From Octopus vulgaris (Eukaryota), in assembly GCA_951406725.2 (NCBI GenBank), contig OX597814.1, forward strand, positions 53,010,001 through 53,074,000: a stretch of DNA of 64,000 nucleotides, written 5' to 3'. The notes beneath the pieces are model-generated. The model was not told where the DNA came from. It was given only the letters and a program-made list of their open reading frames with translations, and ran no database searches. Position numbers and translations under genes: made by a program. Numbering within the stretch: the stretch's first letter is position 1; every line of letters begins with the position of its first letter. This document shows positions 1 to 64,000 of the stretch, piece by piece.

Positions 1-3000
1 ACTTTCCTCAATACTCGTGTTGTGTGCTCTGACTGAAGTGAAATGCGTTCCATAGCCCACATCTCAGAGTGTTTCTGCTAGTTAGAATTTACCATTGAAC
101 TTTGTACTTAATTTATTTCTTCATGAGTTGTACCCCGACATTATTGGTTAGTGCAGATGTTCAAATATCCTCTTCACTCCACTTTTTAGTATTGCCTATT
201 CCAAATAATGTATCCAGAGGGAAGAGTGTATAGTTGTAATTATAACTGGGAATTTGAATCTGTAGATTACACTTCATCATTCAGCTGACAACCTGCATGA
301 CATAGAGCTTCACAATGACAACAAGCACCTGACTCTCATTCAACATTACTTTCATAGACCTTTGCTCTTTAACACTTCACCTTCTCACTAACACCCCACC
401 ATCACTCACCATCATACTTTCTTCACTCACACTCCACCATTACATACCATTTTCTGTCACCTACTATCACTTCACAAACACCTCACCCTTGCTCTTTCAC
501 CAACATTTCACTTTCTCTTCCCTAAATGACTCCCCACACTGCTTCACCATTATTTTACATTCACTTGATGGTGAGCGAAGGTATGATTTTACAAAGCAAT
601 AGATGAAACTTGAAGGCTAAGTCAACTTGATTTTTACAATAGTTTTCTATACAAGCTTGTTTTTGTTTTGAATGTTCCTCTATTCCATAAATAATCCTGC
701 TCTTTAGTTCAGATACAATTTCAGTACACAGATCTTCACTTCTATTGGCACTGCCAAAATTTAGCTCATTTGGTCACTAAGAGAGTGAAGATCCAATCTA
801 AATCTGTAGCCATATCAGTCAATGTTTCTGTAATATAGTCAGAGAAATGCTTTCAGCCCTCAGCTTCTATGTTTATTTTCCATGCACTATTTTCTTTATT
901 CATATTCATATTTCTTTAATTAGTTGTTCTTATTGTAGTGAAGGCCTGGATATATGTCTTGTGTTTGTGATAGACACTAAGATATCATTAAAAAGTTGCT
1001 CTTTTGCAGTCTTCACTTTTAGAGCACTTCTTTCAGATGAATTATCATTGTTGCTCTATGCAAGACTAATTCAATTAATCATTTCATTGTTTTCAAGCTT
1101 CAGTGACCAGTAAACAATGCACTAGAAGGATAATGAAATTGTAATGAAGATTAACAATATAATTTCAGTGTTCATTGGTTATAGTCAAGCAAGTTGAATG
1201 GTTGATTAGACCAAAACATATATAGCTTTTCTCTTTTAATTGTTTCATTCATTGGACTTTGGCCATGTTGAAGCACTGCCTTGAAGGGTTTAGTTCAACA
1301 AATCAACCTCAGTACTTATTTTAAAAATCTGGTGCTGATTCTGTCAGTCTCTTTTGTCAAACTACTATGTTATGGAGATGTTAATAAACTAATGCCAGTT
1401 GTTAAGCAGTGGAGACACACACACACACACACACACACACGCATGCACGCACACATGCACAGAGAGAGAGAGAGAGGCTTGTTTCAGTTTCTGTCTACTT
1501 AGTCCATTCACAATTTTTTGTAGTTGGTCCAGGGCTATAGTAGAACATACTTGTCCCAGGTGCTGCACAGTGGCACCATATCTGCATCTATATATATGAA
1601 GATGTATATATTCTAACACCATAATTTAAGATGTATTCAGTAAGGATCCATGTTAATTTAAAGCACTTAAACTACAAAACATATCTATTGCTTGATTTCT
1701 TAGCCATATTTGCCCTTCAAAACAGAAATTAAAACGTTATTTCATGATCAGAAATGTCCATTGTACATTACAAAAGTTTTTTAAATGAAATCTTTGATGA
1801 GTAATGTGTAACATTACTCTCACTATAGTGTATTTATTTAGAAACAGTAAGTAGTGTGTAAGGAAAATTTTGGTGCTACTTCTTGCAGGTTGTAGCTACC
1901 ACACAGTGGCCTACCTCATTGGCTCACATGCAAACGCATTTCAATAAGAAGTTCATTTCAGAACTACATATTTTGGGGTTTATTACCACTGCATAGATGC
2001 TGTTGGTTTTTGTTTGCTACTTTAGCTGCAGCTTGACCAATGTCTTGTGAGTAAATGTTTTTGGCAGAAACCAGAAGCCACTCATATTTTCTGTCTCTCT
2101 CACATATGCCTGCACCCATCTGTCCGTCCATCCATCCAGCTATCTATTACTTGTTTCTGTCATTAGACTGCAGCCTGCTGGGGCACAGCCTTGAAGTTTT
2201 GTCAAAGGAATCTGCTCCAGTGCTTTATTGTTTTCTCTTTTTTTCTTTTTAAGCCTGGTATTTATTCTATCCACCTTCTTTTACTGAATTGCTAAGTTAC
2301 AGGGATGTAAACACACCAACACTGGTTGTCAAGCAGTAGTGGTGGTGGGGAGCAGGTTAGATGCAAAGGCACACACACATATGATGGGCTTCTTTTAGTT
2401 TCCATCTACCAAATCCACTCACAAAGCTTTGGTTGGTCTGGTGCTATAGTAGAAGACACTTGCCCAAGGTGCCATGGGATGGGATTAGACCTAGAGCCAT
2501 GTGGTTGGGAAGTAAGCTTCTTACCACACAACCATGCCTGTGAATATGTATGTATGAATATATGTATGTGTGTATATGTATGTATGTAGCTGTTTGTGTG
2601 TGTGTGTTTCCTCTTGTCCTGACATGAGTGCCCTAATTGCAAACCATTAAACAAACGGTGTCATTTACTTGAAATCTTCTTTTAAAGCATGTCTGACCAT
2701 TGGCTTGTTTGTGGTGGGGGGAGGGGGTCGGTGCCAGAGAGAGCATCCAGCTACAGAAAAATCTGCCACCACAAAGTTTTGTCTGACTCATGTTAGCATT
2801 GGAAAGTGGGCATTGAAATGATTATGACGTGTACACACACACACACACACACACACTTATATTTGTAATTTTTACATATAAAAACCCATGTCACTGCTAG
2901 AATTCAATCTTTAAGTCTTTAAGATCCCATGCATGCACTAGTTTCAATAAAAAATTATTAAGATGTCAGATAAATTCATTCATCCCCCCCACCATTTATT

Positions 3001-6000
3001 TTAATCCCTTCCAATGTTATTTGAACCAGCATGAACAATATTTTTATATTATTTCATAGTCTTTTATAGTTCTCTTCTTCTACAACTTTTGTTTATTGCT
3101 TTTGAAATTTAAATAAATTTTGAACCTTTTTAGACATATGACCAGTGTGTTAAGTAGAAGACTTTGATAACCTGATCCTTTAGGTTATCAGGTACATGTA
3201 GAAAGTATTACCTCATTACTATAAAGGTAGACAATGTTTGCTTGTTGCCATATAATTATATATTCTATGTTGCTGATATGAACTTCATTCTGCTATAGGT
3301 TAGTGAAGATGACTTATTTCATGATAGTTTTGGTTACCTCATATGGTGTTCATGCTAATTTCCTAAAATTTAATGTAACTGTTGCATGATAGACCAGATA
3401 TGTTTGCATGGATATTCTTAGGCTATATGTGAATACTCACTGGAATTGTATTCAGATATTTCCTTTCCCTTGATCAATAGTTTTAATTTACTAGTTTTTT
3501 TTTACACCTACCGCTAATGAATTATTGGTATTTTCTTTCAATTTTTGCTTCATAAAAAATATATTTTTGTTTCTTAAGTGATTTCTGAAAATTAGAAAAG
3601 AAAATTTTGTCTATATTAAAAAAAAAAAAATTGTAAATTTATATGTACTTATTAAGAAATCTTTCTGAAATTCTAATCTAAAATCTTGGAGCATGCAATC
3701 CATTAAAACCATTATTACAGAAAATAATTACTTTTCCAATCACTGAAACCTTTTAACTAATCCAATTTATTATTGATAAATATTGTAAAACAAAATTAAC
3801 ATATAAAACTTTCAGTAAAATCATATTAAGAATTTCAAAACCAAGAAGTATAGATACTAATTCATTTTGCTCTGGCTCTTCTTTAGAAATTTTGTAGTAA
3901 TCCTCTGAATTTCCATGTCAATCAAGTTGTTATTTTTATTTTCGCTCAAGCTTTCTTATTTTCTATGTGAGAGCTATTCATTTAAGAATTTCACTTTAGT
4001 AGAATCTAGTTTATAGTGGGAAATAATTTCAGTTCAGTTGATCACCTGGCATCACATGTGATTGTCTTAAGCAGGCACTTTGTGTGTGTGTAATATCATG
4101 CAATACAACATGTGCAAAACTAATTTATTATTTAGTTTCTTATGAAGGAGCAGTACTTATAGCTCTTAACCGATTATAGCATTCCGATTATTCTGTTAAA
4201 TGTAATGCTTATTTATTCACATGGTTTTGAATTGCTCATGCATTATCTCATACCTTCAAAAATTTTGATGATGTGATTATTTATTTTTAGAATGAACTTC
4301 TAGGGCCAGATCTGGTTGGTTTGAACAAAAAACAGGTAGAATATTTGGGTTTAAATCTTAAAAGGTTGAATCTATTGTAGAATGGAAAGCAAGCTATGAC
4401 TGGGTGAGATTACTAGAATTCATGTTAAATTCAAATTATTGCAGGTTAGAGAGAAAAACAAGTCAAAGATACCTTCACTCCTATATTGTTAGGTTGATAG
4501 CACTTTTAGTGGCTTGTAATAATGGTTTCAAATTTTGGCTCAAGGCCAGCAATTTTGGGGAGGGAATAATTTGATTACATTGACCATAGTGTTCAACTGG
4601 TACTTATTTCATTAACTCACAAATGAATGAAAAGGCTGAGTTGACCCTGGCAGCATTTGATGTAAAGACAGATGAAATGCTACTAAGCATTCTGTCTGGC
4701 ATGCTTATGATTCTGCCAGCTCACCACCTTAATAACAATAATAATGATAATAATAATAATTCTAAAGGCACAAGACCTGAAATTTGGGAGAAGGGAACTA
4801 GTCAGTTACATTGACCCTAGTGCTTGACTGGTACTTATTTTATCGATCCTGAAAGAATGAAAGGCAAGTCAACCCTGGTGGAATTTGAATTCAATATGTA
4901 AAGATAGATGAAATGCCACTAAGCATTTTTTCTGCCTGCTCACTGCCTTGTAATAATTAATTCTAATATAGACATAAAATCAGTTTTGAGGGGAAAAGGG
5001 TTAATCAGTACCATTGATCTCAGCTTTTGACTGGTACTTTATTTTATTGATGCTGAATGACTGAAAGGTAAAGTTGACTTTGGGGGATTTGAATGCAGAA
5101 AGAAGAGCTGGAACAAATATTGATTTCAAATTTTGGCACAAGGCCGGAAGTTTCAGGGGAGGTGGGGGTGTAAGTCAGTTTATAATGACTCCAGTATTCA
5201 ACTGGTACTTATTTTATCAACCCTGAAAGGATGGAAGGCAAAATCAACTTAGGCAGAATTTGAACTCAGAATGTAAAGATGGACAAAATGCCACAAAGCA
5301 TTTCGCCCATCATGCTAATGATTTTGCCAACTGGACCAAATATTGCAAGACATTTTGTCTAACACTCTAACAATTCTACTAAATTCTGCTTTAACACTGC
5401 TTTTAGTGAATTACAATAATGAAAATATTCACCTGCATATATGCTGTCTTCCCTATCTTTTCATTGCCTCTTTCCCACCCCTTTTTCTTTCAGCCCTACC
5501 ATCTCTCTCCCTTAGTCTTTCTCTCTTTTTATGTCACCCCTTCTTTCTTTGCATCCTTCTGGCGCTGTCTGTCTTTGTTTCTCTTTCTCTCTCTCTCTCT
5601 CTTTAACAGTAAATTGATTCTATCATTACATATTACAATTGAAAATTTGTCTAAAGATCTGACAAATTTGTTATTGTACTGAATTTGTTATTGATGTACT
5701 TGTACATCTGTGCACCATTCATTGTCTTTACTACAAAAGCAAACTTAAAGGCAATATCTGGGAATTAAAATGATTTGAAAGGATTCATTGAAATATCTGG
5801 GAATTATAATGATTTGAAAGGATTTATTCATCAAAGTGAAATTCTGTATTTACCAAAGAATCTGCCTCTTCTAAAAATCAAAAAGAAAGAAAGGGAAGAC
5901 AAGAAAAACGACAGAAAGTAGTTATTATGCAGGAATAGTAAGAATTGAAGTACTTTAAGGGCTACTTCACTTACCTTTGATTAACAGCTGGAGAGAGAAA

Positions 6001-6519
6001 GAGAGAGGTGGGGAGAAGCGGGGAGGAGAGAAAATGATAAAGATGGATCTGTAAATCTACTTATCATTTTATTATGTTTTGACCATTGTTTTAAATGAAC
6101 ATATTAATAAATTAAATATCTTCCTCTGTCTTTCTCTCTCTCCCTTCGCCTCCCCCTTTTTCCACATACAATTCAGATGATTTTATTAGATATAGTGTAG
6201 GATCAGACTTTGGAATATGGCCAAACAGCCTTTAAAGTGAAGAGGTTAATAGGACAGATTGAAGACCAAGCCCAGCATGTTTTCCAATACCAGCTAAATT
6301 GGTTTAGTTGGTCTTATTCAGCAAGGGAGAATTATTTTCATCAATATGAATTTGAAGATATAAGTACAGATATGGTTGTCATGCAACCTGGGCAAATATC
6401 TATATAATCTTAGGTTGATGAATACCTTAGGAAAGGGATTTGTTTCATAAAAATTGTGTGAAAGTTTATCATACATGTATGTGTAAATGAATGATGCACG
6501 TGTGTGTGCATTTATGTAA

Positions 6520-7090
6520 AAACCTATGTTATTTCAAAGAAGTGTAGCCACTATGAGTCAAATATTTATTAGTGACACCATAAGAGTTGAGTAGATTTGA
6601 AGTTAAAGTTTGTGTGATTTTCTTTAAATCATTGCAATAGAACTCTTGATTGACAATCTGACCCTGGGGGATGAATTCTTAATGCACAGTACCACATTTC
6701 CGGCAGTGACACTTGTGGCAGGCCTTCCAAATTACTTGTTGTCTTCTGGGGATGTTCTTCTGTTTTGGAAGTACCCATGCCACTTGAAATATTGCCCATT
6801 GCCTTGTCACCATAGGTTTGTTGAAGCATGCTCAATATCTCTGTAGCAGACTTTCCAAGTTTAACATAATATTTCACATGGGCTTTTTGTTTCTGTCTAT
6901 GGCAAAAATGCAGACTACAGCATACACTTGATTACAAAAACCCAAATTTCACAACTTATAAAGTAAACACAGTGATGTCACTCAACATACTGCCTCATGA
7001 AGGTCACTGCTAGCTCTCACTGTGCATGCAACCATGTGCTGACTTCTATTGGCATACTGCAGAACCAATCTGGGAACTTTTTGATACAAC
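6520..7090 (-). mobile_element. Mariner-type transposon remnant (N-terminal HTH region)
   Basis: ORF 6629..6877 begins KYYVKLGKSATEILSMLQQTYGDKAM, typical of the mariner HTH. It is frameshifted downstream (GRP motif in another frame). Confidence 0.75.
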
Positions 7091-9399
7091 TTTATAACAT
7101 TAAAAAAACAAAACAAGACAAAAGCTTAGTTTGCTTGTTTTGCTATTAGTAAATGTTAGCATGTTGTTGGACCTCCAATTGAAGTTAAAGTAGATGTCTT
7201 CATTGAGTGAAAAAGTGAATACCTTGTAATAATAGCACAGAACACTAAAGTTGGAGAGAAAGAAAATTAAATTAGTTTTATTTGCTTTCTTTATGATGTT
7301 CTGGCGAAAAGTTCCACCTGTTAGTTGACAATTTACAAGCATTATGCTGTGCTGAGATCAGGGTATACTGTTTGCCATTGACTGCTTGTCATACAGCGCT
7401 ATCTACTCATACTTATGATAATAAATCCAAGAATGATAAATTCATAAATGAAAGATAAAGCCTGCCAAATCTCCCTCAGAAATGTGTTCATGTAAGGGAA
7501 TGTTGTTTAGATATATGAGGCTGGTTAGAATCAAGATGCCTCCAACCATAGTGTCTATTCAATTGATTGATCTAAGTTAAGCAACATTAATAACTTCAAA
7601 TAATTCTGCTAGTATAGTGGCATTGCATTTTTTAAGTTATGTCAAGTTGTCAAATATTTATCTTTCTGAAAAGGGCACTTGAAGCATAATCATGCCTACT
7701 ACAGATTTTACTATATCAATGGAGAAGGTGTACAGAAAATTTATTGTAAAGAACTGACCAAGTAGCTTTGGCGATGTCTTGTGCTTGAGAGGACTCATCA
7801 AGACAAGTGCACCCGTGCTTGTGGCATGTAAAGAATACATTTCGTGTGTTGGGCCTTGCGGAGGCAATGACTGAGACCTTTGGCATTATGTTGTGCTTGA
7901 GAAGACCCATCAAGCCGAGCAAAATGACAATTGTGGCAGATACCGGTATCATGCAAATTGTCACCTGTGCCAGTGGCATGTAAAAGCACCCGGTGTCATG
8001 CAAATGGCACCCGTGCCAGTGGTACATAAATGCACCCATTACACACTCAGAGTGGTTGGTTTTAGGAAGGGCATCCATCCATAGAAAACCATGCAAAATC
8101 AGATTGGAGTCTGGTGCAGCCTTCTAGCATGCCAGCCTGACTGTCCAACTCATGTCAGCATGGACAATGGACATTGAATGATGATAATGATAACAGTAAA
8201 CATAGTGTTAGTGAAATTCCAACCAATTTGTATATTTGAATGACTAGTGTTTGAATGGAATCTGATGTAAATTATGATTTTGCCTTGTTACATCTATTTT
8301 CGTCTGCTCCAACCACTAAAATATAAAAGAGACTGAATTATATTTTTCTTTTTATGTTAACTGAAATATATAGAGTAAAAGTGATTATCTCAGTATACAT
8401 ATCAATGCTTCTCATATAATTTGAACTTTTTTTGAACTTATTGCAGTAATATAAATTGCAGTTAAAACTACCCTGTATAACAGATTCTCAGAAAGTTTTT
8501 TAAAGATTTTATGGTTGGGGCTTGTTTATGGGAAGCTGTAGCTATTGTATTGGTATACAATAGGACTTCACACACTTAATATAGTGAGTTGAGAACCAAA
8601 CATTCAAGTAACCAAAATTATTCATGCAATTATTAGGTAAAAATTCTCTTTAAGAGTTGAAAATATATAAAAACGGACATGGGAGACAATTTGAATAAGA
8701 CCAACTTAAATTTTTGGCAAGTATTTAAATTGCAGATTGGGAGTAGGTTTGGTCTTTAAACCAAATAGTGAGAGTAATGGACATGTCTTATTAGGCTTCT
8801 TCAGTGAATCATTTTATTCAGTTGGTAAGGTAAGGAATATATAAAAATATAGAGCATGTAGTAATGCTAATTATATCAGAAATATGGCTGTGGGGAAACT
8901 ATCTCAGGGTAGCATCTGCAAAGACACTCAATAGTTCACTGATTGATTGGTGTTATCATATTGAACAATTTATCATGACACTTTTTGTTATTAACTCATG
9001 CTAAATCCTTCTCTCTCTTCTCTGTCATTGATTTGATATAAATCTAAAGATTTTGTTTATGTTCAATGTCTACACTGAAAATAAGAATCTATTTGAAAAA
9101 TGAGTTGACATTTAAATTAAAAGGTAGAATGACTTATGGAAAAACTTGCTTGCTGTGTGTTTTGAGTTCTATTTTGAGGCATCTGTTCAACAGTTTGTCT
9201 TCAATGAAAGTTTGAATGAGATTTCACATTTAATATAATGTTTGAAGGCTATGAAAATTATAATTGATCACTTACTTACTACTGACATAAAAATTAAAAA
9301 CTGTATGAAAAATATAATTGATCACTGACTGTGATCAATATACAAATTATAAACTGAATAGAGATTATAATTGATCACTGGTTTGTTTTTATGTTTCAG

Positions 9400-9424
9400 G
9401 TATTTCGTCGAGCAGATAGAAATG
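9400..9424 (+). CDS. NECAB: NECAB-like gene, 25-nt coding microexon (VFRRADRN+G), first half of EF-hand 1
   Basis: tttcag|GTATTTCGTCGAGCAGATAGAAATG|gtaagt. The peptide matches the NECAB 'xFRRADKNDDG' motif. The phase-1 end joins exon 37097 to give D. Confidence 0.9.
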
Positions 9425-10688
9425 GTAAGTTTTTTTTTTGCCTACTTAATAAATGAAATATTTTAAATTAATGGATACATTTTCATGATTCTTAGAAAAT
9501 TGATAAATGATGAAAATATATCATTAATAATAATAGTGAACGACATTTCTGATGAGTTACCTCATATCAACAATAGAAACTATTTTAGTTACATTCATCT
9601 GCTTTTAACCTTAAATATTTTTGTAGGCTTCAAGTCTCCCATTAAGTCTATCTATTCTGGACATAACAAAGGCCACTGAAGGATTAAAATAAATTTTTTA
9701 TTTATTTCTATCTTTACAGTAAAATGAATTTTACAACTATTAATATCTAGTCGTCTAAGGTTAGGGTGGAAAGCTGGAGGATTCATTAGCATGCTGGGCA
9801 AAATGCTTAGCAGTGATTTGTCAGTCTTTACATTCTCAGTTTGAATTCCACTGAGGTCAACTTTGCTTTTCATACCTTTTCGGCTCAATGTAATCAACTT
9901 GCCCCTCTACCCCAAAACTGCTGGCCTTGTGCCAAAATTTGAAATCAATATCAAGTTATCTGAGTTTGGCAGAATGACAGAAACAGTGAGATCTGATTTA
10001 AATGCCAAGCAACATTTTTAGTTATGCTACTTATAGTTCCAACATTCAAATTTTACTGGGGATTGCTTTGCCTATCATCTTCCACGTTTATGAGGTTGAC
10101 AGAATAAATAAGTTCCATTATGTTCCTCTTTAAAATTAATGTTGAAATTAAGTTCCATTATGTTCCTCTTTAAAATTTATGATGAAATTAGAAATCAATA
10201 TATAGGTGTCTATGACACTAGAAATAAAAAAAGCACACTTCAAAGATAGAGTGGATGCATTACTATTTAATTTGGTACCTTAAAAGTGTAAGTTCAAATT
10301 TGTAAGATCAATGTTGTTTATTTAGGGATGATACAAATGTACTGTGGAGGCACATGGCTTAGTGGTTTGAGTAAGAATGTGGTTCTGATTCCTGGACTGT
10401 GTGACACATTGTGTTCTTGAGCAAAACACTTCATTTCACGTTGCTGCAGTTCACTCAACTAGCAAAAATGAGTAATCCTGCAATGGACTGGTGTCCCGTC
10501 CAGGTTGGGAATATATATGCCACAGTAACCAGGAAACCAACCCTATGAATCTATATGATTCAGTAGGATGTTATCTTTCATTTTTATATATCAATATGTA
10601 CCAGTAACATATAAAAGCTGATTCAATGTCTTTTCACTCTCTTTTCAAAAATTGGTTTTCTTATCTAAAATATATGATTTTTCTGTAT

Positions 10689-11185
10689 CTAGTCGAGTTA
10701 ACGGTTCCTCATGAAGATAACATGGACACTGCTTGAACTCGAAAGATTGATTGTTATGTAAACCTCCTTGAGGAATGTGAAAACGCTGGCTGGAAAACGG
10801 AGCATTTTCCAATTGAAGTTGGATGTAGAGGGTTTGTTGGTTACAGTGTGAGACAACTGTTGTTATCGTTAGGCCTAACTCATCGTAAAGTCAATACTAC
10901 CATGACCGATATCCAAACTATAGTGGAGAAGGCTAGCCACTGGATTTGGTTAAAAAGAGACGATAGCGATGGCTAGAAGAATATTGAGCTTTATTTGATA
11001 ACCAGCTGATCTAGCAAGCAGAGCCTCATATCATCAATGCCGTCGAGAGGTTGGCCCCGAAACAGCGCGCATTCTCTCCTGATGACCCCATACACTTGCT
11101 GGCTTCCGGTATGCAGAGTTTTTGACTGGTAGCACTTACATGTGCAAGTTGTTTGCAAGACATACTTCAATAGATTAAAATAAAA
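10689..11185 (+). mobile_element. 5'-truncated HERO/R2-superfamily non-LTR retrotransposon: restriction-like endonuclease C-terminus plus 3' UTR
   Basis: Manual translation from 10689: LVELTVPHEDNMDTA*TRKIDCYVNLLEECENAGWKTEHFPIEVGCRGFVG...VEKASHWIWLKR. ELTVP, P.EVGCRGF and AS.W.WLKR are characteristic of HERO-clade RLE domains. A-rich end near 11180. Confidence 0.8.
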
Positions 11186-12099
11186 ATTCAACTAATAGAG
11201 AGATTCTTGGTTATTTTATTGATTAATAATAAATTTGAGTGTTGTTTATTTTGCATATAACTGTAGGCTAACACTTATATTGAACAGCTATGACCATGTT
11301 TTATTATGATTTTTTTTTCTATTAACTTTATGGTTTTGAGAGGGGAGGAATGGTAATACTCTGGATCTTTGCAGAACTTTCAAGGGAAGAGAAAAAAAAA
11401 AACAGGAAGTGAACCAGATACTGTAATCTGCTTCCAAACTTCCAGAGCCATCTATCTTTAATCCCAACTGAATAACATGTACTCTGTAAACTGATTGTAA
11501 CATGGAAGAGACATGTTAGCCATTCAAAAGCCCACAAAGACTTACCTTCACTTAAACATTTAGTTATTGTTATATGGTGTAAAAGTTTTTGTTGCATGAA
11601 CTGTGACCTCGTCACTGACAAGGATATGCTGCATCTTTGTAATATATTCTACTAGTGGTGAATTCTAAGGAATTAAGTTTGGTATCATTAAGCTGACCCT
11701 ATTAAGATTAGTTCTAATTCTTGATTGTAACCGTTTCTCTTCACTCATTTCATTGATGCCATTAAGAAAGATAATTCTTTTATTTTACAAATCTACTATG
11801 ATGTTTCAAACATTTTACACAGAAAAGTCCATTATGAAAAGAAAGTGAATATTCTATGGCACTTTTTATTATGAAATTGTAAAACTTTATTGTGTGAGAG
11901 AATAATTATTATTAGAGTTTTTATTCTTATTTAAGATGAAAATAACTATAAAAATTATCCTTGCCTGTTTGGCACATTTGCTCATTCAAACCTTGCCCAC
12001 TGTTTAGGGGCTAACTAAAAGAAATCTTTAACTGAACACAATATATAGTATTTTAATAACATGATACATAATTTTTCCTGAGATTTTCTAACCTAGCTT

Positions 12100-12625
12100 A
12101 ATATAAAGTTTCAGATGTGCATGCATGACAGAGTGTAAATGATTTAAGAGAAAAACTGGGTATAAGGAGCATCAAATGTTGTATGCAAGAGAGAAGACTG
12201 CACTAGTTTGGTCATCATTTACATGCAGATGAGAACAGCTATGTAAAGAAGTGCTGGGCTCTAATTGTGGAGGGTACCTGAGGAAAGGATAGACCTAGGA
12301 AGACATGGGATGAAGTGGTGAGAAAGGATCTTTGGACGCTGGGCCCCACTGAAGAAATGACAAGGGACTGGGAGATGTGGTGATTTGTTTTTCTTGATAA
12401 GATGTGTCAAGTTAAGTAAAATCGCTGTCTTCCACACATACAAACTTGTCCTTTTAAATGCCAGTGCCACTTATAAAGCACACCCAAAACACTCGGTTAA
12501 GTGGTTGGCATTGGAAAGGCATCCAGCTGCCACAGCAGACAGTTGGAGTCTGGACAGCCCCCTGCTAGCCAGCTCCATGTCAAGCCATCCAACCCATGCC
12601 AGCATGGAAAGTTAAATGATGATGA
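12100..12625 (+). mobile_element. RTE-type LINE 3' fragment
   Basis: Degenerate RT C-terminus (..ERRLH*FGH.., GRPRKTWDEVV) followed by the family 3' end ccaacccatgccagcatggaaa..(gat)n. Near-identical copy at 51170-51725. Confidence 0.8.
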
Positions 12626-15352
12626 TTCATCCCAATCTCTGTCAAACCTCAACTTTAACTGTTGCTTTTTAGCCCAAGGTTATCTCTGATTGAATGGACT
12701 TATAATCAAGTCTTTTTTAAGCTGTTACCACTCTGTTTTTAGACATAAAACTATTCCTTTATTCTTTTGCTTGTTTCAGTCATTTGACTGCGGCTGTGCT
12801 GGAGCACTGCCTTTAGTTGAAGAAATTGACCCCAGGACTTATTCTTTGTAAGCCTAGTACTTATTCTATCGGTCTCTTTTGCTGAATTGCTAAGTTATGG
12901 GGACACACCAACATTGACTGTCAAGTGATGGTGGCAGGACAGACAGACAGACACACACACATACAAACACACGTATGGGCTTCTTTCAGTTTCCACCTAC
13001 CAAATCCACTCACAAGGCTTTGGTCAACCCCAGGCTATAGTGAAGGACACTTGCCCAAAGTGCCATGCAGTGGGACTGAACATGGAACCATGTAGTTGGG
13101 AAGCAAGCTCCTTACTTCACAGCTGTGCCTACACCTATATTAATCAATTATTGAAACATGAAACAGTATGTTTTGGATAATGTAACCCTGTAATAGAGTA
13201 TACTCTTTCATACATTTACATTATAGAATTATATTGTTCAATGTGTTCTACCATCTTTAAGACAAAATTTCATTTGGAGGGAGATTTTGCTGCTATTTCA
13301 TAAGCTCTAGTTGTTCTTTAGCTCCAGGTCAACACTTATATGGAACAGCTCTATAATCAAAGAGGTTCCAGATATGACCATCTGTGTTTTTTTAAAATTT
13401 TTATTAATTTTATGGTTTTGAGAGGGGAGGAATTGTAATACACCTGAACTTTGCAGGGCTTTCACGGTAATAGAAGAAAAAAAGACCCCTTGACTCATGG
13501 GCTCCTGCTCTAGGAAGCAGTGCATTAAAATATTGAGTCATCTTCAGACCAGATCCTTAGTCCAAATACTTACAACAGAATAAACTCTGCTAAAGGCACC
13601 AGACAGTGTATCTAGAATTACATTTTCCAATGTGTCCTTCATTTTTTAAGATGATGGAGTGTGATTTTGAGTGACATTGGTTGTTATTTCTAGCAAATCA
13701 TGCAACCACATAGAGACCTCCTTAAGTAGTGTGTCGTTGCTTCTAGTTCTCTCTTACAGTGTTAAGTTTTACCATTCCAAATTTTCTCAATCCTACCTCT
13801 TACCCCTGCTATGATAGCTCTAACAACTTTATCCAATGTGCTTTATCTGTTTTCTATCACATTTCAAAGCCTGTCATCATCTTCACCTTGCCATTCTTCA
13901 TTTACTTCACATATTACTTAAAATCTCTCTAACTTCCTCATCCTTCTCAGATTCATGGGATTGACAGTTCTATGGAGATCATCTTTACTTGTGGTGAAGG
14001 ATAGTGCTATTATAAATTCTATATCTTATTTCCCCACCAATCAATATCTTCTGTACTTTACATTGCAACACAGTGACCTTGTTATATATGCATCATCATC
14101 ATCCTCTGCAGCAGTAACAGCAGCAGCACTTTCTCCTGCTTCTTTTGTAAGCGCTGTTCTTAAGAGGATAAATCCACATGATCCCATTCCTACACCTTGT
14201 TAAACAAGATATGTATAAAAAAATAAACAAAAAAAGTAAAAATGGGTATGTTCATCTATTTGTCTGTTGCTTTCTTAGTTTCTCTATTTAGCATGTCTAT
14301 CTGTCTGTGTGGTTGCATGGCTATCTGACTCTGTATATATATGTGAGTCTATGTATGTGTGTGTGTGTATCTCTCTCTCTCACAGAAATATGAAATTTTG
14401 TAATGAAAAGAAACCAAATTATTTGAGAAATATGATTTGAGTGAAGTTTAATTTAATCTCTGCTGTTACTAATGACAATATATCAATTTTTTTGTTACAT
14501 ATGTGCTACTTACAAAAAAAAAAAAAAAAACTGTCCTCAATATTCATCATCATCATCATAACCTCCACTTGTCTATGGCGTTGGATGGAATTTGTTGAGG
14601 TAGATTTTCTACAGCTGGATACCCTTCCTGTTGCCAACCCTCGCTTGTTTTCAAGCATGGTAATATTTCTCCATGATTGGACATGTTTTTATAGAAAACA
14701 ACTGACACTGCTTGTGTGATGGAGACACTTCTTTACAACTATCACATGATGTCACAACCAGGAGGTGCATGCACACACACACACACCTTTTCAATTTTTG
14801 TTTACTAAATCTGTTCTCAAGGCTTTTGTCAGCCTGGGGCTGTTATAGAAGACATCTGCCCAAGGTTGCATGCAGTAGGACTGAATTTCAATCCACATGG
14901 TTGGGAAATAAGCTTTTCAGTCATACAGCCATTCCTGAGTCTACATGTAATACACTATATATGTTATCTAGCTGATATTATTAGTGTTGGATCTGATTCT
15001 AAGAACAGTGTAGTAACTAGAGGAAAGCATACATTGAATATGGAAGATCTATATAGACAGGAGAGAAATGAGATGAGAGCAGTTACGCATTGAAAGTATC
15101 AGTTAATGTATACAGCAGAGTTGCCTCTCCAAGTAGGAACATATGAGGCAAAGCGAATGAAAAACTCAGGCTGGGTAAAATGTTGTACAAGCTGACTGTG
15201 AAAGTTACTTAACTGAGATAACATAGGATTAAAAATGATAATTTGTTGTACTGCTGAGCTTTCAAGTCCACCTTACAAGAAAATGTAGATAACTGATAGT
15301 GAAAGTTATATATATGTGTGTGTGTGTGTGTGTATAAATGCGTAATGTATAT

Positions 15353-15394
<42 letters not shown>

Positions 15395-15539
15395 CCACTA
15401 TCTTGCTTTAGGGAATGAATCATAAATGTTACAGAAATGAATAAACATTACTGAAAGTATTTAGTAGTCTTTTTCTTGTTTGCAACTTTAATTTGAGTTT
15501 ATACCAGCTCTTGTCTGGCTGAAAACTAATAAAAACCAG

Positions 15540-17520
15540 AGATGAAAAATAGCATCTTATCTGTTCCATAAATGTTAGGATTATTGTCAATGAAGCTCTA
15601 CGCATTATGCTTCATCAGAAATAGTTAAATAGATAAATAAAATAAAAGTGTCATCAAACATATAAATTCTAAAACCTCCTTTTTCTGAGAAAGGTGTCAT
15701 CACCATATCGGCTGAAAAGTTTGGCTTTAAAACACAAAATTCTAAACCAAAATAAGGACTGTGTGAAGTCTGAGCAGCATTTCTCTAATCTTGTATAAAC
15801 AGGCAAGATTCTGACCTCATGCCAACACCTTCCAAAACCCTTGCATCAACTGTTTGATGTACTTCATACAATCACCTAATATTCATATATTTTCTGATAG
15901 ATCAAAATGTATGTACTCTAGACATTGCAACATACAATTTTGTCGGACAACATCACTAAAATAATAAATATTGAGGTAAAGACATTAATCATGTAACTAA
16001 ACATAGAATATAGTATGGCTTGCCTTGCTATACAAGTGCCCTATTTAAAGAATGAAAACTTCCAAACCCAAAATAAATGCTAAACAACTCCTTCAAAAAT
16101 TAATTACGTTCAGTAAAACTTGACATATACATCTCAAAATTAGGAACATCACCAGGTTAGCTCAGTGGAACTGTGTGCTGAAGTAATTCATTAGCTTGAG
16201 GTCATGCAGGATAAAAAGTACTGTAGATTTACTCAATTTGACATAACTGGAATTTGGTAAAGTGTATACTGCAATTGATTGTATTGATATCATTGTCAGT
16301 GTCAGGAAGCTGCTTCTATTGTATAACAACTCCCTCTGAGTAGAACAGGAGGATAGTCCCATATTCTTCATCTTACTAGAGAATTGAAATGGAGCAGAGG
16401 TTTCCAAACTAGTCTACCTCTTCATGCCAGACAATATAAGCAAACATAGAAGGGCCCATATTTTAAGTTCCAGGTTGTGTAGAGCTAATGGTTTAACTAG
16501 CTTTCACAACATGAATAACCAGAGCATGGATAAGTTAAGAAAGGATTTAATAGGCCTGTTTAAGAAGCATTATATGATAATTACCACTAATTAAAGAGTT
16601 GTTAATTTCCTATATACTACTATAGTCCTGTTACTGGTAAGGGTGACTCTTATACAAAGCCAGAAAAGGACATTACATACACACAGGTGATGAATTGTTG
16701 GAGTGTCTTCGTATCCACTCAAATTCTCAGCATACTGAGTTCAGATCCTGCTAAGGTCAACTTTGCCTTTCATCTTCCCAGAGTTGATTAAAATGTACCA
16801 GCCCAGCATAGTGATTTGGCAGAACTGTAAGAACAACAGGCCAGATGTCTTGCAATGTTTGTTCCAGATTTTTGCGTACTGAATTCAAATCCTACCAGGT
16901 CTACTTAGGTGATAGACTAATCCATTGTCAGTTTTACATCACCACCTGGCACTGTGGATGCCTTTAGTGAAGTCCACTCTTTTGCAAACATTCAGGCTAG
17001 GTCTCCAACATGAAAAAGCATATGTTTTGTTCCTTCAACAAGTCTCAGAGCCTCTCTAAAGAGTAATGGACACTGCTTTCCTTCTTGATTAAATGATAGG
17101 AAGAAAATAGATACTGAAAGACATCAATCATCCACTAGGCATTATAAAAAAATTAATAGATGGAATAAATAGAATATCTGACCCATCCTCCAGTTGGCAT
17201 ATTTGTGATTGTGCAGTTCCACCCTGTACAGTGCTGCACTTTTTAAATGTTCTTGCAAGCAGATAGTTTATAAGAAAGTAAAATATTACATGGTTGAATC
17301 CATGTATAGTTAGAGTACAAAAACTAACAGCTAAATCTCTGTTAAAACTACGTAAGTATTTTACAACCACACTAATTCCATACAATTCAACCCCAAAATA
17401 CAAAACATCCTGTTGTCTTATATATCTTAGACTACAAGTGAAAACACTTTACAAGTCAGCCCAGGCCTCACTTATACTCAATCCAACAGCCAACTTGTAA
17501 TTTCAGAATTGCTCACCAAA
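15540..17520. mobile_element. Mosaic of heavily decayed LINE fragments (CR1/L2-like on - strand; short Penelope-RT-like piece on + strand ~16520-16690)
   Basis: - strand has a YGDD-like motif near 15700 and an IAVY-PNS endonuclease-like stretch near 16260. + strand reads DKLRKDLIGLFKKH...VNFL...YTKP. All interrupted by stops; boundaries are approximate. Confidence 0.35.
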
Positions 17521-18186
17521 TATTTTATGCCTTCGTTTGCAGTAATATATGGAGCAATTTAAAAACAGATTTAACCAGCATACATATTCATCTGGATCTA
17601 GAGATGAAATTTCCGTTACCTTTCAACTGGAATTGTCATTCCAGTTGAAAGTGTCCTTGTAGCCTGAAACTTATTAAATATTGTACTCCATGTATATAAA
17701 TAAGGGCAAAAAGATCTACATTATGTTTATTGGAGATATTTTTCACCTTAATGAAAGAACCATAATCACTGAACATAAGGGATCAAATTTTGACCTGTAG
17801 CAAGCTCAGGACAAAGTTCTTGCTACAATCTTTCAAATGTATCCTACTTAAAGAATTAAAACATTTCCTTTTGTGGATATTTACAATAACAAAATTGTTT
17901 TATTTTTTGGAAAAAAAAGAAAAGAAAAAATTAACAGCAAGCAGGAGTAATCTTCTCTTTATTTGAAAAATTGAATGATACAGTTCAGTCCCCATTAAGG
18001 GGGAGGGGTCATTAAAGGAGGTGATTTTGTGTCAGATTATGAAAGGTTAGAGTGTGACAGAGAGGTAGAAACAGGTGTCTTGCTATAGAAGAGGTATATT
18101 ACCTGGCCAGAAGAGGGGAGGGAGAGTGATCAAGAATGAGGGCAGAAACAGGTGTACTGCTGTAGAGGATTTATATACATACATAC

Positions 18187-18214
<28 letters not shown>

Positions 18215-18217
<3 letters not shown>

Positions 18218-18880
18218 GATGGGCCAAAAGTCACACGCCAAAATCTTTAGCATTTCATTTATATTTCACTATTATTATAATAAATAATTAAATAAATCAT
18301 CATCATTATTATTGGTAAGTTGGCAAAAACATCAGCACACCAGGCAAAATGCTTAGTGTCATTTCATCCATCTTCCAAATTCTGCTTTGCCTTTCATCCT
18401 TTTGAGGTCAATAGAATAAGTGCCAATTAGACACTGGGGTTGATGTAATCACCCAATCCCCTCCCACAAAATTTCAGACCTTGTGCCTTTAGTAGAAAGG
18501 ATTATTATTAAAGGCAGCGAGCTGGCAGAATCATTAGCATGCCAGGCAAAATGCTTAGCAGCATTTCGTCTGTCCTTACGTTCTGAGTTCAGATTCTTCT
18601 GAGCTTGACTTTGCCTTTCATCTTTTCATGGTCAATGAAATAAGACCAGTTATGCACTGAGGTCAATGTAATTGACTAGCCCCATTCCCCAAAATTCCAG
18701 GCCTTATGCCTATAGTAGGATTATTATTATTATTATTCATTTTGTTCATCATGTACATGTGTATTCATTGCTATTTAATTTATCTTATCCAATTTTACAA
18801 AAATTGAAGCAGGTATTTGAAAATTCCAGAGTGTATTGAACTTAATTTGTACATTTGTACATGACTTTTGGCCCACCCTG
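18215..18880. mobile_element. Tc1/mariner-type MITE with nested SINEs
   Basis: Terminal inverted repeats gaggatgggccaaaagtca (18215) and tgacttttggcccaccctg (ends 18880, followed by TA). Two SINE copies are inserted at ~18310-18720. Confidence 0.65.
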
Positions 18881-18954
18881 TATGTGTTATATATATATAT
18901 AATCTTCTCCAATTGGGATATTTGCGATTGTGCGCCTATACACACACACACATA

Positions 18955-19314
18955 TAGGCGCAGACGTTGCTGTGTGGTAAGAGGCTTGCTTCCGAACCAC
19001 ATGGTTCTGGGTTCAGTCACACTGCATGGCACCTTGGGTATGTGTCTTCTGCTATAACCTCAGGCTGACCAAAGCCTTGTAAGTGGATTTGGTAGACGGA
19101 AACTGAAAGAAGCCTGTCATATATATATATATGTATATGTGTCTGTTTGTTCCCTCACCATCGCCTGACAACTGATGTTGGTGTGTTTATGTCCCTGTAA
19201 CTTAGCAGTATGTCAAAAGAGACTGATAGGCTTACACAGAATAAGTACTGGGGTCTATTTGTTCAACTAGAGGCAGTGCTTCAGCATGGCCACAGTCAAA
19301 TCACTGAAACAAAT

Positions 19315-19320
<6 letters not shown>
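18955..19320 (+). mobile_element. tRNA-derived SINE (CORE-like octopus family) with downstream module; representative copy
   Basis: A-box-like tgtgtggtaag, B-box-like gggttcagtc, central ggcaccttgggtatgtgtc. Related copies at ~1230-1575(-), 2150-2540(-), 12760-13130(-), 14780-14935(-), 20090-20245(-), 28985-29140(-), 47205-47580(+). Confidence 0.8.
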
Positions 19321-19350
<30 letters not shown>

Positions 19351-20399
19351 CACACGCACATGCATACATATGATCATTTGCAGTCATGACTAGTCACCTA
19401 CAACCACATACAAAATAAATTCACATTTGTATGAAAATTTGGGAGTTTTCTTGTGTGAACGTCAGTATAATCCTTGTAGTAGCATCAGTTTTTTCTCTCT
19501 TTGTCAGTTATATTTTCAGCAGTTGTATCAAATGTATCTGGTTAAGCTTCTGTGAAATTTCTCACTTGAAGCAATATAACAGATAGTAAAAGTCACCTGG
19601 TTTAGAAATTAAAATGAAAATGATTAACCAGCATTGAAAAAAAGAAAAGAAAAAATGAAATGCTGTCACATGTGATCTACTGTTCTATTCATTGATATCC
19701 GCCATCTTTAAGTAAGAAGATGGAAAGAATCTAAAGAAGCAACAAAAGCTGCAGCCACCATATAGTTAGTGATAATAAAATAAAATAGAAACAAGAACCT
19801 ATATATCATCGTCATCATCATTGTTATTGTCATTGTTTAACATCCATTTTCCATATTTGCATAGGCTCGATGGAGCTTTTTAGGCAAATTTTATACAGCT
19901 AGCTGTCCTTCCTATCACCAACCATTACCTGTTTTCAAATAAAGTATTATTTCCCCACAACCAGACGTGTTTTCTTGGAAGATTGAAAAGGAAGGACTCT
20001 ATATGCATGGTGGTGACATTCATATGACTATCACTTGAAGTCAAGTGAGGAAATAGTAACACACATGCACACACACAAACACACAAACACACACACGATG
20101 GGCTTTTAGTTCCCTTCTGCCAAAATCATTTACAAGGCTTTGGTTGTCCTGAGGGTATTGTAGAAGACACTTGCCCAAGGTACTATGCTGTAGGACTGGA
20201 TGTGGAACCATGTGGTTGGGAAGCAAACTTCTTACCACACAGCCATGTCAGTACCTACTAAAAGATATGGAACACTTCAGATATTTGTGTGGTATTCTTG
20301 TGCAATGGTCACCCAAATCTTTTCTGTATTATTCCATTTTAACTAATGCTAGCATGGAAAATGGATGTTAAATGTTGATGATGATTTATAGCTGAAGCC

Positions 20400-21237
20400 A
20401 GTGATAAAAATGTTTTCTTCAGGTCCTCAAACAAAGACAACGCTTTCTCTTGAATAATTTTTTGACTAATAGTAGCACGCTGATGATTCAACCTAACAAT
20501 CTAAAGAGAAAGAAGACTTTCCATTTCTTCAAAGATTTTGCCTCTTTTCTTATTGATGACAGTGTTCTTCATCCCTGGGGCTTCAAATTTGATATGTGCT
20601 AAAATCTTGACCTTATTATGTACAATTGTTGATACAGTTGTCTGACTCATCCTAAAAGACCATGCAATTGCTACCACTTTTCCATGGCCTGTTATCATAG
20701 CCAGTTTATCTTTCAGCATTAAAGCATGATGCTTAGCGCTTTCACTATGAATTTTCTTAGAAGCTTTAGGGTTAAAAAATAAAGTCACAAATGAATGAGA
20801 ATGAGAAAGTAACCAACAGACGTAAACAAATTTGAATTCAAAACAATCGCAGGAATCATGAGTGACGACACCTAACAGTAGATATGGAATTACAGTGCAA
20901 TATGAGCTCCAAAAGACTGATAAATAAGACAACACAGCTGATTTCATGATTTCATTCACTAAGCTACACTACTTTATGGTGTGTATCTTAACATCTGCTG
21001 TACGCATTTTAATATGATTTTATAGGCTTCTATTCTTATTTATTGTACAGTAACATGATTTTATGTGCTTTTAATGGTTTTCTAGTGATCTTACGATTCC
21101 AATATTTGTGGTGGACAGCTGTAAAGTCGAGTAAAATGATTTGACTTGATTTTTATTTTCTCATGTATTATTTTTGAAAAACCGACGTATAATTGAGAAC
21201 AACTTAAATCAAAATGACTTAAGTTGAGGTATGCCTG
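20400..21237 (-). mobile_element. Tigger/pogo-like DNA transposon 5' remnant
   Basis: The - strand terminus reads TA-CAGGCATACCTC (Tigger-type TIR). ORF 20501..20959 carries a psq/CENP-B-like HTH (IAWSFRMSQTTVSTIVHNK...EEMESLL). Confidence 0.8.
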
Positions 21238-21251
21238 TATGTATATATGTA

Positions 21252-21290
<39 letters not shown>

Positions 21291-21298
21291 TTTCGTTA

Positions 21299-21520
21299 AA
21301 GTTGCAAAATTATCACAAAAACTGTTACTCAGAGTTTCACGTTCCCATTTTTCGGACAGTTGTGATGAAAACTGAATTAAAAGTATTGAATTTTAATTCG
21401 ATTTTCATCACAACTGTCCAACTAATGGGAATGCGAAACTCTAAATAACAATTTTTGTGATAATTTTGCAGCTTCAATAAAAGCATATTCAATTTTCTTC
21501 ACCTTGTTTTGCACTTATGT
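21299..21520 (+). repeat. Fold-back element (~175-nt palindrome plus 3' tail) with a hammerhead-like motif on each arm
   Basis: 21299-21382 is the inverted complement of 21391-21475. The terminal module and tail are shared with the 22755-23340 element. Inserted after (TA)n. Confidence 0.85.
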
Positions 21521-21555
21521 ACCAAGCTTTGTGTGTGTGTGTATCTATCTATATA

Positions 21556-21659
21556 CAGGATGTACAGAAAGTTTTGCCTGATTCTTATTTTGAAAACCTT
21601 AATAATACAATACAATTTACAATAAAATAAAAATCGGGTGAAACTTTCTGGACACCCTG
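21556..21659. mobile_element. ~104-bp Tc1/mariner-type MITE
   Basis: TIRs caggatgtacagaaagttttgcctgatt / aatcgggtgaaactttctggacaccctg, preceded by TA. Confidence 0.7.
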
Positions 21660-22288
21660 TTTCTGTGTGTGTGTGTACATGCTTGTCTTGACATCATGTG
21701 GTAGTTGTAAATGAGCATCACCATCATAAAGGTGTTGTTTGCTTCTAATCTTCAGTAGAAAACATTTGGCCATGGGGAAATATTAGCTTTCTTGGAAACA
21801 GTTGGGGCTTGGTGACAGGAAAGGCATCTGGCTGTAGAAAATCTACTGCAAAAAAAATTCTATATACAAGGATGGAAAATTGAATGTTAAATGATGATTA
21901 TACATCTATACATATGTACATACAAAGTTCTTTTATAATTATATGTGTGTGAGTATGTAAATAGTGGTGAGAGAAACACAAATTAAAAATTCAAGTCAAA
22001 TTGAAATAGATAAATGCTGGTAATATAGATGATGTACTTGGTAGTAAAGAAACTTTTTGAAATGACTAGAAAGTAGTTTGAAAAGTGTGTGTGTGTGTGT
22101 GTGTGTATGAGAGAGAGAGTAAAGGAATAAATTTAATTTCAGTGAAGGTAGAAGAATTTGTAAGTATTGTCCTATTCTTCTTTGATGTATGCATATCTAG
22201 CAGGAATAAAGATATTTCTTCTGCGGAATTGACAATTAGCTTCCATTTGAAATATATAGCCAAGGGCTGGGAAATAGATAGATCAATA

Positions 22289-22329
<41 letters not shown>

Positions 22330-22668
22330 CTACTGCACTCCGTCAGTTATGGCGACGATGGTTCCAGTTGATCCAATCAACATGCAAGTGGCTGAGCACT
22401 TCACAGACACATGTACCCTTAACGTAGCTCTTGGGGAGATTCAGCGTGACACAGAATGTGACAAGGCTGGCCCTTTGAAATACAGGTACAACAGAAACAG
22501 GAAGAAAGAGTGAGAGAAAGTTGTCGTGAAAGAATACAGCAGGGTTTGCCACCCACCTCCTGCCAGAGCCTCGTGGACCTTTAAGTGTTTTTGCTCAATA
22601 AACACAATGCCCAGTCTGGGAATCAAAACTGCAAGTCTGCTGCCCTAACCACTGAGCCATTTGCACCT

Positions 22669-22722
<54 letters not shown>

Positions 22723-22754
22723 ATGCATATATATATACTTTATGAAGAAGCAGC

Positions 22755-23340
22755 AAAAATATCACAAAAACTGTTACTCAGAGTTTCATGTTCCCGTTTG
22801 TTGGACAGTTTTGTTTAGAGTGGAACAAGAATGAGGTTATAAGCAAACATGTACAATAAGTTTGAATGGATACACATTTGTAAATGGTTTTGTTTCATAT
22901 GTCCTTTCAACTAAAGATCTTTACAATGACCGGTTGCATGCAATGAAAAATTTTGGTATAAAATCATCTTATTATAACCTTAAATCAAAAATATTTTTGA
23001 TTTAAGGTTTTCTTCAATTTTATAATAAGATGATTTTATACCAAAATTTGTTCATTGCATGCAACTGGTGATTGTAAAGACCGTTAGTTGAAAAGACCAA
23101 TGAAACAAAACCATTTTCAAATGTGTATCCATTTAACTAATTGTATAGTTTGCTTATAGCCTTATTTTTGTTCCACTCAAAACAAAAGTGTCTGACGAAT
23201 GGTGATGTGAAACTCTGAATAACAGTTTTTGTGATATTTTTAATGCGTTTTAATACAGCATATTACTCTACCTCTGGTATTTGAGTACTATTTTTTCCCC
23301 CCTTTTTTTTCCCACTTTGTTTCGCGTTTATGTGATTACT
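22755..23340 (+). repeat. Fold-back element (~485-nt palindrome plus 3' tail) with a hammerhead-like motif on each arm
   Basis: 22755-22975 pairs with ~23020-23240. A perfect 34-nt palindrome sits at 22976-23009. CTGACGA at 23192 and GAAA at 23209. Flanked by (CA)n/(TA)n. Confidence 0.9.
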
Positions 23341-23643
23341 CTGTTATACTTACATATTTATATATACCTATATATATATATATATATGCACACACAAACA
23401 TATACATACAAACATATATATATATACACACATATATATATATATACATACATACATATACATAGATACACATACATATACATATATATATATACATACA
23501 TACACATATATATATATATATACACATACATATATATACACATACATATATATATATATATATACATACATACATATACATATATATATACATACATACA
23601 TATACATATATGTATACATACATACATACATACATACATACAT
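23340..23643. repeat. Compound (TA/CA/TACA)n microsatellite; representative of dozens in the window
   Basis: Direct reading. Others include (TA)n 27860-27922, (GA)n(GT)n 45558-45636, (CA)n 15353-15393, 22670-22720 and 63690-63740. Confidence 0.97.
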
Positions 23644-23644
23644 G

Positions 23645-24900
23645 CTCGTAATAGGTACAGGTATAAGAAAATTAATAATTTTTACAAGGAGTTAAACAAA
23701 ACGGGAGGTTCATGGTCTAGAATAAGGGAAGTTGTTTGGTTTGTTCCCCCTTTCTCCCTTAGAGTAAGGAACTTACCAAAAATGTTTTTTAGAATTCTGA
23801 AGGAGAACTTCCCAAGGAATCATAAATACTATAGCATTTGCAACAAGTCAACAATCAAGTTCTCTTACGCTGTAATGCCCAACTTTACTTCGATTATTGC
23901 ATCAATCAATAGAAGCAAGCTTGCTGGGCGGAATAGTTGGAAAAGTTCTTTTGAGGATGACCAAAGAATTGTGAATAATAATTCTGTAACGCCTAATGCC
24001 AATGGTACAAACAGTCTGCCTTTACCGGGTCTATCGAACCCATGTAATAAGGGAAGATTTGATGGAATATAAGAGGAAAACCTGTCTAGAACTGGAGATA
24101 CAAAAAGTAAAGGTAACAATAGAAATAAAACTAGGAAAGGCCCCCCTGAAGAAATGTAATTGTAGAAACCCTGAATTATGTCCTTTAGATGGTTCCTGTC
24201 TAGTTACTAATGTCATATATAAATGTGTAGTCAAGGACGAGGATAAGTTAAATAAATTTTATATAGGTAGCACGGTAGATTTTAATTCTAGATATAGATC
24301 GCATATGAGCTCATTTTCTAATGATAAATATTGTAATTCAACAACACTTGCATCCCATATACATAATTTGAAGAAAAATAATAAGAATTATTATCTAGAA
24401 TGGTCCATTGTCTCTAAAACCCCAAATTTCAAGGGAAATATTAACAAGTGTAAGCTGTGCATAAGGGAATCCCTTACCATCCTTAGATGTTATGGACCGC
24501 ACACTCTGAATAAATTTACTGACGTGATTCCTTTTTGCATCCATAAATTTTCATCTACACTCTTAAAAGTGTATAGGAATAAAATAAGTTGTAGCAAATA
24601 AATAATTTAGCTCTTACAGGGAATTGAAACCACGGAGGTTGAATTTAATTTAATACGCCCATTTAAAAAAAAAAATTTTTTTTACTGCTCTAATTCTTCA
24701 ATAAGTAAGCACACAATATTGTGTTAAGTCTAGTTAAGGAGGTCTTGCCCTTGTACGTGATGATATCTGTCTCTCTATTGTTTCCCCTGACGAAGGAGTT
24801 ATTATTGTGATGCACCCTAATGCTTTAAATACGGTAATGTACCCCTGAAATGGCCCTAGGGAATGTAAATATGGTTTCTTCATTTTTGCTTGGACACTAG
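23645..24900 (+). mobile_element. Penelope-like retroelement, 5'-truncated: RT-thumb/linker, GIY-YIG endonuclease and 3' hammerhead-like motif
   Basis: VVWFVPPFS...[25 protein letters not shown] (ORF ending 24072), then in another frame CNC..CPLDGSC..NVIY..FYIG..SRYRSH..TTLASHI..WSI..CKLC..E (ORF 23996..24601). Embedded in (TA/CA)n. Confidence 0.9.
24782..24863 (+). ncRNA. Degenerate type I minimal hammerhead-like motif in the Penelope 3' region
   Basis: TTCCC-CTGACGA(24787)-AGG...CCT-GAAA(24847)-TGGCCC-TA-GGGAA. Stem I TTCCC/GGGAA is intact; stems II and III are imperfect. Confidence 0.65.
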
Positions 24901-25584
24901 TTTTTAACTATAGGTTTCCCTTATTTGAAATGTAATTTTTAAAAGATTTTATAAATGATGAACTTTTATTTTTACATTATATATTATATATTACTTATCT
25001 ATATGCTTCCTATATATATATATTTTTATATACCTATATATTTATATATTACTTTATACTATATTTTTACGTATTTATTTTCTAGGTGTTGTAATGTTTT
25101 TTTAAAAAATATATATTTCTTAATCGCTAAAGTATTAACATTAACCGTGATGAACTGTATTCACACATTTTTCTCGCACTTTCTTATATGCTTGTACAGA
25201 TGAGTTATGTTTCATTTTCCGTGATATCATAAATGTATATTCTATGATTAAATGTTCGAGATATGAAATGTTATGTGGATGACCTTGCATTTGTTTGTTC
25301 TGTAACCTTGGTTTGATATACATATATATATACATATACATATATATACACATATATATATACATACATATATATATATACACATATACACACATATATA
25401 TACATATATATATATGATTGTTGGGATTGTATTACATGTATATATCACACATATACACACACACATGCACATACACGCACACATTAACATGCCAATCTGA
25501 CAAGTACAAGACACACTCACACAAACATATCTACATGTATGCACACATACTGCACAAACAATAGAAATAAAACACTCTGTTGTG

Positions 25585-26075
25585 TATGCACACCAACAAT
25601 ACACATCCAGCGGATCATGCTAGCTTCATTTCTTTCAAGACGATGCATGTCCTCAGCAGTCATGGACCACATTTCACATGCATCATACAGTCTACCTTTC
25701 ATCCTGAGTGAGAGGCCTTTAGTTGCCAGCAGAGGTAGGAGTTCCTTGAATTTTGCCCAGGCTATTCTTCTTCTAGCCGCTACACTCTCAGAGCAACAAC
25801 CCCCAATACAGATATGGTCGCCTAGGTAGCGGAAGCTATCACCCTGTCATGTGATGGAGTCTGTTTGTACATCTTCAGTGTTTATTGTGCCTGTGCATCT
25901 GCCACACACAAAAACTATTTTCTTGGTTAACTTTCCTTTGATATTGCTGCACTTTTTATGTGTCCATAGCTTACATCGGGTACATTGTATGGAGTTTCTA
26001 CTCATGCTTTTTCTACAGATTGAGCAGGACCATCTACCTGAAGGGAATTGTGGTTTGACATCCATCAGTATCTGG
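25585..26075 (-). mobile_element. RTE-type LINE internal fragment
   Basis: KGRLYDAC...EDMHRLERNEASMIRWMC and a PHD-like Cys cluster (CSIC..IQCTRCKLWTHKKC..FVCGRC), as seen inserted in some RTE ORFs. Related piece at 62415-62665. Confidence 0.8.
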
Positions 26076-27856
26076 TGAACATGATCCCCATTGAAATTAA
26101 TGCATGTAAGATTTCACAGCTCTTGCATCACTCCTTCATAGTCAACCTATGAACTTTTCAGCCCACCCTTGTATATATGTATAAGTATGTGTGTGTGTGT
26201 GTGTGTGTGTGTATCTGTATGTTTGTGTTTTGTTTGTCTTCCACCACCACTGCTTGACAACTGTTGTCGGCTTGTTCATGTTCATGTAACCTAGCTTATT
26301 CTAGTCTCTTTTTCCAAACTGCTAAGTTTGGCAAAAGAGACTAGAATAAGTACAAAACTTAAAATTAAGTTCTGGGATTGATCTGTTTGACTAATCTCTT
26401 CAAGATATTGCTCCAGCATTGCCTCAGTCCAATGATTGAAAGAAGTAAAGGATAAAAGATATATCTGTATCTATCTATCTCTCTACCTATAATCTTGACA
26501 CACACACACACGCACACACACTATCTTGAAAGTAGATAAGGAAATGTACTGAAATCTTTGTGATACACTTTATGACAGAAATTGAATGTTCCTATAATGA
26601 AATGCATCCACATTTTTAACGTTACTCTTGACTTTGTAATTAAAGATTTTTTTATGATTTCAGGATTTCATAACTAGATGTTCTCAGCAATGCTGTCATA
26701 ATTTCACAATTTTAAAGAAATTTATGTACAGTTATTATTTCTTCAGGGAATGTAGATTCCTTATTCATCTGCTGTTGTTCTAATGTTCTATTACTACATT
26801 GATATATATATATATATATATATATATAGGCAAAGTTAAAATTCAGTTGATGTCTCTGTAAGATCTTTCAGCAATATTTGTCTGTAGCTGGGAAATCAAA
26901 TTTATTCTCAATGCAGTATCATTCATTTTATTAAGGTTATCTCTGTTTGTCCAATGTAATTCTCTTCATATCCTGAACAAGTTATTGTATTAATTAGGTT
27001 TTTGCATATACAGATAAATCATTTTTTTTTAAAAACGTTTTTAACTGGAATTCTGAACTTTTGGACAAGTTGAGACATATCTTACAGTTGGGTCACCCAC
27101 ACATTTTTTACTATTGATTCTGTTGTTAAATATAATTTAGCATTTGATAACATTATTTGTAATAATTGTGGTTATTTTTACTTTTTATAGGGGAGGTGTG
27201 TGGGTTAGTGGTTAGGGTGTTGCACTCATGATCATAATATTGTGGTTTTGATTCCTGGACTGAGTGTTGTGTTGTATTCTTGAGCAAAACACTTTATTTC
27301 ACATTACTCCAGTCCAATCAGCCAGCAAAAATGAGTAATTCTGCAATGGACGGGTGTCTTGTCCAGCAGGGTGGAATATATATGCCACAGAATATGAGAA
27401 ACTGGCCTTATCTATGGTTTAGGAAGGACCTTTGGTCATTTTTATTTACTTTTTATATTTGTATGCATTTGTAGAATCTGTATTTTCTTAGTGATCCTCG
27501 ATGCATTATAATTTCCAAATATCTCTTAACTGAATTTGCATAGACTGAGGTTACTGTGGTCCCCATAAATGTTCCAGATCAAAATTTGCAATATTTAACA
27601 TCAGGCATGGAGAATAAATTTTAATCCTTCAATTATTAATTTTTTAAACATTCAGACAATTCTTCAACAACAACATTTATGATATCACGACATTATAACA
27701 ATACCCTTAAGTACAAAGTCATGATTACCTTTAAAAATGTTAAACCAGTTGATTACATGAATGTTCCATTTGTATCCCAAAATTTTATCATAATGATTTC
27801 AGGACATTTTCTTCTCTCTTTTCAACGTAATTTAATTTGTTAAGAATTAGTTGACT

Positions 27857-27928
<72 letters not shown>

Positions 27929-30900
27929 CCAAGATTACATATTTCCTGAATCAGAATTATCCTTTTCATCAACTGCATGCATCAGCAGATTGGGAAGATA
28001 TGACTAATAATAGAGATTGCATCCACTGTACTTTTAGTCTTGACATAATTGCCATTGTTCTTGGTTCTGGAAGGTTTGTAAAACAGAATTTGGGCTTGTG
28101 TCAACCAATCAAAATTAATTTCTTTTGTTTAATATTGAAGTAGGGTGACAAACATGAAATTTTTGTATAAGTTACAGATGATAGTAGTTCTAGTGTTATC
28201 CTTGCAATACTGATAATATCTCTTTTATTTCTTAATCTTCAAACTTTCTTCCAGATACTCCTTAATTTAAAGTGTCAAACTGCTATTCATCATACTTTCT
28301 CAATCCACTGCTACATACAATTGATGAAAGGCTAATTACACATAACTTTGATTTGAATAATATGAATGACAACAACAATCACTGAATGATATTATTTTAG
28401 TTAATGCTCCTTGTTTTACTTAGTAACAATTAATATTGATTAAACCAACCTAAGTATCTTTGTAGGTATTTGCTTTTTTTTCTTTCAAACCTGAGTATAT
28501 TGAAGGGTAAAACTACCCCTGTGATTTTAACTCAGAACAGATGCATTACTAAATACTACAATGCATTATTATTTAATTTGATACTCTACTGGTCTGGCCA
28601 TTCATAATCATCATTAAACATGTACTTTTCCATGCTTGCATGGGTTGGATGGAGTTTATTTGAGGCAGATTTTCTGCAGACAGATGACCTTTCTGTCTCC
28701 AACACCCACCTATTTCCCATCAGAGTAATATTTACCCATTGCCAGACATCTTCTCACAGGATATTGGAAAATAAGTAACACTTCCTGTGTGACAATGACA
28801 TTCATTTACAACTATCACACGATGTCAAGACAAGGAGACACACACAATGTATTAACAGAACGGGGGACACACACACACATGTATTAACAGTCACATATGT
28901 ATTAACAAACACATACACACGTGTATTAAAGGACACACATGCACACACACAGATATGTATTAATGGGGACACACACATATATGCAGGGCTTCTTTTCAGT
29001 TTCTGTTTTTCAAATCTATTCATAAAGCTTTGATTGACCTGAGGCTGTAACAGAAGGCTCAAATCCAAAGTGGCACACAGTGGGCTGAACCCAGACCATT
29101 TCATTGGGAATCAATCTTTTTATCATAGTTATTCCTGCCTCTTCATTCGTAGTAATTAATTATCCTTTTTATGTTTAAACTCGCCTTTTGTAAGTAAAGG
29201 TCTTGAAATATGTTTACTTAATTTAATCTAATTATCTTGTTGGTGCTTAATTTTTAATTATGATTGGATGAAAAACAATATTAAAATAAGGTTTTGATCT
29301 AGGACTAATAAAATGAACTGTATATTGAAGTAGTCATTTAGTTTGGAGTTGTCTGTTTCTGGCATAATTTCTACTATTCAGCTATAATTATAATGATGAA
29401 GATTAGAGAGAAAAAGAATAGTTAAAATGTGAAGTAAAGAGAAGGTAGGAAAAAGGGAGTAGTAAAATGGAAAAAACAGAAATGGGAAAACAATTGAGTG
29501 GACGAGTTTTGTAAGACAAAGGAGTGAATAAAAGCTAGAAGAAAGAAAATGGGAACTACAGTGAGAGAGAGAGAGAGAGAGAGAGAAAAGGGAGAGGTGT
29601 GTGAGAAAGTGGGCGCACAGTAACAAGAAAAGCAGAGAGATTGATGGAGTAGGAAGGAGACTGAAAACAGTGGAAAAAATGAGAGATATTATAAAACAGA
29701 AAATAAAAGATGGTGAAAAGAACGGGAAAAAATAGAGGAGAAAAAAAGAATGGATGTGCCGAGTGTGAGAGAGAGAGAGAGAGAAGGATTATTAAAGAAA
29801 TAAAAGTAATGGAATGGTTACAGTGACTGTCATAGTGGACATTGACTTGCAGAGATCATAGAAATGGTGTAGACATGTGGCTGAAGAAATAATTGAAGAT
29901 GTAAAGCTGTAATAAAATTGTGTGGGCAGATTTGGTAATCAATGCAGTTGTCATTGTTACAGCAACTGTGAGTTGTATCCGTTTTGCTAGTTGAAATAAT
30001 TGGACAGCTGTAATGGTGAGGTTATCATTGTCTTAACCCAGGTCAGCCTTGACTGAGCAACCTCTGTGATTAAAGGGGCCTCTACTGTAACTATTTCCCC
30101 CTTTTTTTTTTACCCAAGATAACAAGATAACATGTTATCTCCTTTTTTTTAAAAGATGATATTATCTAATTTGAGTAACGTAAGGTTGCTATATCTTGTA
30201 GGTTAACACACTAAATGGAGGTTACTTGTTGTTCAGAGAATTGGATTTATAGTTGTGATAGTTGTTTGATGTAATAGTTGTGGTAGCTGTGAGAGTGTAG
30301 TACTTTTAATGGTTGTGAGTTGTAGCTGTTTAACTAATTGTAGATTATAATAGTTGAAGTAGACAAATATAAAATGATGGATGATATAATCCGAATTGTG
30401 TGTGATAATTAGAATAATTATTGGTGTTTGGTATTCTGGAAATGGCACTTTTGTATTAAGTGATCATAAACATTGCAATAAATGGTTTAGTTTTGAGGGA
30501 ACGTATTTGATAATAATAACCTATCATTGCAGAGATTAGTTGTGACTTTCATGCTTCTCTCAAGGGTTATTGATACATATAAAATGTAGCAGTTACAATT
30601 GGGAATTGTAATTGAGTTATGAATCTGGCTTGCTTTTAAGATATTGTTACTTTACTGTCAATAAAAATATTTTTTTTTATTACAGTCAATAATAATATAT
30701 ATTTTTTATTATAGCCAATGATAACAAAAAATTTTTTTCTTTTACATAGCTTCGGGTTTTTAGGAGTACAAATGGGAAATGTTCATGTTTTTCTAAAAAT
30801 ATTTTCCTGATAATGGAAAATCTATTTGACTTTTTAGAGTTTAGTTTTGGATGGCTAATCTTGGAAGGAGAAGAAATGGAGGCTCTCCTTGACTGTAATG

Positions 30901-32295
30901 GTCAATGTGATTGAGAGTCATCTTATATTCTTGCAGATTGTTACTTACTGGGGAAATTTGGAAAGGAAGGGAATTCTAAAGGATTGCAGCTTTGGGGATA
31001 AAGTTTTGAATAAAAGTCATTTATGTGGTTTTGGGATTGAATGCAACATGAATCCTGTATAGATGATTGAGTGCCTTTGAGCGATGATGCTAATAATTCA
31101 AGGGTACAGGAATCTTTGTAGTAATAGAGGAGACAGAGGGTGAACATAGTATATCAGTTGTTGCTTTGTGTAACTGAGTGAAGACTTGTCAATCAATTGG
31201 ATGGCCATTTTTGGATGAGGTCTACAATACTTGCATGTGTGTGTGTGTGTGAGTGTAACAGTTGCACCATCCCATTTACTTTGATCTGGAACACAGCTGT
31301 GTCTTGTATAGGGCCAGCAGCTGTTCCCAGCTGAATTAGTTTTTGACTCTGAAAAAAAAGCCTAATCTTTGGGATACATACCATTGATGTTGTCATGAAA
31401 GTTGAAGAAGGTTTGCATTATGTGTTGTCTGAACAGAGAAGGTATACTAGTGTGTGTTGTGACTGTTTCAGTATTGTTGAAGATAACTAAATTACTATGG
31501 TATCATTGGAGGATGGAAGTAGTATATTATGTTTAATGCAAAGTGCCTAGATTGCATAAGGATTCTGCCAATATATGAAAAATCATGTAAGATGGAAAAT
31601 TGCTATCATCTGTATAGCAATGTGCTTGACTGGGAGGAACAAAGTCAGTCATTGATATAGTGAAAGAAGAGTTATTAACAATCAAATGCTGTGATGATGT
31701 ATAACTTTATTTATTGAAGACTTTATAATGATAAAATAATAATAATGATAATGATAAATAATTAAGCATGAAATATTTTTGCAAATATTTCTCAAAGATT
31801 CAGTGCAGTTTTAATTTGATTTTGAGACCAAAATTTCTTTGTATCACTTTTTATTTTTTACAGCTCAATAATAATGGTCTTTTTATAGAAATGCTATGTT
31901 GTTCAGTCAGATTGGAAAAAAAAAAAAAAAAAAAAATGAAAACTATATCTTTCCATAGAATGTTTCTTAGAATCACAAGAAATCAATATAAAACAATGAG
32001 AAAGTTCTATAAGCATGGCAGGTCAAAATTTTAACCTTTATTCTGTATGTAACAGTCAATTTTAAACTGACATCAGTATTTCTAGCATTGAAATTGTATA
32101 GGTCTATGTGTTTAAATAGTAAACAACTTCTTAAGTGGGTGTTTGGTACTCATTAGCCCTTAAAACACCTTGAAAATCACGAGCAGATCATTAGCTTATT
32201 TATTGGAAATCGAAACAAAGTAGAGCTCTATATCAATAACTGCACTAATTAACCTCTGCTCAAGAATATGCAGCATCAACAAATAAAGACTGAGA

Positions 32296-33025
32296 AATTT
32301 GGGATAATGGATAAATTAAGGTAATGAGCTAGAGAAAGTACAGGTTTTTTGAAGGCAGTTGCTGAAGGATGAATGTAACCATTGTGATGTCTGAGTAAAT
32401 GTGGTTTGTCTAGGAATGAGTAATGAATGAAAGTATCATTAATAAATGAAAAGAGAAATTATTAGAGAGAAGAAATTAAACTAAGTGATCTTTTAATGAA
32501 AGTGGTAACAAATGTTCCAAATAAGATAATACATAATTGCCCTTTTTGTATGATGAAAATAGAAGTTTGATTTAAGCAACAGATGCTACCTTAACTCTTT
32601 AGCATTCAGATTACTCTGTCAAATGTATAATACTTACTTATCCACATTGCTTTGAATTAATCATGGCTTATCTCATAGCTTTGTGATTTCAATGGTGTAA
32701 TAGTTTATTTTTAGAATGACATTGTTGTGAAAGACCAGATCCAGCTAGTTTAAATATAAAGCAGGTAGAATATTTTCGTTGGATATGGTTAGTTTAAATG
32801 CTAAAGGGCTAATGCTCTTTCCATATGAGGACCTAACTAAATTATGCATGTTCAAGAAGTTCTTTGTAGCAATGGAACATGGATCACTATCAAACCTACA
32901 GCCAATCACAATGGTTGCATTCATCCTTTAGCATCACAATAGTTACATTCATCCTTCAGCAACTGCCTTCAAAAGACCTGCACTTTCTCTAACTCATTAC
33001 CTTAATTTATCCATTATTCCAAATT
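32296..33025. repeat. ~94-bp inverted repeat pair (32296-32389 / 32932-33025)
   Basis: aatttgggataatggataaattaaggtaatgag...cattgtgatg is the reverse complement, with few mismatches, of catcacaatag...ccattattccaaatt. Confidence 0.85.
32591..32812. mobile_element. piggyBac-type MITE (~220 bp); representative copy
   Basis: TTAA-ctctttagcatt ... aatgctaaaggg-ctaa termini. Related copies at ~4165-4370, 35157-35370, 36622-36845 and 62670-62870(-). Confidence 0.7.
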
Positions 33026-33465
33026 AGAACTGTAAATATCATAGCTAAATAATATAATATATATTTTATATATCGTTTCAAATTCCACCCCCTCTAAGAA
33101 CCTTATTGTTGCATTAAATGGCATTTTGCATGTGTATAACACACATGAATGTGTGTTATACACTTGATAGTATACTTGATAGAGAAATTGGAAACAAGTG
33201 AATTAAAAACATGATTAGGTATCCACAGTAAAGGTTGATATAAGCAAGAGAGACAACTATACTATAAGACAAATATACAATTTAAGCTAGATGTTGAAGA
33301 CAAGAAGACAATACAAACTAAATGGAAATAGATTGTTAGGGTTATAGAGGCCAAGGTAGAGTTAGAATACTATATAGTCTTGTGTAAAAGTTGATGGCCT
33401 GTAAAAGCCAACCCCTAAAAATTTAGAATTTTCTATAAATCTCATTAAAAGTCAACCCTACTTCT

Positions 33466-34830
33466 TCACAGATAATGGATTTGTTGAGTGTGATGGATAA
33501 GAGTAAAAGGCGGCGAGCTGGCAGAAACGTTAGCACGCCGGGCGAAATGCGTAACCGTATTTCGTCTGCTGTTACGTTCTGAGTTCAAATTCCGCCGAGG
33601 TTGACTTTGCCTTTCATCCTTTCGGGGTCGATTAAATAAGTACCAGTTACGCACTGGGGTCGATATAATCGACATAATCCGTTTGTCTGTCCTTGTTTGT
33701 CCCTTCTGTGTGTAGCCCCTTGTGGGTAGTAAAGAAATAGGCCATACACTGTTGGTACACAAAAGCCATTGGCACCTGAGGAAAGCTGCCTCCAGTTTCA
33801 TACGAGTTGTTGGCCTTGGGACCACCTGGTTCAGCTGTCTCTGAATTTCATCCCTCGTGTTCCAATTCAGGCTGAGAGCCGGCCATGGCATGGTTCTGGT
33901 GTTGTGCTGATGCAGGAAGTCCATAGTGACCCTGGCCATGTGGGAGGGAGCATTGTCCTGCTGCAACTCGTGGCTATGGTGACACGCAAAGAAGGGCATG
34001 GTGTGAGGTCTTAGGATCTGGTCAATGTAGTGCTGTGCTGTGATGCCATTCCCTCTGCCTACACCAACATTTTGGAACACACAGGGCCCAATTCTCTGAT
34101 TCAGGCCTATAGCACCCCAAACTATGATGCTTTGGCCACCCCATGGGTCTCTTTTCATGACACATGCATCTCTGTAACATTCATCACTCTGCCATCCAAG
34201 ATGGAAATGCAGTACTGGCTCTCATCAGAGAAGACTATCGACCTCTATTGTTGTAGTTGTGCCTGAAAGTGGCGGGCAGTGAGGACAGGCCCTCAAGCAG
34301 GATGACAGCAAAGCAGGTTGTTGGCGGCCAGTTGATGTACTGTTGTTGTTGCTGATGGGTCGCTGACCAGTGCCAATAGTCTTGCGAGCTGTCATGCTGG
34401 CCAGTCGGAAGCAATCATGGAGGTGTTGTAGGTGGATGAAGTGGTCCGGAGTGGATGTGGTGGTCTGGGGGTGCTTTCTGAGGGCATGATCTGCAGTGTT
34501 GTTGGTGTTGTATCACTGTTGCAGGCAATGGTGCTGACATGGATATTGTAAGCTTTCGCAACAACCAGGGCATGCTGCCCTGCTTGTAATCAGCCAATAG
34601 CTTGTTCTCTCTGTGCTGCTGACAATCAGGTCATACCTGATGCGTCCAAAGTACGAATGCCAGAAACACTGTTCAAGTTGATTTTTATACCTGTAATCTC
34701 CTCGAGATGCACATGCATTTTGGTTTTCATAACAATTATTTGTGACTGCCTCCCATGGCATTCTACACAGCTGTGTTTTGGCATCTTGTTTCAGGGAAAG
34801 TTGAAAGGTTACTTGCAAAATGTGCCTGAG
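33466..34830 (-). mobile_element. Tc1-like transposase pseudogene interrupted by a SINE
   Basis: FSDES-like motif near 34220; GGQSIIVWGAI, YIDQIL.P, QQDNAPSH.A and PWPALS in ORF 33466..34158. The 3' part of that ORF is SINE read-through. Confidence 0.85.
33509..33740 (+). mobile_element. Young tRNA-derived SINE (second octopus family, MetaSINE-like core)
   Basis: A box ctggcagaaacg, B box gagttcaaattcc, core gcctttcatcctttcggggtcgat, CpGs intact. Many older copies at 4520-5340(-), 9770-9950, 16710-16800, 18310-18720, 58212-58420, 60245-60365(-). Confidence 0.85.
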
Positions 34831-34860
34831 CCATAAACCAACATGTCTTGGAATATTTAC

Positions 34861-35157
34861 CAAAATCACAAAGTATGGAAAGCCGGCGGTGCCAAAATCA
34901 CGAAGTATGGAAAGGCGGCGGTGCCAAAATCATGAAGTATGGAAAGGCGGCGGTGCCAAAATCACGAAGTATGGAAAGCCGGCGGTGCCAAAATCACGAA
35001 GTATGGAAAGCCGGCGGTGCCAAAATCACGAAGTATGGAAAGCCGGCGGTGCCAAAATCACAAAGTATGGAAAGCCGGCGGTGCCAAAATCACGAAGTAT
35101 GGAAAGCCGGCGGTGCCAAAATCACAAAGTATGGAAAGCCGGCGGTGCCAAAATCAC
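34861..35157. repeat. 32-bp minisatellite, 9 full units plus a partial unit (caaaatcacgaagtatggaaagccggcggtgc)
   Basis: Units start at 34861, 34893, 34925, 34957, 34989, 35021, 35053, 35085, 35117 and 35149, with only 0-2 substitutions per unit. Confidence 0.97.
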
Positions 35158-36152
35158 ATTCAGATTTCTTTGTCAAATGTAAACCTTATTTATTCACATT
35201 GTTTTGAAGTAATCATGCATTTTCTCATAGCTTCACAATTTCTATGATGTGGTTGTTTATTTTTAGAATGACCTTGTAGGGTAGGTATGAGACATTGGAT
35301 CTGCTCAGTTTTAACATAAAACCAGGAGAATATCTGGACCAAAAATGGCTGGATTAAATGCTAGAGTTAAGCCCACTTTCACTATCAAAGCAGGGATTAG
35401 CCTAGGAGTCCCATGACTAAATGTTTTTGGGGACTATCTATCTTTTATCCTTTTCTTGTTTCAGTCATTGGACTGTGGTCATCCTGGGGCTCTCTCTTTA
35501 AGGGTTTATTACATATACATTAGCAATAAGTAGATATCAGTTATTAGTGGTCAGTTACATAGTGACCTGGTAAACTTGAAATGCCAGTAGTGATGGTCAT
35601 TATAATAGAGGACAGCTGATCTGTTGATGTCAGTGTTGGATGGTCAAGAAATATAATGACCAGCTGAATGGTAAAAATACAATTTTCATTCTGATATTTT
35701 GTTCATTATATTGTCTATTTTGCAGTGGTAGTAAAGGCCAGACGAATAAATATTACTAAAGCATTGCTTTACAGTAAGATGCCCGTCCTGTCATTAAAGA
35801 TACTTACTTCACATGCTTGTAACTGAAACATTTTTCTTTCTTTTTCCATCTCTTCTGCAATCTGCAACAAAGAAAAAAAGGAATTCTTCTGATTTTCATT
35901 TATGCATTACACTTTACCATTTCTCACTTTCTTTCTCCGTAATTGTGTGTGCAATTACACACACACACGCACAAAACATGTATGTATGTATGAATGGATG
36001 AATGAATGAGTGAAAGAATGAATAAAATGACAATTGCCTTAGTGTTTAGCATGTCTGCACAATTTATGGTGTGTCTGGATTATGATTCCAGTAGGCACTG
36101 AAAAACATTTTTGTCCAACCCATGCAAGCATGGAACATGATTATATACATAC

Positions 36153-36209
<57 letters not shown>

Positions 36210-37096
36210 CACACACACACACATACATACACACATACATATATACATAACAAAGACCATCCGATCGTGGCCGTTGCCAGCCTGGCCTGGCCTCCGTGCC
36301 GGTCGCACGTAAAAAGCACCATCCGAGTGTGGCCGTTCACCAGCCTCGTCTGGCACCTGTGTCGGTGGCACATAAAAAGCACTCACTACACTCACGGAGT
36401 GGTTGGTGTTAGGAAGGGCATCCAGCTGTAGAAACACCGCCAGATCTGACTGGCCTGGTGCAGCCTTCGGGCTTCCCAGACCCCAGTTGAACCATCCAAC
36501 CCATGCTAGCATGGAAAGTGGACGTTAAATGATGATGATGATCCCCAAAATAAATTTTCAGAATTTACCATATAAAAATGACATTTGAAAAAATCATGTT
36601 TCTTTTGCAGGTCAGTGTAGTTTAACTCTTTAGCATTTAGTTTAACTCTGTCAAATGTAATGCTTATTTATTCATATTGTTTTGAATTAATCACACATTA
36701 TCTTGTAGCTTTGAGATTTCAGTGATGTGATTATTTATTTTTAGAATGGCATTATAGGGTAGGTGTGAAAAACCAGATCTGGTTTATTTGAACATAAAGC
36801 AGGTAGAATATTTGGGCTAGATATGGCTGGTTTAGGTACTAAAGAATATTGTTCCAAAGGTAGATGGTTGAATTTAATGGTCTTGGTATCAGGTGTGAAG
36901 AGATTTGGTGTAAGTAGATTTGAAGGTATTATCTATCAGATATTGATTTTAAAATAGTGATGTGTCTAGAGATGTCTGTATAACCAAAAGAAATCAATAT
37001 TTATTGGTCATTATTACCATTATTGATCCATTCATTATTTTTTATATTTTCTCTTTGAAAATTGTCAATTTTTATTTCTCTCTTTTTCTCTGCTAG

Positions 37097-37205
37097 ACGA
37101 TGGTGCAATATCTTGGACTGAATTCCTTGGATTTTTTGCTGATGGTGTTATGGGGAAAGAAGAACTCAAAGCTTTGTTTGATGAAATTGATACACATAAT
37201 ACCAA
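37097..37205 (+). CDS. NECAB: NECAB-like exon: (D)DGAISWTEFLGFFADGVMGKEELKALFDEIDTHNT(N)
   Basis: Polypyrimidine tract + tgctag acceptor, AA|gtgagt donor, 109 nt. Strong similarity to the NECAB1 segment [37 protein letters not shown] (recalled sequence). Confidence 0.95.
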
Positions 37206-40200
37206 GTGAGTAATAATAACCTTAACAGCAAGGTTAAGGACTATCTTTTAAATTTTTATGAATCTACATTATATAAATAGCATTATTATTAACTAAGGCC
37301 ACTTTTCACTAACAAACTGAAAGTATAATTTTTTTTTTAACTCTATTAAATATAGGATTAATAATTAAACTTTGTTTAATATGTGATTAATATATGATTT
37401 GTTTAAAGGTTTGAAAGTCATACCTATTGATTTGTGCATCCACTCTAAAACTGTTTATTGTAGTTACTAATCTCTTCATTGTTGTGGTAGCCACCATCAT
37501 ATATTAAGTTTTGACTATTTAATTGCTTTGGTTCCAAACTGTTTGTTCAATCTTGGTAACTTTTTGGTGACATATTTGATGTTCTTTTTTGAACAGTACA
37601 GTAAAGATATGGGCAAGGAGATAGCTGACACTCTGAGAATAAAGGATTGGACATATTGTTTAGAGTAGAATCAACAGTGAGGAGTATAAGTGATGAGATG
37701 AAGAAGAAAGATATATAAATTGGGTGGGCCTGGCTGGAGCTCCAAGGAGCAGAGACCACTGTAGTTGTAGAAAAAAATGCTGAGTAAAGGGACAGTGCAT
37801 CTGTAGACCAGAAGTTGGAGTGTGTTTCCACTATGCTAAACAGTTGGATGTTCTTATGGGGATTATGATCTATGATGTTTTATAGGTAACTGCAGCATCA
37901 TTTTAGATATAGGAACAGTATTCCTTTGTGAGTCTCACTTGAACTTCATAGAGAACTATCAGATGTTGAAAGCTCAATTATTTTCTTTACTAGAAGACAA
38001 AGGCCAATATTGGAATGCAATTTTTACATGCATATCTTCTTTATAATCTGCTGCTAACAAAAATTTTACAGCTACACTATTTTATGTCTGTAAGATTTGC
38101 TGACTATCTGCAAAATATGATAAGGGGGTAGTTTCTGGTAGTGGTCATTTGGGGGTACCTTCTGAGGGCACGATCTGCAGTGCTGTATATCAAGAGACAG
38201 TAATTGTTGTTTAGTATGCATTACAAATTTGCTGCAAAATATTGGATAGTTTGTGTCCTTCAGAATATATTAGAGTAAAAAGCTCTACTGTATAAGATAT
38301 TACATATAGCAATATATTCGTTGTGTAACAGTATATTTATAACTATGTATAAGATATTCATATGACAATGTACAATGTGTTACATCTATAAGTTGTTACA
38401 ACACCCAGTATGCACAGTAATGTATTCTTGTCCCATCACAAAAGTATGTGACTGTTTATGTTATACAACAAAGTAGTTATGATTAGTTCTATATCATTAC
38501 ACATAGTAGTGTGTAGTGGTGTATGAGGTATTACATGAGATAACCTGTAATTTCCATTGATATATCTCTGTTTAAATGTGAGGTATTTCATGGGATAGTG
38601 TTGTGTTATATAATAATGTGTTCCTCTCTGGCTGTAGGGTGGGGCATGTGTTAGTGTTGTGTTGTATAACCATGTATTCCTTACTGTAATATGTAGCATA
38701 TGATAGCATGTGTTATATAAACAGGTATTCTTGACTGGTGGTAAGGTATGGCGTGGAATAATATTGAGAGATATAATCAGGTATTCTTGAATGGTTGCAA
38801 TGTATGACATGATAGTGTTATATAATGATATATTCTTCATTGGCTGTACTGTATGGCGTGTGACAACCTGTATGGTGTGAATATAGTTTACTGACTTCTG
38901 AAGACAGGTGTTATTTCCTTCACTTTCATTCCCAAAGCCATTCTGTTGTTGTCTGCCTATCTAAAAAGTCTATTTCTGGCTTTCAATATTGATTTTGTCT
39001 CTTATAAATCTATCCTAGCCATCCACTATTCTTGGTCCTATCTGCACAGCTCTAACAACGTTTTGATAATGGTTAGGTTAACCACACAGATACACATGTG
39101 CATGCATCCACTGCACTCATGCACACACACACACACATCCTTTGCCATGCCATAGAAAAGCAGACCTCACTAGAGCTATTGTTTGCATACCATCTTTATG
39201 TATATTTATATTGTAGCTTTATGTTGTTGAATATAATGAGACTAAGGTGAAATAAATTGAAAGTTTTGTTTTGCAGTAGTAAGAGTTTTGTGCTTCACTG
39301 TTCTCTTTTGTTTCACTTTCTTTAAATTATTATGGCTTCATTGCCTTCACTGGTAGTTTTCCATTCTAATTCCAATATTTACTTTAGTCAGAGGAGAAAA
39401 GTTCAGTGCTCATAATTTTTAGTTGGGCCTCTAAGGCTTATATGAGGAAGGGTAGAAGTTATCCTCAGGCTGGAGACCTAGTTTTTATGCTTGTAACTAA
39501 GTAGACCCTGTTAAATATACTTATTGAGCCTGTAGGGTTGCTAAACTGGGAAGCTGATTAAGTTTATTGCCCATTGACTAAAATAGTCCCTCTGGTGGGC
39601 TTTGACACAGTTTTCATCTATCAAATTTCACTCACAAGTCTTTGGTTGATGCAAGATTATAGTAAGAACTCTTGTTTGAATACTGTGTTATGGGATTGAA
39701 ATTAAAACCCACCTAATTGTGACATTTACTTAATGATTAGCCCTGCTATTAACTTTGAATGAGTTTGAGCTATAAATTTAGTTTTGTTTAGTTTTGCAAG
39801 TTAATGAATCAGAAAATTTTGAATTGGGCTATAAATCTTTTGCATGCATTAGTGACTGGCAGATTGTTTAAATGTTTCCTCTGAAGTATTTGAAAGATAT
39901 CTGAATGTAGATATTAATTTGGTTTTTAACTTGTTTGAAATGTATCTGAATAATTATGGGTTCTTGAATGTGAAACTGCTTAAATAGAATTTTGATACAT
40001 ATGAATGTGAAGAAAATGGTTAAAGTGGTTGGCAACATCCTTCATTCCATTTGTAAATTTCTTCTTGCAAGCCAAAATTCTTGAAGATGCCACATGTTCA
40101 AGAACTTTCCATGTTTATATAATGGTTTAGAATTGTCATCAGCATCAAAAAAGTAGGGGTATTCTAAATGAAGGGGTTCTATTCATAATTCTGGTTTCTA

Positions 40201-41100
40201 AACTGGGCTAAATTTTTTTAGTGGAGAAAATGTTTTTATTCCCTCTAAGTTAACATTTCATTACAACTGGTTTTTCCCTTTTAATCTTTCAATGTTTATA
40301 AAATTAGAACCAGTAAGAAATCCACTACTCACAGAGGAGGTCACATGGTTAGTCAAAAGTAATTTTTACAATAGAGGAGAAATTTTCATGTGTGGCTTAA
40401 TTGAAAAGAGGAATTTTAAAGGTTGTGATACTCTTTCCTATGAGTATTAGCAACATACTCCTATAATCCATAGCTAGTCTATGAATTCATCTAACTGAGA
40501 ACTTAGCCATTGTGTTATGATGCTCATTGCTTCATTGAAAATGGTGATGATAACAGCACTGATAATGCTGTTGTAGACAGTTTTGCTTTACCTACAGTGT
40601 AACTGCTGGTCTTAATCTTTTTCCGTTACTGTTAGAGACAGTATTAAGGTTAGAAAATTATTTTAGGGTTGAAAGTATAATTAGTGAAGAAAAAATCAGT
40701 GGAATTGCTATTTGTTATTTTTGATTGAAATCATCAAACACTTAATATTTATATTAATATTAATATATTCAGTGCTTTTAAAAAGGTAAACTTGAAATAG
40801 TTGTTAATAAAATGACTAATATTGCTTTCATTTGTTTAGCAAATATTGGTCAGCTCAGGGTATGTTTTGGTCTCATGCTGACCTCATCTGCAAAGCATAG
40901 TCTATACCATACTTGCTGAAGTAGTGATGAGAGAATCATTAAGTAATAACTTGCTTACTTTCATTGGATGAATGATTTCATTACATATGAGTTGAGACTT
41001 TCACATTAATTTAGGATTGAAGATGTTTCATGGTAAAAATCATTTTGATAATGTTGTGTTCATTAGAAAGTTAATTAAGAATAGAACTATTTTTATTTGG

Positions 41101-41427
41101 GAATTACGGAGATGTGCTTGCATAGCAAGTGAACTGATCTGAGATCGGGTGCTGAAACAAAAACAGTTGCAGCATGGAAGGTGTTTATAAGCCATTTAAA
41201 ACACACACAAAAAAAACGTTAAATTGTCAAAATATTTTCATCACTTTGAAACCGCAACCTGTTCTCTGACAAAATTTAGTGCTGCATCTTGAAATTTTGC
41301 CAGCGGGCTGGTTGCAGTTTCAAAGCGATGAAAATATTTTGACAAATTAAATTTAAATGTTGAAGTGAATCTAACAGTTTTTGTGTGTTTTTAGATGGCT
41401 TATAAACACTTTCCATGCTGCAATTGT
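41101..41427 (-). repeat. Fold-back element (~265-nt palindrome plus tail on the left) with a variant hammerhead-like motif on each arm
   Basis: 41163-41276 is the inverted complement of 41292-41427, with a ~25-nt gap on the left arm. Each arm has GAAA-ATAT-TT closed by TTGTCA/TGACAA. Confidence 0.85.
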
Positions 41428-43909
41428 ATTTTTATTTGATTTTCCTAATTCAAAAAACTTCAATTAATGATTAGACACAGATATTTTCAAATATGTAGAA
41501 TCAGTCTCATTTGCTAATTTATCACTAATATCATGAAATATATAAAAATGAAAAATAAGAATGCTCCTCACCTGAAAGAACAAACAAACAAACAAGATTA
41601 ATGATGAAGTTAGTTACAACCAATAAATAGTAATTGCATGTTGTGATAGAAATTTAATTAGAGGTGAATGTTCTTGTTAGGCAATAAAGTAAGTTTTCAT
41701 CAATTAGAGAAAATTAAGCTTAAAATCTTTAACTGAGACAAATAATTACAAGTAGAGAGATTAATTTAAAGCTCTTTTGAATCAAGACAGTTATGGGACC
41801 AATGGTATGTGATAGCTCTTAATTAGTGACTTACATTTCTTTTTATTTGATTTTTTTTAGTAAGAAAGGAAGGACTGTATACAAAATATGTCCACCTAAA
41901 CAAGGAGATTAAAATAATTATGGCTCACAATAACAATAACAATAGTATGAACATGATAAACAACACCATCTGAAATGAAAAACACAAAAAAAAAATCACA
42001 TGAGATCATGTGGTGCTCTGGTGTATTTTAAATTTAGAATGAAATATCTTTGATCTTAAGTGTAAACAGCAACAATATAATTAACAAAAACAATAAAGAC
42101 CACTGTCACATGAACAATATCTTCACCAAAGCCCAAACCACCAACACCGCTACCCTCAAACTATCAGCTTTTAAATGACCAATAAGTGACAGCAATAATA
42201 GTATCAGCTTGGTTGCAATGTCTGTAGTTACATATGTTGTATGCCAACACAGTGGGTGTGTGTCTGTATGTGAGCAGAGCGTGAAGTTTATATGGATCGA
42301 GTTAGAAGCAGAAGGGGAAAAGTACCAATCATACAGTTCTTCTTTCCACCTCACTCCTTCACTTTTTCAGCTTCTCATATCCATTCTTACACACATAAGA
42401 ATTTGACAGCTCTTACTATTACAATTCAAGTTGTTTGGAAAGAAGTCATTAAGTGGTCATAATGCAAATAGGAAATTAAAAGGATTATACTGCATATTAA
42501 ACTTGATGTTTTAAAAAGGCTTGATGTGAAAGAAAACAATCAACCACCTTGCCAAAATATTAAAGTTTGCAATGTGTACAATGAGAATAATACATGACAA
42601 TAAAAAGAAAATTAAGTCAAGTGCTCAAGAAGTTACTCCTTCAACTGCTTAGACCTTATTTTTTCATAGATTTAATGTTTACATGAATCAAAAAATATAT
42701 GGCCAGCCTCTTTCCATGACTTTATAAGTTTTCCACAAGCTGAAAGTCTACATCAAATTCAGAAAGGTATTGTGACACTTGCAAATGATGTAGGGTGTCA
42801 TAGAGAATGATGTGGTTGACATCCTGCTGTCCTATAGAGAAAGTTTATTTATCAAGGAGTTGATGTTAGTTATTTGAATAAAAGCAAGCAGGTAATACAG
42901 ATGTGAGAATATAGAAATTCTAACAACTACACTTAAGTTGACAGGAAAGAATATTGCTAAAGTGTTGGAAGGTCTGAAAGTTTTTATTGATGACATCCCT
43001 AATTGTGAAGGTAACATAAAAATTACAAAACAAGTTATAGAGAGTTCAGTTCCTGCACTGAACTTTCATCATCATTGTTTAATATGCTCCTTCCATGATG
43101 GCATGGGTTGGATAATGACAGGAGCTAGCCAGGTAGAAGACTGCACCATAATTCTGTGTCTGTTTTGGTATGGTTTTTACGGCTGGATGCCCTTCATAAC
43201 ACCTACCACTCTGCAGGGTGGGCTAGTCTATTTTATGTAGCACTTGCACAGGCGAGGTCAGTTTTGGCATGATTTTCACAGCTGGATGCCCTTCCAAATA
43301 CCAACCCCTTTACAGTGTGGACTGGGTGCTTTTTAAGTGGCACCTGCATTGGCAAAGTCACCAAGTATGTTTGCAAGACTAGGAATTTTTGAGAGAGGAG
43401 TGGGTATTGGAAGAAATGATTATGTGTCAAATGTTAGAGTGTGAAAGAGAGAGAGAAATAGATGCCTTGCTGTAGAGGAGGTACATGGTTACCCAGCCAG
43501 AGAGAGGGAGAGAAAGCGAGTGAAAGTTAACAGGAATAAGGGCAGAAACAGATGTACTGAAGAGGAGGGATATGGTTACCTAGAGAGAGAGGGAGGTTAA
43601 CAAGAAACCTGCTGCAAAGGAGATACATGGTTACCTAGCCAGAGGTAGGAGCAAAAGAAGGAGGGAGAGAGAGTGACCAAGAATGAGGGCAGAAATAGGT
43701 TTGTTTCTGTAGAGGAGATACATGAAAAGGGAAGATCAAGGGAAAGAGAAAGTAGGAGAATGTAAGAATAGGAGAGGGATGATAGTAAGTGCCAGGGAAT
43801 GGTGATCAGGGCATAGATGGGCTGGTAGATTCAGGAAGAAAGAGATGAATGGTGGCAGGGTATTGCCAAGATATATAGAGGGGGAGGGGACACGGGAAGA
43901 GATAATGCA

Positions 43910-45180
43910 CCATAAACAATACAGTTCTATATTTGAGAGATGAGGAATTATGTAATTATTTGCATTATTTACATTTGACGGATATTTGTCCTCATCTTGT
44001 TTGTTGTTAACACAACGTTTTGGCTGATGTACTCTCCAGCCTTCATCAAGTGTCCTAAGGTATTTTTCTGATGTTATTATTTCCATGCATGATCAGCTGA
44101 TTTATTAATATCTCCTTGTGTCACAGCTTTGCAATGATCCAGGACATCCATATACCAGAAATATGGATCCAGGACATCTGTATACTGCAAGCCAACCTTC
44201 ACTGGATGATATCTCAACTTCAATTCCCACCATCCATACAGTGTAAAGAGAAGGATTGCTCAGTGCCTAAAACATTGAGCAAAGAATATAAGTAGTGATC
44301 CTGATACACACCACGAAGAATTGATCGAGCTAAGTAACAATCTGTTAAGCAACAACTACCCCCAAAACATACTATCCACTCCAATTATGAAGAAAAGAGA
44401 GGATGAAACTCATAAACTGACCACAGTCTGTCTACCCTATGTGAAAGGCCTCTCCAAAAAGATACAAAAGATATGTGGCTTATATGACATCAGGACAGTA
44501 TTCAAAAGTAATACAACACTTTGCAAATATCTCTTTTGAGTAAAACCACAATTAGAAGAGAATATGACCAAAGACTGCATGTACTCCATCCTATGCAGCT
44601 GTGGTTATACAAGTTATACAAAGGCAAAACATGTTGCCCCCTCAGAATAAGGGTAGAGGAACATTGTAAAGCTGTGACATGAGGAGATACTGATAAATCT
44701 AATATAACTGATTATGTATGGAAAAACGGAGACCATCTCCCTCTGTGGGATGTAGTTAAAAATAATAGACTGAGAATACCACTGGAAAATATGAAGACTA
44801 AAAGAGGCAGCACATATGCTAGGTCATAATAATCTCCTAAGCAGACCTGGTGCAGATATGAGTAGCATATGGGAACTGGTATTAAGGAAGGACAGGAAAA
44901 TATTAGATTTACAAGCCCTAAAATTCACCCTATAATTACCCATTGACATGTGGCGTGGTGGTTAAGAGTGCGGGCTACTAACCCCAAGATTCCGAGTTCG
45001 ATTCCAGGCAGTGACCTTAATAATAATAATAATGATACGAAGAAGAAGATTGGAGAAATACCTTAGGAATAAGAACCCAGGTCTCACCTGATGAATGCTG
45101 GAGAGTACAGCAGCCAAAATGTTGTGTTAACAACAAAGATGAGGACAAATATCCGTCAAATGTAAATAATGTAAATAATA
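43910..45180 (+). mobile_element. Penelope-like retroelement remnant with inverted pseudo-LTRs
   Basis: YLNFNSHHPYSVKR..., NNYPQN..., VCLPYVKGLSKKIQKI...IRTVFKSNTTL..., then a decayed GIY-YIG (CMYSILCSCG...RIRVEEH). 43955-44070 is an inverted copy of 45055-45180, and both carry a decayed hammerhead. Confidence 0.88.
44949..45035 (+). mobile_element. Short tRNA-derived SINE-like unit with (AAT)n tail inside the Penelope remnant
   Basis: A box tggcgtggtgg, B box gagttcgattcc, anticodon-arm-like cgggctactaacccc, followed by taataataat. No convincing acceptor stem, so not called a tRNA gene. Confidence 0.65.
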
Positions 45181-45553
45181 AACATCAAACAATTTTGGAT
45201 AAGTTCTTTGTCAATTTGTAGATGTTAATGGAGATGAACTGTAAGATAGAGGTGTCCCTTATCCTCACAGTAATGCACATTCCATCATAACCCCTCAAAC
45301 TGTAGTTGGTCGCTTTTTTGGATGTGTTTCACTTGAAATGTTTTTATGTTTACATATTATACTGTCTATATTTAGAAATTGTTATTTTGATGCATAAAAG
45401 TGGTCATTATGCTTCTTTTAATTTTGCTGTTTTCTTTGAAGATATCCATTGGAATGCATTATTTTATAACATGGGGTTCAATGAGGAAATTAATTTTACC
45501 TAATGACAAGTTTTTCACGGACACATTTCGCTCTTAACATGTATTCATTATTG

Positions 45554-45614
<61 letters not shown>

Positions 45615-46294
45615 TGTGTGTGTGTGTGTGTGAGAGATAAAATATCTCCACGATTGGGTCATTAATTGAAGTGTGTTAGTGATTCTGTTTCACAAACCAC
45701 TTTTTTTGTAGTGGGAGTAATAATTCAAATGTTATTGTTTAGCTCTGGGTCAAGCTTAATTGAGAAAACATAATCAAAGGTATTTTAGCCATGACCATCT
45801 CTTTAAGAGTATCTGGGACAATGTTGTTTAATAAACCCTTTCTTAAGATGGTGGTTGTATTTTGAGGGAGTTTTGGCTACTATTGTTTGCAGATTGGCTC
45901 ACCACATAGATCTTTTGTTGGCTTATGCCATTATAACTATGTAAGTAGTATTTGAGTCCTGTGTTGTAGTGCTTAATAATATTGTTCTAGCTATGAAAAG
46001 AACTGCTTTAGATATTAGTAAAATTTAGATTTGGATATTTGATTTAGTCTATAGATATACAATGTTTATCTTATTCTATAAATATACAATGATTCTTTAA
46101 TAAATTTTTTAGGGATAAACTTTTCAATCTTTTATAATATAACTTTCATTTCATTTTTATGTAATCTTTGTAATATTACTTTTACTTCAAATGTTAATAT
46201 TCAAACAATACTTTAATCTTGAAATGGAATAGATTTTGTATCTAATTCACTTTCATCATCATTTTATCAGTATTTTATAATATGTATTTTTCAG

Positions 46295-46418
46295 TAACAT
46301 TGATACGGAGGAGCTCTGTGCTTACTTCTCTTTACATCTTGGAGCATTTAAAGATATTTATGCTGTACTTGATGACCTCAACTCCAATATGACCAGTGTC
46401 TTATTTTCTACCTCTCAA
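46295..46418 (+). CDS. NECAB: NECAB-like exon: (N)NIDTEELCAYFSLHLGAFKDIYAVLDDLNSNMTSVLFSTSQ
   Basis: ttttcag acceptor, CAA|gtaagt donor, 124 nt, phase-compatible with both neighbours. Matches NECAB 'NLDTEELCxYFSxHLG'. Confidence 0.95.
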
Positions 46419-48128
46419 GTAAGTCAACAATTTTGTAATTTATCTTTCTTCTACACACAGGAATAAACATGTTGTCTCAGCTTCAGGAGATTAGTTCAAA
46501 TTTATTTAAGGAATTTGTAAGTGATAGTAAACTAGATATCTGTGAGTCCCTAGTGACTTAAAAGTCCTTTCACTGTTTTAACTTACTTCCATAGTCTACT
46601 TTTTAGCATCCTACCATTATATAAAATTGTCATATTTATGTAAACCTGGTTATAGGAATGGTTAGAAAATGTGATTGATGTAATGATCAGGCTTTAGGGC
46701 AAGAATAACTGCTGTTACTTTTGATGAGGAGCATAGCCATATATTAGTGAGAGGCTATAGGAAAGATATGAAATCATAATTTCCAACTGAGGTAGTGGCT
46801 GAAGTGGCAGAAACTAGTTTTGTTGAAAAATCAATCAAGAGTGGATTATTGTTTGGGCACTATCTCTTCCTCAAGAACACTTGTCACAAGAATATGAAAA
46901 AATGATGTAATTTAAAAATTAAAATTATTTTATAAATCAGAAACAATTTATTTTTGAACAGTAATATTTAAAAAATAAAAAGTGGGAAGAGAAGATTCAG
47001 TAAAAGAAAAAAGAAGATTCTAAAAAGCAAAATTTAATTTCGCATGGTTTTATGATTGAAATGTTGAATTTTATATCAGGTGAGTCATTTTGATGTTTGA
47101 GTTGGTTTTCTTACACTAGTTTGATTTGCTGTTACTATCTGCACTAATTTAAAACAATATGTTATTTAGGCTTTTGTTTTAATGATGATAATTTCTAATT
47201 TTGGTGCAGGCATGACTGTGAGGTTAAAAGTTCACTTTGCAATCATGTAATTTTGAGTTCAGTGCAGCACCTTGGGCAAGTGTCTTGTTCCATAAGTCTG
47301 ACCAATGCCTTGTGAATGAATTTGTTGGGTGGAAACTGTGTGGAAGCCTGTTTTGTGTGTCTTTGTGCCTGTGTTTGTCTCATCCCACCAGTTGACAACT
47401 AGTGGTGTTTTGTTTACATCCAGTAACTTAGCAGTTTGGTATAAAAGATCAATACATTAAATATCAGACTTAAAAAAATAAGTACTGGGTTCGTTCTGTT
47501 TCACTAAAACTCTTCGAGGTGGTACTCTAGCATAGTTACTATCCAGTGACTGAAACAAGTAAAACAATAAAAGATAAAAAAGAATTATTTAAAACTCTCC
47601 CCCAAATAAGCTACTTTTTGTGTTTCTTGATTGAGAATATCTTGGGGATGAATATAACACACCACATGGCTTTGTCTTTGAATTTAAGGAAAAGGATCTT
47701 ACTTTGTTTACATTTATTGAAATGAAGAAACACATTTTTCTTTTTTTTTTCCTTTTCAATTTGTCAGAAGAGCAGGGCAAACACTTATACCCCTTTATTG
47801 GTCTTATCCAGGGGTCCTCAACCATTTTTTATCCATGAACCCTTTTGATTACTATTTTATTCTAGTGGACTCCCATAGCAATTCAATGTTTAAAAACTAG
47901 TTTTATAGAAACTGCTTTTAAAATTCCTATTTTGATTTTCACATATTAACTTGTATAGGTTGACCATTAGAGAAACAAATTTAGCCATTTCTTGCAATAC
48001 ATACATACCAATACATACATCTAAAGCAAAATTTTTTCAGGGGCCTTTAAAATATTAATGTGGATCCCCAATATACCATTTTGTTGTGTGGACCCCTAAA
48101 AACCTTATTATTTCAAACATTGATTATA

Positions 48129-48768
48129 TTGGGTTGGCAAGAAAGTAATTTCGTTTTTCACAAATAGATAGAGTTACGATTTTTTTGAATGACTTTTGTC
48201 AATGTTATGATTTTTTCCTTTTGACATTTGAAAGCCATTACGTTTAGCTTACTTTAGAAGCAAATTCTGCGTAATTTTGTTTACAGCTGTTAGTTCAGTG
48301 TCAATTTTAACATGGAGTGCAAAAACGAACGTTTTTGCCATATTTTGTTTTTTATTTCCTTAAAGGCAAAAAAGCTGTTGAGGCTCACAAAGAAATAATT
48401 GAAGTTTATGGTGTTGATTGTTTAACAGAATGCACATGTCAGAAATGGTTTAAAAGATTCCATTCTAGAGATTTTTCACTCAAAGATGACCAACATTTTG
48501 GTCGCCCTACTGAAGTTGATGATTACTGAATCAAAGCCATTATTGAATCTGCTTGCAAAATTCTTTGAATGGTAAAACTTTCAATAATGATGGTGACCTG
48601 AAATTGCACTTGCTTCAGTTTTTGACTGATAAGGACCAGAAGTTCTATGAGCACAGAATCATGAAGTTGCCAGAAAGATGGCAAAAGGTCATTGAACAAA
48701 ATGGAAAATATATAATTGATTAAATTAAATGACACTAAAAAACTGAAATTACTTTCTTGCCAACCCAA
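48129..48768 (+). mobile_element. Internally deleted mariner element with both TIRs and TA target duplication
   Basis: TA-ttgggttggcaagaaagtaatttc ... gaaattactttcttgccaacccaa-TA. N-terminal HTH (KGKKAVEAHKEIIEVYG...CQKWFKRF..GRP) joined to the C-terminus (IMKLPERWQKVIEQNGKYI). The DDD core is missing. Confidence 0.92.
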
Positions 48769-48839
48769 TATTATTCATTACAGATATACTTCTTTCTACC
48801 TTTTAAAATTTTTCTTGTGTTTCTCATAATAGAAAAAGC

Positions 48840-48875
<36 letters not shown>

Positions 48876-48910
48876 TATGGAAAACGGACGCTAAACGATG
48901 ATGATGATGA

Positions 48911-48946
<36 letters not shown>

Positions 48947-49902
48947 TTACTTTGTTTTCTGTGTATTGCTTCCTGAAGAGGATTCTTGCCAACTCTGTTT
49001 GCGACTGAGGATGAATAAAACTAGCTTGAAACTGAGTTGGTCTCATGATCCTGTTGTCTGCTAGAGGGTGGTAGGGGTTTACTTTCCTGCTTGCAATATA
49101 CACCGGGTGAGGCTGTACCTATAACCAGCTGGTGGAAGATCTGCCTGGTATTAAACAGTAGTAATATTGAATAGCCATATTAATGTGGCAATTCTTCTCT
49201 TGCTTTTCTTTCTGGCTAGGTAACCTAGTATCTCCTTTACTTCAGCACACATGTTTCTGTCCTCTCTCTTGTACTTCTCTCTCCCCCTCTCTTTCTTCTT
49301 CTCCCTGTCTTTCTCTCTCTCTCTCTTGCTGGCTAACCATGTACTTCTATAGCAAGATACCTGTTTTTGCTCCTATTTCTTTCTCACTCTCTGACCTTTT
49401 ACTATCTGACATAAGATCTCTTCCTCCAATGCCCCCCCACCAATCTCAAAATACCATGTCTTGCAAGTTACTTGGTGACCCTCCCAGTGTTGGTGCCATG
49501 TAAAAAGCATTCAGTCCACATTGTGAAGTGGTTGGCATTTGGAAGGGCATCCAGCTGTAAAAATCATGTCAAAACTAACCTTGCCTGTGCTGGTGCCACG
49601 TAAAAAGGTCTTAGTCTACACTGCAGAATGGTTGGTGTAAGGAAGGGCATTCAATGGTAAAAACCTTGCCAAAACAGACACAATAGCCTGGGGTAGTCTT
49701 CTACCTGGCTGGTTCCTGTCCTACTCATGCATACATGGAAGTTGAATGTTAAATGATGATGTTGATATATATATATATCTCCAGATGTAGAGACCAAGCC
49801 AGAACAGACTGGAGCCTAGTGCAGCTCTCTGGCTTATCAGTTCCAGTTAAACCATCCAACCCATTACCAGCATGAATAACAGATGCTAAATGATGATGTT
49901 GA

Positions 49903-49941
<39 letters not shown>

Positions 49942-50375
49942 TGTCTCTAGCTGCTTGAAAACCAGTGTTGTTTGTTTATGTGTCAATAACTTGACAGTTC
50001 AGCAAAAGATCCTATTAGAATAAGTACCAGACTTTAAAAAAACAAGTACTGGGGTTGATTTGTTTAACTAAAGCCCTTCAAGGCAGTGACTCTGTATGGC
50101 TGCGGTCCTGCAGGCCAAGATGTAGTTGTGTCCTTAAAATACAGCTTTGTAATCATGTGGCTTTAGGTTCATTACACTCAATACTGTTATTAAAAAAAAT
50201 TAATCAACATATTAAATTAGAATTGTTGAATATATGACATTTTGGTACTTTTTTCATGTTCTGTTTTTGAAACATTATATAGGAAAAGCATCCTGCCCTA
50301 GAAAATTTGCCTCAATAAAAACTGTCTGTCCCACACATACATGGAAAAAAGGGTGTTGAAACAATGATGATGTGA

Positions 50376-50413
<38 letters not shown>

Positions 50414-50984
50414 CACACACACTATTTTAATGTATAGTTTTCCATGCTTGCATTGGGTCAAATAGAATTTGTTGAGGCAAACTTTTTATGGTGTGCTGTC
50501 CTTCTTGTTGTCAGCCCTCAACTGTTTCCAATTATGGTTATTTTTCTTTTTGACCAGAAGGATAGAAATGAATGACACTGCTTCTTAGTGAACGGAGTAA
50601 TAGTAATGTTTCTCTTTAAATGGCTCTCATCATTTTACATTTTTGCTTATAGTACTGAAACCCAGTTTAGCTTTGTCAAGTCATATGTATAATAAAATAG
50701 CTATAGATCTATCTTAAAATAGTGTAAACTCTTTATGTTGTGGCTGCATTTATGCTTCAATTAATTTTCTTTATTATCATGATACTGGAGTATCTTGAGA
50801 TTTTGTGTGGTATTGACCTGTTCAAATTTCAAAATTTAATTCATGATATGATGAAATTTTAGTAGAGATTTTAATGTAAATATGAGCACTTTTGTAAGCT
50901 TGGTCTCAAGTGGATTAGCTTTAAAATAATTAGTGGACAACTGTATACAATAGGCTCATTATCATTATATAAAAACAGGCTAGG

Positions 50985-51725
50985 CAAAGTTCAGAGAGGA
51001 GCTAACTTTGTTTACAAACTAAGGGCCTCTCCCACAGAGTGAAAGACAGATTGTTTGATGCCTGTGTATGTACTGCTGTTACATGGCAGTGAAACATAGG
51101 CTTTGACTAAAGAGGACTTGCGAAAGCTTGAAAGAAGTGAAGCTAGCAAGCTTTGCTGGATGGCTAATGTCAGTGTGCATGCATGACAGAGTGTAAATGA
51201 TTTAAGAGGAAAACTGGGCATAAGACACATCAGATGTTGTGTGCAAGAGAGAAGATTGCACTGGTTTGGTCATGTGATGTGTATAGATGAAGACAGCTGC
51301 GTAAAGAAGTGCCAAGCTCTAATTGTAGAGGGTATCTGAGGAAGACATGGGACAAAGTGGTGAGAAAGGTTGGGCCTCACTGAGGAAATGACAAGGGACC
51401 AGGAGATGTGGTGATTTGCTGTACTTGATAAGGCACGTCAAGCTAAATAAAATCATCGTCTTCCATACATACAAGCTTATCTTTTCAGGTGCTGATGCTG
51501 CATAAAAAACAACCGTGTTGCTGCTGTGTAAACATACTCGTGCCAGTGGCATGTGAAAAGCACCCAACACACTCTGTTAAGTGGTCAGCATTAGGAAGGG
51601 CATCCAGCTGTAGAAACCATGCCACAACAAACAAATGGAGTTTGGACAGCTCCCAGCTGACCAACTCCATGTCAAACCCTCCAGCTCAAGCCAGCATGGA
51701 AAGCAGACATTAAATGACGACGATG
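50985..51725 (+). mobile_element. RTE-type LINE 3' fragment
   Basis: KGLSHRVKDRLFDACV...LLHGSET*A...RKLERSEAS...ERRLHWFGHVM, ending in the family 3' tail. Short 3'-end-only copies recur at ~7760-8190, 36250-36542, 49450-49900, 53050-53230 and 54085-54330. Confidence 0.85.
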
Positions 51726-52659
51726 TCATCTAGATGTGCTGTAATATCTGTTTCTTTAACATTCTCCATACATTAAAGTAAACAATTCAATAGAAAGCAG
51801 ATGTACTCTTTTAGTCAACCAATGACTGAAAAATATTCACACATTATTCTTCAGTATAGTCTGTACACAATAGAGGAACTTGTTCAAAGTGTCAACCTGT
51901 TTGAGAAAGCAATGAAATCTTCAAATTAAGACACTACCATTTTGAAAAAGAACGGTCACATCAATAATATATATTGAATAATATTGTTCTGGACACACTA
52001 TACACAAAAGAAGACTGGAAGACTGCTTAAACCGAGAGTTCTTTTCATCATGAGTTTGTTTAATCAAGGCTGATATAGGTTATGCGACAATAAGAACAAT
52101 AATAACGCTTCTTGCATTGGTTTAGAACTTGTCATATTTTTAGAATGCTGAATTAGAGAGGGGAGATAACTCTCGTTGGTTTAATTATTTACCCTGCTGT
52201 CTTAGAATATATTTCAGTACTGAATCACATTGAATATCGTCCTGCGGTACATATTTCTTTGTCTTTACCGATAGAGTTGTCAGATAAATAACTGAAACAC
52301 AACACAAAATCAAGGATGGGCTTGGATATTACAACTTTTTAACTGAGAGATTGGCACTCTATCACGTAAAATCAATGAAATGCATCTCTATGTATGTACC
52401 TGTCTGTCTGTCTCACACATAAACACACACACACACGTTACGTAATAAAAAATAAACCTTGTTACAAAAGCGTCAGAGTGTACATGGAAGCATGATGTTA
52501 AAAAAAATGATTCTTTTTCATTTGATTAAGTTAGCAGGGAGAAGAAGTATATAAATTGTTGACAAAAAAGTAGTTTTGCTGACCATTCATGTTTATGACT
52601 CCATGAATCTTAATGAAGATAAAGATCTCTTATAAAAACTCTATTCATTATAATTTCAG

Positions 52660-52796
52660 ACATACAAAGACTCATCTCGGAAAGAACAGTTTGTGACCAG
52701 ATTTTTACTGCATGAGATTCTGAATCAGTTTACTGCTGTTCAACGAGCAATGGAGAATGCTTCTGATGCTTTAGACGAACAAGCTAGAGAGCAAAA
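52660..52796 (+). CDS. NECAB: NECAB-like exon: TYKDSSRKEQFVTRFLLHEILNQFTAVQRAMENASDALDEQAREQ
   Basis: tttcag acceptor, AA|gtaagt donor, 137 nt. Contains the NECAB hallmark EQFVTRFLL. Confidence 0.95.
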
Positions 52797-55398
52797 GTAA
52801 GTTATTAAATTAACTTCTAGTCTGTGTTTTACTTTCAGGCATGGGAGCAAAACTTCCAATATTGCTTTTCAGTTTTTGCTTGGAGTTTAGGAGTTAAACT
52901 CTTTTAAATTTCACATAACTAGATTAGATCATGGGTTTAGGTTCTATTAAAATCTTGTGTTTCTTTAGGAAGAGTACTACTTGATTTGTTACATTAAAAC
53001 ATATAGAAGCGCAATGGCAGAGGGAATTTTCTATTGAACTACAGAAGGCACCTGTACTGGTGACATGTAAATAACACCCAGTACACTCTGTTAAATGGTT
53101 GGCATTATGAAGGGCATTCAGCCACAGAAATCAAGTCAAAATAGATGACTGGAGCCTGGTGCTCCAATTCAGACTATCTAACCCATACCAGCATTGAAAA
53201 TGGACGTTAAATGATAATGCTGATGATGATTCACACAAATGCACTATGCATTTTATTTTTCATTTGTACAGTATATTTTATTCTATGTATCGCAGACTGG
53301 ATCTGGTGGACTGTGTGGAAGAATCATTAATGGTTCAATGGAAGAGAAGGTGACTGCAGAAATGCATTGTGGAGTGCAGAGACTAAGATGAGGCAAGTAA
53401 GACATCTAGGTCATCTGTTGCATCTGTCTCCATCCTCTGTCATCTTGATCTGGTCTTCCCACAGGATTGAAGATGGTCATGGATGAGAGAGTGAGATTAA
53501 CAGGCTACATCTCATCTTCACTTGACAGGCTACATCTCATCTTTACTCTTAACAAAGTCACTGCATAAGTCATCTGTCTTCTCTATATGGCTAGATGGTC
53601 CTTGTTGCTCTGATGGATAAACATGGATCTTAGTTCAGATGCTTGTTAATCCATAGTTACTGGGAATAGATACCAGATAATCTGAAAATGTAACCTGTGA
53701 TAGACTGGCAACCTAACAAAGGGGAAGTAAATCTCTCAGCTTCTTAATGCTATGAAACTGGAGTTAAAGACATTGATTCTTAAAAGTTCTCTAGGATTAG
53801 AGACGAGGACATACACATGAACACACACACACGTTTGCATACACACATGCACATACACCCATGTGCACATTTCATCAAAGATCGTTTTTTTTTTTAGGCA
53901 TTCCCTAAAACATTTTGAGTAAAGTGAACATTTCTCAATCTTCAAAGTGGAAAAAAATCATGTCTACTGCACTTAAAATTGTTTCATATAATCTACAAAA
54001 ATATATTTTGCAAGACAATTTATAATGGATCAATTAATATAAAGAAATAAAAAAATTCAAACATAATGATGTTGAAGTATTAAGACTGGGTTCACTTGTG
54101 GTGGTGCCACATATAAGTGCCCACGTGCCACATAAAAGTGCCCATGTGGTGCCATGTAAAAGCACCCAACACACTTAGTAAAGTGGTTGGTGTTAGGGAG
54201 GGCATGTAGCCATAGAAACCATGCTAAATCAGACTGGAGTCTGATGCAGCTCCCCTGTTTGCTAGCTCTGGTCAAACTGTCCAACCCATGCCAGCATTAA
54301 CAATGGATGTTATATGATGATGATGACTGATGTAAGAACAGCACACAAACAAAATAAAAGGAGTTAAAAACTTGAAGAATTTCATTCAAAACATTTTTCC
54401 ATGTCAGGTTTGAGAAAAATAATGCAACTTCATTTTTGATATAACCTCAAAATTAAAACTTTTTAATCTGAGTGCAACTTGGATGCTGTCTTCAGAGTTT
54501 AATGGATGTCTATATGACCCCCAACTTAGTTGATAGGGTTTTTTGTTTGTCTTGAAAGTTACTTGATGACTTCACTTGTGCTGGTGCCACAAAAAGGCAC
54601 CCAGTCCACTTTGTAAAGTGGTTGGTATTAGGAAGAGCATCCAGCTTTAGAAACCATGTTAAAGCAGATATTGGAGCCCTATGCAGTCCTCTGGCTCATT
54701 GAATTTTATCAAACCATCCAACACATTCCAGCATGGAAAATGGTAAATGATGACGATGAAATAAAGGGTTGAAATTATTAGTGAAAAAAAAAAAGACAAC
54801 TATTTCTCTCTGGTTTCGTAATCTGTTTGGAGATGGTTTCTATGGCTGAATACACTTCCTAATGCCAACCATTTTACAGAGTGTACTAGGTGCTTTTTAC
54901 GTAGCACCATCTCCAGTGCTTTTTATGTGACACCAGCACTTGTGCTTCTTACATGGCACTATCACCAGTGCTTTTTACTTGGCACCAGAACCAACAGGAT
55001 CACGAAGTACCTTGTGGGACAAGTAACCCTTGACTGAGAGAGTGGAGAGTAGTATTGAGGGCATGTGGCTTTGGGTCAGTTGAAAGATTTAAGGTGAAGA
55101 GGGGATAGATATAGGTGTCTTGCTATAAGGTAGATACATGGATACCCAGTTGGAAAGCAAAGAGAAGTGAGTTGGAGAGTAAGATATAGGGAGTAAGGAT
55201 GAGAAATATGATGGCAGGGTTGTGTTGGGACATGTCCTCAAGGGACATTGAGGATGGTGAGAATAGGTGTGGTGATATAGAGGCTTGGACCGGATGAGTG
55301 GGCACGATGAGGTGACTGTAGCAAATAATGGAGAAAAATATAGGATAAACCTTGGCCTAATGACCCGTAAGCTTCAGATAGATTTTAACACACACACA

Positions 55399-56150
55399 CA
55401 GGGTGTTCAGACAAAATGTGACAGTTTGCATAAAAGAAAAAGAAAATACAATATCTCATCCAAAAATAAAAGTATTTAAAAAAATAAAAAAATATCAACT
55501 TGATTATGGCTAGGCGATAATAGTTTACTCTCCTCATCTTCTACCACTGCTCCAGACCCTGGCGCACATGTTTCCCACCTTGTCCATGGGATGATCTTTG
55601 AACACCTTGTTCTTGGCCACCAGCTCAGCCTCAGTGGTGCAGGCTGAGTGGGTGGTATCTTTCTCGACTGCATCCCAAACATAATAATCCATGGGATTAG
55701 GAAGCCAGAAATTGGGGCTGGTAAAGTCGTAGATATTCTCTGATAACCATTTCTGACTCTTTCTGGAGGTATGGCAAGGAGCCAAATTCTGATGCCTCAC
55801 ATGTGGCCTTCCAGCAGTAGCCATCTTCATCCAGGGTTTGACCACAGTCTCCAGCAGTTTCACATATCTATCTGAATTGAGCCTAATGATGTGGGGTGTC
55901 ATGACATCACCATCACTGGAGACACCCAGAGACCATCACAGTTTCAGGGAACTTGGTTTCCATAATGTCCATGTCATGTCTTACAGCCTTTACAGTGTTC
56001 ATAACGCATTGAACAGCAGTCATGATGTTGGCATTTTGATACCTGGTGCAAATCATCATGATATGGGTAACTCTTTTCTTATATTCAGATGGTACCCAGT
56101 CCTCCTTACCAGGTAACTTTTTTCAACAACAGCTTTAATCTTTATGCTCT
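55399..56150 (-). mobile_element. Tc1/mariner (maT/DD37D-like) transposase remnant
   Basis: YVKLLETVVKPW...QNLAPCHTSRKSQKWL...FW.PNPMDYYVW in ORF 55534..55902. Terminus cagggtgttcagacaaaatg at 55399. Confidence 0.75.
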
Positions 56151-56759
56151 CCAATACCATTATACTGTTAACCAATATATCAAGCTGTTCTTGAAAAAGG
56201 AGTTATCAAAAACCTCATTACATTTAGCTTGCCCCCCTGCCCCCACACACACAAATAAATGTATATGAGTTTCATTTGTAAGGCATTGGTCAGCTTGAGG
56301 CTATGCCATAAAACATGTTCAAAGTGTCATGCAGTGGAAGGGAACTTGCAAACATGATTATAAAATAATCAACTCCTTATCCACACAGCCATATCTGTGG
56401 CTTATGACTATCCTCACCTAACTAAAGGAAAATTCAATAAAAAAATTATTCCACTCAATGGTTTCTGTCTAACTCTAACAGTTTCCATAGTGATGGAAAA
56501 GAAGTTGCTTTAGCTGACGAAATTCAGAGGGGAATCTATAAAATGTCAAAACTCCATATGTACAAAGGAAAATCATTGGAATAAGATACTTGAGATAGTT
56601 GACAATTCTGAAGCACTTATTTATTATATGATATAATGATGTCAGACTGAACTGTATGGTAATTGTGTACTAGGCTGTGGAATACTGAGAAGTTGTAAAT
56701 GGTAAATTACTAATAGGGTATGAAGTATATTGAGGTATAAGTCATATACTATTTAGACT

Positions 56760-56793
<34 letters not shown>

Positions 56794-56816
56794 AATATTG
56801 TGTATTCTATTTTCAG

Positions 56817-56959
56817 TGAAGATATTGTTCCAGTCATGATGGACACTCCTTCAAAGGTAGTAAATGCAGCTATTGTCCCTGGCCGTGTAGCCAGAAGAGC
56901 AAGGCGCCAGATGTCAATGCCAAATCCCACATCTAGCAGCAATGTAACTGAGACAGAAT
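56817..56959 (+). CDS. NECAB: NECAB-like exon: (N)EDIVPVMMDTPSKVVNAAIVPGRVARRARRQMSMPNPTSSSNVTETE
   Basis: ttttcag acceptor, T|gtaagc donor, 143 nt, phases fit (2 in, 1 out). PGRVARRARRQ resembles the basic NECAB linker (WPGKRSSRRVQR). Lies within ORF 56800..56994. Confidence 0.85.
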
Positions 56960-56984
56960 GTAAGCCACAACTTCTTGCTTCTGT

Positions 56985-57208
56985 TAGTCATTGAACTATA
57001 AGATTGTCATATTTCGTTTTTGGATTTAGTTTGCAAGATTCTTTATATCAGTTCGTGTGTTGAAGCATATTCTGTTGTGTCTGAGGAGAGTCATTCTCTT
57101 TTTGTACCTTATTATTTAACACACTCACCGGTAAAATTTCCACTTATTTTGTCTTTTTATTTTCCTAAAATTTTCTTTGCGTCTTGCAACCTTTTCAATA
57201 GTCTTGAC
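56985..57208 (-). repeat. Interspersed-repeat-like segment beginning (on - strand) with a U3-A8 variant hammerhead-like motif
   Basis: - strand 57201->57165 reads CTA-TTGAAAA-G-GTTGC-aagac-GCAAA-GAAA-AT-TT-TAG. Single copy in the window, so repeat status is inferred. Confidence 0.45.
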
Positions 57209-57528
57209 TCTGTCCGTTATTTACACTGCGTTCCCTTTTGTTTGTTTGTGTGCGTGGGTCAGTATGTGTACGTATGTATGTGTGTTTGCCTGTGTATGTA
57301 TGTATATATGTGTATGTATGTATGCATGTATGTGTGTGCATCTGTATGTACGTATCCTGCATATTTATGTGCTTGCCTGTTTGTGTTTGTGTATTTTCTG
57401 TGTGTGTGTGTGAGCATGTGTTTGTATATGTATGCACCTCTGTCTCCTTGTGTGTCCATAAATACATTTTTGATCCACTAAATGAAGTTTCAGTATGCCA
57501 TGCCAGTTATTCTACCTTGGTTATAGGT

Positions 57529-57781
57529 CTACCTAGTCATATTTCTTTACTGCCTACAAGGGGCTACACACAGAGAGGACAAACAAGGACAGACAAACGG
57601 CTTAAGTTGATTATATCGACCCCAGTGCGTAACTAGTACTTATTTAATCGACCCCCGAAAGGATGAAAGGCAAAGTCGATCTCGACGGAATTTGAACTCA
57701 GAACGTAGTGGCAGATGAAATACCGCTAAGCATTTTGCCTGGTATGCTAACATTTCTGCCAGCTCACTGCTACCTAGTCAT
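57529..57781 (-). mobile_element. Young SINE with 12-bp target-site duplication
   Basis: Reverse complement of the 33509-33740 family, flanked by ctacctagtcat at 57529-57540 and 57770-57781. Confidence 0.92.
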
Positions 57782-58503
57782 ACTGGCCACATGTGATGTG
57801 GATAGTGTAATAAGCCTTGGCTGTCTACTCCTAGGTGAAATCTGAACCCAGAATGCTAAGGAAAGGAGCAGACACCACAACGCATATTGTTTGACACTAA
57901 CAATTTCACAAATCCATTGCTGTGCAAACTGGTATTTTATTTGATCCCCTAGTGGAATTTGAGCTCTGAGTGCAGAGTGCTGGAATATTGGCAGAAAAGT
58001 ATTCTAACACTAATAACTCTGCCAAGTTACTGTCTATTATAAGAGGTTAGATAGGTCTATTAGCTCAGGTGCGCATAAATTTTAGGAGAGGTTCAATAAA
58101 AGTAGTTTGGTTAGAATTAAAAAGTACTAGGCAATAGATATAAATATTAGCAGGAGATAAATGTAACTATTCTAGATATTAAATATTAATATTTGTTTTC
58201 TGAAATATACGGTGAGCTGGCAGAAGTGTTAGCATGCCAGGCAGAATGCGTAGTAACATTTCATCCTTCTTTATATTCTGAGTTCAAATTCCACTGAGGT
58301 TGACTTTACCTTTCATTCTTTTGGGGTTGATAAAATAAGTAACAGTTGAGCACTGGGGTTGATGTAAGTGACTTCGCCTCTTCCTTCAGAACCTGCTAAC
58401 TTTGAGTCAAAATTTAAAACAAATATTTGTTTCTGAAATGTCTGTCATTTCTTTGCCACTATTGTTGGAAATATTTTCTGTTATGTTTTCTCTCTATTTT
58501 CAG

Positions 58504-58583
58504 TTGGTGGAAACGTTTCACAGACTACTCTATCAACACAACTGTATCGACTGTCAAGTCTGGTTGACAGACTGGAGAACAGA
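58504..58583 (+). CDS. NECAB: NECAB-like exon: (F)GGNVSQTTLSTQLYRLSSLVDRLENR (coiled coil)
   Basis: Long pyrimidine tract + cag, AGA|gtaata donor, 80 nt. Resembles NECAB TQINRLQKLIDRLE. Confidence 0.88.
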
Positions 58584-58829
58584 GTAATATGAACTATTTA
58601 TAAGCTTTATCTTCTGCATTGTAAAAAATGTGTTTGTGATCTATGATATCTTTTGGATGGCTGTGCGGAATTGTTTGAGAAGTTTAAGGTGGTTAATATT
58701 TCATGGGGGACCCACGTTAGAAATTATAGGAAGTTGAAATTAAGGATGCAAAGCTGTACATGTTATTTTTTCAAAAGATTTAGTTGAAGGTGCTGGTGCC
58801 AGTAACTTTAACAGGCCTTTTCACATTTG

Positions 58830-60000
58830 TGAAGTGGAAAACTTGATGTTTGAAACTCTGTAGATTGATAATTGTTGGGAATAGATGATAAGGAGGGAGT
58901 TCCAGAGAATGGATTCTGAAAAGTGTTTTGTGTGATGTTTGTTGAGTGAGTCACAAAAGCAGAAGGAGGTTAAGTTGCAGGAGATGAGACAACACATTAT
59001 TGGGTTAGTGATTGCAGTATACTGGATAGACATCTCTGAGTGTTTATACTATCTCAGAGATACAAGGATTTACTCTTGAGTTTATAGAGAGGGGAAAAAT
59101 ACTGATCAGGGCTAAAGTATCTACTGACTGTGAAAAGAAACCTTGGCATTGAGTTAGTTTTAGCAATGCTATAGGTGTGTGATTGCAGTAACTTTGAAGG
59201 TTTAGTTGTGTTGTTTCTGATGAAGAATAATATAGCATTATAAGACTATTTCCTTTATATGTGTGGTGAGTGCCTGGGTGCTGTTAAAAGAGACTAGGTT
59301 GCCGTGTTCCTATAGGAGGATACTTACAATGCCTTTGTTTAGAGAAGCAGTGCATATCTATCTTGCAGTGTTGAGATTGTATTGTGGATGAAACTTGTGT
59401 ACCACAGATTGTTAAAAAGTGAAGATTAGTAGGAGTTTCTGTAGTTAAATGTAACACTGGAAAGCTTGTTAGGGAAACCTAACCAAATTATGAAGCCTAA
59501 CAAAATTGATAGAACGTGAAATGTAGAATCCAGTTGACATGCTTTGGAAGTTGTAGCCTGACAGGACACTTCTAATCCATCAGCTTAAAACCTAAAGTGC
59601 CCATAAATAGACTACTTTGTAAGAAACGAAGGATTTTCTGATCTAACAGTAAGGTTTTCACTAAAGTTTTCAAGGACAAGAGACTAGTGACACATGATAA
59701 ATGAAAGCATATCTTCAGTGGATCTAGCAGAAAGAAATTCAAGATGATGAAGGAAGTGGTTCTTTATAATTATTTCCATATCAGTTGATTTGAAAATAAA
59801 AGAAGTAGGTTAGAAATTTGCAGAGACAGAAATGCATAGGGACACACTTGTGGCATTCTGTAAGCTGGAATAGATACCCAAACAGAGAGTACAATTAAAG
59901 AGTTTAGGAAGCTAAGAGCTAGCATGAAAGCAGAATTTTTGGGAGTAATGCAAGGAATTTGATTAAGAACATTTTCCATTTTAGTCTATAGTGACTCTAC
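58830..60000 (-). mobile_element. Old CR1/L2/Jockey-group LINE RT remnant
   Basis: - strand MPQ motif (GVPQG-like) near 59850 and a C-terminal ILWNSL near 58900. Many stops. Confidence 0.5.
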
Positions 60001-60533
60001 CTGTGATGCAGGTGGATCATGAAAATGTATTTAGAAAGTTTTGTATGCATGCAGTGTAAAATTGGAAACAGACAAGGTAGCTGAAATGGTGTTTCTATTT
60101 GTTGGTGTGCTTTTGGTTGAGTAGTGTCAAATAAAAAACTTTGCAAGGTTAGTAGACATCACCTTAACAAAGGACTAGAATATTTGGCTGCAATTAGGTG
60201 AGATAACTTCCGGTCATATAATGCATGCAAACATCTCTTATTGACTCTGAAAGGATGAAAGGCAAAGTCGACCTAGGCAGAATTTGAACTCAAAACGTAA
60301 AGACAGATGAAATAACGCTAAGCATTTCGTCCAGTGTGCTAACAATTCTGCCAGCTTGCCGCTTTTAGCTGTCACAATATAGAAACATTTCTCATGGCAC
60401 CAGCACGCAATTTACAGATGCTTACATTTTTTATATTTTCCATGAATTTTTCATGCATCCAGCTAGTAATTATTAAGTTGATTGTTATTGTTATTAGAAT
60501 TATTGTTAATTTTCTCTTTAAATGGTATTTCAG

Positions 60534-60587
60534 ATCAATTTCGATGGGTTTGTTGATGAAGAGGTGGATGTGCAGGATGATGGTGAG
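60534..60587 (+). CDS. NECAB: NECAB-like exon: INFDGFVDEEVDVQDDGE (acidic linker)
   Basis: tttcag acceptor. The GAG|gtagga donor gives 54 nt, phase 0/0, as required by the flanking exons. Confidence 0.8.
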
Positions 60588-61003
60588 GTAGGATACACTT
60601 TTCTTTCTTTAGATATTCAAGGATTTTATATGCAGACTGCTACTATGCATTGGTTCCAGACCCTGTTAAAATAAGAGGATGTTAATCCATTGATAGTGAG
60701 AGTTACAGCTGGCTGAGATATTTAGTTGCTGTTCATTCCAGTTAAGGGCCACTATTATCCTTGAGTTGTATTTTTCATACAGATGTTTAATTAACAACAA
60801 TTCAATTTAGTTAGGCACATAACTTATTACTGTCAGTAGCAGGAGAACACTAAATTTAATGAGTTTCATTCACTTGAAGTGGATTGCTATTTGTTAAATG
60901 CTATGGTCTCCTGAAGACTTGAAGAGTCAAGTTACATTTTTATCTGAGGCCAGAAGTGGTGCTTCCAAATTCACCTGGTGTTGTGAAATTACTCATTCAA
61001 TAT

Positions 61004-62400
61004 TTAACCCTTTATAGGCCATGGGCTAGTGGGGTCATGGTTCACCCCCTCCCCCATCCTTTGTGATTTACTTTAATGGGTATTTTCATGTAGTCCTGGG
61101 TCTGATAAGTCAGAAAATTGATGTTGCTAGCAAAAAAACTGGGATGGAAGACACTCACCATGGACTTTTTGACCACGCCCACTTTTACACCTGGAGGCAG
61201 AAAATTAGGGATTTGGAAAATTCAAATAGTTCTAGCTTTGCCACTCTTCACCAAAATATTTCAAATGACCACTTAAAAATGATTGCCTGGTCAAGATCTA
61301 CAAGTTCATGCAAATGATAAGCAAATATATTCTGTAAAAAGGTCACCAGAGGTCAAAAGGTCACAAACTTTGACCTTTACCTATAATATCTCACATTCAC
61401 AGGTTTTATTTAACACCAAGACCATATAACATTTTTTTTTATTTATTGAAAATTAATCAAAACGAAAGTTTACATGTGCTTTTAAATGCCAGAGGTAAAC
61501 AAAAAAGTAGTGTTTACCCTGTGGAATGTGAGATATTTCTGCACTTTTACATACTGTTTTGTACGTATTGTTTAATGTATCAAATAGAGAAAATACCCAT
61601 TAAAGTAAATCAGAAGGAGGATGCACCATGACCTCCACTAGCTGGCTTTGTTGGGGGAGGTGCTTATCTCCCCTATTTCGAACTTGACACAGAACGCTTG
61701 TGTCACGTAGCCAACTGAAAACAGTGTTTCTTGGGGCTAAATAGCAGTAGCATCCTTCCCTTTCCTGGGACTGCCACATTAAGTTGGCAATAAACCATCT
61801 CTTGAGCAGAATAAAGTTATGCCATATTTCGATTGTGAAATCGTCCAAAACACCCTTTACACAAGAGCACTTTGCAAAACAAACACATATATGAGGTCTC
61901 AACCTGGTATCCTTTCACAGTTTTTCTTTTTTGCAGTGAACACAATCTACAAACTTTTTTCCTTCCGTTTATTTTTTTCCACTTTATGGAAGTCAATATT
62001 TTCTCTGTTGATATCCATCTCAGTTAATTTTGCTTTTCTCCTAGTTCTTTGCTTTCTAGAAGAAAAACCTTCATGTAACTGAGATGTGATGTCAACCTGA
62101 AATTTCAAATGGTTGTAGTCTTTTGGTGGTGCAGGTACCTTGTGGCTTTTTATATAAACAATATATGAATTAATTATAGTTAGACATAATGCTGGAGATA
62201 TATGAATCACCACACTTTATATCACGATTCCAGTAGTTCCACAGTCAAGGAAGCTGCTTGATACCAAGCATAATGTTTATAGTAAAAAAAAGCTCACATT
62301 TCCGCAATATCAGTTGGCTGCCATAGTGGATCGGGTCTTCCACGAATAGAAATTATGTGTTGAGCATATTTATTTGTTTCCTCTGCAACAGTTACAAAAA
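61004..62400 (-). mobile_element. piggyBac-like transposon 3' remnant
   Basis: TTAA-CCCTT terminus at 61004. - strand NFYS motif near 62350, IINSYIVY...HLKFQVDITSQL (ORF 61947..62213) and a decayed Cys-rich C-terminus near 61860-61940. Confidence 0.65.
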
Positions 62401-63215
62401 AAAACTTTCGAGCCTACGCATGTCCTCTGTAGTCACAGCCCTTGTTTTATTGCTGTGAAGCATAGCAGTTCGCACACATGCATCATACACTCTACCTTTC
62501 ACTCTGAGCGAGAGGCCCTTTGTCACCAGTAGGGGTAGAAGCTGTCTGAACTTTGCCCAGGTTATTCTTATTTTTGTGGTAACACTCTCAGAGCATCCAC
62601 CCCCACTATTAACTTGGTCACCTAGGTAGCGGAAGTCATCAACTACTTCTAGTTATTCCCCCTGGAGCCATATCTAACTCAAATATTCTATCTGTTCTAT
62701 GTTCAAACCAGCTAGATCTGGCCTCTCCCACTTCTCTACACTGATGTTCTAAAAATAGCAATCACAAAATGGAAATCTCAAAGCTATGCAATAAAACATG
62801 ATTAATTCTAAAACAAAGTGAATAGATAAGCATTACATTTGACAGAGTAATCTGAATACTGAAGGGTAAAATTAATACAGTGCTTGTAAACCTATTCCTA
62901 AATAAAATCTGTACTGGTGAGTTTAACAGACTATAAGGAAAAAAATAAGATTTTGTGAACCTAGGATGAATCCTTTGAAACTAATTTTCAGCTACATCAT
63001 CATTCAGTTTCACTGAAATTATAAGGAATTTGTGTAATTTATTTTCACATCCTATTTCTTCATTAATGTTTGTAAGTAGATTATTATATGATTATATTCA
63101 TTGGTTAATTTGTTTCATATTTATGATTTTATGGTTATTTTAATTTCTTGGTATATATTTTGTTTCTGTTAGGTGACAATATTGATGGATTTATATGCTG
63201 TTTCATTTTTCACAG

Positions 63216-63325
63216 ATAATCCTTCTGCAGAGAAATTTCAGTATAAAATTGGATTCCAAGGAAACTTTTAAAAACAAAATGCGAAACTATATTGAAGCCC
63301 TCCATAAAATATCTGGTTGTTTAAA
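63216..63325 (+). CDS. NECAB: NECAB-like exon: IILLQRNFSIKLDSKETFKNKMRNYIEALHKISGCL, start of ABM-like domain
   Basis: ttttcacag acceptor, AA|gtaaga donor, 110 nt. Resembles NECAB IMLVQRQMSV...F...LKHYVE....SGCL. The gene continues beyond the window. Confidence 0.9.
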
Positions 63326-63688
63326 GTAAGATATTTAAAACTAAATATATGTACTGTGTATCTTATATACACATATTTTAAATATATGTATTAGTATTAT
63401 GTCTCTGTGAGGTGAGAAAATTCATACATGTAAACTATTAATTTTGAGACTTAGAAATAAATTTAAATTGTAAAATTGTGATGCTAACTCACCTGTTTAT
63501 CAAATAAGGGATCACATATTCCACACAACTTTGAAGACATGAAAGCCTGAACAATATGTTGACAATTGACAGCAATACTGCCTACTGCACTTTTGTACAA
63601 ATGTATATTGTGCAGGCATGTATGTGTATATTGTACTAATGTAAACATAAATATATGCACACATACACAACACATATGCACATACATG

Positions 63689-63744
<56 letters not shown>

Positions 63745-64000
63745 TGGTGGCTGTCAACTTGTAGACAAATATGACCATTACTGATAAATTATCTTTTCCT
63801 AGACGTGTTAAAGACAATGGCTATTAGCAATGTCCATGCTGAAATTTAAAGTCAAAGTAGTTTACACAACACAATACCACTAAGACTCTTATCTTCAAAG
63901 CCAAGTAGTCCAGAAACAAAAAGAACAAGATCTCTAGCTTCGCAATGAGGTGGGTGTTGTTTCAGAATTTCCTTTTCTTAGAGAGATGTCTAAACATAGA

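What the first reader, a model, noticed from the sequence alone, without database searches (positions are those of the whole stretch)
21299..57208. Five unrelated repeat families each carry a minimal hammerhead-like motif, with apparent covariation of the 3-8 core pair
Seen: ten motifs with the order stem I - 7-nt core - stem II hairpin - GAAA (AAAA in the two 44-45 kb copies) - very short, usually palindromic stem III - UH - stem I'. Cores read CTGACGA (24787, 23192), CTGATGA/TTGATGA (45088; 44049 on -), CCGAAAA/CCAACAA/CCAACTA (21.3-22.8 kb arms), GAGAACA/GCGGGCT (41.2-41.3 kb arms) and TTGAAAA (57198 on -). Established: C3 and G8 form a Watson-Crick tertiary pair in the active hammerhead, and Penelope-like elements encode minimal hammerheads with palindromic stem III (Cervera and de la Pena 2014). 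Inference: these families use C3-G8, G3-C8 and U3-A8 versions of the pair plus a U4C version. That would be a diversified repertoire of non-canonical ribozymes in high-copy cephalopod retroelements, invisible to CUGANGA-based searches. Every copy here is mutated, so the argument concerns family consensuses, not these copies.
Basis: partly seen in the sequence, partly recalled or inferred. Interest (0 to 1): 0.8.

Follow-up and report, generated by a model that had tools for sequence, protein, structure and literature searches.

The report
Swapped-core hammerheads in Penelope retroelement tails
Five abundant jumping-gene families of the Penelope type each carry a small hammerhead-shaped RNA motif, predicted to cut its own RNA, and the two paired letters at its heart differ between families but always still match (C-G, U-A or G-C); two of these variants have precedent, the G-C swap appears undescribed in nature, and cutting is untested.

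Summary
The ten motifs are decayed copies from five repeat families. Each family lies 3' of a Penelope-like (PLE) RT/GIY-YIG reading frame. Family majority cores: C3-G8 (B, C), C3-G8 with U4C (A), G3-C8 (D), U3-A8 (E). In 1.2 Mb of arbitrary genome, a minimal-hammerhead descriptor with positions 3 and 8 free gave 34 hits, 34 of 34 Watson-Crick (shuffles: 1.4 hits on average; reversed: 0); 17 of 34 are not CUGANGA. Genome-wide, 6,395 matches have G3 (97 of 100 listed have C8) and 3,475 have U3 (95 of 100 listed have A8). Corrections: the families are not unrelated (all PLEs; D and E proteins 46-47% identical); 23192 is a CpG-decayed family A copy; TTGATGA and AAAA are copy mutations. PLE hammerheads and U3-A8 are published (Cervera 2014), U4C is known from a viroid, and C3G/G8C is a known laboratory rescue. 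I found no report of natural G3-C8, but one key paper was not held. Cleavage is untested. This scan noted a G3-C8 family and U3-A8 families before, on other DNA of this genome. Verdict: new variant of a known kind.

The parts
21320..21361 (-). Family A hammerhead-like motif, copy core CCGAAAA (family majority CCGACGA: C3-G8, U4C); left arm of a fold-back insertion
21412..21453 (+). Family A motif, copy core CCAACTA (decayed); right arm of the same fold-back insertion
   Evidence: (inverted repeat I18)
22769..22810 (-). Family A motif, copy core CCAACAA (two CpG transitions); left arm of the 22726-23255 fold-back insertion
23186..23227 (+). Family A motif, copy core CTGACGA (C4-to-T at a CpG makes it look canonical); right arm
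23644..24601 (+). 5'-truncated PLE reading frame of family B: RT-thumb/linker-like part (23644-24069, by eye; no Pfam hit) and Cys-linker plus GIY-YIG endonuclease (23990-24601)
   Evidence: (GIY-YIG E 0.0013, under the curated cut-off)
24782..24863 (+). Family B motif, canonical core CTGACGA, 53-nt stem II region, palindromic stem III with one copy mutation; predicted cut after 24858
41223..41273 (-). Family D motif, copy core GAGAACA (family majority GTGAACA: G3-C8); left arm of a fold-back insertion of about 41104-41435
41296..41345 (+). Family D motif, heavily decayed core GCGGGCT; right arm
44009..44054 (-). Family C motif in the inverted 5' copy, core TTGATGA and AAAA (family majority CTGATGA, GAAA)
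44282..44917 (+). Broken PLE reading-frame fragment of family C (stops and frameshifts; endonuclease-region-like by eye, no Pfam hit for its first 85 aa); shared with other family C loci
44945..45022 (+). tRNA-like stretch upstream of the family C motif (16 of 30 family C loci have it on the same strand within 200 nt)
   Evidence: ARAGORN calls no tRNA gene
45083..45128 (+). Family C motif, core CTGATGA, G12 lost by CpG decay
57165..57202 (-). Family E motif, intact core TTGAAAA (U3-A8), one change in stem II, 3-bp stem I; within a truncated element of about 57009-57459

Best explanation
The ten motifs are decayed copies of minimal type I hammerhead motifs that sit in the 3' pseudo-LTRs of five Penelope-like retrotransposon families, whose core pair 3-8 is C-G, U-A or G-C depending on the family, and which likely cut the element's RNA slowly as dimers with help from the element's protein. 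Shown: motif anatomy, family majorities, position downstream of PLE reading frames, fold-back arrangement of short copies, Watson-Crick complementarity of 3-8 across families. Inferred: (1) the pair is kept by selection on the master elements for the active-state fold, since 3-8 pairing belongs to the catalytic conformation; (2) two motifs in a tandem transcript pair their palindromic stems III into a dimer; (3) cleavage after U16.1-H17 trims the precursor RNA; (4) protein assistance and a low required rate relax the core enough to fix G3-C8, U3-A8 and U4C in master elements. Window copies are likely inactive.
For: PLE frames upstream: A (RT motif LYRDD, Cys linker, GIY-YIG-like end), B, C, D (GIY-YIG E 2.6e-5; 14 longer single-ORF RT+GIY-YIG relatives at 42-54% identity), E. 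Samples anchored outside the motif: A n=28, C3 23, C4 23, G5 22, A6 25, G8 22, A9 26; D n=30, G3 29, U4 29, G5 29, A6 28, C8 28, A9 28. Census of 120 arbitrary 10-kb stretches: 34 of 34 strict hits Watson-Crick (21 C-G, 9 U-A, 4 G-C; 12 clusters: 8, 3, 1), shuffles 3 of 7 in total. Genome-wide D/E frame: G3 6,395, U3 3,475, A3 or C3 389, reversed-pattern controls 0; 97 of 100 listed G3 matches have C8, 95 of 100 listed U3 matches have A8 (read by eye). D versus E also change stem II pairs compensatorily (C-G against U-A) and stem I differs with pairing kept. Relatives from marine metagenome contigs carry C3-G8 (L364, L365) or U3-A8 (L362) at the same place behind the ORF. In contigs of four runs from four coded organisms no change at 8% or more lies in the D core while loop II and flanks vary. 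C3G/G8C partly rescues cleavage of a PLE hammerhead, with protein help (PMC11167929, passages).
Against: No cleavage was tested. 0 of 10 window copies are intact. Cervera 2014 found no cleavage of a monomer and low cleavage of dimers. In the one PLE studied in vitro, hammerhead mutants did not reduce insertion and no RNA-seq reads began or ended at the cut site. Family E has only a 3-bp stem I and family A a 3-bp stem II. About half of the 100 listed A3/C3 matches are E-type copies with C3 opposite A8; the few I read share no clear diagnostic changes and some are junctions, but a small mismatched subfamily is not excluded. The relaxed descriptor gave 8 of 67 non-Watson-Crick hits. C3-G8 clusters share the pair by descent, so only 4 of 12 clusters are informative, and some U3-A8 clusters may share one origin; tree backbone support is 56-61%. 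RNAcofold did not give the clean dimeric hammerhead as lowest-energy fold for the copies tried. B, C and E per-position counts come from searches whose query held the motif.
Confidence: 0.7

Rival explanations
1. The motifs are hammerhead-derived folds kept for a non-catalytic role (protein binding, RNA dimerisation or template positioning); variant cores cleave little or not at all.
For: Hammerhead mutants did not affect insertion in vitro and no reads marked the cut site in the anole PLE; low in vitro activity of minimal PLE hammerheads; U4C lowers activity in vitro; single relatives show U4G (L365) or G12A (L368/L369).
Against: G5, A6, A9, G12-A14, A15.1-U16.1 and a non-G H17 are all kept and 3-8 stays complementary through three different pairs, which fits selection on the catalytic conformation; the G3-C8 double mutant cleaves in vitro.
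Confidence: 0.25
2. The variant cores are neutral accidents fixed in a few master elements; complementarity at 3-8 is coincidence or shared descent.
For: Few independent events: 4 informative clusters in the census; D and E are sisters; copies inherit a master's letters, so thousands of copies count as one event.
Against: All 4 non-C3 clusters are complementary and no strict cluster is mismatched; G3-C8 needs two changes from either other pair; a second, divergent G3-C8 family with another N7, loop II and stem III exists (8 matches; 5 of 8 have G3 and 7 of 8 have C8); U3-A8 recurs in a non-octopus relative and in Schistosoma.
Confidence: 0.04
3. The motifs are chance patterns read into AT-rich fold-back repeats (MITE-like elements), not hammerheads.
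For: Window copies are degenerate; Rfam finds none; families A and D look like small palindromic elements in the window.
Against: Enrichment over shuffles and reversed sequence; position behind PLE ORFs in all five families; inverted 5'-truncated copies are a described PLE trait (PMC8557442).
Confidence: 0.01

Closest known systems
Minimal type I hammerheads (min-HHR) in pLTRs of metazoan Penelope-like elements (Cervera and de la Pena 2014, PMC4209133)
   Same: Type I topology, short or absent palindromic stem III, extra nucleotide after A9 (A is the exception; C, D, E have it), position 3' of the RT-EN frame, opposite-strand pairs of motifs. Its S. mansoni families 3 and 4 have U3-A8 (about 1,300 hits), family 4 with the same UUGAAAA core as family E.
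   Different: No G3-C8 or U4C core among the 56 representatives listed in its Figure S3, no cephalopod among them. Family B has a much longer stem II region (53 nt).
Natural core variants of hammerheads (Perreault et al. 2011, PMC3088659)
   Same: U3-A8 covariation seen in nature; U4C known from a viroid, weaker in vitro but viable.
   Different: Rare single examples there; here U4C is the majority state of at least two multi-copy families (A, and another with 4 of 6 copies). G3-C8 is not named in the section read; its Figure 5 could not be seen.
Engineered C3G/G8C hammerheads (PLE PAc, Frangieh et al. 2024, PMC11167929; review PMC8495972)
   Same: Same swapped pair as family D; partial rescue of cleavage.
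   Different: A laboratory mutant there; here the natural state of about 6,000 genomic matches.
Neptune/Nematis and Penelope/Poseidon clades of endonuclease-bearing PLEs (Craig et al. 2021, PMC8557442)
   Same: C-terminal GIY-YIG; A, B, D, E have the Cys linker described for Neptune and Nematis; inverted truncated 5' copies; microsatellite flanks.
   Different: Clade names were not tested against reference sequences; that C looks Poseidon-like is recalled, not from a call.

Membership tests
Minimal type I hammerhead of PLEs | Core G5, A6, A9, G12-A13-A14, A15.1-U16.1, H17 in family majority | tested here: met
Minimal type I hammerhead of PLEs | Watson-Crick pair between positions 3 and 8 | tested here: met
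   C-G (A, B, C), G-C (D), U-A (E)
Minimal type I hammerhead of PLEs | Literal CUGANGA core | tested here: not met
   met by B and C only; A has C4, D has G3-C8, E has U3-A8; U3-A8 is an accepted variant
Minimal type I hammerhead of PLEs | Stems I and II, palindromic stem III | tested here: met
   stem I 3-7 bp, stem II 3-7 bp, palindromes of 4-9 nt; compensatory changes between D, E and their sister families
Minimal type I hammerhead of PLEs | Location in the repeat 3' of a PLE ORF | tested here: met
Hammerhead ribozyme | Site-specific self-cleavage after H17 | not testable with these tools
   needs a cleavage assay or raw reads with end capture
Penelope-like element (C-terminal endonuclease type) | One ORF with PLE-type RT followed by GIY-YIG endonuclease | tested here: met
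   A: RT motifs and endonuclease in consecutive frames; D, E: RT end, linker, GIY-YIG and full-length relatives; B: GIY-YIG and linker; C: fragment only. Pfam RVT_1 was weak or absent
Penelope-like element (C-terminal endonuclease type) | 5'-truncated copies with inverted pLTR copy | tested here: met
   fold-back pairs in the window and in L211, L213, L214, L215
Neptune, Nematis or Poseidon clade | Phylogenetic placement with named reference elements | not tested
   no named references were at hand; the tree holds unnamed relatives only
Non-LTR retrozyme (non-coding tandem repeat) | Small non-coding tandem monomers with one hammerhead each | tested here: not met
   all five families are linked to coding PLE frames; a separate U3-A8 family with 362-nt spacing in L263 may be one

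The most novel reading that the evidence does not exclude
Penelope-like elements of this genome have repeatedly rewired the catalytic core of their hammerheads, fixing G3-C8 (in two families, thousands of copies), U3-A8 and U4C in active master elements; these are working, protein-assisted slow ribozymes, natural G3-C8 is new, and about half of the genome's intact minimal hammerheads are invisible to standard searches, so animal hammerhead counts are substantially too low.
Probability: 0.35. Interest if true: 0.62.

Novelty: new variant of a known kind. Interest (0 to 1): 0.45.

Why it matters
Whether PLE hammerheads matter is open: they cleave poorly in vitro and were dispensable in the one reconstituted PLE. 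Natural covariation of the 3-8 pair through three Watson-Crick states in one PLE lineage argues that selection acts on the active-state fold, and offers matched natural variants (D, E, and C3-G8 relatives) for a direct test. It also shows that CUGANGA descriptors miss half of the intact motifs in this genome. The class of element and two of the three variants are already known, which caps the interest.

Tried and rejected
Rfam scan: no hammerhead family at E<=10; not informative for minimal variants. Sequencing runs: no RNA holder listed; the four runs laid were contigs, which cannot show ends, strand or level. Pfam gave no RT hit for the A, E, B or C fragments (0 of 6 relevant) and one weak RVT_1 among 5 full-length relatives. 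A first metagenome scan with the D protein found 0 of 69 candidates; genome contigs 0 of 22. Of 11 related metagenome loci, 3 gave a descriptor hit behind the ORF (L362, L364, L365), L368/L369 and L370 were read by eye only, and the rest had no tail or no motif seen. No A3-U8 family appeared in the 34 strict hits or the 100 listed A3/C3 matches. Freeing position 4 to purines added 3 weak single hits. Energy folding of monomers gave stems I and II for C, D, E but not for the B window copy; the family A slice missed the 3' half and is void. The order of 3-8 changes cannot be read from the tree. Rejected: family C as U3 variant; 23192 as a canonical family; MITE reading. No covariance model or R-scape-type test was run; count of changes is by family.

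Full report
Observation. The ten motifs are present as described. Rfam finds no hammerhead at E<=10. None of the ten copies passes a strict minimal-hammerhead descriptor, and only 24787 passes a relaxed one, so the case rests on the families.

Families. I fetched 30 loci per family (best-scoring of 278-3,948 candidates) and, to avoid bias towards the query, second samples anchored outside the motif for A and D (943 matches, first 30 taken). A (21.3, 21.4, 22.8, 23.19 kb): majority core CCGACGA, 3-bp stem II with a GGAA loop, stem III palindrome with a central U, 5-6-bp stem I; C4 in 23 of 28, T in 3, gap in 2. The window cores differ mostly by CpG transitions, and 23192 is an A copy whose C4 decayed to T. 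B (24787): canonical core, 53-nt stem II region. C (44049, 45088): canonical core; T3 in 3 of 29 and A12 in 9 of 29 other copies. D (41.2, 41.3 kb): GTGAACA, G3 in 29 and C8 in 28 of 30, 5-bp stem II, 7-bp stem I. E (57198): TTGAAAA, T3 and A8 in 29 of 29 (motif in the query), 5-bp stem II, 3-bp stem I.

All five are Penelope-like elements. B lies 186 nt behind a Cys-linker/GIY-YIG frame in the window. C flanks a broken frame with an inverted copy on the left. Longer copies of A, D and E carry RT end, Cys linker and GIY-YIG upstream of the motif. The D protein has 14 longer relatives at 42-54% identity with one RT+GIY-YIG frame; Pfam's RT model scores them weakly or not at all. Short fold-back copies match the inverted, 5'-truncated arrangement described for PLEs (PMC8557442, passages). 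The families are therefore related: D and E proteins are 46-47% identical, A and B 28%; D and E group at 92% ultrafast bootstrap, with a weak backbone (rows with under 100 aligned residues left out, rooted on L368).

Covariation. In 120 arbitrary 10-kb stretches a descriptor with 3 and 8 free gave 34 strict hits, all Watson-Crick: 21 C-G, 9 U-A, 4 G-C, in 12 clusters (8, 3, 1). Reversed sequence gave 0; five shuffles gave 7 hits in all, 3 Watson-Crick. Relaxed: 59 of 67 against a shuffle mean of 3.6 of 14. With the core wholly free, 12 of 77 hits in the first 80 stretches had NYGANNA, against none in controls. 17 of 34 strict hits are not CUGANGA. Genome-wide, the frame shared by D and E has G3 in 6,395, U3 in 3,475 and A3 or C3 in 389 matches, controls 0; of the first 100 listed, 97 G3 matches have C8 and 95 U3 matches have A8 (counted by eye). 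Exceptions look like single-copy changes, though C3 opposite A8 in E-type copies is frequent enough that a small mismatched subfamily is not excluded. A divergent second G3-C8 family exists (8 matches). D, E and their sister families keep the core, stem II ends and GAAA while loop II and flanks change, with compensatory changes in stems I and II. Three related elements from marine metagenomes carry C3-G8 (L364; L365, with G4) or U3-A8 (L362) behind the ORF. Contigs of four runs from four coded organisms show no change at 8% or more in the D core. The number of independent events is small (4 informative clusters plus outside relatives); copies are not events.

Mechanism. Most likely (0.7): the motif works as in other PLEs, two copies in a tandem transcript pairing their palindromes into a dimer that cuts after U16.1-H17, slowly and with protein help; selection on master elements keeps the active-state 3-8 pair but not its identity. 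Anatomy, context and covariation are shown; dimerisation, cleavage and its role are inferred from PMC4209133 (main text parts 1-2 of 4, supplement file 2 parts 1-2 of 3; file 1 not searchable) and PMC11167929 (passages). Against: low activity of such motifs in vitro, no effect of hammerhead mutants on insertion and no reads at the cut site in the anole element. D has U17; an engineered G3-C8 variant was reported as less active with C17 than with G17 (PMC3884650, passages, data not shown there), so U17 may suit G3 (inference).

What is known. PLE minimal hammerheads and U3-A8, including the UUGAAAA core, are in Cervera 2014. Natural U3-A8 and viroid U4C are in PMC3088659 (passages and section 8). 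C3G/G8C is a laboratory rescue. Searches gave no report of natural G3-C8 or of cephalopod PLE hammerheads. Lunse et al. 2017, with many thousands of PLE variants, is not held (seen only as a citation); figures are not held either, so natural G3-C8 may be in print. Also seen: PMC6765202, PMC6155905, PMC8495972, PMC7229834 (passages), bioRxiv 10.64898/2026.07.22.740005 (part 1 of 5). Earlier notes of this scan describe a G3-C8 PLE family and U3-A8 families in this genome and G3-C8 candidates in other genomes; I read them after my own family analysis and did not count them as support.

Verdict. Real feature; new variant of a known kind. The added value is the controlled, genome-level evidence that the 3-8 pair covaries within one PLE lineage, with a natural G3-C8 state. 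Interest 0.45.

Noticed in passing
window 20261-20364 (-): U6 snRNA-like copy, 49.8 bits, above Rfam's gathering score of 44; its 3' end abuts a SINE-like repeat; probably a retropseudogene.
   Followed up: no
window 44945-45022 (+): tRNA-like stretch 65-170 nt upstream of the family C motif in 16 of 30 loci, and 8 of 18 such stretches in 1.2 Mb are followed by the motif: family C tails may act as tRNA-headed, SINE-like hammerhead transcripts.
   Followed up: partly
L263 (- strand offsets 971 and 1333); L258, L266: Another U3-A8 family with two motifs 362 nt apart, retrozyme-like; a look-alike family (L296) has C3-G8 with nearly the same stem II.
   Followed up: partly
L226, L246, L268, L291: A second U4C family (CCGACGA in 4 of 6 strict hits) unrelated in stem sequence to family A.
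   Followed up: partly
L348-L355: Old, divergent G3-C8 family with C at position 7 and a 4-nt palindrome; no ORF found in the 3-kb loci.
   Followed up: partly
L365:1682, L368/L369 tail: PLE relatives from marine metagenomes with U4G (L365) and, by eye, G12A (L368/L369) hammerhead cores; single sequences.
   Followed up: no
window 24794-24846; L218, L286, L300: Several C3-G8 families have stem II regions of 50-80 nt, far longer than the published minimal motifs.
   Followed up: no
window 34796-35189: Tandem array of 32-nt units, about 12 copies.
   Followed up: no
window 33466-34221 (-), 6629-6931 (-), 55476-55935 (-), 20501-20968 (-), 25517-25846 (-): Reading-frame fragments that look by eye like Tc1/mariner transposases (first three), a CENP-B/Tigger-type protein and an RTE-type reverse transcriptase (labels recalled, not tested).
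   Followed up: no

Follow-up and report, generated by a model that had tools for sequence, protein, structure and literature searches.

A fold-back insertion in the Octopus vulgaris genome read as two head-to-head ends of a Penelope-like element with a G3-C8 hammerhead core

A 64,000-nucleotide stretch of the Octopus vulgaris genome (contig OX597814.1; hereafter the window) contains a fold-back structure whose two arms each resemble a hammerhead ribozyme with the bases at core positions 3 and 8 exchanged (G3-C8 for C3-G8), which raises the questions of what kind of element carries this motif and whether it is a working ribozyme. The answer favoured here, with a probability of roughly 0.82, is that the hairpin consists of two head-to-head pLTR copies of a Penelope-like element (PLE) with reverse transcriptase (RT) and GIY-YIG domains, bearing a minimal type I hammerhead in which C3-G8 was swapped to G3-C8; intact copies would probably cleave slowly as dimers, and the copy in the window is predicted to be dead.

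The fold-back belongs to an insertion of 327 bp (41100-41426) flanked by a 12-bp target duplication (Table 1); the span first proposed for the element (41224..41346) was too short. An inverted repeat of 59 nt (86% complementary) runs across the arms, nested in a larger one, and the entire fold-back is predicted to fold as one hairpin (-62.2 and -68.5 kcal/mol; z = -10.0 and -11.7 against shuffles); single arms fold no better than shuffles (z = +1.08 and -0.65). The long arm forms the left side of the element and, in the alignment of genomic copies, has a deletion of about 22 bp near 41213. Elsewhere in the window there are two self-inverted elements of a different repeat family (22733-23263 and 21285-21488; 83% and 82%), which have their terminal 85 or so bases in common and (TA)n runs on their left and gave no hammerhead match in a scan of the window, and a tandem array (34860-35157) with multiples of a period of about 32 bp that are 95-97% alike.

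Table 1. Features of the fold-back insertion (window coordinates)
Feature	Position	Strand	Evidence or remark
Target-site duplication, left copy, 12 bp	41088..41099	+	100% repeat with 41427-41438; abuts the element end once the last tail bases are taken as ORF sequence (L179 match reaches 41096-41100)
Target-site duplication, right copy, 12 bp	41427..41438	+	100% repeat with left copy
Long arm: pLTR end, hammerhead motif, ORF start and ~56-nt tail	41100..41289	-	Aligns to 5' pLTR-ORF junction L179:5720-5933
Decayed first ~30 codons of PLE ORF	41100..41195	-	ATG 41195-41193; same sequence enters long frame in L179, ATG 92 nt after G3
Left hammerhead motif; core G3-C8, changes U4A and C11.1U	41223..41273	-	Sequence read; family majority
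Left arm, 5' half of motif	Stem I 41273-41267; core GAGAACA 41266-41260; extra G 41259; stem II 41258-41254/41244-41240	-	
Left arm, 3' half of motif	GAAA 41239-41236; ATAT; TT 41231-41230; stem I' 41229-41223	-	
Head-to-head junction, 5' ends of both arms	41278..41291	.	Junction varies among copies, flips relative to long arm
Short arm: inverted pLTR end without tail, ATG 41395-41397	41290..41426	+	Stops at arm position 150, where short arms commonly end
Right hammerhead motif; retains G3-C8; changes U4C, A6G, A7G, A9U, C11.1U and one stem I mismatch	41296..41346	+	Sequence read
Right arm, 5' half of motif	Stem I 41296-41302; core GCGGGCT 41303-41309; extra G 41310; stem II 41311-41315/41325-41329	+	
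Right arm, 3' half of motif	GAAA 41330-41333; ATAT; TT 41338-41339; stem I' 41340-41346	+	

Re-reading of both arms agrees with the original prediction that each keeps G3, G5 and C8. Neither has a complete type I core, however, and the arms gave no match when the window was scanned with positions 3 and 8 free; on energy evaluation the hammerhead stems of the right arm are worth only -0.9 kcal/mol. With core changes in both arms, a failed motif scan and burial in a hairpin of -62 kcal/mol, the motif of the window copy is predicted to be dead. Stem III had been described as a palindrome suited to dimer pairing; it is palindromic, but the part that can pair is only the 6-mer AATATT (positions 15.1-16.1), because the A and T on either side of it belong to the core as positions 14 and 17. 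Nor can the fold-back's own two arms be dimer partners, because each strand has one sense motif, which in the hairpin fold is paired to its own antisense.

A search of the genome with the centre of the element gave 1,971 first-look candidates, from which 29 distinct copies were fetched. Their majority sequence begins with stem I and GTGAACA, followed by a single additional G, a stem II of 5 bp, GAAA, ATAT, TT and stem I'; the majority core of the family is therefore GUGAACA-like, as expected from the proposed ancestral core G-N-G-A-N-C-A with a UU cleavage site. In the family majority and in young copies alike, stems I and II, N3-U-G-A-N-N8-A, GAAA and U16.1-H17 occur in the order of the minimal PLE type I form, and the AATATT palindrome is kept. 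Rfam models found no hammerhead family in the window region or in a young copy, only sub-threshold hairpin matches. A 19-mer with G3/C8 has 6,459 exact matches in the genome (0 for the reversed control), and among 19 copies changed at both positions in this genome-wide search none had the canonical C3/G8; seven had A3-U8, a double transition that was not counted as covariation. Of 117 arms sampled, 113 have G3 and 110 have C8; they were chosen by BLAST score, so that conservation is inflated. In the same 117 arms the CpG columns of stem II fall to 64-90% and are the weak ones, in keeping with the CpG decay suggested earlier, and one stem I position has an A-to-G variant in 20 arms that retains a U-G pair. 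On contigs of four organism labels, no other core letter exceeds 8%, except for the two private changes of the query. When the old subfamily of short copies is compared with the young one linked to the ORF, none of 42 stem and core columns differ, versus 18 of 160 others (Fisher p = 0.028), and loop II has been rewritten.

The structure of the insertions was examined in 77 copies, from which duplicates and three complex loci (L010, L102 and L107) were excluded. Inverted pairs account for 49 of them, and 28 were scored as solo arms, one of which was mis-parsed. In 26 of 27 copies found with the centre alone, one arm ends at positions 199-206 of the 206-nt reference, and 32 of the 49 short arms end at 143-151, so that the arms have two fixed 3' ends. 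The 5' ends are variable: truncation hits either arm independently, and the junctions vary and flip relative to the tail. The tail is confined to one end, being on both arms in none of the 27 centre-found copies and in one of the 49 inverted copies. Copy flanks are 82% AT, and the target duplications vary from 8 to 16 nt; exact duplications of at least 10 nt were found in 22 of 50 copies with non-microsatellite flanks, versus 0.4% of 2,450 mismatched pairs. The long/short inverted layout is the same in kilobase-long ORF-bearing copies (L163, L177, L181 and L182). Of the 28 solo copies, twelve begin at positions 0-3 of the reference, some 15 nt ahead of stem I, and copy number drops roughly tenfold just upstream of those starts, a rough figure that compares different patterns. 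Short head-to-tail tandem units with a hammerhead each, as in non-LTR retrozymes, were not found, the copies being solo or head-to-head; a tandem triple on C2 (L159/L160) and one in L161 are repeats of short decayed copies and were rejected as autonomous units. As for the complex loci, L010:1052-1767 is a doubled element in which two fold-back units, flanks included, are mirror images on either side of a core of (CT)n(TA)n(AG)n, and in L107 (G000:C20:54253019-54253086) a truncated arm follows a few telomere-like CCCTAA units and continues into the ORF start.

An upstream extension in two copies (a 20-mer with 611 occurrences in the genome) led via a microsatellite-rich spacer to the end of a GIY-YIG frame and to RT motifs. 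A protein search found more than 100 genomic locations, with open frames of up to 1,025 aa; seven of ten protein-search loci and all seven larger stretches (L177-L183) have the G3-C8 motif intact, about 1.0 kb beyond the stop; the original prediction had proposed looking for the motif behind an autonomous Penelope ORF, and it is there, behind a frame with both RT and GIY-YIG. The 1025-aa frame has a C-terminal GIY-YIG domain (PF01541, E 1.8e-5), visible RT motifs (DKS, GGAIG and YVDD) and a CX3CX2C linker, and its profile matches a solved RT structure (E 7.9e-5). Pfam RVT_1 did not match the frame, so that the RT call rests on motifs and profile; Pfam gave nothing above cut-off for partial frames and no family for the frame of a sister family (see below) or P0011. 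In L179 the arm continues directly into the frame; the tail of the long arm is therefore the ORF start, corresponding to the first 30 or so codons. The repeat is thus linked to an ORF with RT and C-terminal GIY-YIG, its pLTRs occur as inverted pairs, one of the two arrangements (direct or inverted) typical of PLEs, and in L179 overlap the ORF start, and it has the variable-length target duplications, AT-rich sites and 5' truncation of PLEs. The window copy is an ordinary fossil, two decayed head-to-head pLTR ends of such an element. The linker would point to the Neptune or Nematis clade and fits both. A different young PLE family with an intact 781-aa frame has many copies in the genome; it came from the first genome search for GIY-YIG and was rejected as the partner, since it lacks this arm (one of 30 loci had a partial arm, apparently a chance neighbour).

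Such a perfect-looking fold-back of about 330 bp, present in thousands of copies, might also be taken for a MITE, derived from a DNA transposon and bounded by terminal inverted repeats, that resembles a hammerhead by chance, but this is extremely improbable, since the arms run behind and into the RT and GIY-YIG frame, related PLEs share the motif layout, and solo arms and independent 5' truncation do not suit a MITE. The hallmarks of a MITE, which had been named beforehand as evidence against a ribozyme, were sought and failed to appear: the arms are unequal and the duplications variable, in place of equal inverted repeats and a fixed short duplication, and the link to the ORF together with the duplications rules this reading out. 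That the fold-back is copied whole, as a master non-autonomous element or a miRNA-like hairpin RNA gene, is very improbable as well. Rfam miRNA models do match the hairpin, at sub-threshold scores (MIR9408, 36 bits versus a cut-off of 90), and the two arms of one copy have variants in common (at 41 of 210 variant columns across 33 pairs, or 1.2 per pair versus 0.3 between copies); a single master would not, however, yield junctions that differ and flip relative to the tail, arms that truncate independently or common solo arms.

The origin of the swapped core can be followed in relatives of the PLE. A sister family in the same genome (54% protein identity over 814 aa) has a motif with C3-G8 and the same extra G, at the same place before the ORF start; compensatory stem I and stem II changes accompany C3-G8 in eight of nine loci. 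Its position 9 is C and its stem III is non-palindromic, and the C at position 9 implies that the clade tolerates core drift. C9 in place of A9 is seen in the young sister family, with a 1,312-aa frame and near-identical copies, and in one metagenome relative (L186:7074 and 2476, - strand; L197:2497). Of 41 metagenome PLE loci, three repeat this layout at a distance of 104-164 nt behind the ORF match; two have C3-G8 and one U3-A8, and stem III is palindromic. Other PLE families of the octopus genome (L038-L067 and L159/L160) have U3-A8 cores, so that three of the four Watson-Crick options for the 3-8 pair (U3-A8, C3-G8 and G3-C8) are found in one genome. When 117 loci were scanned with no constraint on positions 3 and 8, there were 79 matches to 17 distinct motifs, 13 of them Watson-Crick, in a covariation set that is small and has related members; three of the four non-Watson-Crick motifs are changed copies of the G3-C8 family, and shuffles gave one match in three rounds. 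The 3-8 pair is Watson-Crick in the G3-C8 family as in its C3-G8 and U3-A8 relatives. Because C3-G8 stands at the corresponding place in the sister family, and either U3-A8 or C3-G8 in other PLEs, the swap is compensatory, and the pattern across relatives and subfamilies is that of a putative hammerhead whose fold is conserved.

Intact copies are likely to self-cleave slowly as dimers. Published minimal PLE hammerheads cleave weakly, as dimers (PMC4209133), and the C3G/G8C change is described as partly restoring cleavage, including in a PLE hammerhead that depends on its protein (PMC11167929; PMC8495972). The stability of the dimer is predicted to be low: the AAUAUU duplex is worth -0.2 kcal/mol and did not form in the two-strand minimum-energy fold, and the best monomer fold pairs G3 with U17 (-14.7 kcal/mol versus -13.3 for the hammerhead stems). 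Copies start at the cut site no more often than expected (56, versus 45 at a control site 7 nt downstream), and among the 77 copies of the structure set no sense arm starts there. Because the start of most copies lies upstream of the motif and does not coincide with the cut site, uncut RNA would be the usual template. In about 6% of the reads of two RNA-seq runs, which carry another organism label, reads in either direction cover the arm and neither their starts nor their ends accumulate at any point, in a library type that shows cleavage ends poorly.

It is therefore conceivable, if somewhat improbable, that the element has the same PLE origin and that its G3-C8 motif no longer cuts, serving instead as a folded handle for the protein, as a means of pairing two template RNAs or as a passenger. 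The copy starts bear no trace of cleavage, stem III is weak, position 9 varies in relatives, and cleavage was reported to be dispensable for insertion of the PLE PAc in vitro, with no RNA-seq reads ending at the site in the published account (PMC11167929). Against loss of cleavage stands the constancy of the motif: although loop II changes, all subfamilies retain U4, G5, A6, A9, G12-A15.1, U16.1, a base other than G at 17 and Watson-Crick pairing between 3 and 8, and the double swap is reported as a requirement of the active fold (PMC11167929; PMC8495972).

For a slowly cleaving hammerhead within a PLE, the following course may be proposed. Transcription would mostly begin a little upstream of the motif, some 15 nt ahead of stem I; at an AT-rich site the PLE protein would nick the two strands at points about 12 nt from each other; and reverse transcription would be primed at two internal sites near the element's own ORF start, at about +92 and at +29 to +36 from the ATG. 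For PAc in vitro, both strands are reported to be primed, with two internal RT starts creating the tail (PMC11167929). A single cDNA would then give a solo copy, and two cDNAs joined at the RNA 5' side would give a fold-back in which just one arm has a tail. Two motifs would be joined via the AAUAUU stem III, trimming multimeric RNA, only where tandem units are transcribed through in one direction, and most inserted copies would derive from uncut RNA. The basis for the two-cDNA route is the shapes of the insertions, which suggest it. The two arms usually came from one source, because arms within a copy share more variants than arms of different copies; at site A, 17 of 21 arm pairs are concordant versus 11.1 expected, and the four discordant pairs, in one of which the arms differ at two bases, hint weakly at two templates. 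The likeness of the arms is also compatible with a single cDNA copied by folding back, or with conversion of one arm by the other at a later time. A bolder version of the proposal is rather doubtful: a natural high-copy hammerhead with C8 for the conserved G8, kept through several subfamilies and four organism labels, would be an active ribozyme whose AAUAUU stem III also holds two template RNAs together, both being copied by a dimeric PLE protein at one nicked site. If so, paired templates at a single nicked site would explain head-to-head insertions with one tail.

Much of this is already known from other PLEs: pLTR hammerheads, opposite-strand pairs, inverted truncated copies and tails have all been described (PMC4209133, PMC8557442, PMC11167929). 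The minimal type I hammerheads of PLE pLTRs (described by Cervera and de la Pena 2014, PMC4209133) have the same type I order, an extra base between 9 and 10.1, a G10.1-C11.1 pair, a short palindromic helix III, close opposite-strand pairs, mostly solo copies and a 3-8 covariant (U3-A8); the family described here differs in its G3-C8 core and in having G as the extra base after A9, where the published consensus is H. PAc, a Poseidon element of Anolis (Frangieh et al. 2024, PMC11167929), likewise has a hammerhead next to the ORF start, a tail between two internal RT starts, AT-rich targets and uncut RNA as the main template, and its engineered C3G/G8C form is partly active. In contrast to the octopus family, its natural core is C3-G8 and its ORF begins inside the motif, as opposed to 92 nt after G3; the CX2-5CxxC linker of the octopus PLE protein is a further difference from PAc. 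EN+ PLEs of the Neptune/Nematis type (Craig et al. 2021, PMC8557442) share the C-terminal GIY-YIG, the CX2-5CxxC linker, (TA)n targets, an inverted 5'-truncated copy beside the pLTR and a one-end tail, which is given as 30-40 nt, versus about 56 nt here. Natural covariation at 3-8 is likewise recorded among core variants, but as U3-A8 and not G3-C8 (Perreault et al. 2011, PMC3088659; also PMC4209133). In the literature searched, G3-C8 occurs only in engineered form (PMC3884650), and natural examples may be listed in supplements or in work on PLE hammerhead dimers outside its coverage. The natural G3-C8 swap family is well supported as real, and is, within the literature searched, the new part relative to the known PLE hammerheads.

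C3G/G8C has been a laboratory rescue mutant of partial activity, and a natural family has spread it to thousands of copies. G3-C8-like motifs are undercounted, because descriptors fixed on CUGANGA and Rfam models miss them. In the short insertions the genome also cleanly records the two internal starts of RT that were reported in vitro for another PLE, and the occurrence of a G3-C8 family beside a C3-G8 sister family offers a ready comparison for what PLE hammerheads need in vivo.
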